From Amoebophrya sp. A120 (taxonomy: Eukaryota; Protista; Dinoflagellata), in contig CAJINV010000004.1 in the NCBI GenBank assembly GCA_905178155.1, forward strand, positions 2,316,228 to 2,380,227: DNA of 64,000 nucleotides, written 5' to 3'. The notes under the pieces are model-generated. The model searched no databases, had not been told where the DNA came from, and was given only the letters and a program-made list of their open reading frames with translations. The number at the start of each line of letters is the position of its first letter. Position 1 is the stretch's first letter. Position numbers and translations under genes: made by a program. Of this stretch, positions 1-64,000 are shown piece after piece.

Positions 1-60
1 GTTGGCCGTTGGCCGTTGGCCGTTGGCCGTTTGCGATTTGGCCGGTTGCCGTTGGCCGTT
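1..60. repeat. Tandem heptamer repeat (GTTGGCC)n, truncated by window start
   Basis: gttggcc repeated about 8 times with small variants. Confidence 0.85.
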
Positions 61-228
61 GGGCGGTGGGCGATTTCGCAAATCGCGACAGCTTTCGAAA
101 GTTTCAAAATTGCCAAAAAACTTGCGACGTGGGCGGTTTTCTTTCCCGGCGCAAAATTTTAACTGCCCCCGCTCAGCAATAGGAGTTATATGTTCAACCT
201 AGAGAAAGTAGAATCCAATTTCTATCAG

Positions 229-672
229 GTGAAGGGTGAGTACGAATCCAACAAGAAGCAGGCTATCAAGTTTATCAACAGGAAAAATGCCCCCTCCCCA
301 TATCGAAAACGAAATTTGTGATGCTGTATTTGGGTACAGAAATCGTCGACTTGTATTGCTAGAAGGCCAAGAGACGCAGCTGTGGCCTGAGTTGGAGGCA
401 ATCCGTCATGCTGTTTCCCACTTCCAGTTGCCTCCTGTCATGTTGAAGATGCAAGGCGTTCCACGCCAGCCAGCACTACAGTCCGCATCTTATGCCTTCT
501 AGCATGACAAAGACAAAGCTGATTTGTAACCACAAACCTGCATCACAGATTTCAGTTTTGATACGGGGATGGGGGATTTTGCTTCTTGATAAAGTTCATC
601 CTGGACAAGGTGTTGGACATCGACCTGACGATCCCGAGCAACATCAAAAACGCCCTCCTTATGGGCGCGTGA
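229..672 (+). CDS. V-type ATPase subunit G, 3' part (exons 229-272, 597-672)
   Basis: Canonical acceptor tatcag| at 228. Removing 273-596 gives VKGEYESNKKQAIKFILDKVLDIDLTIPSNIKNALLMGA*, which resembles the C-terminus of V1 subunit G. Confidence 0.65.
273..591. mobile_element. Introner-type TIR element, family B
   Basis: tatcaacaggaaaaatgccccctccccatatc ... gatacggggatgggggattttgcttcttgata; direct repeat aagtt/aagtt. Confidence 0.9.
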
Positions 673-1474
673 AAAGGTGGATACGTGTTTATTAACCGGT
701 GTCGCGTCGGAATTTTCAAATACCACGATCGGCGAGGACTAGGTCATCTACACGAGCTTCGACAAGGAATATAAAGTTCCGGGTCATCGCGAGTGGTTTG
801 TGTGGCAAATAAACTCCTTTGTGCGAGATGAACTGGTATTTTGATGTGACGATCGGATCTATTGTACTAGGCTTCTTCATCTACTATCTTTCTCTAGTCG
901 GATCCGTATGTTTTAGTCAGGTTCTATCCAAATTGTAAGCAAATTCTGTCCCTGCGGACAATCGATGAAAGCAGGATGGAAAAAGTAACTCCACCAGCAA
1001 GGAGAAAAAACGTGCGGCGACCGATTGTGCCGAGGCAGAAATGTTTACGATTTTTTTAGTTGCATTACTTCTGTGAAGGGAACTGGTGAAACTGTTGAGT
1101 TCTTTGAAAACTGGTACTGGACTTTTTCAACAAGAAACCCAAAAAAATACGGAACAGTGTGCTGCTGACTCTGAAAAAGACATGCTAAAGCTGTTGTAAA
1201 TGGCACTGTTCTCCCGGGGTGGACAAAGGCGGAGCAAAGTTCTTGATCTTGTGAGCTGAGCCAAGCTCTCCGTTGCAGGCTGTTCACCTTGCGTTGAGCT
1301 GATTTTTCGACCGGGAGTATTTCTTCACATTGTCGTGCGTTTTTTGCGAAAAAAAGGATCGGTATAGCTTTCTACACCAGGAGGGTGGCCAACATCGTGC
1401 TGGCCGCAGCAGTTTTCTTCTTTTTTGTTTCAGCCTATTCATGAAGGTTGATCCTAACAAAACCGATTAGAATT

Positions 1475-4400
1475 ATGGTGCCTCCGACGCTCCTCTCCGG
1501 TTCCGATGCGGTGGAGGAGATGCACTTTTCGTCACCGCCGATGGCAAGCGCAGACGAAATGGTGGTGAAACCTTCCCACAGCGACATCACCAGCAATTCA
1601 GAAGACAAAATCCGGCTCTATTACCACCAGAAGCTCTCCCCCCTCCTCGTCGCACTGACCACGTCCTGCGTCACCGAGGAGCCGAAGGATTTGGTCACGT
1701 ATGTTTTGAAGTGGCTTCGGCGGCACCCGGGGGCGGCGAACGGGCAGGATTACGTTGGGGAAGCACTGGAGAATCATGACAGGCTTTCGCGGCAGAAGCA
1801 AGCCGGGCTCAAGCAGCTGAAGGAACTGTGCAACATTATCACGCTGAGAGAGCAGCGGGTCGTGGAGGTGTTGCCCGCGGGGCAGGAGGGGGAGGGCAGC
1901 GGTAAGAACCCAGGTCGTGCAGCTGCTTCGGGAAAGGATGCCGGAGATGGCGAGAAAACTGCCAATAATTCTAGCGCCGACTCGGGAGGAAATTATACTC
2001 TAGGCCAACCTGCGCATGAGGACGGCTTCACGACCTGGCGCGACTTCTGCGCGCTGATCTCCAGGAGTCCGGTTCTCGAGAAAGTTCTGTTGGGCCCAGC
2101 CAGTGAAGGAGAAAACGGTCATCTGGGTGGTCGAAACGAAGGAGACTTTTCTACTGCAGGTTCATCTGCTAACACTAGTTTCACTACTTCCAAAACGAGC
2201 AAAGCGAAAGCGCATGGTCCTCTCCAACCCAGTGACACGAGGGAGAGCGACCGGCTGTCTGCAACAAACAACTCCTCCGGGGTAGTTCTTGGGCCAGGTG
2301 GAGAGTATTATCATCGTGGGCAACAAGACCGCGGCCCAATCCCAAACGACCAAGAAGACCGCCTCTCAAAAACGTCCAGCACAGCAAATAGCAAGCAGGA
2401 GCAATTGAGCGGAGGTGCCGCAGCTTCCTCTACTACAAGCATTGGAGGGGGAGGAAGTGATGGTGGAAAAAAGAGCACCGCTCCGACGCTACTGGAAAGA
2501 GCGGAAGTACCAATGCAACACAAGAACTCCGCCGGCCTTCTAAGCACGCTTCTGGAGTCGGAACCTTTTTTCGAGGACTTTTCCTTTGACCGATTCGGTT
2601 TTGCGTTGGAGCAGTGTTTCGAGTTTGGGGAGGTACAACTGTTTATCAAATGTAAAAGTGTCTGGGTCTGGAAGAATGCAACCTGTGATGCTGCATTTGG
2701 ATTCCAAAAAAATCTGCATTGCATGAGCACCAAAGGGGATGCAATCTTTGCTACGCTGAGAAGGCATTTGTCATGCGGAATGCGCATCAAGAAGCCCTCA
2801 AAAAATCTGTATTGCTAGGGTATGCATCACAGACATCATGGCTCATCCTGATGCAAAACGTGCATGACAAGTGTCGGAATCTTCCAGACCCAGACATTTT
2901 TACAGTTGATACTGTTCAGCGACCGCAGGGACGACGAAGATGCTGGTGCGGAGAGCAACAAGGTCTTGGTGTCTGGTGTCGACGGCGAAAAAGAAAAGGT
3001 GCAGCCCCAAAGTAGAACCAACTATTCCCTATCTCTTCCCCTGATATTTTTCCTAGAATCCGGCGAACTACAGCAGCAGGTGACTACAGCGGGTGGTTCA
3101 TCTGCAGTAGTCACTACTTCTGCCACTTCGGAAGTAGGTGCAACAGGGAAAAATAAAAGCACCCCCGGCGACGAAGGAGCGGTTTCGAGACACCAGGTTT
3201 TGCAGCAGCGCATCAGAGTAGTGGGACCCAGTTTTGTGGTTCATTGGGACAACTACATCCGGGCAGCTCAGAAATCCGGTGGTGCAGTGAACGATAGTAG
3301 CGCGACTTCAAAGAAGTTATCGGGAGCTGCTGCTGGTGTCCCCCCTGCTGGAGCAGCGGCGAGCACAGTCGAGCAGGGAGTCCTGGGCGACCGCAAGGAA
3401 ATAGAGGACCTCCTGTCCGCGACCTTCTTCTACGGTTGTGCACGACCTGCAGGAGAAAACAGTACCCCCGCTTATGATCCGCAGAACAAGAAAGCCTCTA
3501 CAGCAAAGTTTTGGAAGCTCACGTCCCTGGCCAAATTTGCGCAGGTGCTGCACTCCGCGAGGCTGTTTGAACTGGGGAGTTTTGCACAAGTGATCAGTGC
3601 AACGCCCTTGTTTTCTGCCTTGAGCCAAGACCAACACCGGAAAATCGCGGAGATCTGCACGATTGGATACAGGTTTCATTTTTCCCGAAGTTGTTATCCT
3701 AGTGCTTCCGATAAAAATCAAAATCACATGAACAAAGTGAGATCAGACATCGACAGAGAAACAGCAGCAACAGAACCAGCAACAACCTCATCGTCGTGCA
3801 GCGTGACAGCAAGCGGAGTGATTGTCTGCAACGGTGCGATGCACTTTCCCGGGGCAAGGTATCCCTTTGCTACTCGGCCCGCGAGCGGGTTGGTTGATAA
3901 AATAATCAAGCAGGAAGAAGAACAGGAGGAGACCTTGAACTACGCCGGCGCGGGGGGACGACCTGTTGCATGTGCTGCGGAAGATCAACATCATCAAGAC
4001 GGGGTCGTTCTTCCCCAATCCGTTCTCGTGGATCCGCACGTCTACGTCCTGGCAAGCGGAAGGCTGCAGATCTGGCAGGAACGGGATCAGTCCGTAGAAG
4101 ATGAGTGCGTAGGAGATCATGGATCACCTCCTTCCGGCCGAGCCGACGAGGAGTTGTACAACCAGCTGTCTGGCGAAATTGTTGGACCGGGGACCTGTTT
4201 CAACGAGATGCAAATTATTAGCCGCACGGGCGGCGGTAGAAATCATTCGGTGACTACCACGACAGCGTCATCTTCATCTGCTAGTACAGGCACGGACCGC
4301 ACGGTTGTACAACGACGAGGACCAAGTGAGGAGGGAGATCATGATGGTGCTCCTCACAACTCCGGAACAGTTGTGGTCTCGTGTGCTCCACCAGCAGCGG

Positions 4401-4910
4401 CTCCTCGTTCAGGGAATTGTGGTCGACATGAGGATCATTCTCCGCCGACGAAGATCAAAACCTCCAAGCCAATCGTGCCAGCGGTTCTACTCAAGTTTTC
4501 CACGGCGGAGTTTCTGGAACGGCTGGGCACACTGGGGACCGCCTTGACGGCGAACGATCGGGAGGTGAAGGTGGGAAAGAGAGTATCAAGTGCAAAAATG
4601 TCTGGGTCTGGAAAAGTGTAAACTTGTCATGCAGATTTTCCATGACCCACGAGGTCCGGAACGCGGGACATAGCATGACAGACTCTGCGAGGTCGCTGCC
4701 ATGCCTCTGCCATGCCTCTCCTGCATGAGAAACTCCCTTCCAACTTGGTCAAAAGTGGACAGCTTTTGGCACTCATGCAGCACAGATTTTTGCATGCTTC
4801 AGATTTACCATGACAAGTTGCCACCTTCCAGACCCAGACATATTTGCAATTGATAGAGAGAAGGAGAAAACGATCCGGATGAGGACGAGGACGGGGAGTC
4901 GGACTACTGA
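1475..4910 (+). CDS. cAMP-dependent protein kinase regulatory subunit-like protein (RIIa/Dpy-30-type N-terminal helix pair + degenerate cNMP-binding domain), about 961 aa
   Basis: IRLYYHQKLSPLLVALTTSCVTEEPKDLVTYVLKWL; PLFSALSQDQHRKIAE, YVLASGRLQI, GPGTCFNE, LLKFSTAEFLERLG. Exons 1475-2643, 2917-4583 and 4861-4910 join in frame (EVQLF|SDRR; VGKR|EGENDPDED...Y*). Confidence 0.6.
2644..2911. mobile_element. Introner-type TIR element, family A
   Basis: tatcaaatgtaaaagtgtctgggtctggaag ... cttccagacccagacatttttacagttgata; DR ctgtt/ctgtt; highly similar to 8042-8303. Confidence 0.95.
4584..4855. mobile_element. Introner-type TIR element, family A
   Basis: About 30-bp TIR; DR gagag/gagag; interior similar to 60669-60930. 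Confidence 0.95.
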
Positions 4911-5805
4911 TAGGACGCGAGTAGAGAAGTTCTTGTGGTGCTAGTACAAGCACTACTACCCATTTGTAAAAAGTAGGATCAACAACATGGCCGCCGCGTG
5001 TTGAAAAAAGTTTAGAAAAGAATATAACCTATTTGAACTACGGGAGAAGATGTGGTTGCAAAAATCGCTCTTCTGTTGTATCGAAGTGTAGGCAGAGCAA
5101 AAACTGCTGCTCAATGGTGACAAATCGCGCATGGTCCTCGAGATGAATCAAGGTTGATATGAGTAACGCCACTGTCAGTTGTAAGCCACCAGAAAAGCAA
5201 ACCAAGTACAGCAGCTCTTCAGCTTCAACCGTTGAAGCTGTGGCAGAAATGAAAGCATCTTCGGTCGTTTCCGCCGCTGGCAATGCTGCTGCGGTGAGAA
5301 TGAATTTGTTTGTTTTTGCCGAACGTTGAGGTTTTGCTTTTGCTCCTTCTCTCGTTTTTGTTTCTCGTTTTCCGCCCGGCGTTCTCGTTCCTGACATAGT
5401 TTTGGATCATCGAAGATTCTTCTCCCTTCGCCGGTTAGAAGTTCTTTCTGCAGGAAAAAACGGACTACAAGATCTAAACCAAGTTTGGTCTCAGTTCATG
5501 GCAGTTTGCCGGCGGTGTGATAAACAGATCGAATCCAGAAAACGTCAGAGAGGATAAAGATCCCCACTTTTTCAATAGATCACAGGTAAAACTCTTCGCT
5601 TTCGGTCGTGTGCAGAGTATGATTCCGTCTGTTGGACCCTCTGAGCAACAGCAATTCCAGCTCCATGTGAAGTAAACTGTTGGATTTTCGTCGCAAGCAG
5701 TACTCGCACCCGCGCGGCAGGCTGCGGGCGGTTCTTCCGGTGGGCAGTAAAAGTCAGTTGGACTGTTTCTATTTGCTGCTTTTTGTGGATTAGTCCGCTG
5801 TGAGC

Positions 5806-8800
5806 ATGGGAAACGCCCCTCGGAAAAATCCCGGCGGCGTCACCGAGCGAGGCAAATCGCCCGAGCGCGGTGGTGGCGATGTTGGGGGTGCGCAGGGAAG
5901 CACAGTACTTACATGCTTGCGTTTTACTGATCTAGGAATATTCAGTTCGGATTTGTCATGCGCCAGATGCGTTGACAAAGTGACAATTCAGATCAGTGAT
6001 CGATCTTGTTTCTCACACGTTTTTCTGTTGGCGTTCGCATCAAAATTCAAATTCAACAACATTACCAAACCATTTTTTTCACATCAGACAAGCGGAAGCG
6101 CGGCCGTTTCCTCCACCACCCCGCCCGCCGGAGCAGCAGGACCTGCGCAGCAACTTCCGCAGTCGATGCAGAGTGCGGTGTCGCACGATTTTCCGAACGA
6201 GAATATAAACGAAACGCAGCAGGCCGGCGGCCCGGGGGGAGTTGTTTCGAATGCGAAAACTAACGTGTCAGCGAATGCGCTGCGGCAGATGAACAAAGGG
6301 CAAAAAGCTGGAAATAAGGACGAAGAGACCACCGCGGCCTCAACGGCGACAAAGAGTGCGAATGTCGCAGATCCACCGAACGTGGTGCAACAGGATGGCT
6401 TGGAGCTCCAGCTCTCTGGAGGGTCCTCGGAGCAGGATCCTCTGCAAGGCGGTGCCGCCGCAACTACAGCCAGGCGTCCCAGCCACGCCAGTGACACGGT
6501 CTCCGTGGTGTTCACTTGGACGCACGGTGGGCAAAATGTCTTCCTTATCGGCAGCTTCAACAATTGGTCGGAGCGGATCCCGATGGTGCGGTCCGGGTTG
6601 GAATTTCACTGCGTCGTGGAATTGACGAGACAGGAACACCAGTACAAGTTCGTCGCTGACTATCGTACGAAAAAATGTTTCACTCTAAGGATTTTGCAAG
6701 TTTTGCATCACAAGTTTGATGTTCTACATCACAGAGAAAATTTGCCATGCGAGATTCCTAAAGGAAAGAACAAACACAGCTAAATAAAATCTAGTGTCTT
6801 GCGTGTGTACTAGCAAGACAAACACTTCTCAGATACAGTTTCTGCATTACAAGTTGAAACAGTCTTTTCTTGCGATACTGACGAGCAGTGGCGCTACTCC
6901 AGTGACTACCCGATCGTTTCCGATGATTTGGGCAACATTCACAACATTATGGACGTCACGCACTACGAGCCGTATGACCTATTCAAGATCCCGGACAACG
7001 AGAGAGTTGACAATTTGCCGTTCACACAGGTAGAAATTTTGAAAATTTGATGATTATACGTCGTCCGTGAGTAAAAGGAAAAATGTTGTGCACTTGTATT
7101 TGATCTTCCCATAGAACTAGAAGAAGAACAGAGACGCTTTATTGTTCAAACGGTTGTAAAGCTGATGTTTTTGTTTTAATAAAAACTTTTTGCGTGTTGA
7201 GGAACTACAAATGAAAAGTCCTTTATTTCTCGAAGGTGATGCCGGATTTCACCGCCTACGCGACCGAGCCACCGACCATCCCGGTCGTGCTTGCGAAGTC
7301 TGCTTTCGTGGCCGTTGACCCGCCGGTTGAAAAGATGCCGCCAAATATCCTGAGGGAAAACTTCCCCGCCCCATACACCAAATTGGGAAATCTGCAACGC
7401 AGATGCAGAAGTTTTGGGAGTTGTGCATGACAAGTTTCCATCTGCAGTGTAGTGCTGGTTAGAAAGGGAAGCCGCATAAGAAATTATCCGTTTACTCATC
7501 CTGTTTACAGCATTGCAAATGGAAAAACACGATTGGAAATGCCTCTACTCATGGAGCTGCGCATTACAAATGTTCCTGTCATTGCGCATTTGCGTTACAA
7601 CTCTGGAGGGGGAGACGTTTTTACACAGGATACCAAACATTCCGCTGCATTCCATCTCCCACCACATGTACCACGACTTCACCCGCACATTGCGCCCCCG
7701 CGTCCGGTATCAACTGCAAAAATGTCTGGGACTGGAAGAGTCGGGGCTTGTCATGCAGATTTTGCATGACCCGTGAGGTCTGTGATGCTGGTGCTAGCAT
7801 CACAGATTTTTTGAGAGCTTCGTGATGCTAATTACGCATGAGAAATACAACCCTGCTCCCCGCGTGCCAAGAACTGACCCCTCTTGCTGCTCACGCAACA
7901 CAGATACTTTTAGAATCCGCAGACAGCATTACAAGTTCCACTTTTCCAGACCCAGACATAATTGCAATCCATATCCGGCGGCGACTCCTCGACGGCAGCT
8001 TGGTCCCCGCCAACAACGAGGAGTTGCGAGTGAGGCTAAAATATCAAATGCAAAAATGTCTGGGTCTGGAAGGTTGGAGCTTGTTATGCTGCATTTGGAT
8101 TCCAGAAAAATCTGTATTGCATGAGTACCAAAGGGAATGCAATTTTTGCTACGCTGAGAAGGCATTTGCCATGCGGAATAGGCATCAAGAAGCCCTCAAA
8201 AAATCTGTATTGCTAGGGTGTGCATCACAGACGTCATGGCTCATGCAAAACGTGCATGACAAGTGTCAGAATCTTCCAGACCCAGACATTTTTACAGTTG
8301 ATATAAAAGCCGCCTACGCGCACGAGCAGGGCGAGCAGCTGTCAATCCCCGGGATCAAAAGCGAGACCGACAAGGAGATATGGGAGAAAGAGAAGTTCGC
8401 AAACCTGTTTGACGAACAGAACCGGGTGTTGTGCATATCCTGTGTAAAAACGTCCCCACGCCACATTTAAATTGGGAACTCTGCTAGACAAATCAACTAG
8501 TTCCGCTTACTGCGCATGACAAGTTCTTTGGCCTCGTAGTGCAATTCTGCATGAGAAAACTCGACTAGACAATGCTTCTCATGGGGCTCCGCATGAGAAA
8601 CATTTTCATCATGCAGATTTGCATGCCAGAGACAGCTATGGGCTGCGGACGTTTTTCCATAGTATAGTGCACCGCGGTGACGTCCAGGTATGAGTCGAAG
8701 TATCCTGTGCAAAAGTATCGTACTCGCAGTAATCGCAAGCATGCATTACAAATCTTGCTCTTAAGGTAAATCAGCATGACAAATTTTATTTCTGATGCTC

Positions 8801-9084
8801 TGAAAATTTGTCATGCATTTATACGAGTGCGATACTTTTGGTTTTGCAGTGCATACGAAGTACACGACGACCATTTTCATCACTCGCGGGAATTCCTGGG
8901 CGAAGGATTACCACAAAGACCCGAAGGTTCCGTACTGGGCCGCTTGCAATCCGCTGCTGCAAGGGATGAAGTTTCACCCAGGCGAAGTACGGGGGAAAAT
9001 AGATTCATGCACAATTGCCCCTCTTTTACTTTTCCCCTCATTAACAAGTATAATTTGGAGAGCATGAGTCGACGAAGTAAGTAA
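5806..9084 (+). CDS. 5'-AMP-activated protein kinase (SNF1) beta subunit
   Basis: N-terminal MGN (myristoylation-type). CBM48 VVFTWTHGGQNVFLIGSFNNW...HQYKFVAD|EQWRY. C-terminal association domain EPPTIP...P|NIPLHSISHH...C|TAVTSRYESK|YTTTIFIT. Six TIR introns plus a GT-AG intron at about 7030-7235. End is 9067, or 9084 if a last short GT-AG intron is spliced. Confidence 0.9.
6661..6877. mobile_element. Introner-type TIR element, family F
   Basis: tatcgtacgaaaaaatgtttca ... tgaaacagtcttttcttgcgata; DR ctgac/ctgac; splits FVAD|EQW. Confidence 0.9.
7346..7632. mobile_element. Introner-type TIR element, family D
   Basis: tatcctgagggaaaacttcccc ... ggagacgtttttacacaggata; DR ccaaa/ccaaa. Confidence 0.9.
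7708..7973. mobile_element. Introner-type TIR element, family A
   Basis: TIR; DR tccgg/tccgg. Confidence 0.92.
8042..8303. mobile_element. Introner-type TIR element, family A
   Basis: TIR; DR taaaa/taaaa. Confidence 0.95.
8436..8666. mobile_element. Introner-type TIR element, family D
   Basis: tatcctgtgtaaaaacgtcc ... ggacgtttttccatagtata; DR gtgca/gtgca. Confidence 0.9.
8701..8855. mobile_element. Introner-type TIR element, family E
   Basis: tatcctgtgcaaaagtatcgtactcg ... cgagtgcgatacttttg..gcata; DR cgaag/cgaag; near copy of 50085-50237. Confidence 0.92.
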
Positions 9085-10321
9085 TTGACAACCGACATCG
9101 ATAGGTGCCTATCAGCACAACAAATCCGCGCACAGAAAAGTTGTGCCGCCATTAGCAGCCTTTCCGAGCTTGGCACGCAGACAGTGGCAAAAGGCAAAAA
9201 GTGGATCGATCCGGAGTAATTTGCATGACAAACTGCATTATGACAAACACTGGGGTCGTGTGGAGGGAGAGTTATTTTGAACTGTGATACGAACCCGGGA
9301 AAATGCAGAAAGGCCTGGACAACGAGCTGGGGTCCTCGGAGGAATAGGGGACGAGCTCGGCTGCTGCCCTTCGGGAGTAGATAGACCATCTTCAAGGGAC
9401 CGAAAACAACAAACATGGTCCCGCCAAGATGAAGCGAGTTTTTTGCCGACTGAGCAAGTACGTATGCGTTCAGGCAGTTTAGTAGTGTTGCTCCTGCGAA
9501 AGCGATTTTATTTTATCCTCTTGTAGTATGTAAGTAAGTATCCCCAACTCTATCTCACCGCCTCTGATTGCAAACTGGAAAAGCCCTTCAGAGGTCGTCC
9601 GTGAGCAAATACGAATTGACTATTTGAAAAACTACACACGCGCCAGAGCACCGTTGTGGGTCCAGCACAAAAAACCTGTACAGGTTTGATATTCTCAATC
9701 CATCTAACTAGTCGTCGGCCCACGTCGCTCTTTGTCGTGCTTGTTCGCATCATGTAGCAGATATGTTCGTGATATATTGTTACAACGGGTGAGATGCTTT
9801 GTGGCACCAGAGGGCTTCGTTTCCCCGATGTAATGTTTAGGGCGTTACTTGAAAAAAAATTCTTGTTTCGGTGAAAATTTTTGGAATCACAGTCACCGTC
9901 TTACAGTACTAGGTGTTGTGTTGCTGATTTTTGTTGAGAGACTGGTTTCAAAGATAGCTTCTGTTACAAAGTTGGTTTCTTCGGAGAGGCGGTTATCTTC
10001 TCGTGTCTCTTTCTTCCCCACCAAAAACAAGGTTACGATTGATAGAATGCAAAGAGGTATCGCTTCAAAGCGGACCACAAGGCAGAAACAAAGCGAGATA
10101 GTACAACCGAGATTTTTCGCTGCCTACTCTGACTGACTGAGGATAAAAATTCACACACTTCTGCCTTCTTGTTGTGTTGAGTCATGAGGATGGTAAGTAC
10201 TGCCCCAACTTTTTAATTGACACTAGAACTGTTAAATATAACATCAGCAATCAACTGCGCAAAGGCGCCGTGCCAGAATTGGAAAAGGATTTTTTAAGGA
10301 GAGGAAGAACAATCAATCAAA

Positions 10322-13300
10322 ATGAGTCACCTCGCGTCCACCGCCGCCAGCAGTTCCTGGCGGGACTATTGTGCGGTCGAGGAGAAATATGAGAGTGCAC
10401 AACTCCCCCTCCCCCTCATTTGCATTGCACGAACAACAATACAAACACCAGCACGCGTGGGGCCAGTGCATGATAATTATTCATGAGGCAAAAAAGTTGG
10501 TGTGGGCAAATTTCGAGAGTGTGAGGCAAATTTCGAGAGTGTGAGGCAAAAAAGTTGGTGTAGTTGGCGAGTTGGTATAGTGGCCGGGAGATGATGGCGA
10601 TGGCATTTCGGTGTCCGCCTGACCCACCTTCCCTGCGTGACAGCCATCTGCGGCCGTTTGCACAGGGGGAGGCAAAGTGTGTCGCACTTCTGTTTAGCAT
10701 GACAATTATTCATGCGCCGAGTGTAGTACTATTCTGGCTTCCGGAGTCTGTGATGCATAATAGTGACGCAGGGGAGCAATTGGACTTGTGGATTTTGCAT
10801 GAGAAATGGGAACGAGGGGGAGTTGTGCACTGTCATAAGAAACTCGCTCTCTCGGAAACCAAAGTACGGGAATTAGAAATCGAGTTGCGGGAAAGCAAGA
10901 TGCAGCACGAGCAGGAGCAGGCGAGTTTGTATCCCAAGTATACAACGTACCGCCACGATAGTCAAGAAGGATAAGGACACTACCCTGCAAGACAAAGCAC
11001 AAGCTTTGGGAAATAATTTGCATGGTATGACTTCACAGCGTAGAAGATTTGTAAATGCCTTTGCATTTTTTACAGAAACCTTCCGGCTCGGTCGTTGCGG
11101 GTACGTTTTTAGACAGAATAGTTCGCAACGCGAGGTGAGGACACTGAGGCACACACTGGGTATACTGTATGTAATTTTCATTCATGTCAGACAGTTCTAA
11201 GTTTTTCTTGTCGTAGATGTCGGATAAGATAGGATTTTGGATGCACTGTCGGGCGGTTCTTAAGTTTTGGGTCGCGTGTAAGTACTAGCTCTACCGCGAC
11301 AGCGGTTCTGCAGCTTCGAAGGATGATGTAAGTAGACTACTCCTTATGAAGAAGTAGAAGTCCTCTCCCTACTTCATCCGCCAACACTTGTTCTAGGTTG
11401 CCGCAATTCGGAGGAAGCGTACCGCGTCACGGATATCAAAGGGAAAAATCCCCTCTCCCCATATCGAAACGAAGTTTCTGATGCTGAATTTGCGTACACA
11501 AATCAGGTCTGTCTTGCTGGAGAGGACTGCAGGCATATGCCAAGCCTGAGGCCGCGAGAGGTTTTGACGTAGGCGACTAGCATGACAGATGTCTATGCTG
11601 TAAGCCCAACAGCATCACAAACCGCCTGAATAATGCGGCGGACTCTCTGGCTTCGCCTTCTTGCAAGACAGACAGGACTTGTGGCCACGAATCTGCGTCA
11701 CAAATCGGCAGCCGGATGCGTTGTGAATATGGGGAGGCGGGATTTTTCGTCAGAATAACGGACCTCCGCGATGAGATCACGAACTTGGAGCGGCGGAACT
11801 TCGAGTTGCGCATGCAGAAGGAATATCAACTGCAAATACCTTTCTGGGTCTGGAAGAGTGCTAGTTTGTCATGCTTGTCTGGTATGACTCGAGAATCTGT
11901 GTTGCATAGGGACGAAAAGCAGGCCCTCTTACCTGTCATGCAAAACGTAGTTTGCCATGCGGAATACGAATAATAGATACGTAACACATGGCAGCCAAAA
12001 AATTTGTGATGCATAGCTGCGTTTTGCAGTGCCCGTCTATCATTCACTTTTAGTATTACAAGTTTCCAGACCCAGACATATTTGCAATTCATAAGGAGGC
12101 CCTGGAATCCGAGTGCGTGGACTACTTGGCAAGACTGGAAGTTTCGGAGGAGGAACGTGCGAAATTCGACGGCATGCACGAAGACATCGAAGCCGAATTT
12201 GTGGAATTGTGGCAGGAGAAGTGCGAGGATGTGAAGGCCTTGCAGCACGACAAAAGACGGTTGCAGGTTTTCATTTGGCATACAATTTTTTATTTTTTTG
12301 ATTCGTGTCGAATTGGAATTACAATTAGGTGTCGGAAGAAGAAGAATTGTAGATCTAGAGCCGCAGTGACAGTATACGTCGAACCCCTTGCAGCTCGGTA
12401 GGCGCTACGGTTGTTGAACGACGGAGTGCGACCTACTTGTGAAGATGCGTCAACATGTACACAATTCTTGCAGTATGAAGATGAAACAAATTTGTGATGG
12501 TGCAAAAATAAAGCATGTTTAAATTCAAAAAAAAACAGGACAAAGTGTTTGCAGCGGAGACCGCCCAGGAGAAGCAGTTGTTAGAACAGAGTCTCTATCC
12601 ACTGCAAATAATGTGTCCGTGTTTGAAAGACTGGTTCAGAAGTTTGTCATGCAGACTTTTCTTGCCCCACGAGGAGTGGGATGCAGGGCAAAGCATCACA
12701 GGTTTTTTTGTACAGGCTTCGCAAAAATGATAAATTACTTCTTTCGCATGAGATATACCGTCTCAGCATGGCCGAAAATGGGCAACATCGAGTGCTGCCC
12801 GCGCAGGACAAATTTTTGTGCGAGGTACGGGGCGCTGCAGCACAAGGTGCAACTTTCCTTGAGACCCAGACTGGTATAATTTGCAATGGATAGCTTCGAA
12901 GCGTCCGAGGACCTCGCGAAACTTCGGGAGCAGTACTCGCTGAAATTCGACTATTTGGAGAAGCAGCTGGTAGAAGTCACGGAGGCGAAACAGGAGCTCG
13001 AACTCTCCTTGGTCGACGCGAATATGCATCGCAAAAGTATCGCTCGCTGCAGTAATTGCATAATACTAATTTGCTCAGCAAATTGAATGGCAAATGGAGT
13101 TTTTCATGCTGATTCAGTTAAGGAAAGTGATGATTCGGTCGTGCAGTGTTTGCAACTAGTACTACGAGTTCGAAGATACTTGTTTTGCAGAGGATAGGGA
13201 ATATCAAAATGAAAAATCCGCCCTTCCCATATTCAAACGGAGATTTGTGTAGCGTGATTTGTGATCACATCAAATCATGGCGTCATGCTAGAAGGGAAGT

Positions 13301-16300
13301 AGAGATGCGGCCTGTATTGCTTGTTGGCCGCGTGCTGGGAAACCCCTTCCGTTTTCAGGATGACCGGAAGCAACTGGAAGCAGGAAACAGCATTACAAAG
13401 TTCCTGCATTCGGGGCCGGAACTGCGTGGCTTGGCCTTCTAGCAATACAAGTCGAGGACTTGTGGACGCAAATACACAAATACAGCATCACACGTTTCCT
13501 TTTTGATTTTGGGACGGGGGATTTTTCCTCACAATAAAGAAAGCAGAGAAACAACTGGCGCAGGACGAAGCACGACAGAATAAGCTGATGGCTGAGGAAC
13601 AGGTTCGTGGACTTTTGGTAGATTTCCCATGCCAAACACGACCAAGTAGAGAGCTAGGCAGACCATTCGCATTGTGCATATAGAAATTGCAGTTCACAAT
13701 TCCAAAAAATGCATTATGCAGGCTGACGAGAATATGCAGCTGAAGAACCTTTTGTACGAAGAGCGCGACCGGCGAATGCAGGTTGTGGAAGAACTGAAGG
13801 AAGAATACAACGCGATTATGAAGTCGCGGGCCAGCCAATACCTGCAGGACATGGATGTTTTTTCCAAAATTCAGGTACAGATAAAAGATGTCCACAAATA
13901 ATTTTGGCTCATGTCATGCAAAAAAAAGAAATGTCCATGAGAAAGAGTACTAGATGCTGATGCCTCAAGATCTTCGTTCCACGACCATTTCACATGATCA
14001 CGACCATCTTCGAGGAGCTAGAGCTCGCTGCTGTGAGCCGCTACAATTTGTTCACATCAATGTACGTGATGTTCTATTCAGGATCGGCTGATGAAGGACT
14101 TGACCACCGAGCGGCTCGAATCCGATCAAAAATTGCTGCACATCACAGACTATCAATTGCAAAAGTATAATTCTCGTACTAGTACTAATTGCAATAGTAC
14201 AATAAAGTTTCTCAGCATGAGGAAGGGAATGCGGATTCATCAGCTTAACAACAAAGAGACTTGTATTAATGCATAAACGCAATTAGTACTACGAGTGCGA
14301 AGATCATCCTTTTGCACTGGATACGGACCGCGTGAAGTTAGAGCAGGATGTAATGGAGCAGAAGAAGGATCAACTGGAGCGGGAGGAAGTCGGATTAAAC
14401 ATTGCGGTGCAAACACTGTACTCGTCGCTGCTAAACTTGCTGAAGAAATACTCGTCCTCCACCGCAACCATCGCGGGAGGCTTGCTCCTGGCGAAGAATC
14501 TCAGCTCTTCCTCCACTTCCGCGGCTTCCTCCTCCGCGGTGTCTTCCTCGTCTGCGACCACCGACGGCGAGGAAGAGTCCGACTTCGACATTAGCAAGGA
14601 ACAGTTTGCGCGAACGTTGTCGGCCCTGACGGAGGACGATCTGGACGACACCGCGACCGTGATTGAAAATCTATCAAAAGGAAACATCCGTGCTCCTCCC
14701 ATAATATTAAAGCGGAACTCTGCGATGCGGGACCTGTGACTACAGAAATCAAATTTGTGTTGCAGTCGAGGACTGCACGCAGAGCGCAAGCGTAGGCTTC
14801 ATGGTGTAGGCGCCTAGCATGGCAGACGTCTGCCCTGCAGGCCTTACAGCATTACAAATCGCCTGCGCAAGAACGTGGCGGAAGTGCGCCTTCTTGCAAG
14901 ACAGATTACAAATCTGCTTCACAAATGCCCAGGCTGATGCGTTTTCAATATGGGGATGAGGAGGGACTTTTCCTTGCAATAAAATCTACGGTCCGTAGTG
15001 GTTCCAAGGATTTCGCAGATGGTAGAATAATTGCACTGTTCCTTCTACTAGCGAACGGTGGTGAACTTTTTTACGGAAACTTTAACTTAACTTGCAGATT
15101 TACGTTGCTGGTCTTTTCGCGGATGATTCTTGCAGCAAGAGTATTTATTAAATCGAAAAAAATAAAACCACGACAGCTCGAGTCCGCCATCCAAAAGGAA
15201 AATGTCAACACGGAGTTGGTGTGCGCCCGCGCCTGTCTCCAGGAACTGGAGGACGAAAACAGCAGTTTGCAGGACGATATGCATTGCAAATATATGTCTG
15301 GGCCTGGGCTGTAGGACGATGGGTTGGAGTTTGTCAAATGCTAGATTTGGGTGACACAAATACTTAAAATCTGTTCGTGCGTAAGCAGCAAAAGCTGCCG
15401 CCTATAAGTAATTGGGCACCTCTCGGAGGAGACGGCATTTCTCGTGCAGGATACTACGCATTCTGCTCCTGGAGCCTTCTCAAAACTTGTGATGCTGCAG
15501 CTCGCATACGCATACGCATGCCAGAAGTTCTAATCTGTGCGAAAGGGAAACCTCCTGCGCCCTGCAAGACAAACCAATCAAATCTTGTTCCAGAGCTGGA
15601 CGTATAATTTGCAATTTTGATACACGAGAATTCCCTGCTCCAGCGGCAGAATCTGGAGCTTGATTTGGACAACCGGTCGCTGGAGCGACGATTGGAACAG
15701 CTTTCGACGGGCGAAGACCTCTCCAACTCTTCGGCCATCACCTCTTTTTCGGACCAAGTCGACGACTACGTGTTTCGCCAGCAAATGAACGAGTTCATGC
15801 TGCGCAAAGACGACAAATTGGAGCCCGAGAGGACGAGCAGTAGCAGCACAACTACGCTGACCAGGATGAATCCCTACAACAACTCAAGGGGTGGTGGTGG
15901 GGCTGCAAGTCGAAGCGGCAACTACACGATTGGAGCCAGCACCAGGAACTACATCAACCCGGTCCCAGCGTTCACCACTAGGGCGGCGTCGAAGAACACC
16001 ATGACCGCTGCTGGGGTCGAAGATGGTAGTGGTACTACTGCTTCCAAAACTGCTGGTACCTCGATTCCGGCGAGCAACAACCCGTTCAGCAAGAACAGGA
16101 TTGGCGGTGTGGAAATCGTGACGAAAAAAACGTCCCCGAATGACGACGTGTCGACGACTATCCTCGGTAAAAACGCCCCCTCGACGTCCTCTTCCCCGGC
16201 ATCATTTTGCTTGTTCTTGCGCATGTGTAGACAAGGTTCGAGTCGCAGCGGAACTGCGTGCGTAGCTAGTGCCCCGCTCTTATGCTTATCGCGTCGATTA

Positions 16301-16744
16301 GAGCATGGCAAAATCTTCCCAGATCTTCGCACTAGAAAACGTGCCGCATGTAGTTGGGGCTGCTGCACATGATGAGAAGGAACATTTTAGGGTTCTTCTC
16401 GCGGATTTGCATGCCAAAGCCAACTAGGGGGTCCTCGTGGGGACTGTTTTGCTCAGGATGCCGACGCTCGAAGAAGATGAGTACAGCTACTCGGCGAACG
16501 ATTCGAGCTCCTCGTGGGTGGAGAAGAAATACGAACAATTTCACCGGAAAAACAACTGGTATTTTCAGGAAAAAACCCATATTATCCCCATCCAATTTGC
16601 CATGCAAAACATTCAGCATAGCCTCTATTTGTCATGCGAAACGTGGATGTGAACAATGGGTTTTTTGCTTTGCATATCTGGATGGACCAACGCTACCACG
16701 GGTCGTTAAACAGTCGTGACCAGCACCACATTGGGGTGTATTGA
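10322..16744 (+). CDS. Long coiled-coil protein of unknown function (12 TIR introns plus several GT-AG introns)
   Basis: MSHLASTAASSSWRDYCAVEEK|LALSETKVRELEIELRE... E/K/L/Q-rich heptad exons join in frame after element+5 removal; ends ...NW|MDQRYHGSLNSRDQHHIGVY*. Confidence 0.75.
10388..10837. mobile_element. Introner-type TIR element, family C, with nested insertion
   Basis: tatgagagtgcacaactccccct ... agggggagttgtgcactgtcata; DR agaaa/agaaa; reverse orientation relative to 62413-62629. Confidence 0.92.
10930..11120. mobile_element. Introner-type TIR element (D-like)
   Basis: tatcccaagtatacaacgtacc ... ggtacgtttttagacagaata; DR gtttg/gttcg. Confidence 0.8.
11434..11757. mobile_element. Introner-type TIR element, family B
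   Basis: TIR; DR acgga/acgga. Confidence 0.9.
11824..12093. mobile_element. Introner-type TIR element, family A
   Basis: TIR; DR aggaa/aggag. Confidence 0.9.
12596..12892. mobile_element. Introner-type TIR element, family A (diverged)
   Basis: tatccactgcaaataat ... ataatttgcaatggata; DR gtctc/gcttc. Confidence 0.85.
13023..13196. mobile_element. Introner-type TIR element, family E (first of tandem pair)
   Basis: tatgcatcgcaaaagtatc ... gatacttgttttgcagaggata; flanks gcgaa/gggaa. Confidence 0.85.
13202..13536. mobile_element. Introner-type TIR element, family B (second of tandem pair)
   Basis: tatcaaaatgaaaaatccgcccttccc ... gggacgggggatttttcctcacaata; flanks gggaa/aagaa. Confidence 0.85.
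14151..14323. mobile_element. Introner-type TIR element, family E
   Basis: tatcaattgcaaaag ... cttttgcactggata; DR cagac/cggac. Confidence 0.88.
14672..14981. mobile_element. Introner-type TIR element, family B
   Basis: TIR; DR aaatc/aaatc. The downstream exon appears to be only a few nucleotides long, so the frame join here is tentative. Confidence 0.88.
15278..15622. mobile_element. Introner-type TIR element, family A (diverged)
   Basis: tatgcattgcaaatatatgtctggg ... ataatttgcaattttgata; DR gacga/cacga. Confidence 0.85.
16159..16460. mobile_element. Introner-type TIR element, family D
   Basis: tatcctcggtaaaaacgcccc ... ggggactgttttgctcaggatg; DR acgac/ccgac. Confidence 0.8.
16560..16676. 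mobile_element. Short introner-type TIR element
   Basis: tattttcaggaaaaaacccat ... atgggttttttgctttgcata; DR actgg/tctgg. Confidence 0.8.
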
Positions 16745-18593
16745 GTAGTGTCCTTTACTAGCACTATGAGCGTATGTACACACGAAAGTTACTGTGATTT
16801 CAATTCGAGAAGATCATATTGCGAACGAATAGAACCGTTTTACTTTACAACATTATACTTTCAACATTTCAACGTGTGCTTTAATGCTTTATTTGACCGC
16901 GATTCATCATAGTTGAAGCGTGTCGCAGTCACAGTTACACCTTTATTTCCATGATGCCAATCTGCAGCTACAACGAACACCGTGCATGTAGCTCGGGCAG
17001 GTTGTCATGCAACGCAGCTAGCGAGAGTATTTTTTTTGGTCTTTCAAGCCGACTTCGAGATCGACAAGTTCGAGCATATTACCGATAAAAGAAAGTCAAA
17101 AACGAACAAGTATCTAGTACACAAGCTGCACTTCCAAATATCTAGAAGTTGTGCACTTATTTCAGGTGTACTTCTTGACCTCGACAGTATGATCTAAACA
17201 TCAAGAGTTGTCGTGAAAAAAATATGTAGAAATTCGCCATTTTTTATACGAAAAGCATTTGGAGAATTCAATACGAATGACCATTTTATGCAATACCATA
17301 GAGATAGAGACCCAGACCTCACTTCCGCTATAATCACTCGCAGGAGTTGATGCGGAAATGAAAATGTACGGACGTCGTCGATGATTATTTTTTTGGTTAT
17401 ACAACACGACGGAGACGGACTCAGCAACGAGAAGGAGGAAGGGGACACATAGCGACCGCACGGCGCTGGGTCGGTGGTGCAAGGGTAGAAGTTCTGTGGA
17501 GAATGGATGTTCGCTGCCTCCGATGATCATCTGTCGGCAGATGATCTGTCGGCCTTTTATTCAAAGAAGACGAAAGCCAAAGCAGCTTACAAATAGGGTT
17601 CAATTTCAATTTACCAAGCGGCAAGGAATCATTTTTCAGAAATTTTCGAGAGCAGAGGTGTCCGCCATCCCCGTGTGTGAGTAGCTGAGTGAGCTGCCAC
17701 AGACTTCCGAGTGTTTAAGAAGCAGGACTGCGTTTAGAAGAAAGAAAATTTTGTACGCGAAGATCATTATACCTTTGAGGATGATGTAAAGATCTTGCTA
17801 TAACTTTGCGTCTGAAGTTGCGGTGCGCCGAAAAAAGTGACAGGACGGGAAAACTAAAATAAATGTGGCACAGTGTACACAGGATGGGGAAATGAACGCG
17901 GAGTTTATTTCCGGAAACTCGTCCCAAAGCAAATAACCCCTCGACGCAGGAGGACGCGCGGTCGCAGCAAGCCAGCAGGCAGGTGGCGTTGCGGAAACGA
18001 AACGCGGTTCACCCATAAGCCGGAGTCATTTTCGTGTCCCAAGTTGTGTCTTTCACTTTCTCGATTCCGGTCGTGTTCTCCATCGTCCCAGCGGGCGGCA
18101 TTTGTTGCGGAGGTGTAGTTTGAGGCAGTTCCTCTACTGAGGTGAAGACAGACCACGCACGGCTTGTTCCGGCAGTGGAAACAAGATATTGGAACAGTCT
18201 GCGGTTCTTCCACCCTGTTCAGGGTTCTTCGGGCAGTAGGACGAGCTCGTCGAAGCAGTCAGGCCGGCGTCGCGACCGGGGCGAGTGAAATTCACGTACA
18301 GAGATTTTGGTACTAACAGGACGAACTTTGATCTTTCCTGGTACAGCATCGCTACCGCTTCCGAAAGAGCCACGCCGTGAGGATTCCGTTTGCCGTGATA
18401 CGTCGAGCATAAGCCTGGTCTAGTACTCCGTGGTACGTGCAACGGTGTGTGACGTCGGCGTTAAACTTTGTTCTGAAGGTGAGGTGTCCAAGTTGAACAC
18501 GGAATAGCATTAATTTGCCCCGGAAGATAGTACAGATACAACTAGATCTGCGGCTCCAGGAGGTTCTCGTCGTCTCACTTGCTCGACGTCAAA

Positions 18594-21500
18594 ATGGACC
18601 GCATACACCTGACCAACAAAACGCGGCCGAAGGCCCCGGCTAAGGCACAGCATATCAACTGCAAATATTTGTCTGGGTCTGGAAGAACGCAGCTACAGCT
18701 TGTTATGCAAAGTCTCGACCTTGTTGCAGGATCAGGAGGGCCAAAACTTTGCCCAAGTCTTGCTGGGCAACAAAAGGCGGATTTTCATTTCTCATGCCGA
18801 AGAGGCAGAGGGAATATCTCGCAAAATCTCTGTTGCTCCTTCTGCGTGTATTTTTCCAGACTATGTGTCTGGTCCGTGAGCTGCATGACTCTTCCAAACC
18901 CACAGCAAAGATATTTGCAGTGGATACAGCACCGCAACATACCAAACCTGGAGGAGTCTTTCTGGTCCCGATCCTGGGGCGCCAGGAACAAGACGCACTG
19001 GTACGCCAGGAATCTGATGCGAAACGTTGCGTACTACTCGGAGTCCGCTCCAGACCAGGACCCCGAAATGCACACCGCTGAAGATGACGCCTTTGCCTTG
19101 GAAGAGGCCAAGAATAACAAGAAAAAAAGGTACTTTACTTGTATTCGAGCTTTACAAGATGCGACGGCTGTATCTATGTGTTGAAAACATGACCTACCTC
19201 TTCTTGTACAAACAGAAGAATTTAGGAAGAACAGACTTTCTTACCGACCACGAGCAAAAAGTAGATAAGTAAAACAGAACTTCTGCAGTAGTTCCAGTTG
19301 TAGACTCTATGCAACTCTGAAACTAGTACAGGATGAACCCGCTAGCCGGCGATTTCCCGGATGAAAGCGAGGCGGAGGTGCGATTATTAGGGAAGAAAGA
19401 GAAAGTCGTGAACTACATACGGGACTCCCACCTGGTGAACGCCGACGGCACCAAGGATCCCAGCACCCTAGAGCACGCAAATATCGCCGGTACTACCTAT
19501 GTGAAGCTGTTGAGCTCGTTTTTCGTAGTTGTAGAAGTTGTAGTACTGTTTTCATATTCTTTCATCATTGGGCGGTCTTGCTGTTGACTGTTGTGAAGGA
19601 AATTGGTACTTCGAAAAGGATTGGTACTTCGAAAAGGTAGAATTTTTCACACGAAGATTTTTGCATGTGCATGCTGTTCATCGCGTCCCCGAGCCAAAAA
19701 GTGCGTCAGAGAAAGAATAATAGATAAGTACCCATCAGGTCCGGAGAACTTGGCGGCCACAGAGCACCAGACCAGGAAGGGGCAGGTGATCTACGGCAAG
19801 ATAAAGTACCAACTAAGAAATTTCCAGCAGGCCCAGATTCCCAACCGGTGGCAGACCGAAAAGCACGACGAACTGATGGAAAAGCTGCACTTGGAAAAGA
19901 ACGCCATGACGGCAAGCACCTCGCAATTACAGACCGATACGAAAAACTTGCTTAGGGAAAAATACAACCTGGAACTGGCCATGGTATGGATTGGACTTTA
20001 GAAGATGACATGATCCATGATGTTGTTCCAGTATGATTTGTTGAAAGTGACCAAAATAAAGACGTACCTGCAACAAACTATCGTGGTCCTCGGGTTTTTA
20101 TAAAAAAACAACATCTTCTTTCATCACCATCCAACATGACACCAGCCCCGCAGAAGAACGGACCGCGAGCTGCTGGGTATGAGCGCCATAGACAAAATGA
20201 AGATAAGAACTGAAGTATGACAGTGCACAACCCCCGCCCCTTTCCCTCATTTTTCATGCAAAGCCCCAAATCCAACTCCAAGTGCTTCCCTCTGGCACTG
20301 TTTGCATGACAGTGACAGATTTCGGAAGCCCAAACAGTACTACTACACCAGGCGCATGAGTTTGTCATGCACAGGCTCCACGTGTGCTGGTGGTGGTGTT
20401 TGTATTGATGTTCATGCAATACAAGTGAAGGGGGGGGGGATTGTGTACTCTCATATGAAGAGGACAAGGCAATGGCGGAATGGGTGAAGAATTTCGGAAT
20501 CGCTGAGCAAGCATCAAACGAAAGCCTCACGAAGCTCAGGAAATGCCTGTACTTGCTACGATGATTTAGATTTTGGACGTAGCAATGTTGCTTTAAGACA
20601 TATACAATTCTTGCAGCTCATGCTCAGGTGCATTTGCTTCTGCGTCACTTGTTCTGACAGTGCTTTTCATTCGAACAATCATGGTCATGGAGCAAGTATT
20701 CATTAAAGTTCATGGGAGAAATTTTATGGCAAGCAATGTACTACATCAGACTGGAGCTAACTGACATGAAGCACATAGCTCGGGAGTCGCAGCTGGTCCG
20801 CACGCAGAAACTAACGGAGGCGCTGAGCTACACCAGATCCGGCAAGTTGATACGGCTTCTGATCCGAGTATGGAAGTGTCAGAATCGAAATTGACAAAAT
20901 CGAACAATTTGTGATGCACAAAATCGATACCAGTTGAAGCCTCAGTTTTCAAGTGGCGCATGGCAAATTTCGGGAGCATCAAAATCCAGTTTGTCATGCT
21001 GTTTGGGCAAAGGAGACTGCTCCTGTCGTGCTACTCTGGCAGCGCATCGCCTTCCTCTAAACAGGCTTGCAATCGGTCTCATTTGCCTGCTCCCCAACAC
21101 AGGCCACGCGTGCCCTACATTTTACGCATGACAAGTTTTTCGATTTCGTCGATTTCGATCCTGACACTCCCATACCGAGAGCTGATCACGCTGGATTGCG
21201 CCGACATACTAGAAAGAGTAAACAACAGCCTGCAGGTATAGCAATGATGTACGTAGTACAACTTGAATACATTTTTATTTCAAAGAAACAATTTTTTGCA
21301 TGCAGGAGCCCGCCGGGTTTCTTTTCGTCTAGGACACGACCCCGAGGGCTGTAGTTATGCTCTTTCTCATTTTCTTCCAGTTGCAACAAGGTTGAGAACA
21401 TCATAGCAGTGTTTTGTTCGTTCTTTCGCACATGGATACTTCTACTTCTTGCCTTGTTCTTGGACGTCGGTCAAACATACAGCAAAGGCTTCTTCATCGA

Positions 21501-23509
21501 AAGAAAAAAAAAATCACACAGATTGAGCTATCGCTCCCGCTGAAGAAGGACCTGATAGAGTACTGCCGGACCGAGATGCAGTTCTTCGACGTCGAGCTAC
21601 ACCTCGCGCGACTCCGAAAGGTCTACCTCGGCATCACCGGCTCGTGGGGCGGGCTCAATATCACGCAGAAAAGTACACAGTGACCCCCCCACGTGAAAAA
21701 GGAATGAATTTTGTGCGCCACCGAAAATACTTTCGGTGATGGTGCAAAGACCACATCAAGAGAGGCAATTTATTCTAGATCTTGCGTGATGCACAACGCA
21801 GTCTGTTGTAAATGTGATGCTTGATAGCGATCAGAGTAAGACTGAACCCGTAAAGCGCCAGTAAGAAATTTTATCATGCTCTTGAAGAACAGGAGCCAAA
21901 AACAAAAGGCGCTTCACGAATTTCGATTTTTTCTGCTTTGTTGGCTGTACTCTTCTGTAGGATACAGAAAGAGCACTACAAACTCAACGCCGGGATGCCA
22001 ACAAATAGGGCAGCGTCGCTAACCGCGCTGGTGGACGGGCCGACGAGAAGTACGTTTTATTGTGACCACAATTCTTTGATATTTAGAATGTGAATGTGTA
22101 AGAACTGTAGTACCAGTTCGTACTCGTCGTGAAAGTTAGTGGAGCTGCATTTGACAGACTGCATCATGGGGGAGATTATCGATCAGACACGACGTAAAAA
22201 CAAGTCAACTTGCTAATATCCCTCTACTCAGGGTCGATGGAAGCGAACTTCGACGCCAATGCCGCTCCCGCGATTCCCGCGCCGAGAATACCGGAGCGGA
22301 AGCTCTCCCTTCGGGCCGAAATCGCGCATCTAGAGGAACAGAAGACCTTTTTGCTGGACCAAATTTTGCACTACCGCGAAAAGTTCACGTCCACGATAAT
22401 ACGGAAGTACGTGCAGAAAAAAAACCGAGCGCTCCAGCCCGACGCGGACGCCATGGCGGAAGGTAGAACCACTATTAACTCCTGATGGGATATTTAACAT
22501 AAGGAGGCAGAAGTAAAATGAGTACATGCCACGGTGGTCCCTTTGTCTTTTCGTTTCTGATGTAGAAAAAGGTGCGAGGAAGTAGAGCCGAATGCGGTCT
22601 TCACGGCATTCAATTTTTTTCTGTTTTATGCAAAACGCAAATACGAAAAGGTCTGCGTGTGCTCTCCGTGCTGACTTCCGAGCAGTACGTATCCTGTGGA
22701 AAAACATGCCCATAACCCCAGCGTCAAGATGGAATGTTTCAGGAGTTGTCACGCGTGACAAGCTGCAGTCTGTAGTGTAGTTGTGCAGGTTAAGAAGAGC
22801 AGCCGCATGACAAAGCCATGTCCTTGTCCTGTTTACAGCATTACGAATTCCATTAAGTGAAACGAGTCGTCTTTTAATAAATGCCTCCCAAGATCATGAG
22901 GATGAGGACTTTTACAGATGTTCCTGAAGTCGCAAAATATCTGTAGATCGGTGGGATGGGGACGTTTTTCTTCAGGATATCCCGCCCGCGAGGCGTTCAC
23001 GGAGTACGACAAGAGGTGTGACCAGGTGGAGGACTCACAGAAAACGGTGGGGCCTTTGCTGATTTCCCAGGACACGCTCCGCGACTTCCGAGCCATAAAC
23101 CGGACGAAGACCATCATGCGGGGGAACGAGGTCCGGTTGCCCTATCCTGAGTAGAAACGTCCCCACCCCATAGTTGTAATGCAAATCTGCATGCTTAAAA
23201 TGGCTCTCATGCGGAGACCCATAAGAAGCATTTTCTAGTCGTGTTTCGGAATTTGTCATGCTCCAATATATAAGCACGATATGCTAGATCTGTGATGCTG
23301 CTGAACTAAATTAACGGGTTTACACTATGAGGCCAAATTTGTCATGCGCAACAGCCAAGTCTGGCTATACTTGTCTAGCAGATCACCCATCGCGACTATT
23401 GGGTGGAGACATTTTTGCTCAGGATATTCCCGCGCCCGTCCCCATCCCCGCGCCCAGGCCAAACTCGAGCCACACCGTCATCCGACACGCGCACCGGGCG
23501 TGGCAGTGA
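18594..23509 (+). CDS. Multi-exon helical/coiled-coil protein of unknown function
   Basis: MDRIHLTNKTRPKAPAKAQH|RNIPNLEESFWSRSW...; exons joined by six TIR elements and several GT-AG introns; ends ...EVRLP|APVPIPAPRPNSSHTVIRHAHRAWQ*. Confidence 0.7.
18653..18926. mobile_element. Introner-type TIR element, family A
   Basis: TIR; DR cagca/cagca. Confidence 0.9.
20216..20455. mobile_element. Introner-type TIR element, family C
   Basis: tatgacagtgcacaacccc ... ggggattgtgtactctcata; DR tgaag/tgaag. Confidence 0.92.
20553..20736. mobile_element. Non-canonical intron with TTGCT...AGCAA ends
   Basis: DR tgtac/tgtac; removal gives RKCLY|YIRLELTDMK in frame. Confidence 0.75.
20869..21174. mobile_element. 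Introner-type TIR element, family G (about 49-bp TIR)
   Basis: tatggaagtgtcagaatcgaaattgacaaaatcgaa ... ttcgatttcgtcgatttcgatcctgacactcccata; DR ccgag/ccgag. Confidence 0.92.
22690..22979. mobile_element. Introner-type TIR element, family D
   Basis: tatcctgtggaaaaacatgccc ... ggggacgtttttcttcaggata; decayed DR gtacg/tcccg; join SEQY|AREAF. Confidence 0.85.
23143..23426. mobile_element. Introner-type TIR element, family D
   Basis: tatcctgagtagaaacgtccccaccc ... gggtggagacatttttgctcaggata; DR tgccc/ttccc. Confidence 0.9.
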
Positions 23510-24149
23510 AGAAGGTGTCAAGGATAAAATCGCATGTAAAATTTAGTGTTGCAGCTTGTTGAGATGCAAATAGAACACTGTACGATGTTTTTGTAATAAA
23601 CTTTCTTCACAACAAGGATGTGACATAAACCTCACGTGCACGTCGCGCAACTGGTGGCTTTATTTCGTGGCGCTAGTGCATGCGTTTCAACACCTGCGAC
23701 TTCTCACCTCGATATACAAGTATCTCACCCTTTTTTACAAAAACCGCAAAACGACCTCGTCGCGATGGTTTCTAATTGGCAAATAAAAAAATGGCTTTGG
23801 CTAATGACGCTTTTTAGTTTATTTACTCCGAATGACAATGACGCAATCAACGCGTTTGACAGAGATCTATGGCAATTATGTGGTCGATATCGCTTCGTAT
23901 TCGTAAATGGCTGAGCGATTTGTGGCACGAAGTCGAATCTTTTGAAGATTGCCGTCGATCTACTATACTTATGATGCAAAAAATGGCACGGAACGTCAAA
24001 CAGTGGCGCTGCAGTTTTGTTTCTTTCCATATGTACTTGAACCAAAAGTTGGGCTCGGCCGAATGTCGCACTTGTAAATGCATTGTAATGATACAGCTTT
24101 TGATATATGATATTCCAACCTGTGAAGGCGAAGGCCACAGAGGATAGGT

Positions 24150-27100
24150 TGCGGCCTCCCATGTGCGTGCACAGCTAAGCCGCGGGAGATGGAAGAGTTG
24201 CAGTACTTTCTGGCAGCAGGCGCTCGATGTTCTTTTTTTTTATATACTAAGCTAGCTGTCTTTGACCCTCGACCTGGTTTAGTATTTGAGTCGTTTCGTT
24301 TGTGCTGTCACGTACAAGAAAATAAGGGCGTGCCTGTGCCTTCAGTGTTGACATTCAAGTTGAAAGACGAGAAGTCTTTTTTTTTTAACACCGGAGACCG
24401 CCTGAACTTCTTGGCTTTTGATGAAGATGATGATACCGTTGGCGACCTCTCGGATGACGACACTGTCGAGGATTCTTCTGAGAATCATGTGTTCGACCCT
24501 GGGCGCTCTGTTTTTACCATTCCTACTGGAGCTGATCAGCTTGGCGATGGTGTTTGTTTGCGCGAGAGAGTTCTGCAGCAGTGGGAGGAATTACACATTG
24601 CGTGCGAGGTTGAAGGAGAGACAGGTGCGGAAGGGTCTGAGATTGTTGGTGCTGACGCTCCCGGCCAAGCTCCACGAAGTCCGCAGTACAACCCCTTCCA
24701 CTCTCGGGTCAGACACTGGGGCCGGGGAAACATTTGGGGTAAGAAGCGACGTCGGGGTGGTGGAAAAGCGGCAAGATTCGAGGAGGCCATCCTTATCACG
24801 CTCAACTGCAAGTCGGCGCACAACTCCATCACTCTCGAGAAGAAGCTGCGAGATGTCGCGAGGCTGCGGAATGCGGATGGGTCTGGTGCTGTCGATGCAG
24901 CTCTTTGCACGGAAATAGCATACGACGCTACTGCGGCCAGCGTGAAGAACTCGCAGTACAGGTTCATCATCGACCCGGATGGTGTTTGGGTTGTGGTTTT
25001 CTGTAACGGAGCCGGCGTTGCGCTTTTTCGCCGCAGTTGGATTAATCACTTCTGCAAGGGGCGTAGATACATCTGCGCCCGTGACCGGGTGTTAGGTCTA
25101 CGGCTCCCCGGCTGTGCTTTTGTTGCTGCGTACGGGCCGGCTGACGGGGGGAAGTTCGGGACCGGGCTCACCGTTGAATGGGAGAAGTTCAAGCTGAATT
25201 TTTGCGCGGTGGTCAGCAGTGTTCGTGAGCGGCCTCTAGATGATAAAACAGCAACTGGGCTCACCACAGACATGCGGGTGCCGGTTTTTTCAGCTTGTGA
25301 CAATGTTGGGGTTGTCGGGGATAGAGCGTCCCGTTGCTTGAACGGCTACACCCAAGGCCGCACTACTGGTGTTCACGGGCTTAGCGAAACCAATCCGCGC
25401 GGGGTTGATTTCCTCTTTGAGGTCGATCTGCTGAAGCTCTCCTGCGTCAACACCTACTTCAAACATGATGATGGGGCTCGCGGTCATTTTCCCCCCTGGG
25501 CGACCCGGGTCATCTGTCCGGACCGCGCTTCGTTCTACCACAACTTGCTTGAGCGGTGGAGGGAGATTGATCTTCTTTTTGTACATGCTGTTGACGTTCC
25601 CCTCGTGCAGCATCTTACCACCATTGAGATTGATAGCGATCACCGGTCCAAGCTTCTCAAGGTCCAGCTCGAGAAGAGGTACCACCGCACTACCGCACTG
25701 CGACATCACGCTCAAGCGAGGAAAAGCAGGGAAGATGGTGAAGACGACGCTGATTCTGGGCACGGGGCGCCACTCTGGCGCGCTTCTCCTGAGGCGAAGG
25801 AGCAGTTTACTGAAGCTGTTTGTGGTGGCATTGTTGACGCTGCTGGACCGAATTCCGATTTTTCTGACCTCTCGCTCCTACCCCGCGCTCTTGTTTCGCA
25901 GAAGCACGTCTTGCAGTCCAGTGCCAACGAGGAGCTCGAGAGGTACCAGAAGTCACACGATTACACCAAGCGGGAGGAGTACGAGGACCTTATTGCCGGG
26001 CTCCGGCGTAAAATCAAGCAGTGCACCACCGAAAGCAGTGAGAGCGTAGCAGCGTGCCGGGTTGCGGCATTGTTGAAGGAGGTCTCCGCCATTACTGCAG
26101 AACAAAAGGCCTTTTTGAGGTCCCAGCGCGGGGAGGACGCGTTTAATGTTGACCTTCATCACCGCTGCCACAGGTCGCGGAAAACTGCCAAGCGCAAAGT
26201 CGGGGGCGATTTTTGTCCGGAGGAGGCGGCCCGCCACTTCGAGGCAGTGTCTTCGGTTTCTGAAGTTCCAGATGTTTCGATCCTCGACGGTGTTGTTCAT
26301 CCCCTGGCCCCGTGTTGGGTCAAAATTCTGAACGACGACTTCACCCCTGAGGAGGTTGCCGCCGCTGTCTGCAACAGGAAGAACAGCTCCCAGTCTGACG
26401 ATTTTGATCAAGTTATCCTGTTGTACAAGGCGCTGACTTCTGCCGGGTGGACACTGGTCACCGAGCTGTTAAATTTCCACTGGAAGTCCGGCTTCTCTTT
26501 CCTCGATACCCCGGAGGGGAAGAAGATTTTGCGGGCTGTTGTGACCTTGTTGTACAAAAACTCTGGTGACGAGGCCGATTTGAACAATTTTCGCGGTATT
26601 GTGAATAGCAATATTCTCATCAAAGTGGTCTCCGCCATCATTGTTGAGCGCTTTGATAAGGTGCTGCGGGGGACGAGGTTCCTAGCCCCTGCGCAGGCCG
26701 GGTTCAGAAAAGGACACCAAACCGAAGAGCACATCTTCCTCCTTCGCCGTGTCGTTGAAGACTGTGCCGCCCTGTATGGTACTGCGACCGAGACGGGCCA
26801 AGCGTGTGCTGCGATTTTGCTTGATATACAAAAAGCATATCCGTCGTATCCGTGGCGGTGCTGGGTTCGGTTCCTCGAGTTGTGGGGTGTTGCTGATTCC
26901 CGTTTTGCGAACACGGCTCGCAGGATTCAGCGCAACACGTCCTACGTAGTAGTTACGGACCGCGGGGAGTCTCTTCCGTTCGGGCTTGATAATGGATTTG
27001 GTGAGGGGCAAATCACATCCCCTGCGTTTTACAGTTGCGGGTATGAACTAGTGATGCGAATTTTCAGGATGATGATCATCAAGCACCTGCACGGCCGCGC

Positions 27101-30100
27101 GCCGCTGTCGCTGTGGACGCCAGCACACGAGTGCTCCTTTCTCCCACGCGACTCCGTTCTGCAGTTTTTGCACCCAGAGTGCCGCTCGGTCTGCAAGACG
27201 CCGATCACTGACTTAGAATTTGCCGACGACACAGTTATTATTGCCATGATGTTGCTGTCTTCCGGCCTGTTCTTAGTTTGGGACTCCGTGACGAAGCGCG
27301 TAGTGATTCGCGCCAACAGAAAGAAGTTTCAGATTTTGCTCCTGTCCAATCCGCAGCTCAGTGATTTTGTCCGCTACCTCGGAAACTTCTTGTGTTTGTC
27401 GTACGACCTGCGCATTCGAAGTGTCAAAATGTCGAGGAGTCTGAAGGAGCTTGACTCCATGCCGCACGTAGCCAGTTCCCGCACCGATTTGCGGTGTAAT
27501 TTTATGTCGCTGTTGCGCAGTGCCGGCACGTTCGGGGCCGGTGCCCGGACGTGGTCTTCTGCGGAGTTGCGTGTTCTGCAGGTTGGGTTCAACGCCGGGA
27601 TACTTCAGCTGACAGGAATGCCGAGATACGCCCTCCATGTTTATCATGTGCCAATCTGCCGCCTGTTTCGAATGTTTAGGCTTGAGCCGGCGACAGCATA
27701 TGTGAGGTTCCTCCAGGTTTCCTTCGTTGCCCACCTGCTGCGTGCTTCTCCTGAGCGGCTTGCGCGGAAGGCATTGCTCGGCTTTTTCACCTTTTCTGAC
27801 CCCGGGCTTGCGCATCATCTTCTCTACCGCAGGGCACCGAGAAAGCGAGTCTGGGAGCAGGTAGTCGAGTCCCTTCGGCGAGTTTGTGGTGAAAGATCTG
27901 AGGCGCAGTTCCTGACGATCTTGCTCTCTCGCAAGCATTGCAGAACCGTTGAGCGGGAGTTGCGACTGCTACTCACTTTTGAGTACTACTCTGGTGATCC
28001 GCATGCAATGCCCGAGGTTATCCGGAGGGAGAAGGGGTGGTGGGCTGCGCATTATGACTCGATGTCCGCTGATGAAGATGATGCCTTCCCGTGCTCCATT
28101 GGCTGCCGCACTGCTTTCTCGTGGTTCAATGATGACGGCAACTTTTCGGACGCTTCTCTCCGCTCTATCTACGACCTCAAGGTTGCTGCTGGGGTTGGCG
28201 GAGTCTCTCGCTGTCGCCGCTGTAACGTCTTCACCAGCCCGGGTCTTGATCTTCGATTTGTGGTGTCCTTCAGGAGCGACAAGCTCCAGCACAGACCAGT
28301 CGTCCGTAGTACCTTTCCGTCCGCGATCCCCAATAGTGCCGTTGAGTTTGTTCTCCGACACGAGGAGGCTTGTCCGGGTGTCATTGCTGCGAAGCCGTTT
28401 TTCCTCACCGAAGTTCTGAACAGTACCGCCGATCTTCGTGAGAACTTGCTTCTGCAGGTCTCCGATTTGCATTCTATCCCGGATGTGCGGGAAGAAGTTG
28501 CTGAGGATGGCAGTGTGAAGGTTGTGAAAAAGGAGATGATCAATAAGGTGCTTTCCTCCTTTTCAGTAGAACAGTACGCTTCGCTCTTCGATCTCGGCGC
28601 CTTTCCTGATGGTGATTGCTCTTTGCTGGGTGACGATGGTGTTTTGCTTTGCGAACCTGTACGCGGCCCGGCTGACGAGTTTCGGGCGATCCTTGGAAAG
28701 CAGTACTGCGATATAGTTGACGAGATTGCGCGCTACCCGCCCTTCACTGTCGACCGGGATAGCTCCGGCATCGCCAGCATCGGGTGTAACTGTGACGACT
28801 GCCAGCGCTATTTGCTCCAGAAGGAGATGAAAGCACAGGAGCGTAGAGGTGCAGTAGCGCTAGCAGGGAGCAAGATTATTGGCGGTGGTGGTTTCGGGTT
28901 TCTTCCAGCTGATGAAGATGCTGCTTCTGATGATGAGGCCCTCTTTCCCTCTCGTGGTAGTGGGGTCGGCGCTTGCGAGGAAGTCGTAGCCGAGGACAGT
29001 CCTCCTTCCCTTCTGCTGCCCGGATCTGTTCTACGACCGATTCGACTGTTCTCCTCGCTTGTATCAGCTTTCCGGCACATGCGATACCAGAAACAAGCTG
29101 CCGCTGATGCCGCCATTGCTGCACTATTTGACCGTCCTCCGCCTAGAGATTGTTCCGAAACTGTGAAGAGCTGTAAGCCGAAGCCGAAGCTTGACGCAGA
29201 TGCCAAAGGGAAGCAGCAAAAAACGAAGGGCCCAGACGACTTGAACCTTGTCTCTGTTAAGGGTGTCACCTGGTGGAAAACAGGCTCTGGCGCTGCTAGT
29301 CGCTTTGGCGGCTGTTTTCGGGTTCAAGTTATTGTGCGAAACAGTGCTGGGGCGAAAGTTCCTGTTTCTCGGACTGTATTTCTTGAGGACCACGCTGACG
29401 ACATTGATCTAGCTTTTGCCGCTGCTGTTGCCCTGCGGGATCGCATCAAGGCGGATCCCCGGCCTTTTCTTGAGAACCGGATCCAGAGGAAGGTCAAGAA
29501 GCAGCCAACTCCGATCAAGCAGCCAGCTGGCCGCGCACCAGGAGCTGCCCTTCCAGTTTTCAAGTCCTCAGCGAAGGCTTCGGCAAGTAGTGGCGTCTCT
29601 GCTCGGAGTTTCCGGAAGTCAGGGAGTCGGCTATTGCGATAAGAGGGCTGTCGTGAACATTTTGCGGAGCAGCGACACTGTGGGGCTGGGCGAAGAAGGT
29701 TGTGTGATTATTGTTTGCATCACCACCTGCTGCGATGTGTTATGTGTTGACGTCTTGCCTTGAGGAGTTGTGACCATATTTCGCGTTCTTCTTCGCCCTC
29801 CGACCATGAGTCGATGTGCTCTGCCCTCGGGCTGCAGGTCGAGGTCTCGGTGCTGCAGTTCTACCTCCTTCGGTTTATGGTACAGTGTGGATCTCTACCT
29901 GGCTCGGTTGTCGAAAACGTTAAAAACTCTAAAAAACGGGCTCCGGGCTGTGTGGGTAGTGGTCCGCGTTTTGTTCCTTCGGTTCGGGGGGCTTTGGGTG
30001 ACTCTGCAGTGATCATCTCGGTGTTTCCTGCGAAGCAGCTGTTTACGAGCGGCGGGTTTGGGATGTGTCGTGGCTGGAGCTTCGGAGGAGGCTCGCGTCA

Positions 30101-30240
30101 GGGTTTCACGGAAATCTGTATTTTTGTTGAAAGAAAGGATTTTAAGTACATTAGCTCAAGAAAAGAAGATATGTGTTTGAAAGTAGCTCGTTCTCTAGCA
30201 AAAGTCAAGCGGAGCATTACGCTTGCCTTTTTTTAGTTTT
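24150..30240 (+). mobile_element. LINE-type non-LTR retrotransposon (boundaries approximate)
   Basis: Intronless intact APE-RT ORF with T/G-rich composition unlike the host genes, continuing into a T-rich 3' region. No clear poly(A) tail or TSD was found, so the ends are estimates. Confidence 0.7.
24189..29642 (+). CDS. Non-LTR retrotransposon polyprotein: APE endonuclease + reverse transcriptase + Cys/His motifs + C-terminal AP2-like domain (1817 aa)
   Basis: APE about 24790-25670 (ITLNC, LCTE, GVALF, AAYGP, EIDLLFV, SDH). RT about 26330-27400 (LYKNSGD..NFRGI, QAGFRKG, LDIQKAY, GFGEG..SP, FADD at 27219-27230, RYLG). AP2-like about 29256-29450. Confidence 0.93.
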   Translation: MEELQYFLAAGARCSFFLYTKLAVFDPRPGLVFESFRLCCHVQENKGVPVPSVLTFKLKDEKSFFFNTGDRLNFLAFDEDDDTVGDLSDDDTVEDSSENHVFDPGRSVFTIPTGADQLGDGVCLRERVLQQWEELHIACEVEGETGAEGSEIVGADAPGQAPRSPQYNPFHSRVRHWGRGNIWGKKRRRGGGKAARFEEAILITLNCKSAHNSITLEKKLRDVARLRNADGSGAVDAALCTEIAYDATAASVKNSQYRFIIDPDGVWVVVFCNGAGVALFRRSWINHFCKGRRYICARDRVLGLRLPGCAFVAAYGPADGGKFGTGLTVEWEKFKLNFCAVVSSVRERPLDDKTATGLTTDMRVPVFSACDNVGVVGDRASRCLNGYTQGRTTGVHGLSETNPRGVDFLFEVDLLKLSCVNTYFKHDDGARGHFPPWATRVICPDRASFYHNLLERWREIDLLFVHAVDVPLVQHLTTIEIDSDHRSKLLKVQLEKRYHRTTALRHHAQARKSREDGEDDADSGHGAPLWRASPEAKEQFTEAVCGGIVDAAGPNSDFSDLSLLPRALVSQKHVLQSSANEELERYQKSHDYTKREEYEDLIAGLRRKIKQCTTESSESVAACRVAALLKEVSAITAEQKAFLRSQRGEDAFNVDLHHRCHRSRKTAKRKVGGDFCPEEAARHFEAVSSVSEVPDVSILDGVVHPLAPCWVKILNDDFTPEEVAAAVCNRKNSSQSDDFDQVILLYKALTSAGWTLVTELLNFHWKSGFSFLDTPEGKKILRAVVTLLYKNSGDEADLNNFRGIVNSNILIKVVSAIIVERFDKVLRGTRFLAPAQAGFRKGHQTEEHIFLLRRVVEDCAALYGTATETGQACAAILLDIQKAYPSYPWRCWVRFLELWGVADSRFANTARRIQRNTSYVVVTDRGESLPFGLDNGFGEGQITSPAFYSCGYELVMRIFRMMIIKHLHGRAPLSLWTPAHECSFLPRDSVLQFLHPECRSVCKTPITDLEFADDTVIIAMMLLSSGLFLVWDSVTKRVVIRANRKKFQILLLSNPQLSDFVRYLGNFLCLSYDLRIRSVKMSRSLKELDSMPHVASSRTDLRCNFMSLLRSAGTFGAGARTWSSAELRVLQVGFNAGILQLTGMPRYALHVYHVPICRLFRMFRLEPATAYVRFLQVSFVAHLLRASPERLARKALLGFFTFSDPGLAHHLLYRRAPRKRVWEQVVESLRRVCGERSEAQFLTILLSRKHCRTVERELRLLLTFEYYSGDPHAMPEVIRREKGWWAAHYDSMSADEDDAFPCSIGCRTAFSWFNDDGNFSDASLRSIYDLKVAAGVGGVSRCRRCNVFTSPGLDLRFVVSFRSDKLQHRPVVRSTFPSAIPNSAVEFVLRHEEACPGVIAAKPFFLTEVLNSTADLRENLLLQVSDLHSIPDVREEVAEDGSVKVVKKEMINKVLSSFSVEQYASLFDLGAFPDGDCSLLGDDGVLLCEPVRGPADEFRAILGKQYCDIVDEIARYPPFTVDRDSSGIASIGCNCDDCQRYLLQKEMKAQERRGAVALAGSKIIGGGGFGFLPADEDAASDDEALFPSRGSGVGACEEVVAEDSPPSLLLPGSVLRPIRLFSSLVSAFRHMRYQKQAAADAAIAALFDRPPPRDCSETVKSCKPKPKLDADAKGKQQKTKGPDDLNLVSVKGVTWWKTGSGAASRFGGCFRVQVIVRNSAGAKVPVSRTVFLEDHADDIDLAFAAAVALRDRIKADPRPFLENRIQRKVKKQPTPIKQPAGRAPGAALPVFKSSAKASASSGVSARSFRKSGSRLLR

Positions 30241-31277
30241 TTTTCCTTCTTCCTTTTTTCTCCAGGGGTGTAGAGTGTGTACCTGCTCTCACTAGCAAGC
30301 CATCGCTCGAGAAACTTTGTTTTTTGTTTTTTCCTAGTACTAAACTGTCTTACAGCTCTTTCGATTACAAACATGTTCATCAATTTCACAAGTGCTCTTA
30401 CCATGTAACGTTATCTCTTTTTTTCTGTCCCATCTTGAATTCTATTTCTATGGTTTTCCTATAAATAAAATTGTGGTTTGTCATGCTGATAAGCCACTTA
30501 AGAGCATACTTTCTAGACAAAAGTTCCAAAAGCCAAGATCTCCCGAAGTAAGAAGGACTGTGGAAAAGCACTTTATGTAGTTTTGTTGGAGTATGTTTTA
30601 GTTTATTTTGCTATGCTTATTGTTGTACTTCTCTTAGATTGAAAAGGTTTTACAAAAGGTAGTGTTTTGAAAGATCCAGAAAAATGAGGCTCCTCGTCCT
30701 AGCTGAAGACGAACAAAGCTTGTTTTTCTTTTAGAAAGTGGCCCCCTTACCTTTCTGTAAAGATCCAGAAAAATGGAAAATCCCGCCCATTCTAGATAGG
30801 AACAGAAGGGTCCACAAGGGTGCGCTTTTCTACTTCTTTTTTCCATAGTGCACTTCTTTCTCGATTAGCTTTGTTTTCTCTATTAGTCTTTGTGCTTGTT
30901 GCTTTACTTTTTTTTCCTTGCTATAATCTCTTCTAGTTCTATCTATCTTGTAGTTGTAGGTCACTGCTATTTTTTTTCCTCTTCCATTGCCATTGCGGTT
31001 TTCACCATTGCCAATGCTGATTTCGCGACCAGTCGGTTTCGACCGTGGACACGCGCTGTAACCGAAAATTTTCTGATTCTGATTCTGAAGAAATGTGTGC
31101 AAATTGTTGAAAGAACCCATGGCAGAGGCAGTTCTCAGGACAACGAATTTCCCACAAGCATAGCGCCAGAGGCACAGGATCGCTGCCAGGAGAACCGAAC
31201 AAGACTAGCAGCTACTGTCTCGCGCCTCCTCTTATCTTCATCAAGAGCGAGCGGCTCAATACAAACGGGGCGTGAAA

Positions 31278-32821
31278 ATGAACATTCAAACTGCAGACGA
31301 CTCTTCCGCACGACGCGCAGGGCAGCAAGGCGATGTTGATCCTGCAGCAGTCGAAAACAACAACAACGACACCACCTGGACCAGCTCAACAACTTCTTGG
31401 CCTCCTCTGGAGTGCAACCCGGAGGCTTTTTCCGAACTCGCCCGCAAATGGGGGCTCCGGCCCGAGTGCGCCTTTGTCGACGTGCTGGGCCTCGAACCGG
31501 AGCTACTGGCGATGGTGCCGCGCCCGGTGCACGCCGTGATCGTGCTTTTTCCCACGGACTGCGCGGAGCTAGAGCGTTTTCGGCGGGAAGAATTGCCGGC
31601 GCACGTGGACTACGATTGGGACGAGGTTTTCTACATGCACCAGCACATCGGCAACGCGTGTGGCACCTGGGCGCTCGGGCACGCCTTGTTGAATACGATG
31701 CAAGAGAAAGATCTGCTGGACATGTCTTCCCCGTTACGCGCCTTGCGGGCAGCTGCCGCTGCGAGAACATTTTTGTCTAATGAAAATAAAGTTCTTCAAG
31801 AGAACGACCCGGAGAAGAAAATAGCAGATGATGTGCTGAGACCACTCGATGGCCCTCCAGGTGGTGGTCCTCTATCACTTGAAGAAGAAAAAAATGTCGT
31901 TGCCGCCGCGCGGGGCCGCGCCTTCGGCGGGAACGCAGCCGTGCGAGACGGCCATCACGCGGTGGCGTGTGACGAAAGCCTCAACCAGACAGATTGGGAC
32001 ATAAGGACCTCCGCTGGCAATAATAAGCCAGTGTACGAACACTTCACCACGTTTGTGCCAGAGAGGAATTATAAATTGAGGAAAGCAACTGCAACAAGCC
32101 AGCGCGACGAGGCTGACGTGGATGCTAACGCTATTAAGTCGCTCCGCCCAGATCATTTACTAGACGTTGGTGAGAAGGACGCCAAGGCTATCCTGAGCAA
32201 AAACGTCCCCATTTCAGAGTCAAGATGGGGATCTCGCAACAGAAATCGAGAAGTTTTGGGAGTCAAGCATGACAAATTCCCGTCTGTATTGTGGTGCAGT
32301 TTAGCAAGTACAGCCGCAACACAAATCCATGTTGTACTCATCCTGTTTACAGCATTACAAAGTCCAAAACACGACTGGAAATGCCTCCCAAGGGGATGCG
32401 CATTACAACTCTTCCTGTAACTGCCAATCTGCATGACAACTAGGGGGTGAAGATGTTTTTACTCAGGATATTAAAGATAAGACCTGAACCTCCTGAGTTT
32501 TTCGCGCTAGAGCTTGACGGGAGGATGCGAAAAGTCGTGCGCCACACGCTATGGTCGTCGAGGGTGAACTGCGATGCTGGCGCAGTAGGAACAGGAGATC
32601 ATGCGGGCAACGGCAGCTTGCAGCAGCCGAGTCCTCGTCAAATACGAGGAGAGAGCCATGATAGCGCGGCCCTGCCACCGCCAGGAGATTTCGATTTTCT
32701 CTCATCGGTTGCGAAGCTCATTGAGAAGAATTTTTTCAAGGTTGCAGGCCCTTCGCAGAACAACTTTGCCATCCTTGCTCTCACGGGTGGTACGACCGCG
32801 CCCGCAAGCTGTTCTGGTTGA
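31278..32821 (+). CDS. Ubiquitin carboxyl-terminal hydrolase, peptidase C12 (UCH-L3-like), about 418 aa
   Basis: WPPLECNPE, FVDVLGLEPELLAMVPRPVHAVIVLFP, YMHQHIGNACGT (Cys), EHFTTFV (His), LELDGR (Asp), NFAILAL; one intervening element. Confidence 0.93.
32189..32470. mobile_element. Introner-type TIR element, family D, with no remaining DR
   Basis: tatcctgagcaaaaacgtc ... gatgtttttactcaggata; interior homologous to 7346-7632; flanks aaggc/ttaaa. Confidence 0.9.
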
Positions 32822-33631
32822 AAAAGGAAACAAACAAGCGGAACACATTCAAAAGCGCACGTTGATACAGAGGTAAAAGAAAGTGTGTAGTACATAGTGC
32901 TGCTTTTGGGTATAATTTGGTTCTCGAACTTTGAAGCAAAACCTGGAATGTAGAAGAAAAGACTTGAAAGTAGTACTGTAAGAACCATTACCACTGCAGC
33001 CAGAAATTCATGTCCGTGCCAAGGTGATAGACTGTTCTGGATGCAATTACAGATGGCCCCGGTTTGCATTCTTTAGCAAGACAAAAACAGAAGATTTATT
33101 GTCTCTCCACCTTTCGCCCTGCTTCGTTTTCTGTCCGAGTCGTAGTATCCATCGTAAGTTCGCAGTTGTACTAGTACTTCTTATCGCAAGGGTCTTCTCA
33201 CAGAAATCTGTCGTGGCTTGATTTATTATCGTCTGATCGTCTTTCGCTTTGCCTTTGCTAAAACAATTGTCGCAATGGTCCTCGTTTAGATGAGCGTATG
33301 TCGTTTGAAATGTAAATGTTCGTGAACCACTTCGACTTGTGAGCAGCTTCGCTCGTCGCGCTCTCACTTCTTTTGTCGCATCGTCCTTTTGCTGTTGTAT
33401 TCTGTGGAAAAAATGAAATCGCGATCGACGTGGACGTCGTGCAGCTTGCAGCATCGTTGAAGAAGGAAGAAATTGAATGAATCAATATGTTTTGAAAGAT
33501 GTTGAAATCGCAAATATTTCGACCAGACTCTTTCTAGTGTGCGAGCACTGCGGCATTTTTGACAGAAACTAACTGTCGTACTTAATATCTAGAAAAATAA
33601 AGGCCGAAACCGCTCGAAATAAAAAGTCGAG

Positions 33632-36600
33632 ATGACCGGCGGCGCGTTACGCGCCGCTCTGCACCACCGAACGGTGGAAGAGGTTCTGCAGGACGGGTCC
33701 GAACTATGAGATTGCACAACTCCCCTTTCACGTCATTTGTCATGCAAAATCTCATATCCAGTAAGTTGCTACCCCGCCGTGGCACTGTCTGCATTACAAA
33801 TTTTGGAGTACTACTCTCAGCGCACGAAAAACTTGTCATGCACAGCATCCACCTAATATGTTGGTGTTTGTATCGCTGTTCATGTTGCCCTGCACGTCGT
33901 GAGGGGGAGGGGGAGTAGTTGTGCACTCCCATACGAGCTGCTGTTTGGCGGAAGTACAGCTTCTACGGGAAGAAAAAACAGCCTGATGACTGAAACAAGC
34001 AAGGCCGACACGACCTCCAATCTACTTGGCGGAAATAAAGGCGTTGGCAGCTGCACGGTGACATCAACTGGGAGAAGTAGAAGTTTCAAATCCCGCGCGT
34101 CGACATTATCAAGACCGACTTCGTTCGAGTCCATCATCGATAAGTTTCGGCAGGTACGAAGTGCGGAGGAATCCAGCACGGCGGCGGGGAAAGAGAGCGG
34201 AGACAGCTTCGACAAGGGCATGGAGAATCCTTTGAGTAGTCAGGGGTGGAACACGAAAGACGAAAAGGACCGCGACAGGCTGGCAACCGCACTTGAGTCC
34301 GACGGGAAGCAGGTATAGATAGAAGAAATATCTTCAGTGATGTAGTGAAAGAAGGCTTATTTTTTGATCCCAACAATAAACTTCTAGGTGATCTGGTTAT
34401 CTTCATTACGGCGCTTGCTTTTAGCATTTGATTTGTCAGAAAGTTCTTGTTTCTGCGTGGACCATCTAGAGGCACTTTGATATTTCCTCCATTCTCCTCC
34501 ATCATCCGGCAAAAGAAAAAACCTATCAGCGCGAGGAGCTCTCGCTGTCTGGGAGCCAAACGAAAAACCGTGAGCAAGCGGATGAGCCGGACGTTTTTCC
34601 GTTTCCCAGTCGTAGAACTGAAGACGGGGCAAGAGGAACTTTTCCAGCTGGTGCGCAGGACGACGGTGGCGGTGCGGATGGTAATGGTAGTGGTAATAGC
34701 GAAAACGACGCAGACATCAAGGAACAACAGAACGAGTTGCAGAACTTTCTCGGGGGTAGTAGCAGGACAACTGCACCCTCGTCTTCAGAAGGCCCGGAAG
34801 GGTCTTCGTCGTCGCCGTTTCCTGCGGCTGCAGTATCCGTTGACGATCGGTTACAGCCGCGGTTGGCGAGTGGTCCGGATACCGATGTGTTCCAAGTCTC
34901 AACCAGCAGTGACTCGTCGCAGAACGTTGCTCCAAAGCACCTGCGGAGCAGCGAGGGTCTCTTCGCGGCCCCACCGTCGGTCGTTGCGGGTGGGAGCAGC
35001 TCGTCGGCCACGAAGGTAGGAGGACCATCTACAACTTCCACTGAAGATCCTCGTCCTACCAGCGACGAAGCGGCGCATCAACCCGCGGATCCTCGCGAAG
35101 AAGGAGATCCGGCTGGTCGGGGAGCCGTGGAGGTGGCTCCTGCACAAGGAGAAGATACTCCGGAGGACGGTCTCGAGTCGCTCAGCGCGAGGGGGGAGCA
35201 GGCCGCGGGTGGGGTGTCGACTGGGAGCAGGAGGAAAGCTCCGAACGGACCGGTAAGAGAGGATGACGACATGGTGGAGCTGGGGAAAAACGAACCGAAA
35301 ATTATCTTTGACGAGGAAACCGGGACTATCCTGAATAAAAACTACGTGCTACTTGATGTCCACGACCTCAGATGTTGTGATTGATGCTACACAAATCCAA
35401 AGGCTAGGGGAGGCACGCATGAAGAGAAGTTTACGTCTGCGGTGCTTATACTAGTGAAGGGAAAAACAGGCAAGATCATTGCAAGTGTGCCTGCAAATGC
35501 AAGTATCATGATGCGCGGAAAATCGAGGTAGAGGCTCTGGGTAGAAGGTTTTTATTCTCGATAGCAGCGATCCAGATTATCGATCCGGACGAAGACGGAT
35601 CATCTGCGCATCATGATCAACAGGAAAATGGAAGAAACGCCGACGATCCAGACAAGATGAAGCTTATCCGGTGCAAAAGTACTATCGCGCTCGTAGAAGT
35701 TCTTGCAGCTGTCCAGCATGTTGATAGATCTGCTTGCCAATCTGCATGACAGACTGGATTTTGCAGCCACGTGGTAGAATTTGTCAAGATGCTATTAACT
35801 CTACTGCTATCTGGACAAAGATGCTACGATGATCATACTTTTGCAAAATGCATAAGAGTCCCACAAGAAGACGTGACCATGGTGGTAGACAGCGAGCACC
35901 CGGAGAACCCGCCGTTAGCAATCATCATGAACAAAGATAAGGCTGCGGCTTCCCGGCACATCAATAAAGACCACCGTGCTGCTCCGGACGACGCGGATAA
36001 TTTTCCGTTCCCAGACGAGTTGTCAACGAACGACAAAGGGACGAGGCCGCCTTTTCCACTTTTGCCGCCGTCCTTGATGGGGGGACCACGACGGCCAAAC
36101 AACGACGAAATGGTGAACGGGTCAACCTCCACTTCCAGCGACGAATCTTCCTCTACGTCCACGTCCCCTGGGTCGTTAGTCGGGACGGTCGTCAGCCTCG
36201 GGGCCCACGTGTACCTTGGCTTGTACATCTTTACCCGCTTTTTCCGAAAACTCACCGGCGAAGAGGACGAGGAGGAGGTGGAAGAACTGCAGGAACATCA
36301 ATCCACACAACATGCCTCCTCGGCGACCTCCGGGGCTGCTTCATCTATCTCCGTGAGTCGTGGAATTAACGATGATCCGCAGCGTGGTCAAGAAGATGAT
36401 CCGCAGTTAAACGCGCAATTACGCGAGGACATGGGGATCTTGCTTCCGATTGACGAAGTGGATGGAGATGATGGGGACCGAATTCAAGAACGGGAAGATC
36501 AACTTATTGTTCCTATCAACACGACAAACAAGAACGATGGAGACAACGAAACTGGTGCGGTCATGACATCTTCGTCCATTTTCGTGGAAGAGGATCATGT

Positions 36601-38131
36601 GGTCCTGGCACAGCCGTTGTCCGGGTACGGCAGCGCGGTGGAGCCAGTAAGAACATCTACGAGTCTACCAAATGCAATTATTTCTCGGTCTGCAGCTCCT
36701 CCTGGAAGAGTGCGAGATGTGTCAGGCTAGTCTGGTAGATGTAGGACGCTGAGCTCTGTGATATAATTGCATGGCCATCGCCATGAAGATAGAAGACGAG
36801 CTTCTCTTGTCTGCCATGCAAAAACGTAGCTGCTCATAATACCATGAGGAGTACACAACAGAGAGGCACGAAAAATCAGTCATGCTTGCGCTTGCATTAC
36901 AGTGTGCCTATTTTATTCGCTGACACATGCATCGCGAGAGTAAAATTTTCCACTTCCAAACAGACCGACAAACATTTGCAACCCATAAAGGCGTTCCGGG
37001 TACAACAGCGACGCGAATAGTTCGACTTCCTTTCACGTGGTTAATCATAACGCGGTGGAGATGAATATGAATTATCATGCGGAGCTGGGACGAGAACTAG
37101 AACTAGAAGCGGATGGAGATAACCGACATGGATCAAGATCAAGTTCGAGCAGAAATAGCAAAAGCGAACAGAACCACCATGCGGAAGGAGTGAAACCACT
37201 AGGAGCGATGACCGAAAAAGGACAACATGATCCACCACCAGCGTCTACGCCCTCCACAGCAGCCGCTGCTACCACACCCGCGTTTGTCGTCTCGTCCCCC
37301 TCACACTTGCCATTCGGATCCTTACTGTCGCAGACATCGCAAGTAGTTCTATCGGTGAATAGTACAACTTCGTCTACAACTTCCGCCACCGCTACACAAG
37401 GACTACCTGCTCCACCCGCTGGGACGAATTTCGTCGGTTCCCAGCAACAGCACATCATTCTGGTCGAGGAAAACAGAAATACCATAAGAAATAATGGTGC
37501 GACTTCCTTGACAAATCATCCCTCAACATCTTCGACCACTCCAGCAGGAGATGCTTTGAACACCACGGTAGAAACGGTGGAAAATATCAACATCAACCAA
37601 CAGCAACAATTAATAGACCATCAATCCGCCGCTGCTCGGGGTAGTGCTAGAGCAAGTGTTACGACATCAAAATCTTTTCCGCGGGTGGAGGAGGTGCCGG
37701 CTCTTCTTGGGCAACTACAAAATGTTGGGGAAGGAAAGGACCAGCATCAGCATGATGAAGACCGGGATCATGGGGCTTCATCTTCGTCGAGGAATCATGG
37801 GAATGATCGAAACTACCTTGACCAGATGACGGAGCAAGGGTCTACAAGTGCAACTTCGGGTAGCAACGACAATGTCGACTCATCCACTGTGTCGTCTGGC
37901 AACAGCACATCCATGCTGGCAAGTGGGAGCTTTGTGGACGTTGTGTCCGAACTTTTTTCCGGCGTCGCCAGCGCCGGGAGCGGAGCGGCGGAGCAGGAAA
38001 TGCTGGGTGGAAACCAGTCCGGATCCCGAAATTCCCGATTGCTGCGGGAACTGAATACTTCTTCTCAGGGTCATCAGAATTCTAGTACTTCGAATAGTGC
38101 GGGCACGAACTTGCGGCCCTCGGCGGAATAA
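33632..38131 (+). CDS. Low-complexity acidic/Ser-Thr-rich protein with one putative transmembrane segment
   Basis: MTGGALRAALHHRTVEEVLQDGSE|LLFGG...; four TIR elements and a GT-AG intron at about 34313-34528 join the ORFs in frame; hydrophobic segment LVGTVVSLGAHVYLGLYIFTRFF. Confidence 0.65.
33705..33933. mobile_element. Introner-type TIR element, family C
   Basis: TIR; DR cgaac/cgagc. Confidence 0.92.
35327..35563. mobile_element. Degenerate introner-type TIR element
   Basis: tatcctgaataaaaact ... ggtttttattctcgata; flanks gggac/gcagc; join ETGT|IQIIDPDED. Confidence 0.7.
35665..35854. mobile_element. Degenerate introner-type TIR element, family E
   Basis: tatccggtgcaaaagta ... tacttttgcaaaatgcata; flanks aagct/agagt; join DKMKL|PQEDV. 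Confidence 0.75.
36666..36987. mobile_element. Degenerate introner-type TIR element, family A-like
   Basis: taccaaatgcaattatttctcggtctg ... cagaccgacaaacatttgcaacccata; flanks gagtc/aaggc; frame restored. Confidence 0.7.
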
Positions 38132-40392
38132 GAAAAAACAATAGTGCGTAGGGTGATGTCAGAAACAAAAATAGATAAAGGCGAAATGCGGATGCGGGGG
38201 GATACGCCTGTTGAGGAGCGAGAATTAGTATCTTAGTCCAAAAGAGGAATTTACTTTCCCAGAAATACAATTAAAGTACGTAAAGAAGTCATTGGAACGT
38301 AGTTCGTGAAGCAAAGTTACATACTCGTAGTTGGTACAAAAGAACCTACTTGGGAAAATTTTCTACAGTTTTCGATGTCTAATCAGTAAATAACGCACGA
38401 CGACAGACGCCCGCCTGCTTCAAAAGGCTGCAGTTTGTAATTGTACCAACCGGTTGTATCAGAGCAAGACGAAGACTGAAAGAACACCAAATGTAAGACT
38501 CATGAACAGCAACAGGCGGAAAAACAAGTAAGAGACAAAGGAACAACGGAGTCGAACGCTGAACAAGCGCGGCAAGGGTTCTAGAGAGAGTACCTACTTG
38601 CTGGTGATCAGGAAGACGACGGCGCCAGCAGTCGTTTTTTACCACTTGAGCAGCAAGCGATACAGTGATGCTTGCTGCTTTCATCATGTTCGAGGTGGAG
38701 GGATGAAGATGACAACATGCAATCGGAGCGAAAGTTAAAGTGAGCGAGGAAATTTTGACACAAGTCCACACAAATCAATTGATGAATGAAAGTCATATGT
38801 TCCTTAATATATCTCCAAGCTTGTGAGGTGTTAATTAGTTCATGCTTTTTTTTCTGCAAATTTTTGATATGATTTCAGCGACACGTGTATCTTTTGGCGT
38901 GTGCACACTTCTATTGTGTACTTCCATTTTTCAGGGGATTACTACGCACCGCGAAATCGCGGTATCGAAAGGATGGTATGCGCTTTGAAGCGCGTAACGG
39001 CCAGGCCTCCTACCTCCACGGCATTTATATCGAAAAGGTCTCACTCCGTTCGAAGATGCTGGCGCGAAAAATTCCTGGTGGATGTGTTGCGCCGCTGCCG
39101 CATCAAAAGCGCCACGCGAGGACGCTCCGCGCCGTCTCGGCGGCGCCGTGTAGCCCGGCCGCTCGCCCTCGTCGGGCAAGTGGTGGCCGCGCGCTTTTCT
39201 GGGGGCGAAGGCCTCCGCATGTTTGCGCTTGTGCCGCTGCCTGCCGCGGCGCGCGCTGGCAACGGCCCCGAACCCCTTGGGCATAGCATAGGCGGGACCA
39301 TGTGGCCGGGTTGCGGCTGGCGCCCACTTATCCACCGCGGGCCGCCCCTGTTGTGCCGCCCAGCACGCTTCTGGTTGCAAATTGATATTGCGCTGGGCTG
39401 CAGTGGCCGTTGCAAGAGCCGAACTGCCGCGCCAGCCTCTGTAACTCTGGCGCAGGCACTTGATTTTTGAGCCATGCCATGCGGCCTCGCGCTCTCGCCA
39501 ATGGCAAGTCTTATCTAGAGGACGGACCGCGGTGGCGGCGGCGAGCCTTGTCGAGTAAACTTTCTTCCATGAAGAAGTGCACCTTCGTGGTCGTACGGAA
39601 CAGACGGCGACAGCGAAGCTTGACGGCTTGGTACTCTTTGGTGTTCATCAACATGATGGCTGCGTTGAGCGAGGGCTCTCATTGCGCGAGAACCCATGCT
39701 AAAGCGATCTTTCCGAAAAGTTCCAGATCGACGAGGAGTTGTAAAGCGGAGGTGTGAAAATGGATGCGCGTCTACAGATCGCAAAACGAGATTTCATTTT
39801 GTTTGGGGACATGGATCATTCGCCGAAGATGGATCCACGTTTTGAATGCGCTCATTTTGTTGGACACAAGGAAATACTTAGAGGAGTGCTCTTCACCGTA
39901 AATGCACTGTCAGAATCGAAGAAGCAACTCCGGAAATATTCCTATTCGTAAACTGCAATGTTGGATCCTCGATTTAATTTTTGCTGGTGGGGTTTTCTGA
40001 CCCTGCTTGCGACCATTACCTTCGCAAAAAAAATACGTCCAGTTTTCCGGAGCACGAGGTCATATATCCTTCCAAACAAGCATATTCGTCAGGACCCCAA
40101 AGCAACATTCACATTCCCAACGTGCTACCTAGAAGCAGTATCCCTGCCCCACCCGGCTGCCGAGGTTTCGCTACGCAAGTGTAGTTGCGCCCCCCTAGAC
40201 GTTTCCCGTTGACTTTCTTTTGCTGACAAAACGACCTGGTGTATATTCTGACATAACAGACAGAACTACTCGAAGGAAGCCCTTACCCCTCCTTGAAACG
40301 GCGACCAAGCAACATCCTAAACTTACGTGAAAGATGAACACGGCTTCATCGCATTTCATAAGTAGAGAAAAGTCATAGTCAAGTTTGTGAAA

Positions 40393-42822
40393 ATGCCGAA
40401 ACACGACGTGGGTTCCGCGAAATGGCTGGGGAACAAGATGAAGGCGGCGGGGCTGATGAAGCTGCGGTGGTACTGCCAGATGTGCGAGAAGCAGTGCAAG
40501 GACGAGAATGGATTCAAGTGCCACCAGACCTCAGAGATCCACATGCGGAACATGGAGCTGTTCTGCGAGAACCCGACTGATTTCATCGACAAGTTTTCGG
40601 ACGACTTCGAGAAGGGCTTTATGGACTTGCTCTCTACCCGGTACTGCTATCACAGGCAAATATGTGTGGGTCTGGAAGAGATTCTGAGATTTGTCATGCA
40701 GCTTTTCCAAGCTCCGCCAAGTCTGGAATGCAGGGCCTAGCATCTTCATAGGATCTGCAGCCCCTTTATGATGCCTGTTCTGCATGAGAAAAGCCCTCTC
40801 AGCATGACCACGAGTGAGCACCTTTTGCAATTCACGCAACACGGATTTTTGTGTGATCCGAAACAGGCATCACAAGTTCGTCCAGACCCAGACATATTTG
40901 CAATGCATAACTGCAAGGTGCGGATGATCAAGGCCAACACGGTGTACCAAGACTACATTCGGGACCGGAACCACTATCGCAAGAAAAAAACGTTGTTAGT
41001 GTAAGTTTGTGATGCGCAGCATGCAAATTGATTGAGCCTGTCATGCTGTGCCTGCATTGTAGGGTCCAGTCAATGGCGTTTTCCCTTACTATCTGCGCAT
41101 GACAGGTTTTTGCTGTCATGCGAGAGATCTTTGTCATGCTAATCCTCCAACAAAGTTACACCTACAATGTTTTTTTCTTGGATAACCACCTCCACATGAA
41201 CAGTACGATCTGGGCGACGCTGAGCAACTTTGTGGAGTACTTGATATGGAATGTGAAAATGTCTGGGTCTGGAAGGTTGGAACTTGTAATGCTAGCTTTC
41301 CATACCTAGAAAATCTGTAATGCAGCCTCTTTTGTCATGCAAAAACGCAGTTTCTCATGCGGATTGCCTATGAGAAAGCGTTTTCAAAACGCTTTCTCAT
41401 AGGCCGTTTTGGGAAGTTGTCATGCCGGACTGCATTCGGAAGTGTTTTCATCATGCACATTTTGGCATCACAAGTTTCCAGACCCAGACATTTTTGCACT
41501 TCATACCTGATCCGGACCAACAAAGTGGAAGCGGAGCGTGACAAAGAGGGGCGGTGGTGCATCACCTGGATCGACCCGGAGGAAGTGAAAAGAAAGGCGG
41601 AATACGAGGCGCAGGAGAAGGTAAAACTCACCGAAGCGGAGAAGGAAGCCAAGCACCTGGCGAAATTGGTTAGCATGAGGTAGAAGCTAGAGAGAAATTT
41701 GTACTTTGCTTGCTTCCGTGATGTAAGTAGAGCATGTTCTGTCTTCTTCTGGATCTGGTGAAAAAGGTCTGCGCTTGCGAAACCCTGTGTGGGTCTTCGC
41801 GAACAGAAATTGATGTGCCAGAGTTCAGTTTTCCTTTTAGGTAGAGAAGCATACCTACTACATGTAGATGTACCTTTGAGTTACGTCTGCAACCATTGCT
41901 CGCTAAGAAGAAAAAAAAAATCTTAATCTTTACCACTTGTATGAATCTTCTTTCCACACGAATCACTCACAGGCCCATGGAGAACGACGAATCAGAGAAG
42001 TTTACGAAGCGGGACGAGACGAAGGGCAAGGTGCAGATATCGCTGGGCAACCTGAAGCTGAACGCGGCGCAGCAGCTCGGCTCGCTGAAGCGCACGAATC
42101 TGGATGTGAGCGTGCTGGAAAACGCCATGGCCGACCACGTAGACAAGGTACTTGGCATAACACACCCGCAGAAAAAGCAGCGCTTTCTCCCCACGACAGC
42201 TTCGACGGGTTCTGCAGGAGAGCCACAGGAGGTGGGAGCGCAACAACTACAGGCATTAACACAACATCATGCACTTTCCGGAACCACCGCGCTTTCATCC
42301 TCATCATCTTCCGCAATGAAGGGGGAAGACGGCCATGAGAACCGATTCAATGATGAAGGCGATGGTGAAAAAATAGACCACGACGGCAATTTTGTTGTGC
42401 CAGATACTTATTCTGCTACAAATACATTCTGGATTTCTCCCGGGCTGATAGTCAAGATTCTGGATGACCAGCTGAAAAACGGGAAGTACTACAAGAAAAA
42501 GGGCACCATAATCCGCCTCGAGGACCCGGAAACGGCGGACGTGAAGATGCACGAGGCGGAAAAGAAAATCCGGATTCCGCAGAAAATGCTCGAAACCGTG
42601 ATACCGAAACCCGGCCGGAAGATCCGAATCGTCGCGCCCGGGAGCAAGCACCAAGGAAAGGCCGCAGTACTGGAAAAAATCGACGAAAAAAACTTCTGTT
42701 GTGCGGTAAAGCTTGTGGTAAGTAGTGCGGACAACGGTAGCATCAAGACGGGGCAGCAACAACAAATCTGGCTCGACTACGAGGACATCTGCAAAATTGA
42801 CGAAGACTTCGCGCCGTCATAG
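40393..42822 (+). CDS. KIN17: DNA/RNA-binding protein KIN17
   Basis: KAAGLMKLRWYCQMCEKQCKDENGFKCH..SE.H zinc finger; ANTVYQDYIRDRNH|LHMNSTIWATLSNFVEYL winged helix; C-terminal KOW pair (LETVIP...DYEDICK). Three TIR introns and a GT-AG intron at about 41669-41973. Confidence 0.96.
40648..40909. mobile_element. Introner-type TIR element, family A
   Basis: TIR; DR actgc/actgc. Confidence 0.92.
40975..41184. mobile_element. Introner-type TIR element, family F
   Basis: tatcgcaagaaaaaaacgttgt ... acaatgttttttttcttggata; DR accac/accac; homologous to 48986-49195 (both 210 bp). Confidence 0.93.
41245..41505. mobile_element. Introner-type TIR element, family A
   Basis: TIR; DR cttga/cctga. Confidence 0.92.
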
Positions 42823-42975
42823 CACCGGATGTCTGCGGTTGTTGTGCACTTCTATGGCAACTGCGGGGCTTTTAGATTAGTACTTAAGTTGTATCTGTGC
42901 GCCGGAGATCGCGTCGCGCGGCAAAATAAGCGGAGTACAGAATCCATCTCCACGAACGTGAAAGAGCAACGGTCT

Positions 42976-43114
42976 TCCCTTTCGTCAGCGACAACAAAAA
43001 GCAGAGTAGAAAAATTATGGAAAGACCAGCGAGTTCGTGCTTGCTAGGAGCATGCCCCCTTTGCGTTATGTTCGTCTTCGAAAGAATCAATTGGTGCTGC
43101 CACCTGAAGCATGT
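42976..43114. repeat. Dispersed direct repeat, copy 1
   Basis: tccctttcgtcagcgacaaca...ttcgtgcttgctaggag...tcttcgaaagaatcaattgg...gccacctg; also present at 46923-47087. Confidence 0.9.
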
Positions 43115-43791
43115 GTCATCTTGCAGAAAACAAGCATTCCTCAACTTGAGTGTTTTTCGGTTTCTTCTTCGCTTCGCGCCTGCGAAAAAGAAAGAAATCG
43201 GTTTTAGTTTTGCTCTTCTCGTCGGTGGCCACGTTTCTATTTCTCTTGCTATGATTTCGGTTTTTATGTATGATTATGATTGTCTTTGTCGTCCTGATTT
43301 CTCGTCCTGAGTCCCAGTTCCTGATTCGGTGTGATGCACGTCGTCGTTCATACGTACAAGTAGAGCGAAGGAAATGCAACAGTTTGGTGTTGGTTCGGTA
43401 TAGAATATGTTCTCGTTCATCTTGATGGCTAGTGAACAAATGGTACCAAGCGTCCGTGTCGTGCCAGTGGCTTCTTGCATTACATGAAGGCCTCTTTCGT
43501 TCGCAAGAAAATTTTCCCGTTAGAAAATGCTACTTTTATTTTCGGTAGTACTTCTTAGACTTACTCTCTTCGCCTTTCAGAAATTGAAATTCATTGGCAA
43601 TTGGAAGAACAACAGGCGGATTTTTATCAGCACGAGAAAAATTCGAATTCCCCTATTGTTGTATATTTGTAGTACCAGCTGTCAGCACCTTTTGTTTTTG
43701 CTATTTTGATTTTTTGATTCGACGGCGTAAATACGATAGAAGTTTTGTGCACCGCCTCTGAAGATCGTTCTTGATCTGTTGAAACGAAATT

Positions 43792-46700
43792 ATGCCGCCT
43801 TTTCATCAAGGAGCGTTGGGGGTCGCTTTGTTGGTTGCTAGAGCTGGAGCGACGACGATTTCTTTTGCCGCTCTCGACGCTAACCACTATTTGCAAAAGA
43901 TCAAAATGGCATGGCACTATTGGGGAAAAGTACAGCTAGTAGAACCTTGCAAAGGATTCCAAGCCCACATCTCCGACGAGTTGCACAGGTTGTCGGACCC
44001 TAAAGCTGGTTCGGCCACGAAAGGCAAAGAAAACGAAAAGACACGCAACATCGTCAATCTGGTTGGACAGGTTATCAGCCAACTCGAAAGTCGCACCGAA
44101 CGTTATAGTTCACCCGGTCTCGCACTCGCACCACAATTTGCCACTGATATTTTCGCGGAGCAGGCAATTTGTTACGAGCGTTTGCAAGCGCTGGGTCCCC
44201 ACTTTCAGAAAGTGCTGTCCACTGCCACTGGAAAGTCTCGGAAAACATTCGAAGGTCTCCCGGCAGAATGGACATCGGAAGAACTCAAGAAAAAGGCATC
44301 TGAGGAAGAACTCAGGAAAGAGGCATCTAAGATGCGGGGGCTGTGGGAATCCGCCGTGCTCCGTGAGGCTGAACAGATTTCGGAGAAATATTCCCCCGAC
44401 AAAGTGCAGAGCATCCTCCGAAGATGGCACGCGCAATACGCTGAGCTACTGGCCGTCCTGCCCCCGAAGAGCGCCGAAAGCTTCAACAATTTTTTTGGGA
44501 CACGCTCGTGAAGCAGCACCTCTTTGGTGCCAAGCTCGACAACGAAGTGAAGAAGAAGCATTTTGACATGATTCTTGACTCCTGGAAGGTGGCGGCGCGT
44601 GCGACGATTTCGTCATACGCTTTGCCGGAGACGTGGGGCGACGACCAAAAACGCACGCGAGATCTTCTAGTACACTTGGAGAAGGAGGCGCTGCCTGAGA
44701 AGATCACGACGGGCAAGTTGGTGGAGATAAGAGTGGAGGGGCTGTGTGAGGACGCCTCGAAATCAGAATGGATTAAGCGAAACCCGGTTCGCGCGTTTAC
44801 TTTTGCGACAGTGATATTGAAAGAAGACCTAGTGAACCATGCAACGACACTCGTCGGAGAACAACCACCAGAAGGAGACGAACTACAGAAATGGAAAGAC
44901 AAACTACAGGAATGGCAAACCAAGCTCGTCGACAAATTTTCGCGTCAGGAAAAACAAATGACAAGCGGGTTCAGGATCGACAGCGAAGAAGGAAAGTCGT
45001 TGAGCAAGTGGGTTCGTCAGAGGTGGCACGCCCTAGTAGTGGATGTTTTGTCGAAGGCGGCTGAGCATCGCAGAGCGGAAGTAAGCAGTTGGTCTAGTTT
45101 AATGCGCTGGATGATCGGAGCAATAGATGTAACTGACGAGGGGGAGCGGGACAAGCTGCTGTTCTTAATTCCGCGTGGATGGTTTGGTCCGAGCGGGCAG
45201 GATGGGGAGCCGCAGGTGGAAACAAAAGAGCTGGTCCTAGAGCTTTGGGCAGCTACAGGTAAAGCAGCCGAAGAACTGCCTGGCGCACTGCGAAGAGCCG
45301 CAGAGAATCTTCGCCAGCATATCGATGAGTTAGTTGATCCGGCCCCGGACCCGCAGAAAAAGTTCGTTTCGTTGACGCAGGAGTGGAAAGAGAACGCGAT
45401 CAAGAACTTGGACTTTCTGGAGGGGACCGACTTGGTGGTCTGGTCGGCCTCCCTTTGGCACGAGGAGCTCAGTGCAAAGAGAGAAGAGCTGCTCGGGGAG
45501 TTTCAGAAAGAAAGGATGCAGCGTGCTGGCGAGAGGGGGTCTGCGGACGCACTGGTCGAGTTCTTGGACGGGTGTTGGGCCGATTTGGTCGTCGACGTTT
45601 TGGTGGAGGTGGCGGGGCGGCGTCACTCGAATCCGGTCGCTAAAGTGTCGAAGAGCGATGCCGATTTCAACATGGATGGGGTGGCGGAGCTGCTCACGCT
45701 GATTCCGTCTGAGTGGTTGTCGAAGCCGTGCGACGGCCTCCAATGCGACCAGGACAAAATCTTGGGGCTTGTCCAAGCGATTTGGACGGGTGCGGCCACT
45801 GCAACATCTCCGGACGAGGAGGTGCGGCGCATGGCAGTTGATGTAGAGGAGCTCCGACAGCGGTTTCGTACGCACATTCACTGCCCCGCAAAAACGCAAG
45901 GAGGAGAACCTCGGGGAACCGGCTTTCTAGATAGTGAGGGGGTTTGGGAAGGGTCGGGCTCATCGGAACGTCAAGAAGGAGCCGAGGATGGGGGTGCAGA
46001 TGACGAAAAGCGCAACCTTCAGAAACTTATTACGGACACATGGGGACGAGAAGTTATCACAAGGGATTTCAACGAGTGGTGGAAGAGCGAAAGCGATGGC
46101 AATCGCAATCCCACATTAGATGGCTTCGGCAGGTGGTACTGGGAAAAAAAGCAGCAGAAGGCGCGGTCTTTTGGAGGAGCGTCTCCGGCGGGACCTGGAC
46201 CCGCGGGGGAATCGGGTGGAACACCATCAGCAGACGAACAAGCGGCGCGCGAACAAGTTGAGAGAGAATGGGCATTTTGGGAGAGGCAGGTCAAGGAAAC
46301 CGGTATCTTCGTTGCAAGTGCGTCCGGATTTCTCGACAAGATGAAGCGCCAGGGGTCGGCCCCCGAGGCTTTTGGCAAGTGGTGGCTCGGTGAAAGAGCC
46401 CGGCTGCAAAGAGAACAGGACCGCAAAATGTGGGAAGACAGGCAGCGGGATGAGTCGCAAGCTGGGGGGCAGAATGAACCAGGAAAAAAATCTGCTTCTG
46501 GTCGTCGCCGACGACCTCGACCCCAAACAGAGCAGGAAAAGAAGGAGTGGGCACAGTGTAAGAGTCTGCTCAAGCTCGATGAACCAACGGTGAATAAATA
46601 CAAGTTGGGGGGTTTTACAACTGTGATCAGGCAGTTCGAGACTGATGGGACAATCACTTCTTACGCAGAGATGCGGAAGGCCTACACAGCTGGAGTGTTG

Positions 46701-46817
46701 AAACTCCATCCCGATAAAGTTGAAGCCGGAGATGAAGCAAGAGCAACGACGCATTTTCAGCAGTTTCAGGCCTGCTACGAATTTCTGAACCGAGAGCTCG
46801 CGTTTCTTCAACAGTGA
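43792..46817 (+). CDS. Intronless putative secreted protein with C-terminal DnaJ domain; frameshift at T7 run 44490-44496
   Basis: Hydrophobic N-terminus (GALGVALLVARAGA). ORF1 43792-44511 and ORF2 44508-46817 overlap. C-terminal MRKAYTAGVLKLHPDK...ATTHFQQFQACYEFL. Confidence 0.7.
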
Positions 46818-46922
46818 ATATACTGAACTATGTCCCGGTCCAGTTCCCGAGCCCTGATAATCTACCAACGCAAAACACTTCCTTGTGAAGGCAGCCTCGA
46901 ATGTAAACGAACATAACACTCC

Positions 46923-47087
46923 TCCCTTTCGTCAGCGACAACAGAAAGCACAGTCGAATTATGGAAGAATCCCTGATTCTTCGTGCTTGCTAGGAGGATA
47001 CGATGCCCCTTTACTTATTTGCGGTATGTTCGTCATTGTCTTCGAAAGAATCAATTGGGGTACGTGGTGCAGCCACCTGGCGCATGT
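46923..47087. repeat. Dispersed direct repeat, copy 2
   Basis: Diverged copy of 42976-43114. Confidence 0.9.
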
Positions 47088-47749
47088 CCTCAGGATGATG
47101 TAGTTTGTATGGGTCCCGTGATCTTACTGTTGTGAATGGTTGGTGCTTTTTCTTTTTGATGGCCGGTGATAATAAAGGTTTGCAACCTCCTCGTCCAACT
47201 CGATCATCTTCCCTCAGGGATTCTTTTACACTGAAATAGAAGAACGTCGGAATCCTCGTCACAAATTGTTGACTGTAGTTCCTTTCGTCCGCGTCACCTT
47301 CGTCCAAGAAAGCATAAAACTCGTCTTTGCGTTATCGTTTCCATCCTCCAGGATGAGTCGTTGTTTCCGACGTTGTCGTTGTGTCGTTCATTTTCTATAG
47401 TGTCGCAGTAGAGTTGTCCCAAAGCGGGGGACCGGCTTTCTTATTTCGTGTTTTCGTGACTAGAGATTATTCGTTCAGAAAGAAAAATATTGTACTACAA
47501 TCAAGTTTGTGTTTGTACCACGCTAAGTGTAAGTTTGAGCAGATTTTCTTTTCATGAATTTTCCAGGAAAATAAGTAGTTTCCCTGGGTGGTCCCCCCCT
47601 TGCCATTCCGGTGTTTTGTTTCTGTCTTTGACTTCATCCTCCTGACCGCTTGCGGTTTTCAAGAAACATCAAATTGCAAATTAATTGTTCGCTTGTTTTT
47701 CAGAATCATCCACGGCAGAAAAAAATGCTGACCAGGCTCACCTCTACTG

Positions 47750-50599
47750 GTGGTCGACGACGAGAAGGACAAGCAGGTATTATTGACAAGACGTGCCCGC
47801 CGGGTGCCCCACTATCACGGCAAGACGTCAACATGGCTTCAAAGAAGCACCTTCCTTGGAAGGGTCCTTTTCATCGCAAGTGCCTGTTCAACAACAGTTT
47901 TTGTTTCGGCCCACACACTGCAGCCCATCACGCTCTTCAAAAAGCGGCGTACGGTGCGCCGGCTCCCGAGAAGCACGTTGGGCAACAACGTTGAGTTTCC
48001 ACGACGCACTCGGGACGGTAAAAATACAGGCGGGAAAGATAATGACGAAGGAGAGGCTCCGGTCTTCGTGAGCAGATCTTCTTCCTCTACTGCAGTAGGG
48101 GACAATGTTGTCGAGGATGATCTGGATGAACCGCCGACGAGGACCTCCGTTGAGCTACAACTACAAGAGTCCTCGCAGGACGAGAGGAAGCTGCAGCAGC
48201 AAGCGGACGCTGGTCAGCTCCTTGAGAATCAGACGGTGTTCTTTATTATGACAAAGCACCAGCACCAGGTGGACAAGAAGCGGTGGATCAAACTACAGGT
48301 GGCGCGGATGCGGCTAGCAAAAACGCAAAAGCATACCACGCACACAATCGAAATAAGGCCTCCACTCTCATTTCTGGAGGCTCTTCCACACCTGCTAATG
48401 GGAAACAAGAAACTTCTCCGGCTGCATCACAAGCTCGTGGATCAGCTTCCTCTTTGTCCTCGGTTCTACAGGAAGATGACGACGAGGTCGTGTATCAGAA
48501 CAGCAACACAACCTCTTTTGCGGAGCAAGGTGCAACTTCGGCGAGAAGCACAACTGGAGTTGTTGAACAAGAACGTCGCGGGTACATGGGAGAAAGACGC
48601 AGGCGTGGGCATAGGCTATCAATTGCAAATATGTCTGGGTCTGGAAGGATGCAAGGTCTGTCATGCACATTTTGCATGACTCGTGAACCTGATGTCCTCT
48701 GTGATGCATGCCCTAGCATCGCAGATTTTGTAAGTGCTTCCTGATGCCTATACCGCATTAGAATGAAACTATGCCTTCTCGCCGTGGCAAAAACTGGACT
48801 TCTTTTGCTGTTTATGCAATACAGATCTTTGTAGAATCCAAATGCAGCATCACAATGTGCATCCTTCCAGACCCAGACATATTTGCAATGCATAGCGGCC
48901 AGGAATGAACGAATGGATTACGATCAATGGGGTCGATTGCCTGTTTCAACACGGACCGGGACGGGTCGCCGAAAAGACGTGCGTGTATGCAAGAAAAAAA
49001 ATGTGTAACTGTAAGTCTGTGATGCAGGAAGTGCTAAACTGTTTACACTTGTCATGCTAGAGGTGCGTCATAGGCCACTTTCATAAGGTGTTTCCACGTA
49101 CTAGCTGCGCATGACAGGTTTCCCTGTAATTCAAAACGAATTTGTGATGCTGATCTTCCTACAAAGTTACACTTACACAGTTTTTTTCCTGGATAGCGTG
49201 AGCAATCCCTTTATTACGCTGAGAGACAAGCATAGACGTCCGCTCATGTCCGTGCGGGATCACGAAGCGTATTTTTTGTGGAAGTCGGACTTCGGGATGG
49301 ACAAAAACGCAAAGGATCTTGCTGTCACCTATTCGTGCGGTATATGCATTGCAAAAATATCGTACTAGTACTAGTAGTAATTGTTGCATGCAAGCATTAC
49401 AACAAACGAAATTTGTACTTTAGGAAGGAGATTTGTCATAGCAGCAATTACTACGAGTGCGATGCTTTTGCAGACCATACGGTGACGATATTGGGGAAGT
49501 ACGAGCACACAACTTCTTTGGCGGGTCTTATGCGGATGTATTTGAAGTTAGCATTAGCAAGCAGAAAGGCGGGCATCATGGCATTTTCCCGATTCCCTGG
49601 GGCGGAGCGGTTCAGTTTCGGGCGCACACCTGCGTCACCACTACCACTACCACGACAACGACGACGACAACGACGACGACGACAACGACGACTTCCACTT
49701 CTACCACGACCACGACTGCGGCAATCGCAATTTCAAGACCCAGAATTAAAGTTGCTCCCGCGGAACAAAAATCGTCGAAAACGGCCGTGCGGAATAAAAA
49801 ACCCTCGAGCAAAACCACGCCGGCACCCACACCAGCACCACCGGCCGCAAAGGAAGATACATTTAGTACGCCGGTGCCGACTGGTGCAGAAGAAGATACC
49901 CGCACGTCGGCCAATCGTGAAGATGAACAGCTCCTAGGAGCCTCTACTTCGACTCAAATTCACGCGCGCAACGCGAACGAAGCTCAGGCCTTGGGCGGAG
50001 CGGCGAGTGTGTCGCATACTTCGCCCGTTGACTTGAAGGTCCTCTCGGCTCCGTCAGGCTCGCCTATCGACCCCGCGAAACAAGTATCCTGTGCAAAAGT
50101 ATCGTACTCGTAGTAATTGCAATCATGCATTGCAAATTTTTTTCTCAAGGTACTTAAATCCGCATGACAAATTTCTTTTCTCATGCTGAGCGAATTTGTC
50201 ATGCATTTATACGAGTACGATACTTTTGCAATGCATCACAAGCGCAACAGCGGTGCGAGAAAGCGCAAGTGATGTTCCGGGACAAGGGCTGCTGCGACTG
50301 CGGGACATCGCCCTTGGTATGAACTGCAAATTACATCGATGTGGGTCTGAAACTGAAACGATATCATGCGCATGTTTCTTTTCAATTGCACGCAGAGTTT
50401 AGAATGCACACTTGATTTCTGCGTGTATTCTCTAAAATGCGCATCACACCTTTCCAGTTTCCAGGCCCAGATTGAGATTTGCAATGCATAGTTGGAAGCG
50501 GAGTGCAACGACTTGGTCAAGTACGCGGGAAGCAGTCCAGATTTCGCGGGGTTGCAATGTGACATTCGAGAGAGTTGCGCGCTCAGTAGTATGTGTTAG
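47750..50599 (+). CDS. Putative secreted mucin-like protein (poly-Thr tract, Cys-rich C-terminus); 5' structure uncertain
   Basis: Hydrophobic segment RVLFIASACSTTVFVSA. Five TIR introns join in frame from about 48230 to ...QRCEKAQVMFRDKGCCDCGTSPL|EAECNDLVKY...CDIRESCALSSMC*. Frame discontinuity near 48220. Confidence 0.6.
48617..48894. mobile_element. Introner-type TIR element, family A (inverted relative to 2644-2911)
   Basis: TIR; DR taggc/gcggc; interior is the reverse complement of the 2644/8042 interior. Confidence 0.93.
48986..49195. mobile_element. Introner-type TIR element, family F
   Basis: TIR; DR gcgtg/gcgtg. Confidence 0.93.
49343..49479. mobile_element. Introner-type TIR element, family E
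   Basis: tatgcattgcaaaaatatcgtact ... agtgcgatgcttttgcagaccata; DR cggta/cggtg. Confidence 0.88.
49636..49717 (+). repeat. (ACN)n trinucleotide repeat encoding poly-Thr
   Basis: accactaccactaccacgacaacgacgacg... Confidence 0.85.
50085..50237. mobile_element. Introner-type TIR element, family E
   Basis: TIR ending in ATC; DR acaag/acaag. Confidence 0.92.
50318..50490. mobile_element. Introner-type TIR element, family A-like (short)
   Basis: tatgaactgcaaat ... atttgcaatgcata; DR cttgg/gttgg. Confidence 0.85.
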
Positions 50600-52009
50600 G
50601 TTCTTCTTTTTCGTATCATTTACATTTACATTTATTTTGAGAACGTAGTACGCCACATTATAGTGGCGTATGGTTTTTCTTTTTTTTGTTTTTCGTATGA
50701 ACGACGAATTATGCGTTCAGAATCTGAAAGCATACAACTATGTATAGGTGACTGACATTCGAAATGTTCTGTTGGGATAAAATTTATTTTTCGATCGCGT
50801 TTAGGAACAGGTTTTCTTTTTTCGAGCGTAACTGACACACTGCTGGAGAGGGTTCCTGTGTACCAGTGTACTGTTTTCTCATTGCGCCGGTACAATTTCA
50901 AAACCGCACTGCAGTCTAGAAAAAGCATGCAAATTTGTGGTCACAAGCACAGCTAAGTAATGCAATCAAAAAGTAGTGCTACAGCTACTTTTTTGGAACA
51001 GGATTCTCAGAGTGAAAAATTTTTGTGCTTGTAGTTCGTCCGTCGGTTCTATATGCTGGCGAACTACAAACAGACGGGCCGGCCGGCCCAGGGAATTTTT
51101 TTTGTTGCTGTCGTTCATCTATGTGTCGTACGAATCTACAGAATGATGCAGATGAAAATCGTCGCGGTCTCGTTATTTTTTCGTGCAAGACATCAACTAC
51201 AACGTTTCGTTCGGCCGCTGCCATGGTCTTCTGTACTGCATTACGCCATCGTACTTCCAGTATGAGTATGACCCAGTTGCAACTGAGCCAGCATTCTTTG
51301 TTCTCTCGAGTGGTAAGAAAGCGCTTTTCTTTGAGCATTCTCACGCTAATCTTCATCTTTTCGGTTTTCCCTCCGCTTTCTACTTGTCTAAGAGTCGCCG
51401 TGAGACATCATGAATCACCCTGTAATTCGCAAGAACCGTTGGATTGCTCCATCCATTGCTGGTCGTGCACACTATAGGAGTCGTCTGAAAATAAGAATCA
51501 AATCGAGTTAGTTGTTTTCCTTCGTAGTCGCCACCACCTACAGCTGTCAACCATTCGGAAGATGTGAAATAGAATCGTCCAGTGGCCCAGTTGAATTGTA
51601 CCCCTTTGAACTTCGTCCCCTTGTCCAAGCTTGAGCCGCAAGTAATTGCACTGAAGCTTTTTAGAGAAGCGGTTTCATCAAACTCAAAGCAGTCTTTTGC
51701 TTTTCATCAAACTCATCGTAGAAGTCTTTTGCTTTTCACGGTTCGATGTATTGTTTGACTGCTTGTCCTTACTACTACTTGTATTTACAACTAGCCCGAT
51801 AATCAGTGGTGTACAATCGAGGGTACTACTTACATACTAGTAAGCGGTCTCCTCTCTTCCCGTAGTTACAGCGATCCTCGGTAGAAGTACCCCGTGATTC
51901 GCCATTTATTCGACCTCACCATGGCATTATCAGTAACAACTCCGTACATAAAAACTCGATCCTACGTTTCACTTTCATCCTCCTGAACAATCTCAAAAGC
52001 CGCGTCGAA

Positions 52010-55000
52010 ATGTCTACCGCAGGTACAGCACTCTTGCTGCTGCCCGAGGATCAACATAGGCGCAGCGCGCTCTCCGCGGACGCTGTGGTTTTGAAGACCC
52101 CCACAGCTTCACCAGGGAGTAACATCTTGACATATGAACACAATCTACAACAACTGCCCGGAGATGAACTACAAGTCCTCGGTTTTAACGAAGGTGAAGC
52201 GGCGACTGCTCTCGATGCGCACAAAAATTTGCCCTCTACCAGTACCAGAACAGCCATACCAACCTCGCTCCCGCCCTCGGAAGAAGTTCTTCCCCCGCCC
52301 CGTGAGCACAGCGTGGCGGCCTCCAACATAATCCCAAGACAGGGAACGGCGGGCTCTTTAAGTCCGACCGGATGGCGGGGCCCGCGGGGAAATTTCGTCC
52401 CCGCCGGGGCCATGGACCCGTTTTTGAATGTGCCGCAATGCGAGGAGACGCTGTTCACCACCACGCCCGGGTTGATAAACCTGGACACGGGGGCGCCGGA
52501 CGTGCGGATTCTGAACCAGGCCACCCGCATGATGGCGCAGGCGAGTGCGGAACTGTTGGCAGACCTAGATGCGTTTGACAGTGCTAGTACAACTTTTGCC
52601 GCTACTTCTTGTAGTACGACGACGTCTTCGTGTTCGAAAATACTAAAGGGCCCGGCGACCTGTTTGCAATACGGCCCGACGGTGGGCACGTTGTCCTACC
52701 GAAAAGAACTGGCGAAGTTTTTGAACGAGCAGTTTGTGGTTCGAACACCAACCACGGGTAAAATATCAAATTCTGCTGTCGAGGAAAATACAACTGTCAC
52801 TATCAACGAAAAAGTGGACCCGAGCGAGCTGTTCGAGACGAATGGCGCAACCGGCGGCCTTATCAAATGCAAAAGTGTCATCTGGGTCTGGAAGAATGCC
52901 AGACTTGTCATGCAGATTTTACATGACCCATGAGATGACGCCTGTAATGGATAGCCTGGCATCACAGATTTTTAGCGGGCTTCCTGATGCACCTTCCGCA
53001 TGAGAAATGCCCTGTCCGTGTAGTACAAATTGCACCCCTCTTGCTGGTCATGAAATGCAAATTTTTTTAGAGTCCAAAAACAGCATGACAAGAACAAGTT
53101 GCAATCTTCCAGACCCAGACACTTTTGCAGTTGATAGGCCTGCTTACCGCGATCTCGGCGTTTTTTCCTCCCGCCCAGGAGGCTCGGGAAGTAGTACTAC
53201 ATGGGGGTCCTGATTCTTCTACTAGCGGTGCCCGGGATGTTGAACAAGCAACTACTTCTACCGGAGCGAGAAGGCGGCTGTGTTTCATTGAGGACCCGAG
53301 CTACTTTCTCGCGCCGAAGATGCTGACGGAGCAGGGCTTCGAATTGGTTCCGATTCCGATGGAGGAGGATGGTCTGGACGTTTTTTGGTTGGAAAAAATG
53401 GTCGAGAAGCATTTATCAGCGGTAGTTACCAAAAATTGTAGTGCAACCACAACCACTACCACGTCTAATACCAAGACGGCGCCCACGTCGGCAACAACAT
53501 TAAGACCTCCCGTTGTAGGCGATGGACCAAAATCGAAATCCTCGACGCCGATGGAAGATGAAAGCTCCGCAACGTCTTCGGGGAAGATCAGTAGTCCTCC
53601 GATCATACCAGCGTCGCCGACCCACTTCGCAGCCATGGTGTATTGCATTCCGTCTTTTCACAACCCAACTGGATGCGTTCTATCGGCGGAAAAGAGGGAA
53701 AAATTGCTTTTCCTCGCGCGGAAATGGAATTTGCTAATCTTCTGCGACGACGTCTACGAGCTGCTAAACAACAACAGGAGAAATCATAACATCAGCGGTG
53801 CTGATGTACCTGTCCTCGTCGACACCAGTTGCGTAGCAGTCCAAGATGAATCTCGATCTCCGAAGGAGGGTAGTGGTAGTTGTAGAGACCATGGTGGTCC
53901 CGCAGCGCAAACTCCTGAAACAACCGGACTGACTGAGGACACCAGTGTTCATCCGGACCCCGCCAGCACCGCTTTTCGTGCTCCTGTCGTTCCGCCCAGG
54001 CTGGTTGCGTACGACTACATTGCCTCGACAGATGGTAAAAACCAGTACTGTCTAACCCGCGGCGCCAACGTGATTTCCAATAACACCTTCTCGAAGATTC
54101 TGGGCCCGGGCGTGCGGTGCGGCTGGATCGAAGCAGGTCTGTCCCTGATCGAGAAGCTGTCGCGCACCAAGGCCACCTGCAGCGCCGGCGCGGCCGCGCA
54201 GTTTGTCAGTAGCCTCGTGGAGCGGAACTTGCGGTCGGGGCGGCAGGGTCGGTTTTTGGATGTTGTCCGGGACGAATTCGAAAAGAGACGAAATATCGTG
54301 TACACAGTTTTCTACCGGGCCATGGCGCAGGCCTTGCGGGTGCCCGGCCGGGGCGTGTCGGAGCTGCTGAATATTGATGCGCACAGGAGCGTCAGTGCCG
54401 TGGTGGAGGATGATTTACTGGCGGATATTTCTTCCAACGATCGAAGGGGAGAAGTGATTGGTGTAGTGCGAGGGAAACAAGATCACTCTGTTGCTGCCGT
54501 AGCACATACTTCTAGTGCCGGCGGAGCAAAAAATGTACTTCCAGTTTTGGATGAAGCGTCCCTGTCTTCCATCCCAGTTTCGCCAAGTCTAGAGCGGCAG
54601 ATATCTCTGTCGCTCGACCGGTCGATTTCTTTTCAAGCGCCGGACCCGCTGGCGCGTTTGCACGCCGAGTGGGAACAGGTGAAGGGGGAGATGATGATGG
54701 AGGAACAAGAAGAGAATCCTACTGAGACAAAAAAATCAGGCGTCGAAAAAGAAAAGTTCACTCCACCAGATCGCCGCGGCCCGCCTTTTTCAGGGACGAC
54801 GGCAGCGATCGCGTGTTACCAAAACAACCACCAGACGGAGGACGGCAAGGACGACGAAAAGCGCAACAGTGTTTTTGAACAGATGCCCGGTGATTCATTG
54901 AACTCGAAATCCGAAGAAGAGGAGCAGTTTGCGCCATTCGAGGATCAAGAAGTAGATCATTTTCAACTGGAGCGGTCCCCGCCCACCAACTGGAGCACCA

Positions 55001-55524
55001 CCTCGGGTGGTGCTGTGTCTACTGGCACCGAGTCGGCCTCCCAGTCAGTTGCTTCCTCAGGACGGTCGGGCGCAACAGCTTTTGCGAACCGACCAGTGGT
55101 GGAGGAGAGTGCTATCAGTAAAAGTGGTAGTAGTACTACAAGAACGATGGACGCCGGTTGTAAAACTATCATCAAGAAAACCACCTCTATGCTGGGGACA
55201 ACGACAACGACAAGAACAACCACCCGGTCCTCGTCCGCCACCGACCGCGCCCTCGTCGAGAGCCACGGGTTCCGGCTGAAGGGTGGCACACTCGGCGGCA
55301 TGTGCGTGTTTTTGGAATGCAAAGAAAACCTCGACGCGCACCAGTTGCTGGTCAAATCGCGGTGCGTGGGCGTGAGTTTTAAACCGGGGGATCTGTTTTC
55401 CGTTTCCGGAACGAGTGGTAGAAACTGCCTCCGCATTGCCGTGGCGCACTACGGGTGTGAGGAATTGGCCAAGGCGATGTGGCTGCTGGCGCAGATGCTC
55501 GTGGATGAGGAGTTTTTGCAGTGA
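52010..55524 (+). CDS. PLP-dependent aminotransferase class I/II (2-aminoadipate transaminase-like), about 1077 aa with long insertions
   Basis: INLDTGAP, LQYGPTVG, TNGATGGL|LTA, IEDPSYFLA, YCIPSFHNPTG, CDDVY, TFSKILGPGVRCGW (PLP lysine), FKPGDLFS...CLRIA. Confidence 0.92.
52861..53136. mobile_element. Introner-type TIR element, family A
   Basis: TIR; DR ggcct/ggcct. Confidence 0.95.
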
Positions 55525-57019
55525 TATTGTAATTTTTACACAATACGGAACACACTTCAATCCCAAAATAAGAGCTTCTTTTTTCTTCTCCTTCCTTATT
55601 TCTTTTTCTTCGTTTTTTCGCACACAATAACCACTGCTACGGGCCTTGAGCGCTAGCGTAAGCCAGTGCCAGGTGGTCGCAGCCTATCGATATGCGACCC
55701 GATTGCCTGTCAGTGTCCAGAAAAATCCAGCAGCATACTATCGGCACAGCTTTGCTGCTGTGAACATGCCAACAGAAGACGGAAGCGGAAAAATCCTGTG
55801 CGTAGCGTATCATGTGCTGGACGGCGACCCCACGCATCATGTTTTCTTTGCTAGTGGTACCAAAATTCACCTTCATACGGAGTGAGGATTCTCCTTTTAA
55901 GTAGTCTTGTTGCTCCTCCTGCTGCTTCGTGTTCATTCTTGGACTTCTCGCTCGCTGCACGGATCTGCAAGAAGCTGCCTCGAGCGTCGGTCAAAAGAAG
56001 ATCAAAAAGAAGGAATCGATACGAGGTTCACCGCAAGAGTAGTAGTTCGGACTTCGTAAAGAAATTCTTTTGGCAAGCAGATCGCCAGGTTTTTCATCGA
56101 CTTAGGCTCATTCTGGATTTGCGAATGGATGGCCCGTGGTTGTTGGTGGTTCTTGCCAGGATCCGTGTGCTGCTCGCTCTTATTTCTTCTCTGCAATTAT
56201 TTCCATTTGATTATGAAAATCGAGGCAACCCGCACCGACGGAAGCCGTCTTTGTGTGTTGACTGAATTAATTTCGCGTTGACTTCTTTTCGTTTTCTCCT
56301 GTTTTGTCTGTGTGATGGTTTTTTCTGATTGGAATAAGCATGGGCTTCTCCGTAAGTATTCATTACTTTGGGTTAATAGATAGAGGTAGGTAGACGGATA
56401 TTATGGTAATCGTGACGGCGCATTTAGTCGGTAACAACTGTAGTTCGAGCCATACAAAGCAAGCAGCCCCCTTTCTTGCGTTCTAACGTTTTTCGATTTT
56501 ACGCAACATCTCAAGAAGGTGTTACTTACTTGGTTCTGCGAAGTCGCTGTAAGTGATAGGATTGTATTTAAGAACCACTCCCCGCGACTGCGTCGCGGGG
56601 CAAGCCTCGTACTTGCTCTTCCCGTCGATTATGAAAGAAAAAAATATTTGTGCGTCAAGTATTTTCATGTTTGTTGTTGAGGATTGCCTAAGGATAGAGT
56701 GCGGAGGTGCTCGCTCAGTTTTGGTTGTCCAGTTTGCGCCTGATCTCTGCTTCTCGCAGCGTCCGCCATAAACTTGTCCTCCTCGTAGCGTCATGTCGTA
56801 AATCCACTCGTAGCACAAAAAAAAACTGAGCTTGAGGCGGAACAGCAACTTCGATCTCATTGCGTTCTGCCGCCGACCGCTTGGAAAAAATCCTCAACAA
56901 AAAAACAGAAATACTTGACATACCCATTCATAATATTTCTTGCATTTAAGAAAAAACAGGCGGCAGTAAAGTGCTTTTGGCGCTCGAAAAACAAATCGGC
57001 GGCGCAACAGAAAAAGCTC

Positions 57020-57645
57020 CGAAGCTTCTGAAGATCTTTCTGAAGGTTTTTTGCGCGCGTTTTTACAAAAAATCAAGTTTCTAGTTCGGTGCGCGCAACA
57101 GAAACACCAAATTTTGTTGGACCTTCTGAAGGTTCTTCAGAAGATGCACCTTCAGAAGACTCAGAAATCAGAGTCTTCTGAAGGTGTGTTTTCTTTATTT
57201 TTTTCATTTTTGTCAAAGTGCGACAATTTTCGAAAAACCTTCAGAAGAAATTTGAGTCTTCTGAAGGTTTTTTTTCATTGTCCTGATTTTGCGTCATTTT
57301 TCGAGTTTAAAAAATGGCAGTCTTCTGAAGGTTTCGGACGTCCGCATAAAGCGCACTTCTTCAGAAGAATGGCTGCCTTCTGAAGGTTTCAAAAAGTCGT
57401 TTTTTTAGTCTTCTGAAGAATTTTTAGTAGAAAAATCGAAAAAATTCTTCAGAAGGTGAAAGAAAACCTTCAGAAGACTGAACCTTCTGAAGGTTGCAAA
57501 AAATGAGCGATGATCTCGTTTGCGCGAGCTAATTCTGCGATTTTTATAATGAAAAATAGCCGGCCAATTTTTTTGACCTTCTGAAGGTTGAAAATCAATT
57601 TTTTTTCTTCAGAAGCTCTTCAGAAGGTCAAACCTTCAGAAGCTT
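57020..57645. repeat. Array of about 19 palindromic CTTC(A/T)GAAG motifs in A/T-tract-rich DNA
   Basis: accttctgaaggt and ccttcagaag repeated in both orientations. Confidence 0.9.
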
Positions 57646-57708
57646 TGGGAGGAGCAAGTGCATATCTTTCCCCTATAGTATATAGATTATACTGAAAAAG
57701 AAGAAACC

Positions 57709-59765
57709 ATGTTTTCGTCCTTTGCAGTCGATAAAAACAGCAGGACGACCACGACCTGCAAGTTGCAGGGTCGACCGCCGGCACGAATAAAAACACCGTC
57801 ACGAAGCACAAGCAGCAGGTCTTCACTCGCGGCGCCGAGTCGTGTTTCGTCTCTGGTTCGTACATTCTCTGGGATATGCTGCTTGCCCCAAACTTTCTCT
57901 TTGCTTGGTCCGGCGTTCACGGTTCTTGCAGCGGCACAGGCCACCAGCGCAGCGGATTCATCTGCTTCGCGGGAGATGCCGAGCGGGAAGTCGTTGATGG
58001 GCGATCCGGACATGGAGATTCAGTCTTTTGACTCACTGGCGGACAGTTTCAAGGTTTCTCTCGTCCGGCCCCCGGACGAGCCAAAGAACAGCGGGGTGAA
58101 GTCGATCGTGAATATGAGCAGCATGGTGATGCTGTCAGACGAAGAGCTGAAGACGCTGGACGACTATGACGAGCTGTTCGAGAAGTACTCCATGTTTTGC
58201 AACGGCAGGTGGCTGGGGGTGCAGGTCCTGCAGGACAGCCAAGATTTGATGTACATGCAGCACATCGTGTACATGCGGAAACTATCAACTGCAAATATGT
58301 CTGGGTCTGGAAGAATACAAACTTGTGATGCGCATTTCAGAACACAGAAAAATCTCTCATGCATAGGTAGCAAAAGCTGCCCACTCTCTGTCACCAAAAT
58401 GGGGGACTTGTCATGCGGTTTCGGCATTGCGGAAGCTTCTCGAGACCTGTGATGCTAGAGCTTCCATGCCAGCCCTTCAGTGTCATGCAAAAACAACATG
58501 ACTCTTCCAGACCCAGACATTTTTGCATTTCATCGAGACCGGACCTGATCATAGAAACGGGGACCTACAAGGGCGGCCTCACCTTTTTTTTCGCGACTCT
58601 GCTCGACATGATCGCAAAGGAAGAAGAGAGCAACGCGCTCGTCGCTGGAAGTATCAACTTCGTTCTAGTTCTTTCGGTTGTTTGATAGATTCCTTTTCTT
58701 GTGCATAGGCGTAAAGGTAATCTAATCATCATGTTGCAGTTGACCATGACCCCTTCGACGCGCCTCTGACAACTCCAGTGCACCAGCACGGTCCACTTGT
58801 CAGGAGAAAACTCTAGGACGGAATCAATTGCTGCACGCAGTGAGATGTAATAGAAGCCGTGACGCATTGGTCGTGCATGAAAGGCGACACAAGAAGAGTT
58901 CTCGATGCGCTGTCGTGTGATCTGTGGTGTCAAAGACGAAGTGAGAGTGGCCACTTTTGAATTACATCACACAGCTCCGCATACGCCGCGCCCGTCCGCT
59001 GTAATCTCCGTGGATAAGCACCATCCCCACATGGTCTTTGCCGCCAACTGGTTTTGCCCCGTTTGTCTCGACTGCCGCAGGTCCTACGACACACGGGAGT
59101 GGCACGAGCGCGTGCGCTTTGTCATGGGCCTCGCGGATACGGATGAGACCCACAATGAGGTGCTGGCGCACATGATGGAGATTGGATACGACTTTCAGCG
59201 AGAAGCTGGGCCGGCGGTGGCAGGATCCGCGGTGAAGGATAAAGTCGTCGTGGTAAAAAAATTAAAATAGGATAGCGTCTTTATAATTCCCATTGTGCAG
59301 GCAAGGCAGATTTTTCTTTTTGTGAGGTCCGTCCAGCCACAGGACGCGCATCACAAGTAAGTTGGCACTTGTTTATTTTCGACGCGATATAGGACGAAAA
59401 GCAAAAGCAAAGGAGTATCACCTCCACAGGTAAACCTGGACGCAAACCACGAGTATCAAGGGCTTTTGAAGGAGCTGATCTACTATGCGCCCTACGTGTC
59501 CCTAAATTCCTACCTGATTGTGCAGGACGCGAAGCTGGACAAAATCTGGGGCGTGCCGGCGGTTTCGTCCGCGGTCGAGCGGTTTCTCCAGCTGTTGCCC
59601 CCCTTCGAATTTGTCATCGAGCATGAGATCAAGTTCCACGGCTACTCGCAGCATTTGTATCTCCGACGGGCGAGCAAAACGATAAGTTGGGACTACTTCG
59701 CGAAAATGTTCCAAGTAAACGTCACCAGTGCAGCAGCATCTGGCGGTACGCAGGAAGAGCTGTAA
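57709..59765 (+). CDS. CmcI (cephalosporin hydroxylase / rhamnosyl O-methyltransferase) family SAM-dependent methyltransferase
   Basis: WLGVQVLQDSQDL..MQHIVYMRK|PDLIIETGTYKGG, VISVD, RVRFVMG, VNLDANHEY..LKEL.YYAPYVSLNSYLIVQD. One TIR intron and two GT-AG introns. Confidence 0.85.
58283..58534. mobile_element. Introner-type TIR element, family A
   Basis: TIR ending in ATC; DR gaaac/gagac. Confidence 0.92.
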
Positions 59766-60622
59766 TCAAGCGGGGAGCAGCCAGTGGCTTCTTGCACACT
59801 TGCTCTGCCAGCGCGGAGCGACGGGGGATAGTCCTCGTTCTCGTAACGAGTAAAGGTAAAGATTGAAGGGAAGTTACATCATACAACATAGTCATCGATT
59901 TGCTGCCGTACTAGCGTCAGCACGGTGTACTTTTCGGTTCCTAGATAGTAGTTGTTCTTATCGCCCGCAAGAGATTGATACAAAGACAAATTACTATGCG
60001 AGATGAAAATGGCTTTCGGTCGTTTGTTCGTGTGTCTTCTTAGGTACAACAACTTCAGAGATTTTTTGTCCAAAAAGGAAGAGCTAATAAAGTTCGGTTG
60101 TAGATCATGGGCAACCATAGCTCGGTCGTGAACAATGAAATGATAAGACAAAAAAAGAAGTAAACTAGTATCGGTTCTTCCGCTGTAATCAGTCGTGCAA
60201 AGGAAAAGAAAGCAAAGTAGCGGCGGAATGACTCTGTTTTTTTTCGTCCAATGTGCCAGTCGTTCAAATGTGGTAGTAATCGTGGCTGCACCTCCTTTCT
60301 TGTTTTCTTGTCGTGCAAATTTTTTCGCAAAAAAAAATCGTGTGTGTGTGTCAACACCCAAATGCAGGCCTCCTGATTTCCAATCCCGCATCAAAATTCT
60401 TTCCAAAGGCAATCTTCTTTACAGTCAACATAGCACACCAAGAACTTCTCATACAGAACTGGTTTGAGAATGAGACTATGACCTAGAAGTTGCAACCATC
60501 TTTGCGTTCGTTGTTTGTAGCAGAGTAGTTGCATAATTAGTCTGAGTGTCTTCGTAAGTCATTTTCCCCTTCGTCATATTCACATAGAATAAAGAAGCCT
60601 GAGCACGTCGACCCCACAGGCC

Positions 60623-63600
60623 ATGTCGGGGCACGAATTCGAGGCGTTTGTGCAGACCGCCGCGGCGATACCAAATGCAAAAATGTCTGGGTCTGGGAGA
60701 ATGCCAGACTTGTCATGCAGGTTTTCCCTGACCCATGAGGTCTGGTATGTAGGACATAGCATGACAGACTCTGTGAGAGTTCTATCAAGCCTATGCTGCA
60801 TGAGAAATTGCCACTCGATTAGTTCAAAAGTGGACAGCTTTTGGCAATCATGCAACACAGATTTTTACATGATTCACATTTAGCATGGCAAGTTGCTTTT
60901 TTCCAGACACAGAAATTTTTGCAGCTGATAGGCGATGGCCGGTGACGACGTGGACCCGAACTGGCTGAAGGAGCTCTGGTATTAAGTGCAAATGTGTCTG
61001 GGTCTGTAAACTTGTAATGCGGTGCTGGGAGTAGTGAATGCTCTGTAATGCACAGCCAAGCATGAAAAATGCAAATGAAATGTCTGCGCTCCTTAGCGTT
61101 GCGCTTTCCGCATGACAGACTGCGTTTTTGCATGACAAGCAAAGGGGTCTCTTCTCGAACACGCATCACAAACTCTTCAGTCATGACTGACAAGCATGAC
61201 AAACCTTGCATCCTTCCAGACCCAGACATATTTGCAATGCATATCTGGGAAGGCGCGGACGGGAACGCCAACCGGGCGATCAACCACCTCCTGGACACGC
61301 CCGAGTCCAAGTTCCGCCGGGTAAACAGCAAGACCAGCAGCGGTGGCGGTAAGAGTCCTTCATCCTCTAGCGCGAAGAAGGAGAAGAAGCACAAGTCGCC
61401 AAAATCTGGCTCAAGTCCAAATGGCGTCGACCAACAAGCCTTCTACGGTGGACCAACAAGTAATGCGAATCCACAAGCGTCGATGGGAATGGCCGGAGCT
61501 GGTGCAGGTGGATCAGCCGGGTTTAATATGGGTTACCCGCCTCCAACCGGGGCCGTTCCGGACATGAGCCAGTTCATGAGCCCGGGCATGTACGCATATA
61601 GTACGAGTAACATGATGCCTTACGGAGGCAGCTTCGGCGCAGTAGTTCCACCGCATTCCTACTACGGACTTCCACCGCATCCGATGATGTCCACCTCTAT
61701 GGGAGCCACGGCCGGTGGACAGCAAGCCGCACCGCAGGACCTGCCCCCCGCCGGGATGCTGGGCGTGCAGAACTCGCGGGGGGAGTATGTCTTCGACCCG
61801 AAAACGCACGCCAGTCAGTACGACATGACCTCGCCCATCGGGAAGGCGGCACTGACAAACGGGCAAAATGGCGGCGCAGGGAATAATGCTAACGGCGGGA
61901 ACAATCTTCAAGCAAGAAAGGAACTGACGGGACAGGTAATTCTGAATGAAATGGAAGTCAGTTGTCTAGTGCTCGGAATTTTTTCTGCCTCCAGACGAGA
62001 AAGATTTTGATTTTGTGAATTCGTCTTATGCTATTTCAAAGAATTATGCCGATTTTGGGAAATCCAATCGTTGAGCCGCGTGTAAGAAATGGAGGTATAA
62101 TCGAGTGTAGCGATGCAGTGATGTTTAAGTTTTTCTTTTCCTCTTTCACAGGACCACGCGTCCGCGACGAAATCGTCCGCGACCCCGAACCTGACCCCCT
62201 CGCTTCCCTTTGAGGCGATGCAGGAGAAGCAGACAAATTTGCAAACGCAGATGTTGCTGCAGCAGCAGATGCTGGCCAACATGCGGAATATTCTCCTCCT
62301 CCAGCAGTTCAAGGACCGCCGACGGCTGAAAACGACGGACAAGCCGGAGTGGTGGGAGGAACTGGACCGGGAGAGCGTGGAGAAAAACCCCTTCGCCATC
62401 CGACCGCTCGAATATGACAGTGCACAACTCCCCCTCCCTCTCATTTGTCATGCAAAACCCCAAATCCAAGTGCGTCCCTGTGGCACTAAGTGCATCACAG
62501 ATTCCGGAAGCCCAAACAGTATTACACTAGGCGCATGAGTTTGTCATGAGCAGGCTCCACGTGGTGTGGTGTTTGTATTGCTGTTCATGCGATACAAATG
62601 AGGGGGAGGGATAGTTGTGCACTCTCATATCGAAGCCAGCGCCCAGCAGGTGAAGGACGTTGCCAGCGTGTTGCGGAGAGTTGTCGAGGAACAGGAAAAT
62701 CAAAATACCCATCAAAAGGGAAATAATAAGCAAATAACCTCGGCTACAACTTCCAAGTCCGTGCGCGGCGGGGGTGGAGCGGCTAGTACAACAGCGAACA
62801 AGAAGCAGATTGTTCTTCAACAGCAGCAAATAAACGCCATGACCAGCCCGGCGTCCACGGCAAAGCGGTCCAAAGCCGCGTACTCCAGTCGCATGAGTAG
62901 CAAGGGGACCAACAGCAGCAGCATCTACAGCGGTGGTCAACAGCCGCACGGTAGTGCTGCGGCTCTGGCGAAGATGGTCGTAAACAATCAGCAGCAGAAC
63001 AGCAATAGAGTTGTCGGTGTTAGTACGTCGTCTCCAAAGCCATCGTCTCCAAAGCCTTCCTCCAGAACCGCCACACCACTGTTGGAAAAGCGAGCAGCCA
63101 GAATGATGAAGGAGCTCGGTTGCACTATGGGAGAGCAACAGCAAACAAGGTCCTCGCAGCCGGTAGTTCTTGACAAAGTGCAGTCGCTTCTGGACAAAAC
63201 CATCACGCTGGGCCCGGTACAGGAGGAGGTGGAGATGGTGGAAAACGGCATGGAAACAAGGAGCATGAAAAAATCAAATTATACCGACGCAAACAACAAT
63301 AACAATTTGTTGACGACGCCTGACACCGCCGTCCCGCCGACCTCCTCCACCCTCGGCGGAGCCGGACCAACTACGTCAGCCAACACGACCGCTACACAAA
63401 TCACCGTGACGCAGCAAACCCCGGGGTTGAAAGCCTTTCTCTCCTCCCTCGACGAAGCGATGCAGACCTACTCCACGGAACTGATGCGCGCGGAAAGGAA
63501 CATTGCGAGAGAAGTTGTTGTTGGGAACGGTAGCAGCAGTAGCTTGCTGCAAACGGTGGAGCCGAGAGCAGGTGCCGGAGCAGAACAAGCGGCTTTGGAT

Positions 63601-64000
63601 CACCAGTATCTGCAAAACACTAGCAACCTGTCTTCCAACTTGGATCTCTTGGAACTGCAGTCGTCGCAATTCTCATCGGCGCAAAACAGCGGCGCGGGAA
63701 CAGGGTCGGGAGCCGGGGTAGCAGCTCCGGGGGCAATTGTGATGAACGCCGCAGAAGCTAATGTACTAGAGGAGGATGAAGAACAGGAGGAACTGCAGGA
63801 GCAACTACAGCAGAAAGACGCGATGTACGATGCTGCATGGACGAATTTCTGCTACGGGGGCAATCCAGCTGAAGAAGGCAATGCTTCCCCCTCTTCGCAA
63901 AGCAACACCATTTCCTTCGTCATCAACGTAGACTGCGGTGGTGGTGCAAACGGAACCACCTCAGGAGGAAATCTAAACTCGCCCACGGTGTCCGTCGTCC
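60623..64000 (+). CDS. Protein with N-terminal CUE/UBA-like helical domain and low-complexity regions; incomplete at window end
   Basis: MSGHEFEAFVQTAAA|MAGDDVDPNWLKELW|EGADGNANRAINHLLD; GT-AG intron at about 61937-62151; ...IRPLE|ASAQQVKDVA continues open towards the window end. Confidence 0.65.
60669..60930. mobile_element. Introner-type TIR element, family A
   Basis: TAC start; DR ggcga/ggcga. Confidence 0.93.
60980..61243. mobile_element. Introner-type TIR element, family A
   Basis: TIR; DR tctgg/tctgg. Confidence 0.93.
62413..62629. mobile_element. Introner-type TIR element, family C
   Basis: tatgacagtgcacaactcccc ... gatagttgtgcactctcata; DR tcgaa/tcgaa. Confidence 0.94.

What the first reader, a model, noticed from the sequence alone, without database searches (positions are those of the whole stretch)
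273..62629. Window-wide system of non-GT-AG, TIR-defined mobile introns (45 elements, all in coding sequence)
Seen: 45 elements of 117-450 bp with terminal inverted repeats (mostly TAT...ATA, shared signature TAT-N5-6-G-N-AAAA) and a 5-bp direct repeat, in at least seven TIR families. Removing element + 5 nt rebuilds conserved motifs (KIN17 DRNH|LHMN, AMPK-beta FVAD|EQW and RYESK|YTT, aminotransferase TGGL|LTA, CmcI RK|PDLIIETG). I found none between genes, and normal GT-AG introns coexist in the same genes. Established: Amoebophrya genomes are reported to carry non-canonical IR/DR introner elements (Farhat et al. 2021); I know of no identified mobilising enzyme or excision machinery. Inference: these are non-autonomous DNA transposons removed precisely by a structure-guided splicing system distinct from GT-AG recognition. 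No transposase is encoded in this window.
Basis: partly seen in the sequence, partly recalled or inferred. Interest (0 to 1): 0.88.

Follow-up and report, generated by a model that had tools for sequence, protein, structure and literature searches.

The report
Amoebophrya transposon-introns spliced in fixed register
This marine parasite's genes are broken up by 46 small hairpin-shaped mobile elements of an already published kind; RNA assemblies show them cut out precisely, at one fixed position in every copy that could be tested, likely by an altered version of the ordinary splicing machine.

Summary
In detail: 45 TAT…ATA inverted-repeat elements with a 5-nt direct repeat, plus a 46th that was missed. 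All lie in coding sequence.

The window is Amoebophrya sp. A120 (two proteins 100% identical), and the elements match the A120 introner elements published by Farhat et al. 2021. The system itself is known.

cDNA-like contigs lack all 25 elements in the laid region (11 by joints, the rest by contig edges or length), while DNA contigs keep them. Removal is at RNA level and equals element + 5 nt.

Not found in print: mismatched repeats fix the cut. Only intron = N-TAT…ATA-NNNN fits all 14 informative junctions. This puts T at +2 and A at +3, as in the host's own GTA donors. Same-family copies are removed in either orientation, the repeat is dispensable, and decayed copies drift to AG at that acceptor (3 of 10 vs 0 of 36).

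This favours a relaxed U2-type spliceosome (about 0.6) over a separate machine; no lariat data exist. A Ginger-like, integrase-related mobiliser (5-bp duplication, TA ends) is already proposed in print. The scan noted similar introns on other dinoflagellate or protist DNA.

The parts
273..591 (.). introner, family B (TATCAA..GGAAAAATCCCC), DR 5/5
2644..2911 (.). introner, family A (TGTCTGGGTCTGG), DR 5/5; 91% identical to 8042
4584..4855 (.). introner, family A, DR 5/5
6661..6877 (.). introner, family F, in AMPK-beta gene
7346..7632 (.). introner, family C
   Evidence: contig length 1670
7708..7973 (.). introner, family A, opposite orientation to 8042 in the same gene
8042..8303 (.). introner, family A; stop-free in frame yet removed
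8436..8666 (.). introner, family C
8701..8855 (.). introner, family E
8988..9289 (.). degenerate element (weak left TIR, GT donor at k=4); k<=4
   Evidence: contig edges 8986, 8957-9319, 9290
10388..10837 (.). introner, family D
   Evidence: RNA joint skip 455
10930..11120 (.). introner, DR mismatch at position 4; k=4-5
   Evidence: RNA joint skip 196
11434..11757 (.). introner, family B
   Evidence: RNA joint skip 329
11824..12093 (.). introner, family A, DR mismatch at position 5; k<=4
   Evidence: RNA joint skip 275
12596..12892 (.). introner, family A-like; k=3-5
   Evidence: RNA joint skip 302
13023..13196 (.). introner, family E; tandem with 13202 across one shared 5-nt repeat (zero-length exon at k=4)
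   Evidence: joint skip 519 covers both
13202..13536 (.). introner, family B, opposite orientation to 273
14151..14323 (.). introner, family E; k=2-5
   Evidence: RNA joint skip 178
14672..14981 (.). introner, family B
   Evidence: RNA joint skip 315
15278..15622 (.). introner, family A-like
   Evidence: RNA joint skip 350; low-depth contigs retain it
16159..16460 (.). introner, family C-like, ends ATG
   Evidence: RNA joint skip 307
16560..16676 (.). shortest introner (117 bp)
   Evidence: RNA piece resumes 16678; length 2794 matched
18653..18926 (.). introner, family A; stop-free in frame yet removed
   Evidence: RNA piece ends 18646
20216..20455 (.). introner, family D, opposite orientation to 10388
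   Evidence: contig length 3104 model
20869..21174 (.). introner, family G
21659..21964 (.). introner, singleton, DR 3/5
22690..22979 (.). introner, family C, DR 2/5
23143..23426 (.). introner, family C, opposite orientation to 32189; k>=2
   Evidence: RNA piece resumes 23429
32189..32470 (.). introner, family C, DR 0/5, in UCH gene; k=4 only
   Evidence: public protein P0001 matches only k=4 of 0-5
33705..33933 (.). introner, family D; AG at k=4 acceptor
   Evidence: P0003 spans it, register uninformative
35327..35563 (.).
35665..35854 (.). introner, family E, DR 2/5, AG at k=4 acceptor; k=4-6
36666..36987 (.). introner, family A-like, DR 3/5; k=4-5
40648..40909 (.). introner, family A, KIN17 gene
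40975..41184 (.). introner, family F, KIN17 gene
41245..41505 (.). introner, family A, KIN17 gene
48617..48894 (.). introner, family A
48986..49195 (.). introner, family F
49343..49479 (.). introner, family E
50085..50237 (.). introner, family E, ends ATC
50318..50490 (.). introner, family A-like
52861..53136 (.). introner, family A, aminotransferase gene
60669..60930 (.). introner, family A, starts TAC
60980..61243 (.). introner, family A
62413..62629 (.). introner, family D

Best explanation
These are Amoebophrya A120 introner elements: short non-autonomous inverted-repeat transposons in coding exons that are cut out of the RNA at one fixed register, likely by a relaxed U2-type spliceosome that takes both cut sites from the element's ends instead of from GT and AG. 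Shown: the elements are in the DNA and absent from cDNA-like contigs; exactly element + 5 nt is lost; the intron starts 1 nt before TAT and ends 4 nt after ATA; same-family copies are removed in both orientations; the direct repeat is not needed. Inferred: a DDE integrase-like (Ginger-like) enzyme encoded elsewhere inserts them with a 5-bp duplication, probably binding the GCATNACA subterminal motif shared by the families. In the pre-mRNA the TIR stem, or a factor bound to it, would replace U1 and AG recognition: the TIR's UAU supplies donor positions +2 to +4, and the 3' cut is measured from the right TIR. Because the TIR is symmetric, either orientation gives the same signals, so an exon insertion is nearly silent.
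For: RNA: 10 of 10 element joints shown skip element+5 (15 of 16 joints listed; the other 5 are GT-AG). Three RNA contig lengths (1670, 2794, 3104) equal models with all elements removed. DNA contigs at 12067-14296 and 14746-20306 keep the elements. Register: k=4 fits 14 of 14 informative junctions, k=5 11, k=3 9, k=1 5; P=1.2e-4 if k were random; element 32189 alone allows only k=4. Spliceosome-like: +2 T in 45 of 45, +3 A in 45 of 45; host GT-AG donors are GTA in 12 of 14, GTA[CT] in 9; a target ending AG|G would give a plain GT-AG intron in this register; AG at the k=4 acceptor in 3 of 10 diverged repeats vs 0 of 36 intact, Fisher p=0.008, post hoc. Farhat found 83 of 89 spliceosomal proteins and U2/U4/U5/U6 in A120 but no U1. 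Precedent: Fritillaria's spliceosome handles non-canonical TE-derived introns. Mobiliser: A120 fam38, Ginger, 5-bp TSD, TA/TA termini.
Against: No lariat, branch point or snRNP evidence was obtained. GCATNACA is not used as a branch site by host GT-AG introns (1 of 14 near the 3' end). TIR mismatches show no G-U over A-C bias (34 vs 46, p=0.22) and TIR positions 4-7 pair in only 14-26 of 45, so hairpin guidance is unproven. Euglenid non-conventional introns also have an offset stem yet leave as circles. The upper bound k<=4 rests on 3 elements. The two RNA runs are one sample and only guessed to be RNA; the annotated proteins may come from related RNA data. Farhat's Table S4 (9 of 9 A120 sites have T at +2) fits k=4 but cannot separate it from aligner-made mirror placements.
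Confidence: 0.6

Rival explanations
1. A separate, non-spliceosomal, structure-guided excision route (endonuclease plus ligase, or the unknown euglenid-type pathway) removes the hairpin; this is the first reader's reading.
For: Ends pair by at least 10 bp in the folded RNA in 44 of 45, median z -5.7; both orientations are removed; no U1 found; no AG, branch or pyrimidine consensus; euglenid precedent with circular products.
Against: The register reproduces the +2T/+3A of host donors and the GT-AG geometry; AG drift in decayed copies; hairpins follow from TIRs alone and show no RNA-strand bias.
Confidence: 0.3
2. The elements are excised from DNA in a sub-population of templates, and transcripts come from empty sites.
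For: They look like cut-and-paste transposons; only 15 of 771 joints of the DNA lay were shown, so rare empty sites are not excluded.
Against: DNA contigs carry the elements unbroken; none of the 15 joints shown is an empty site. A 0/5 repeat is still joined at k=4, which homology repair would not give. Retained-element contigs occur in the RNA run at low depth.
Confidence: 0.04
3. Removal is precise in length but the register varies by element or orientation (for example k=4 or its mirror k=1), as the published 'variable splice sites' suggest.
For: Farhat Fig. 3 and S23 call the sites variable, 1-5 nt from the IR; public annotations of large A120 families list about 26% GT donors and 24-30% AG acceptors.
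Against: 9 of 14 informative junctions exclude k=1 and none requires k<=3; two opposite-orientation family C copies both exclude k=1. Perfect repeats make aligner placement arbitrary.
Confidence: 0.12
4. The genes are pseudogenes killed by insertions, or use nearby GT-AG sites.
For: Most retained elements carry stops or frameshifts.
Against: Spliced transcripts with full ORFs; single-copy public proteins match the spliced models; no register gives GT-AG.
Confidence: 0.01

Closest known systems
Introner elements / non-canonical introns of Amoebophrya sp. A120 (Farhat et al. 2021, PMC7789003)
   Same: Same organism (P0001 and P0003 100% identical). IR motif 'TAT, seven less-conserved nucleotides, at least three As'; 3-5-nt direct repeats; mean length about 240 nt; hairpins; mixed with GT-AG introns in genes.
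   Different: The paper leaves the splice position 'variable/unknown' (IR 1-5 nt from the site). A fixed register, orientation-independence, a dispensable repeat and the cross-family GCATNACA motif were not in the sections and supplement passages I read.
A120 introner family 38, Ginger-like (Gozashti et al. 2025, PMC12130899)
   Same: TIR element, 5-bp TSD, TA/TA termini, same genome.
   Different: About 810 bp with ORFs homologous to Copia/Gypsy; the window's elements are 117-450 bp. Sequence relationship not tested.
Fritillaria borealis non-canonical TE-derived introns (PMC13326754 abstract; PMC11282704 section 6)
   Same: MITE-derived introns with TIR and TSD removed by a modified major spliceosome.
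   Different: There the ends have a consensus (AG-AC/AT), U1 is kept and U2AF duplicated; here +1 and the last four bases are free and U1 was not found.
Euglenid non-conventional introns (PMC11282704 section 6)
   Same: TIR stem offset from both cut sites, TSD-like repeats, no pyrimidine tract.
   Different: Stem at +4/-6 rather than +2/-5; excised as circles; product here unknown.
Micromonas/Aureococcus introners (PMC11282704 passages)
   Same: MITEs that take one splice site from the TSD.
   Different: They keep canonical GT/GC-AG ends and so need a target motif; these have none.

Membership tests
A120 introner elements (Farhat 2021) | Occurs in the A120 genome | tested here: met
   Two window proteins are 100% identical to A120 records.
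A120 introner elements (Farhat 2021) | IR starting TAT, about 7 variable nt, then at least 3 A | tested here: met
   Position counts against the description.
A120 introner elements (Farhat 2021) | 3-5-nt direct repeat at the exon/intron boundary | tested here: met
   Length-5 identity 0.84; 23 of 45 perfect.
A120 introner elements (Farhat 2021) | Repeated families; spliced; non-GT-AG | tested here: met
   Copies up to 91% identical; joints; no GT-AG register.
MITE / non-autonomous TIR transposon | TIRs, fixed-length TSD, no coding capacity, both orientations | tested here: met
MITE / non-autonomous TIR transposon | Cognate autonomous element with the same ends | not testable with these tools
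   No genome held; fam38 shares TSD length and TA termini by the paper's table only.
MITE / non-autonomous TIR transposon | Insertion polymorphism or empty orthologous site in DNA | tested here: inconclusive
   No empty site among 15 of 771 joints shown; no orthologous DNA available.
U2-type spliceosomal intron | GT/GC-AG termini | tested here: not met
   0 of 46 at any register; only +2T/+3A shared.
U2-type spliceosomal intron | Branch point and lariat intermediate | not testable with these tools
   Contigs only; the candidate motif is not shared with host GT-AG introns.
Euglenid-type non-conventional intron | CAG/CTG stem at +4/-6 and excision as a circle | tested here: not met
   Stem starts at +2/-5 with TAT/ATA; the excised form could not be tested.

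The most novel reading that the evidence does not exclude
A120 runs a U1-independent, AG-independent splicing route in which a factor reading the transposon's own symmetric ends (possibly derived from its integrase-like transposase) measures both cuts at a fixed N-TAT…ATA-NNNN register. Any exon insertion, in either orientation and at any target, then erases itself from the RNA, and old copies drift towards ordinary GT-AG introns. This would be a direct route from transposon to spliceosomal intron caught in progress.
Probability: 0.3. Interest if true: 0.8.

Novelty: already known. Interest (0 to 1): 0.45.

Why it matters
The elements are published, but how about 43,000 such introns are removed is open, and their boundaries were reported as variable or unknown. 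A single register (T at +2, cut 4 nt past ATA) makes that testable: it gives exact junctions for lariat or circle sequencing and minigene mutagenesis, would correct many A120 annotations where aligners slid the junction within the repeat, and ties the elements to the geometry of normal GT-AG introns. Orientation-independence and lack of target preference would explain how they could fill exons at almost no cost.

Tried and rejected
No whole genome was held, so no genome-wide register count and no search for an autonomous partner was possible.

No RNA holder was on record. The raw-read run X9 laid only 5 reads and says nothing either way. X3 and X7 are treated as cDNA because they skip GT-AG introns; they are one sample. 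X1 may be the source of the assembly.

GCATNACA as a two-strand branch point: rejected for lack of support. It is about 50-fold enriched in elements (100 in 11.5 kb, 50 per strand, vs 9 in 52 kb) but near the 3' end of only 1 of 14 host GT-AG introns; 15 of 50 same-direction spacings are 31-33 bp (related copies are not independent), which suits a DNA-binding site.

The invariant A at -7 as a fixed-distance branch A: right ends show no gain of the T two bases upstream; dropped.

RNA-level hairpin selection by G-U vs A-C asymmetry: null at all three lengths tested.

Farhat Table S4 and the Gozashti splice-site counts (19 of 58 A120 rows seen) as proof of k=4: rejected, because mirror placements and aligner preference give the same pattern.

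The search for the 48-50 kb gene's public protein found nothing, so element 49343 (position-5 mismatch) gave no third-party test; 33705 was synonymous.

Candidate elements outside CDS (59995-60578, 33398-33858, 39632-39876 and 8 pairs) lack the internal motif and have weak TIRs; not counted. Roy et al. 2023 (PMID 36543167) is not held, and the figures of Farhat's supplement could not be seen; either could bear on the register claim.
Full report
Observation. Scans for inverted ends with a flanking repeat gave 23 strict hits against 0-4 in ten shuffles. A 46th at 35327-35563 appeared when a public protein was mapped back and was the top hit of an end-profile scan of the masked window. The repeat is 5 nt (identity 0.84 vs 0.21-0.29 at other lengths), perfect in 23 of 45. 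All 46 lie in coding sequence of 12 gene models, against about 60% expected. The 1838-aa RT ORF, the DnaJ-type ORF, UTRs and GT-AG introns hold none. Some GT-AG introns in the unlaid genes are my guesses from open frames.

Identity. Two window proteins match Amoebophrya sp. A120 records at 100%. Farhat et al. 2021 (PMC7789003; I read the abstract, sections 10, 11, 12, 16, 32, 36 and supplement passages, not the figures) describe A120 introner elements with IRs starting TAT, seven variable bases and at least three As, 3-5-nt direct repeats and a mean non-canonical intron length of 240 nt; 65% of 66,565 RNA-supported introns are non-canonical. The window's elements are these.

RNA evidence. One search listed 11 runs, none of the holders on record as RNA. 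X3 and X7 (one sample) skip the GT-AG intron 5905-6087 and are therefore cDNA-like. One X3 contig of 2794 nt crosses 10246-17377; 15 of its 16 joints were shown, 5 GT-AG and 10 at elements, each skipping element + 5 nt, one of them covering two tandem elements. Its length equals the model. A 1670-nt contig equals the AMPK-beta model with six elements and two GT-AG introns removed. A 3104-nt contig fits the third gene with six elements removed, though 28 of 768 open-frame intron sets fit that length. DNA contigs of X1 carry elements unbroken. Low-depth X3 contigs retain two elements.

Register. Where the two repeat copies differ, the product shows which letter is kept. Let k be the number of left-copy bases kept. 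RNA gives k=4-5 (10930), k<=4 (11824, 8988) and wider ranges at seven more junctions. Public proteins give k=4 only at 32189, whose repeat is 0/5, k=4-6 at 35665, 4-5 at 36666 and k>=4 at 35327. k=4 fits 14 of 14; k=5 fits 11, k=3 fits 9, the mirror k=1 fits 5. The intron is thus N-TAT…ATA-NNNN. Farhat calls the position variable or unknown. Four literature searches showed no paper resolving it; Roy et al. 2023 was not available.

Orientation. All host genes are on the + strand, yet family members occur both ways: 7708 and 8042 are opposite in one gene and both removed; 273/13202, 10388/20216 and 23143/32189 are likewise opposite.

Mechanism. At k=4, T is at +2 and A at +3 in 45 of 45; host donors are GTA in 12 of 14. 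A target ending AG|G would yield a plain GT-AG intron. Where the last two intron bases have diverged from the exonic copy, 3 of 10 became AG, against 0 of 36 intact (p=0.008, post hoc), and the element with the weakest left TIR has a GT donor. Farhat reports nearly all spliceosomal proteins but no U1, and a review reads the case as spliceosome adaptation (PMC11282704, passages and section 6). Fritillaria is a precedent (PMC13326754, abstract only). Against this: no branch signal, no strand bias in TIR mismatches, and euglenid introns with an offset stem leave as circles. I put the relaxed spliceosome at 0.6 and a separate route at 0.3. These steps are inferred.

Mobility. TIRs, a 5-nt duplication without target consensus, both orientations, all three phases (16/14/16) and copies up to 91% identical fit non-autonomous DNA transposons. 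The motif GCATNACA is shared by the families, is strand-symmetric, lies most often 39-53 nt from an end and is often spaced 31-33 bp; I infer a protein-binding site on DNA. Gozashti et al. 2025 (PMC12130899; passages, section 6, supplement rows) report A120 family 38 with integrase-related ORFs, classed Ginger with a 5-bp TSD and TA/TA termini. Farhat found no transposase in A120. The link of fam38 to these families is untested. Confinement to CDS may reflect targeting, or fast decay where the ends are not needed; the window cannot separate these. PMC12005148 (passages) adds nothing on the register.

Verdict. Real and correctly described, but a published system. The added value is the fixed register, orientation-independence and the AG drift, shown on a small sample. 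Earlier scan notes on other genomes describe similar hairpin-bounded introns; none exist for this genome. Interest 0.45.

Noticed in passing
window 24126-29642 (+): Intact 1838-aa ORF with a reverse transcriptase match just under Pfam's cutoff (RVT_1, E 1e-5), probably a non-LTR retrotransposon; T-rich sense strand, no introns or introners. No other domain was detected.
   Followed up: partly
window 13023-13536: Two unrelated elements separated by one 5-nt repeat copy (three copies of the target in all): a second insertion at the same target. At k=4 the exon between them has zero length; the RNA joint skips both.
   Followed up: yes
window 42968-43094 and 46915-47058: About 130-nt diverged direct repeat, 3.95 kb apart, flanking an intron-free ORF region that ends in a DnaJ domain with a frame change near 44500; possibly a duplicated or inserted unit.
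   Followed up: partly
window 57020-57650: Cluster of CTTCTGAAGG / CCTTCAGAAG words in both orientations in an intergenic stretch; function unknown, perhaps a protein-binding array.
   Followed up: no
window 8988-9289: Element with a decayed left TIR, a GT donor and a non-AG acceptor, partly retained in RNA contigs, with a second TIR-like left end inside at 9110; a possible intermediate towards a normal intron.
   Followed up: partly
window 5955, 13913 and 21354: Single copies of the element motif (GTNATGC) inside GT-AG introns; no wider similarity found.
   Followed up: partly
window 40393-42822: KIN17 gene carries three elements; a search listing (PMC8865678, title only) links KIN17 to 5' splice-site identity, so A120's copy may merit a look.
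   Followed up: no
window 17805-18593: RNA contig shows a 789-nt unspliced leader before the first ATG of the modelled gene.
   Followed up: no
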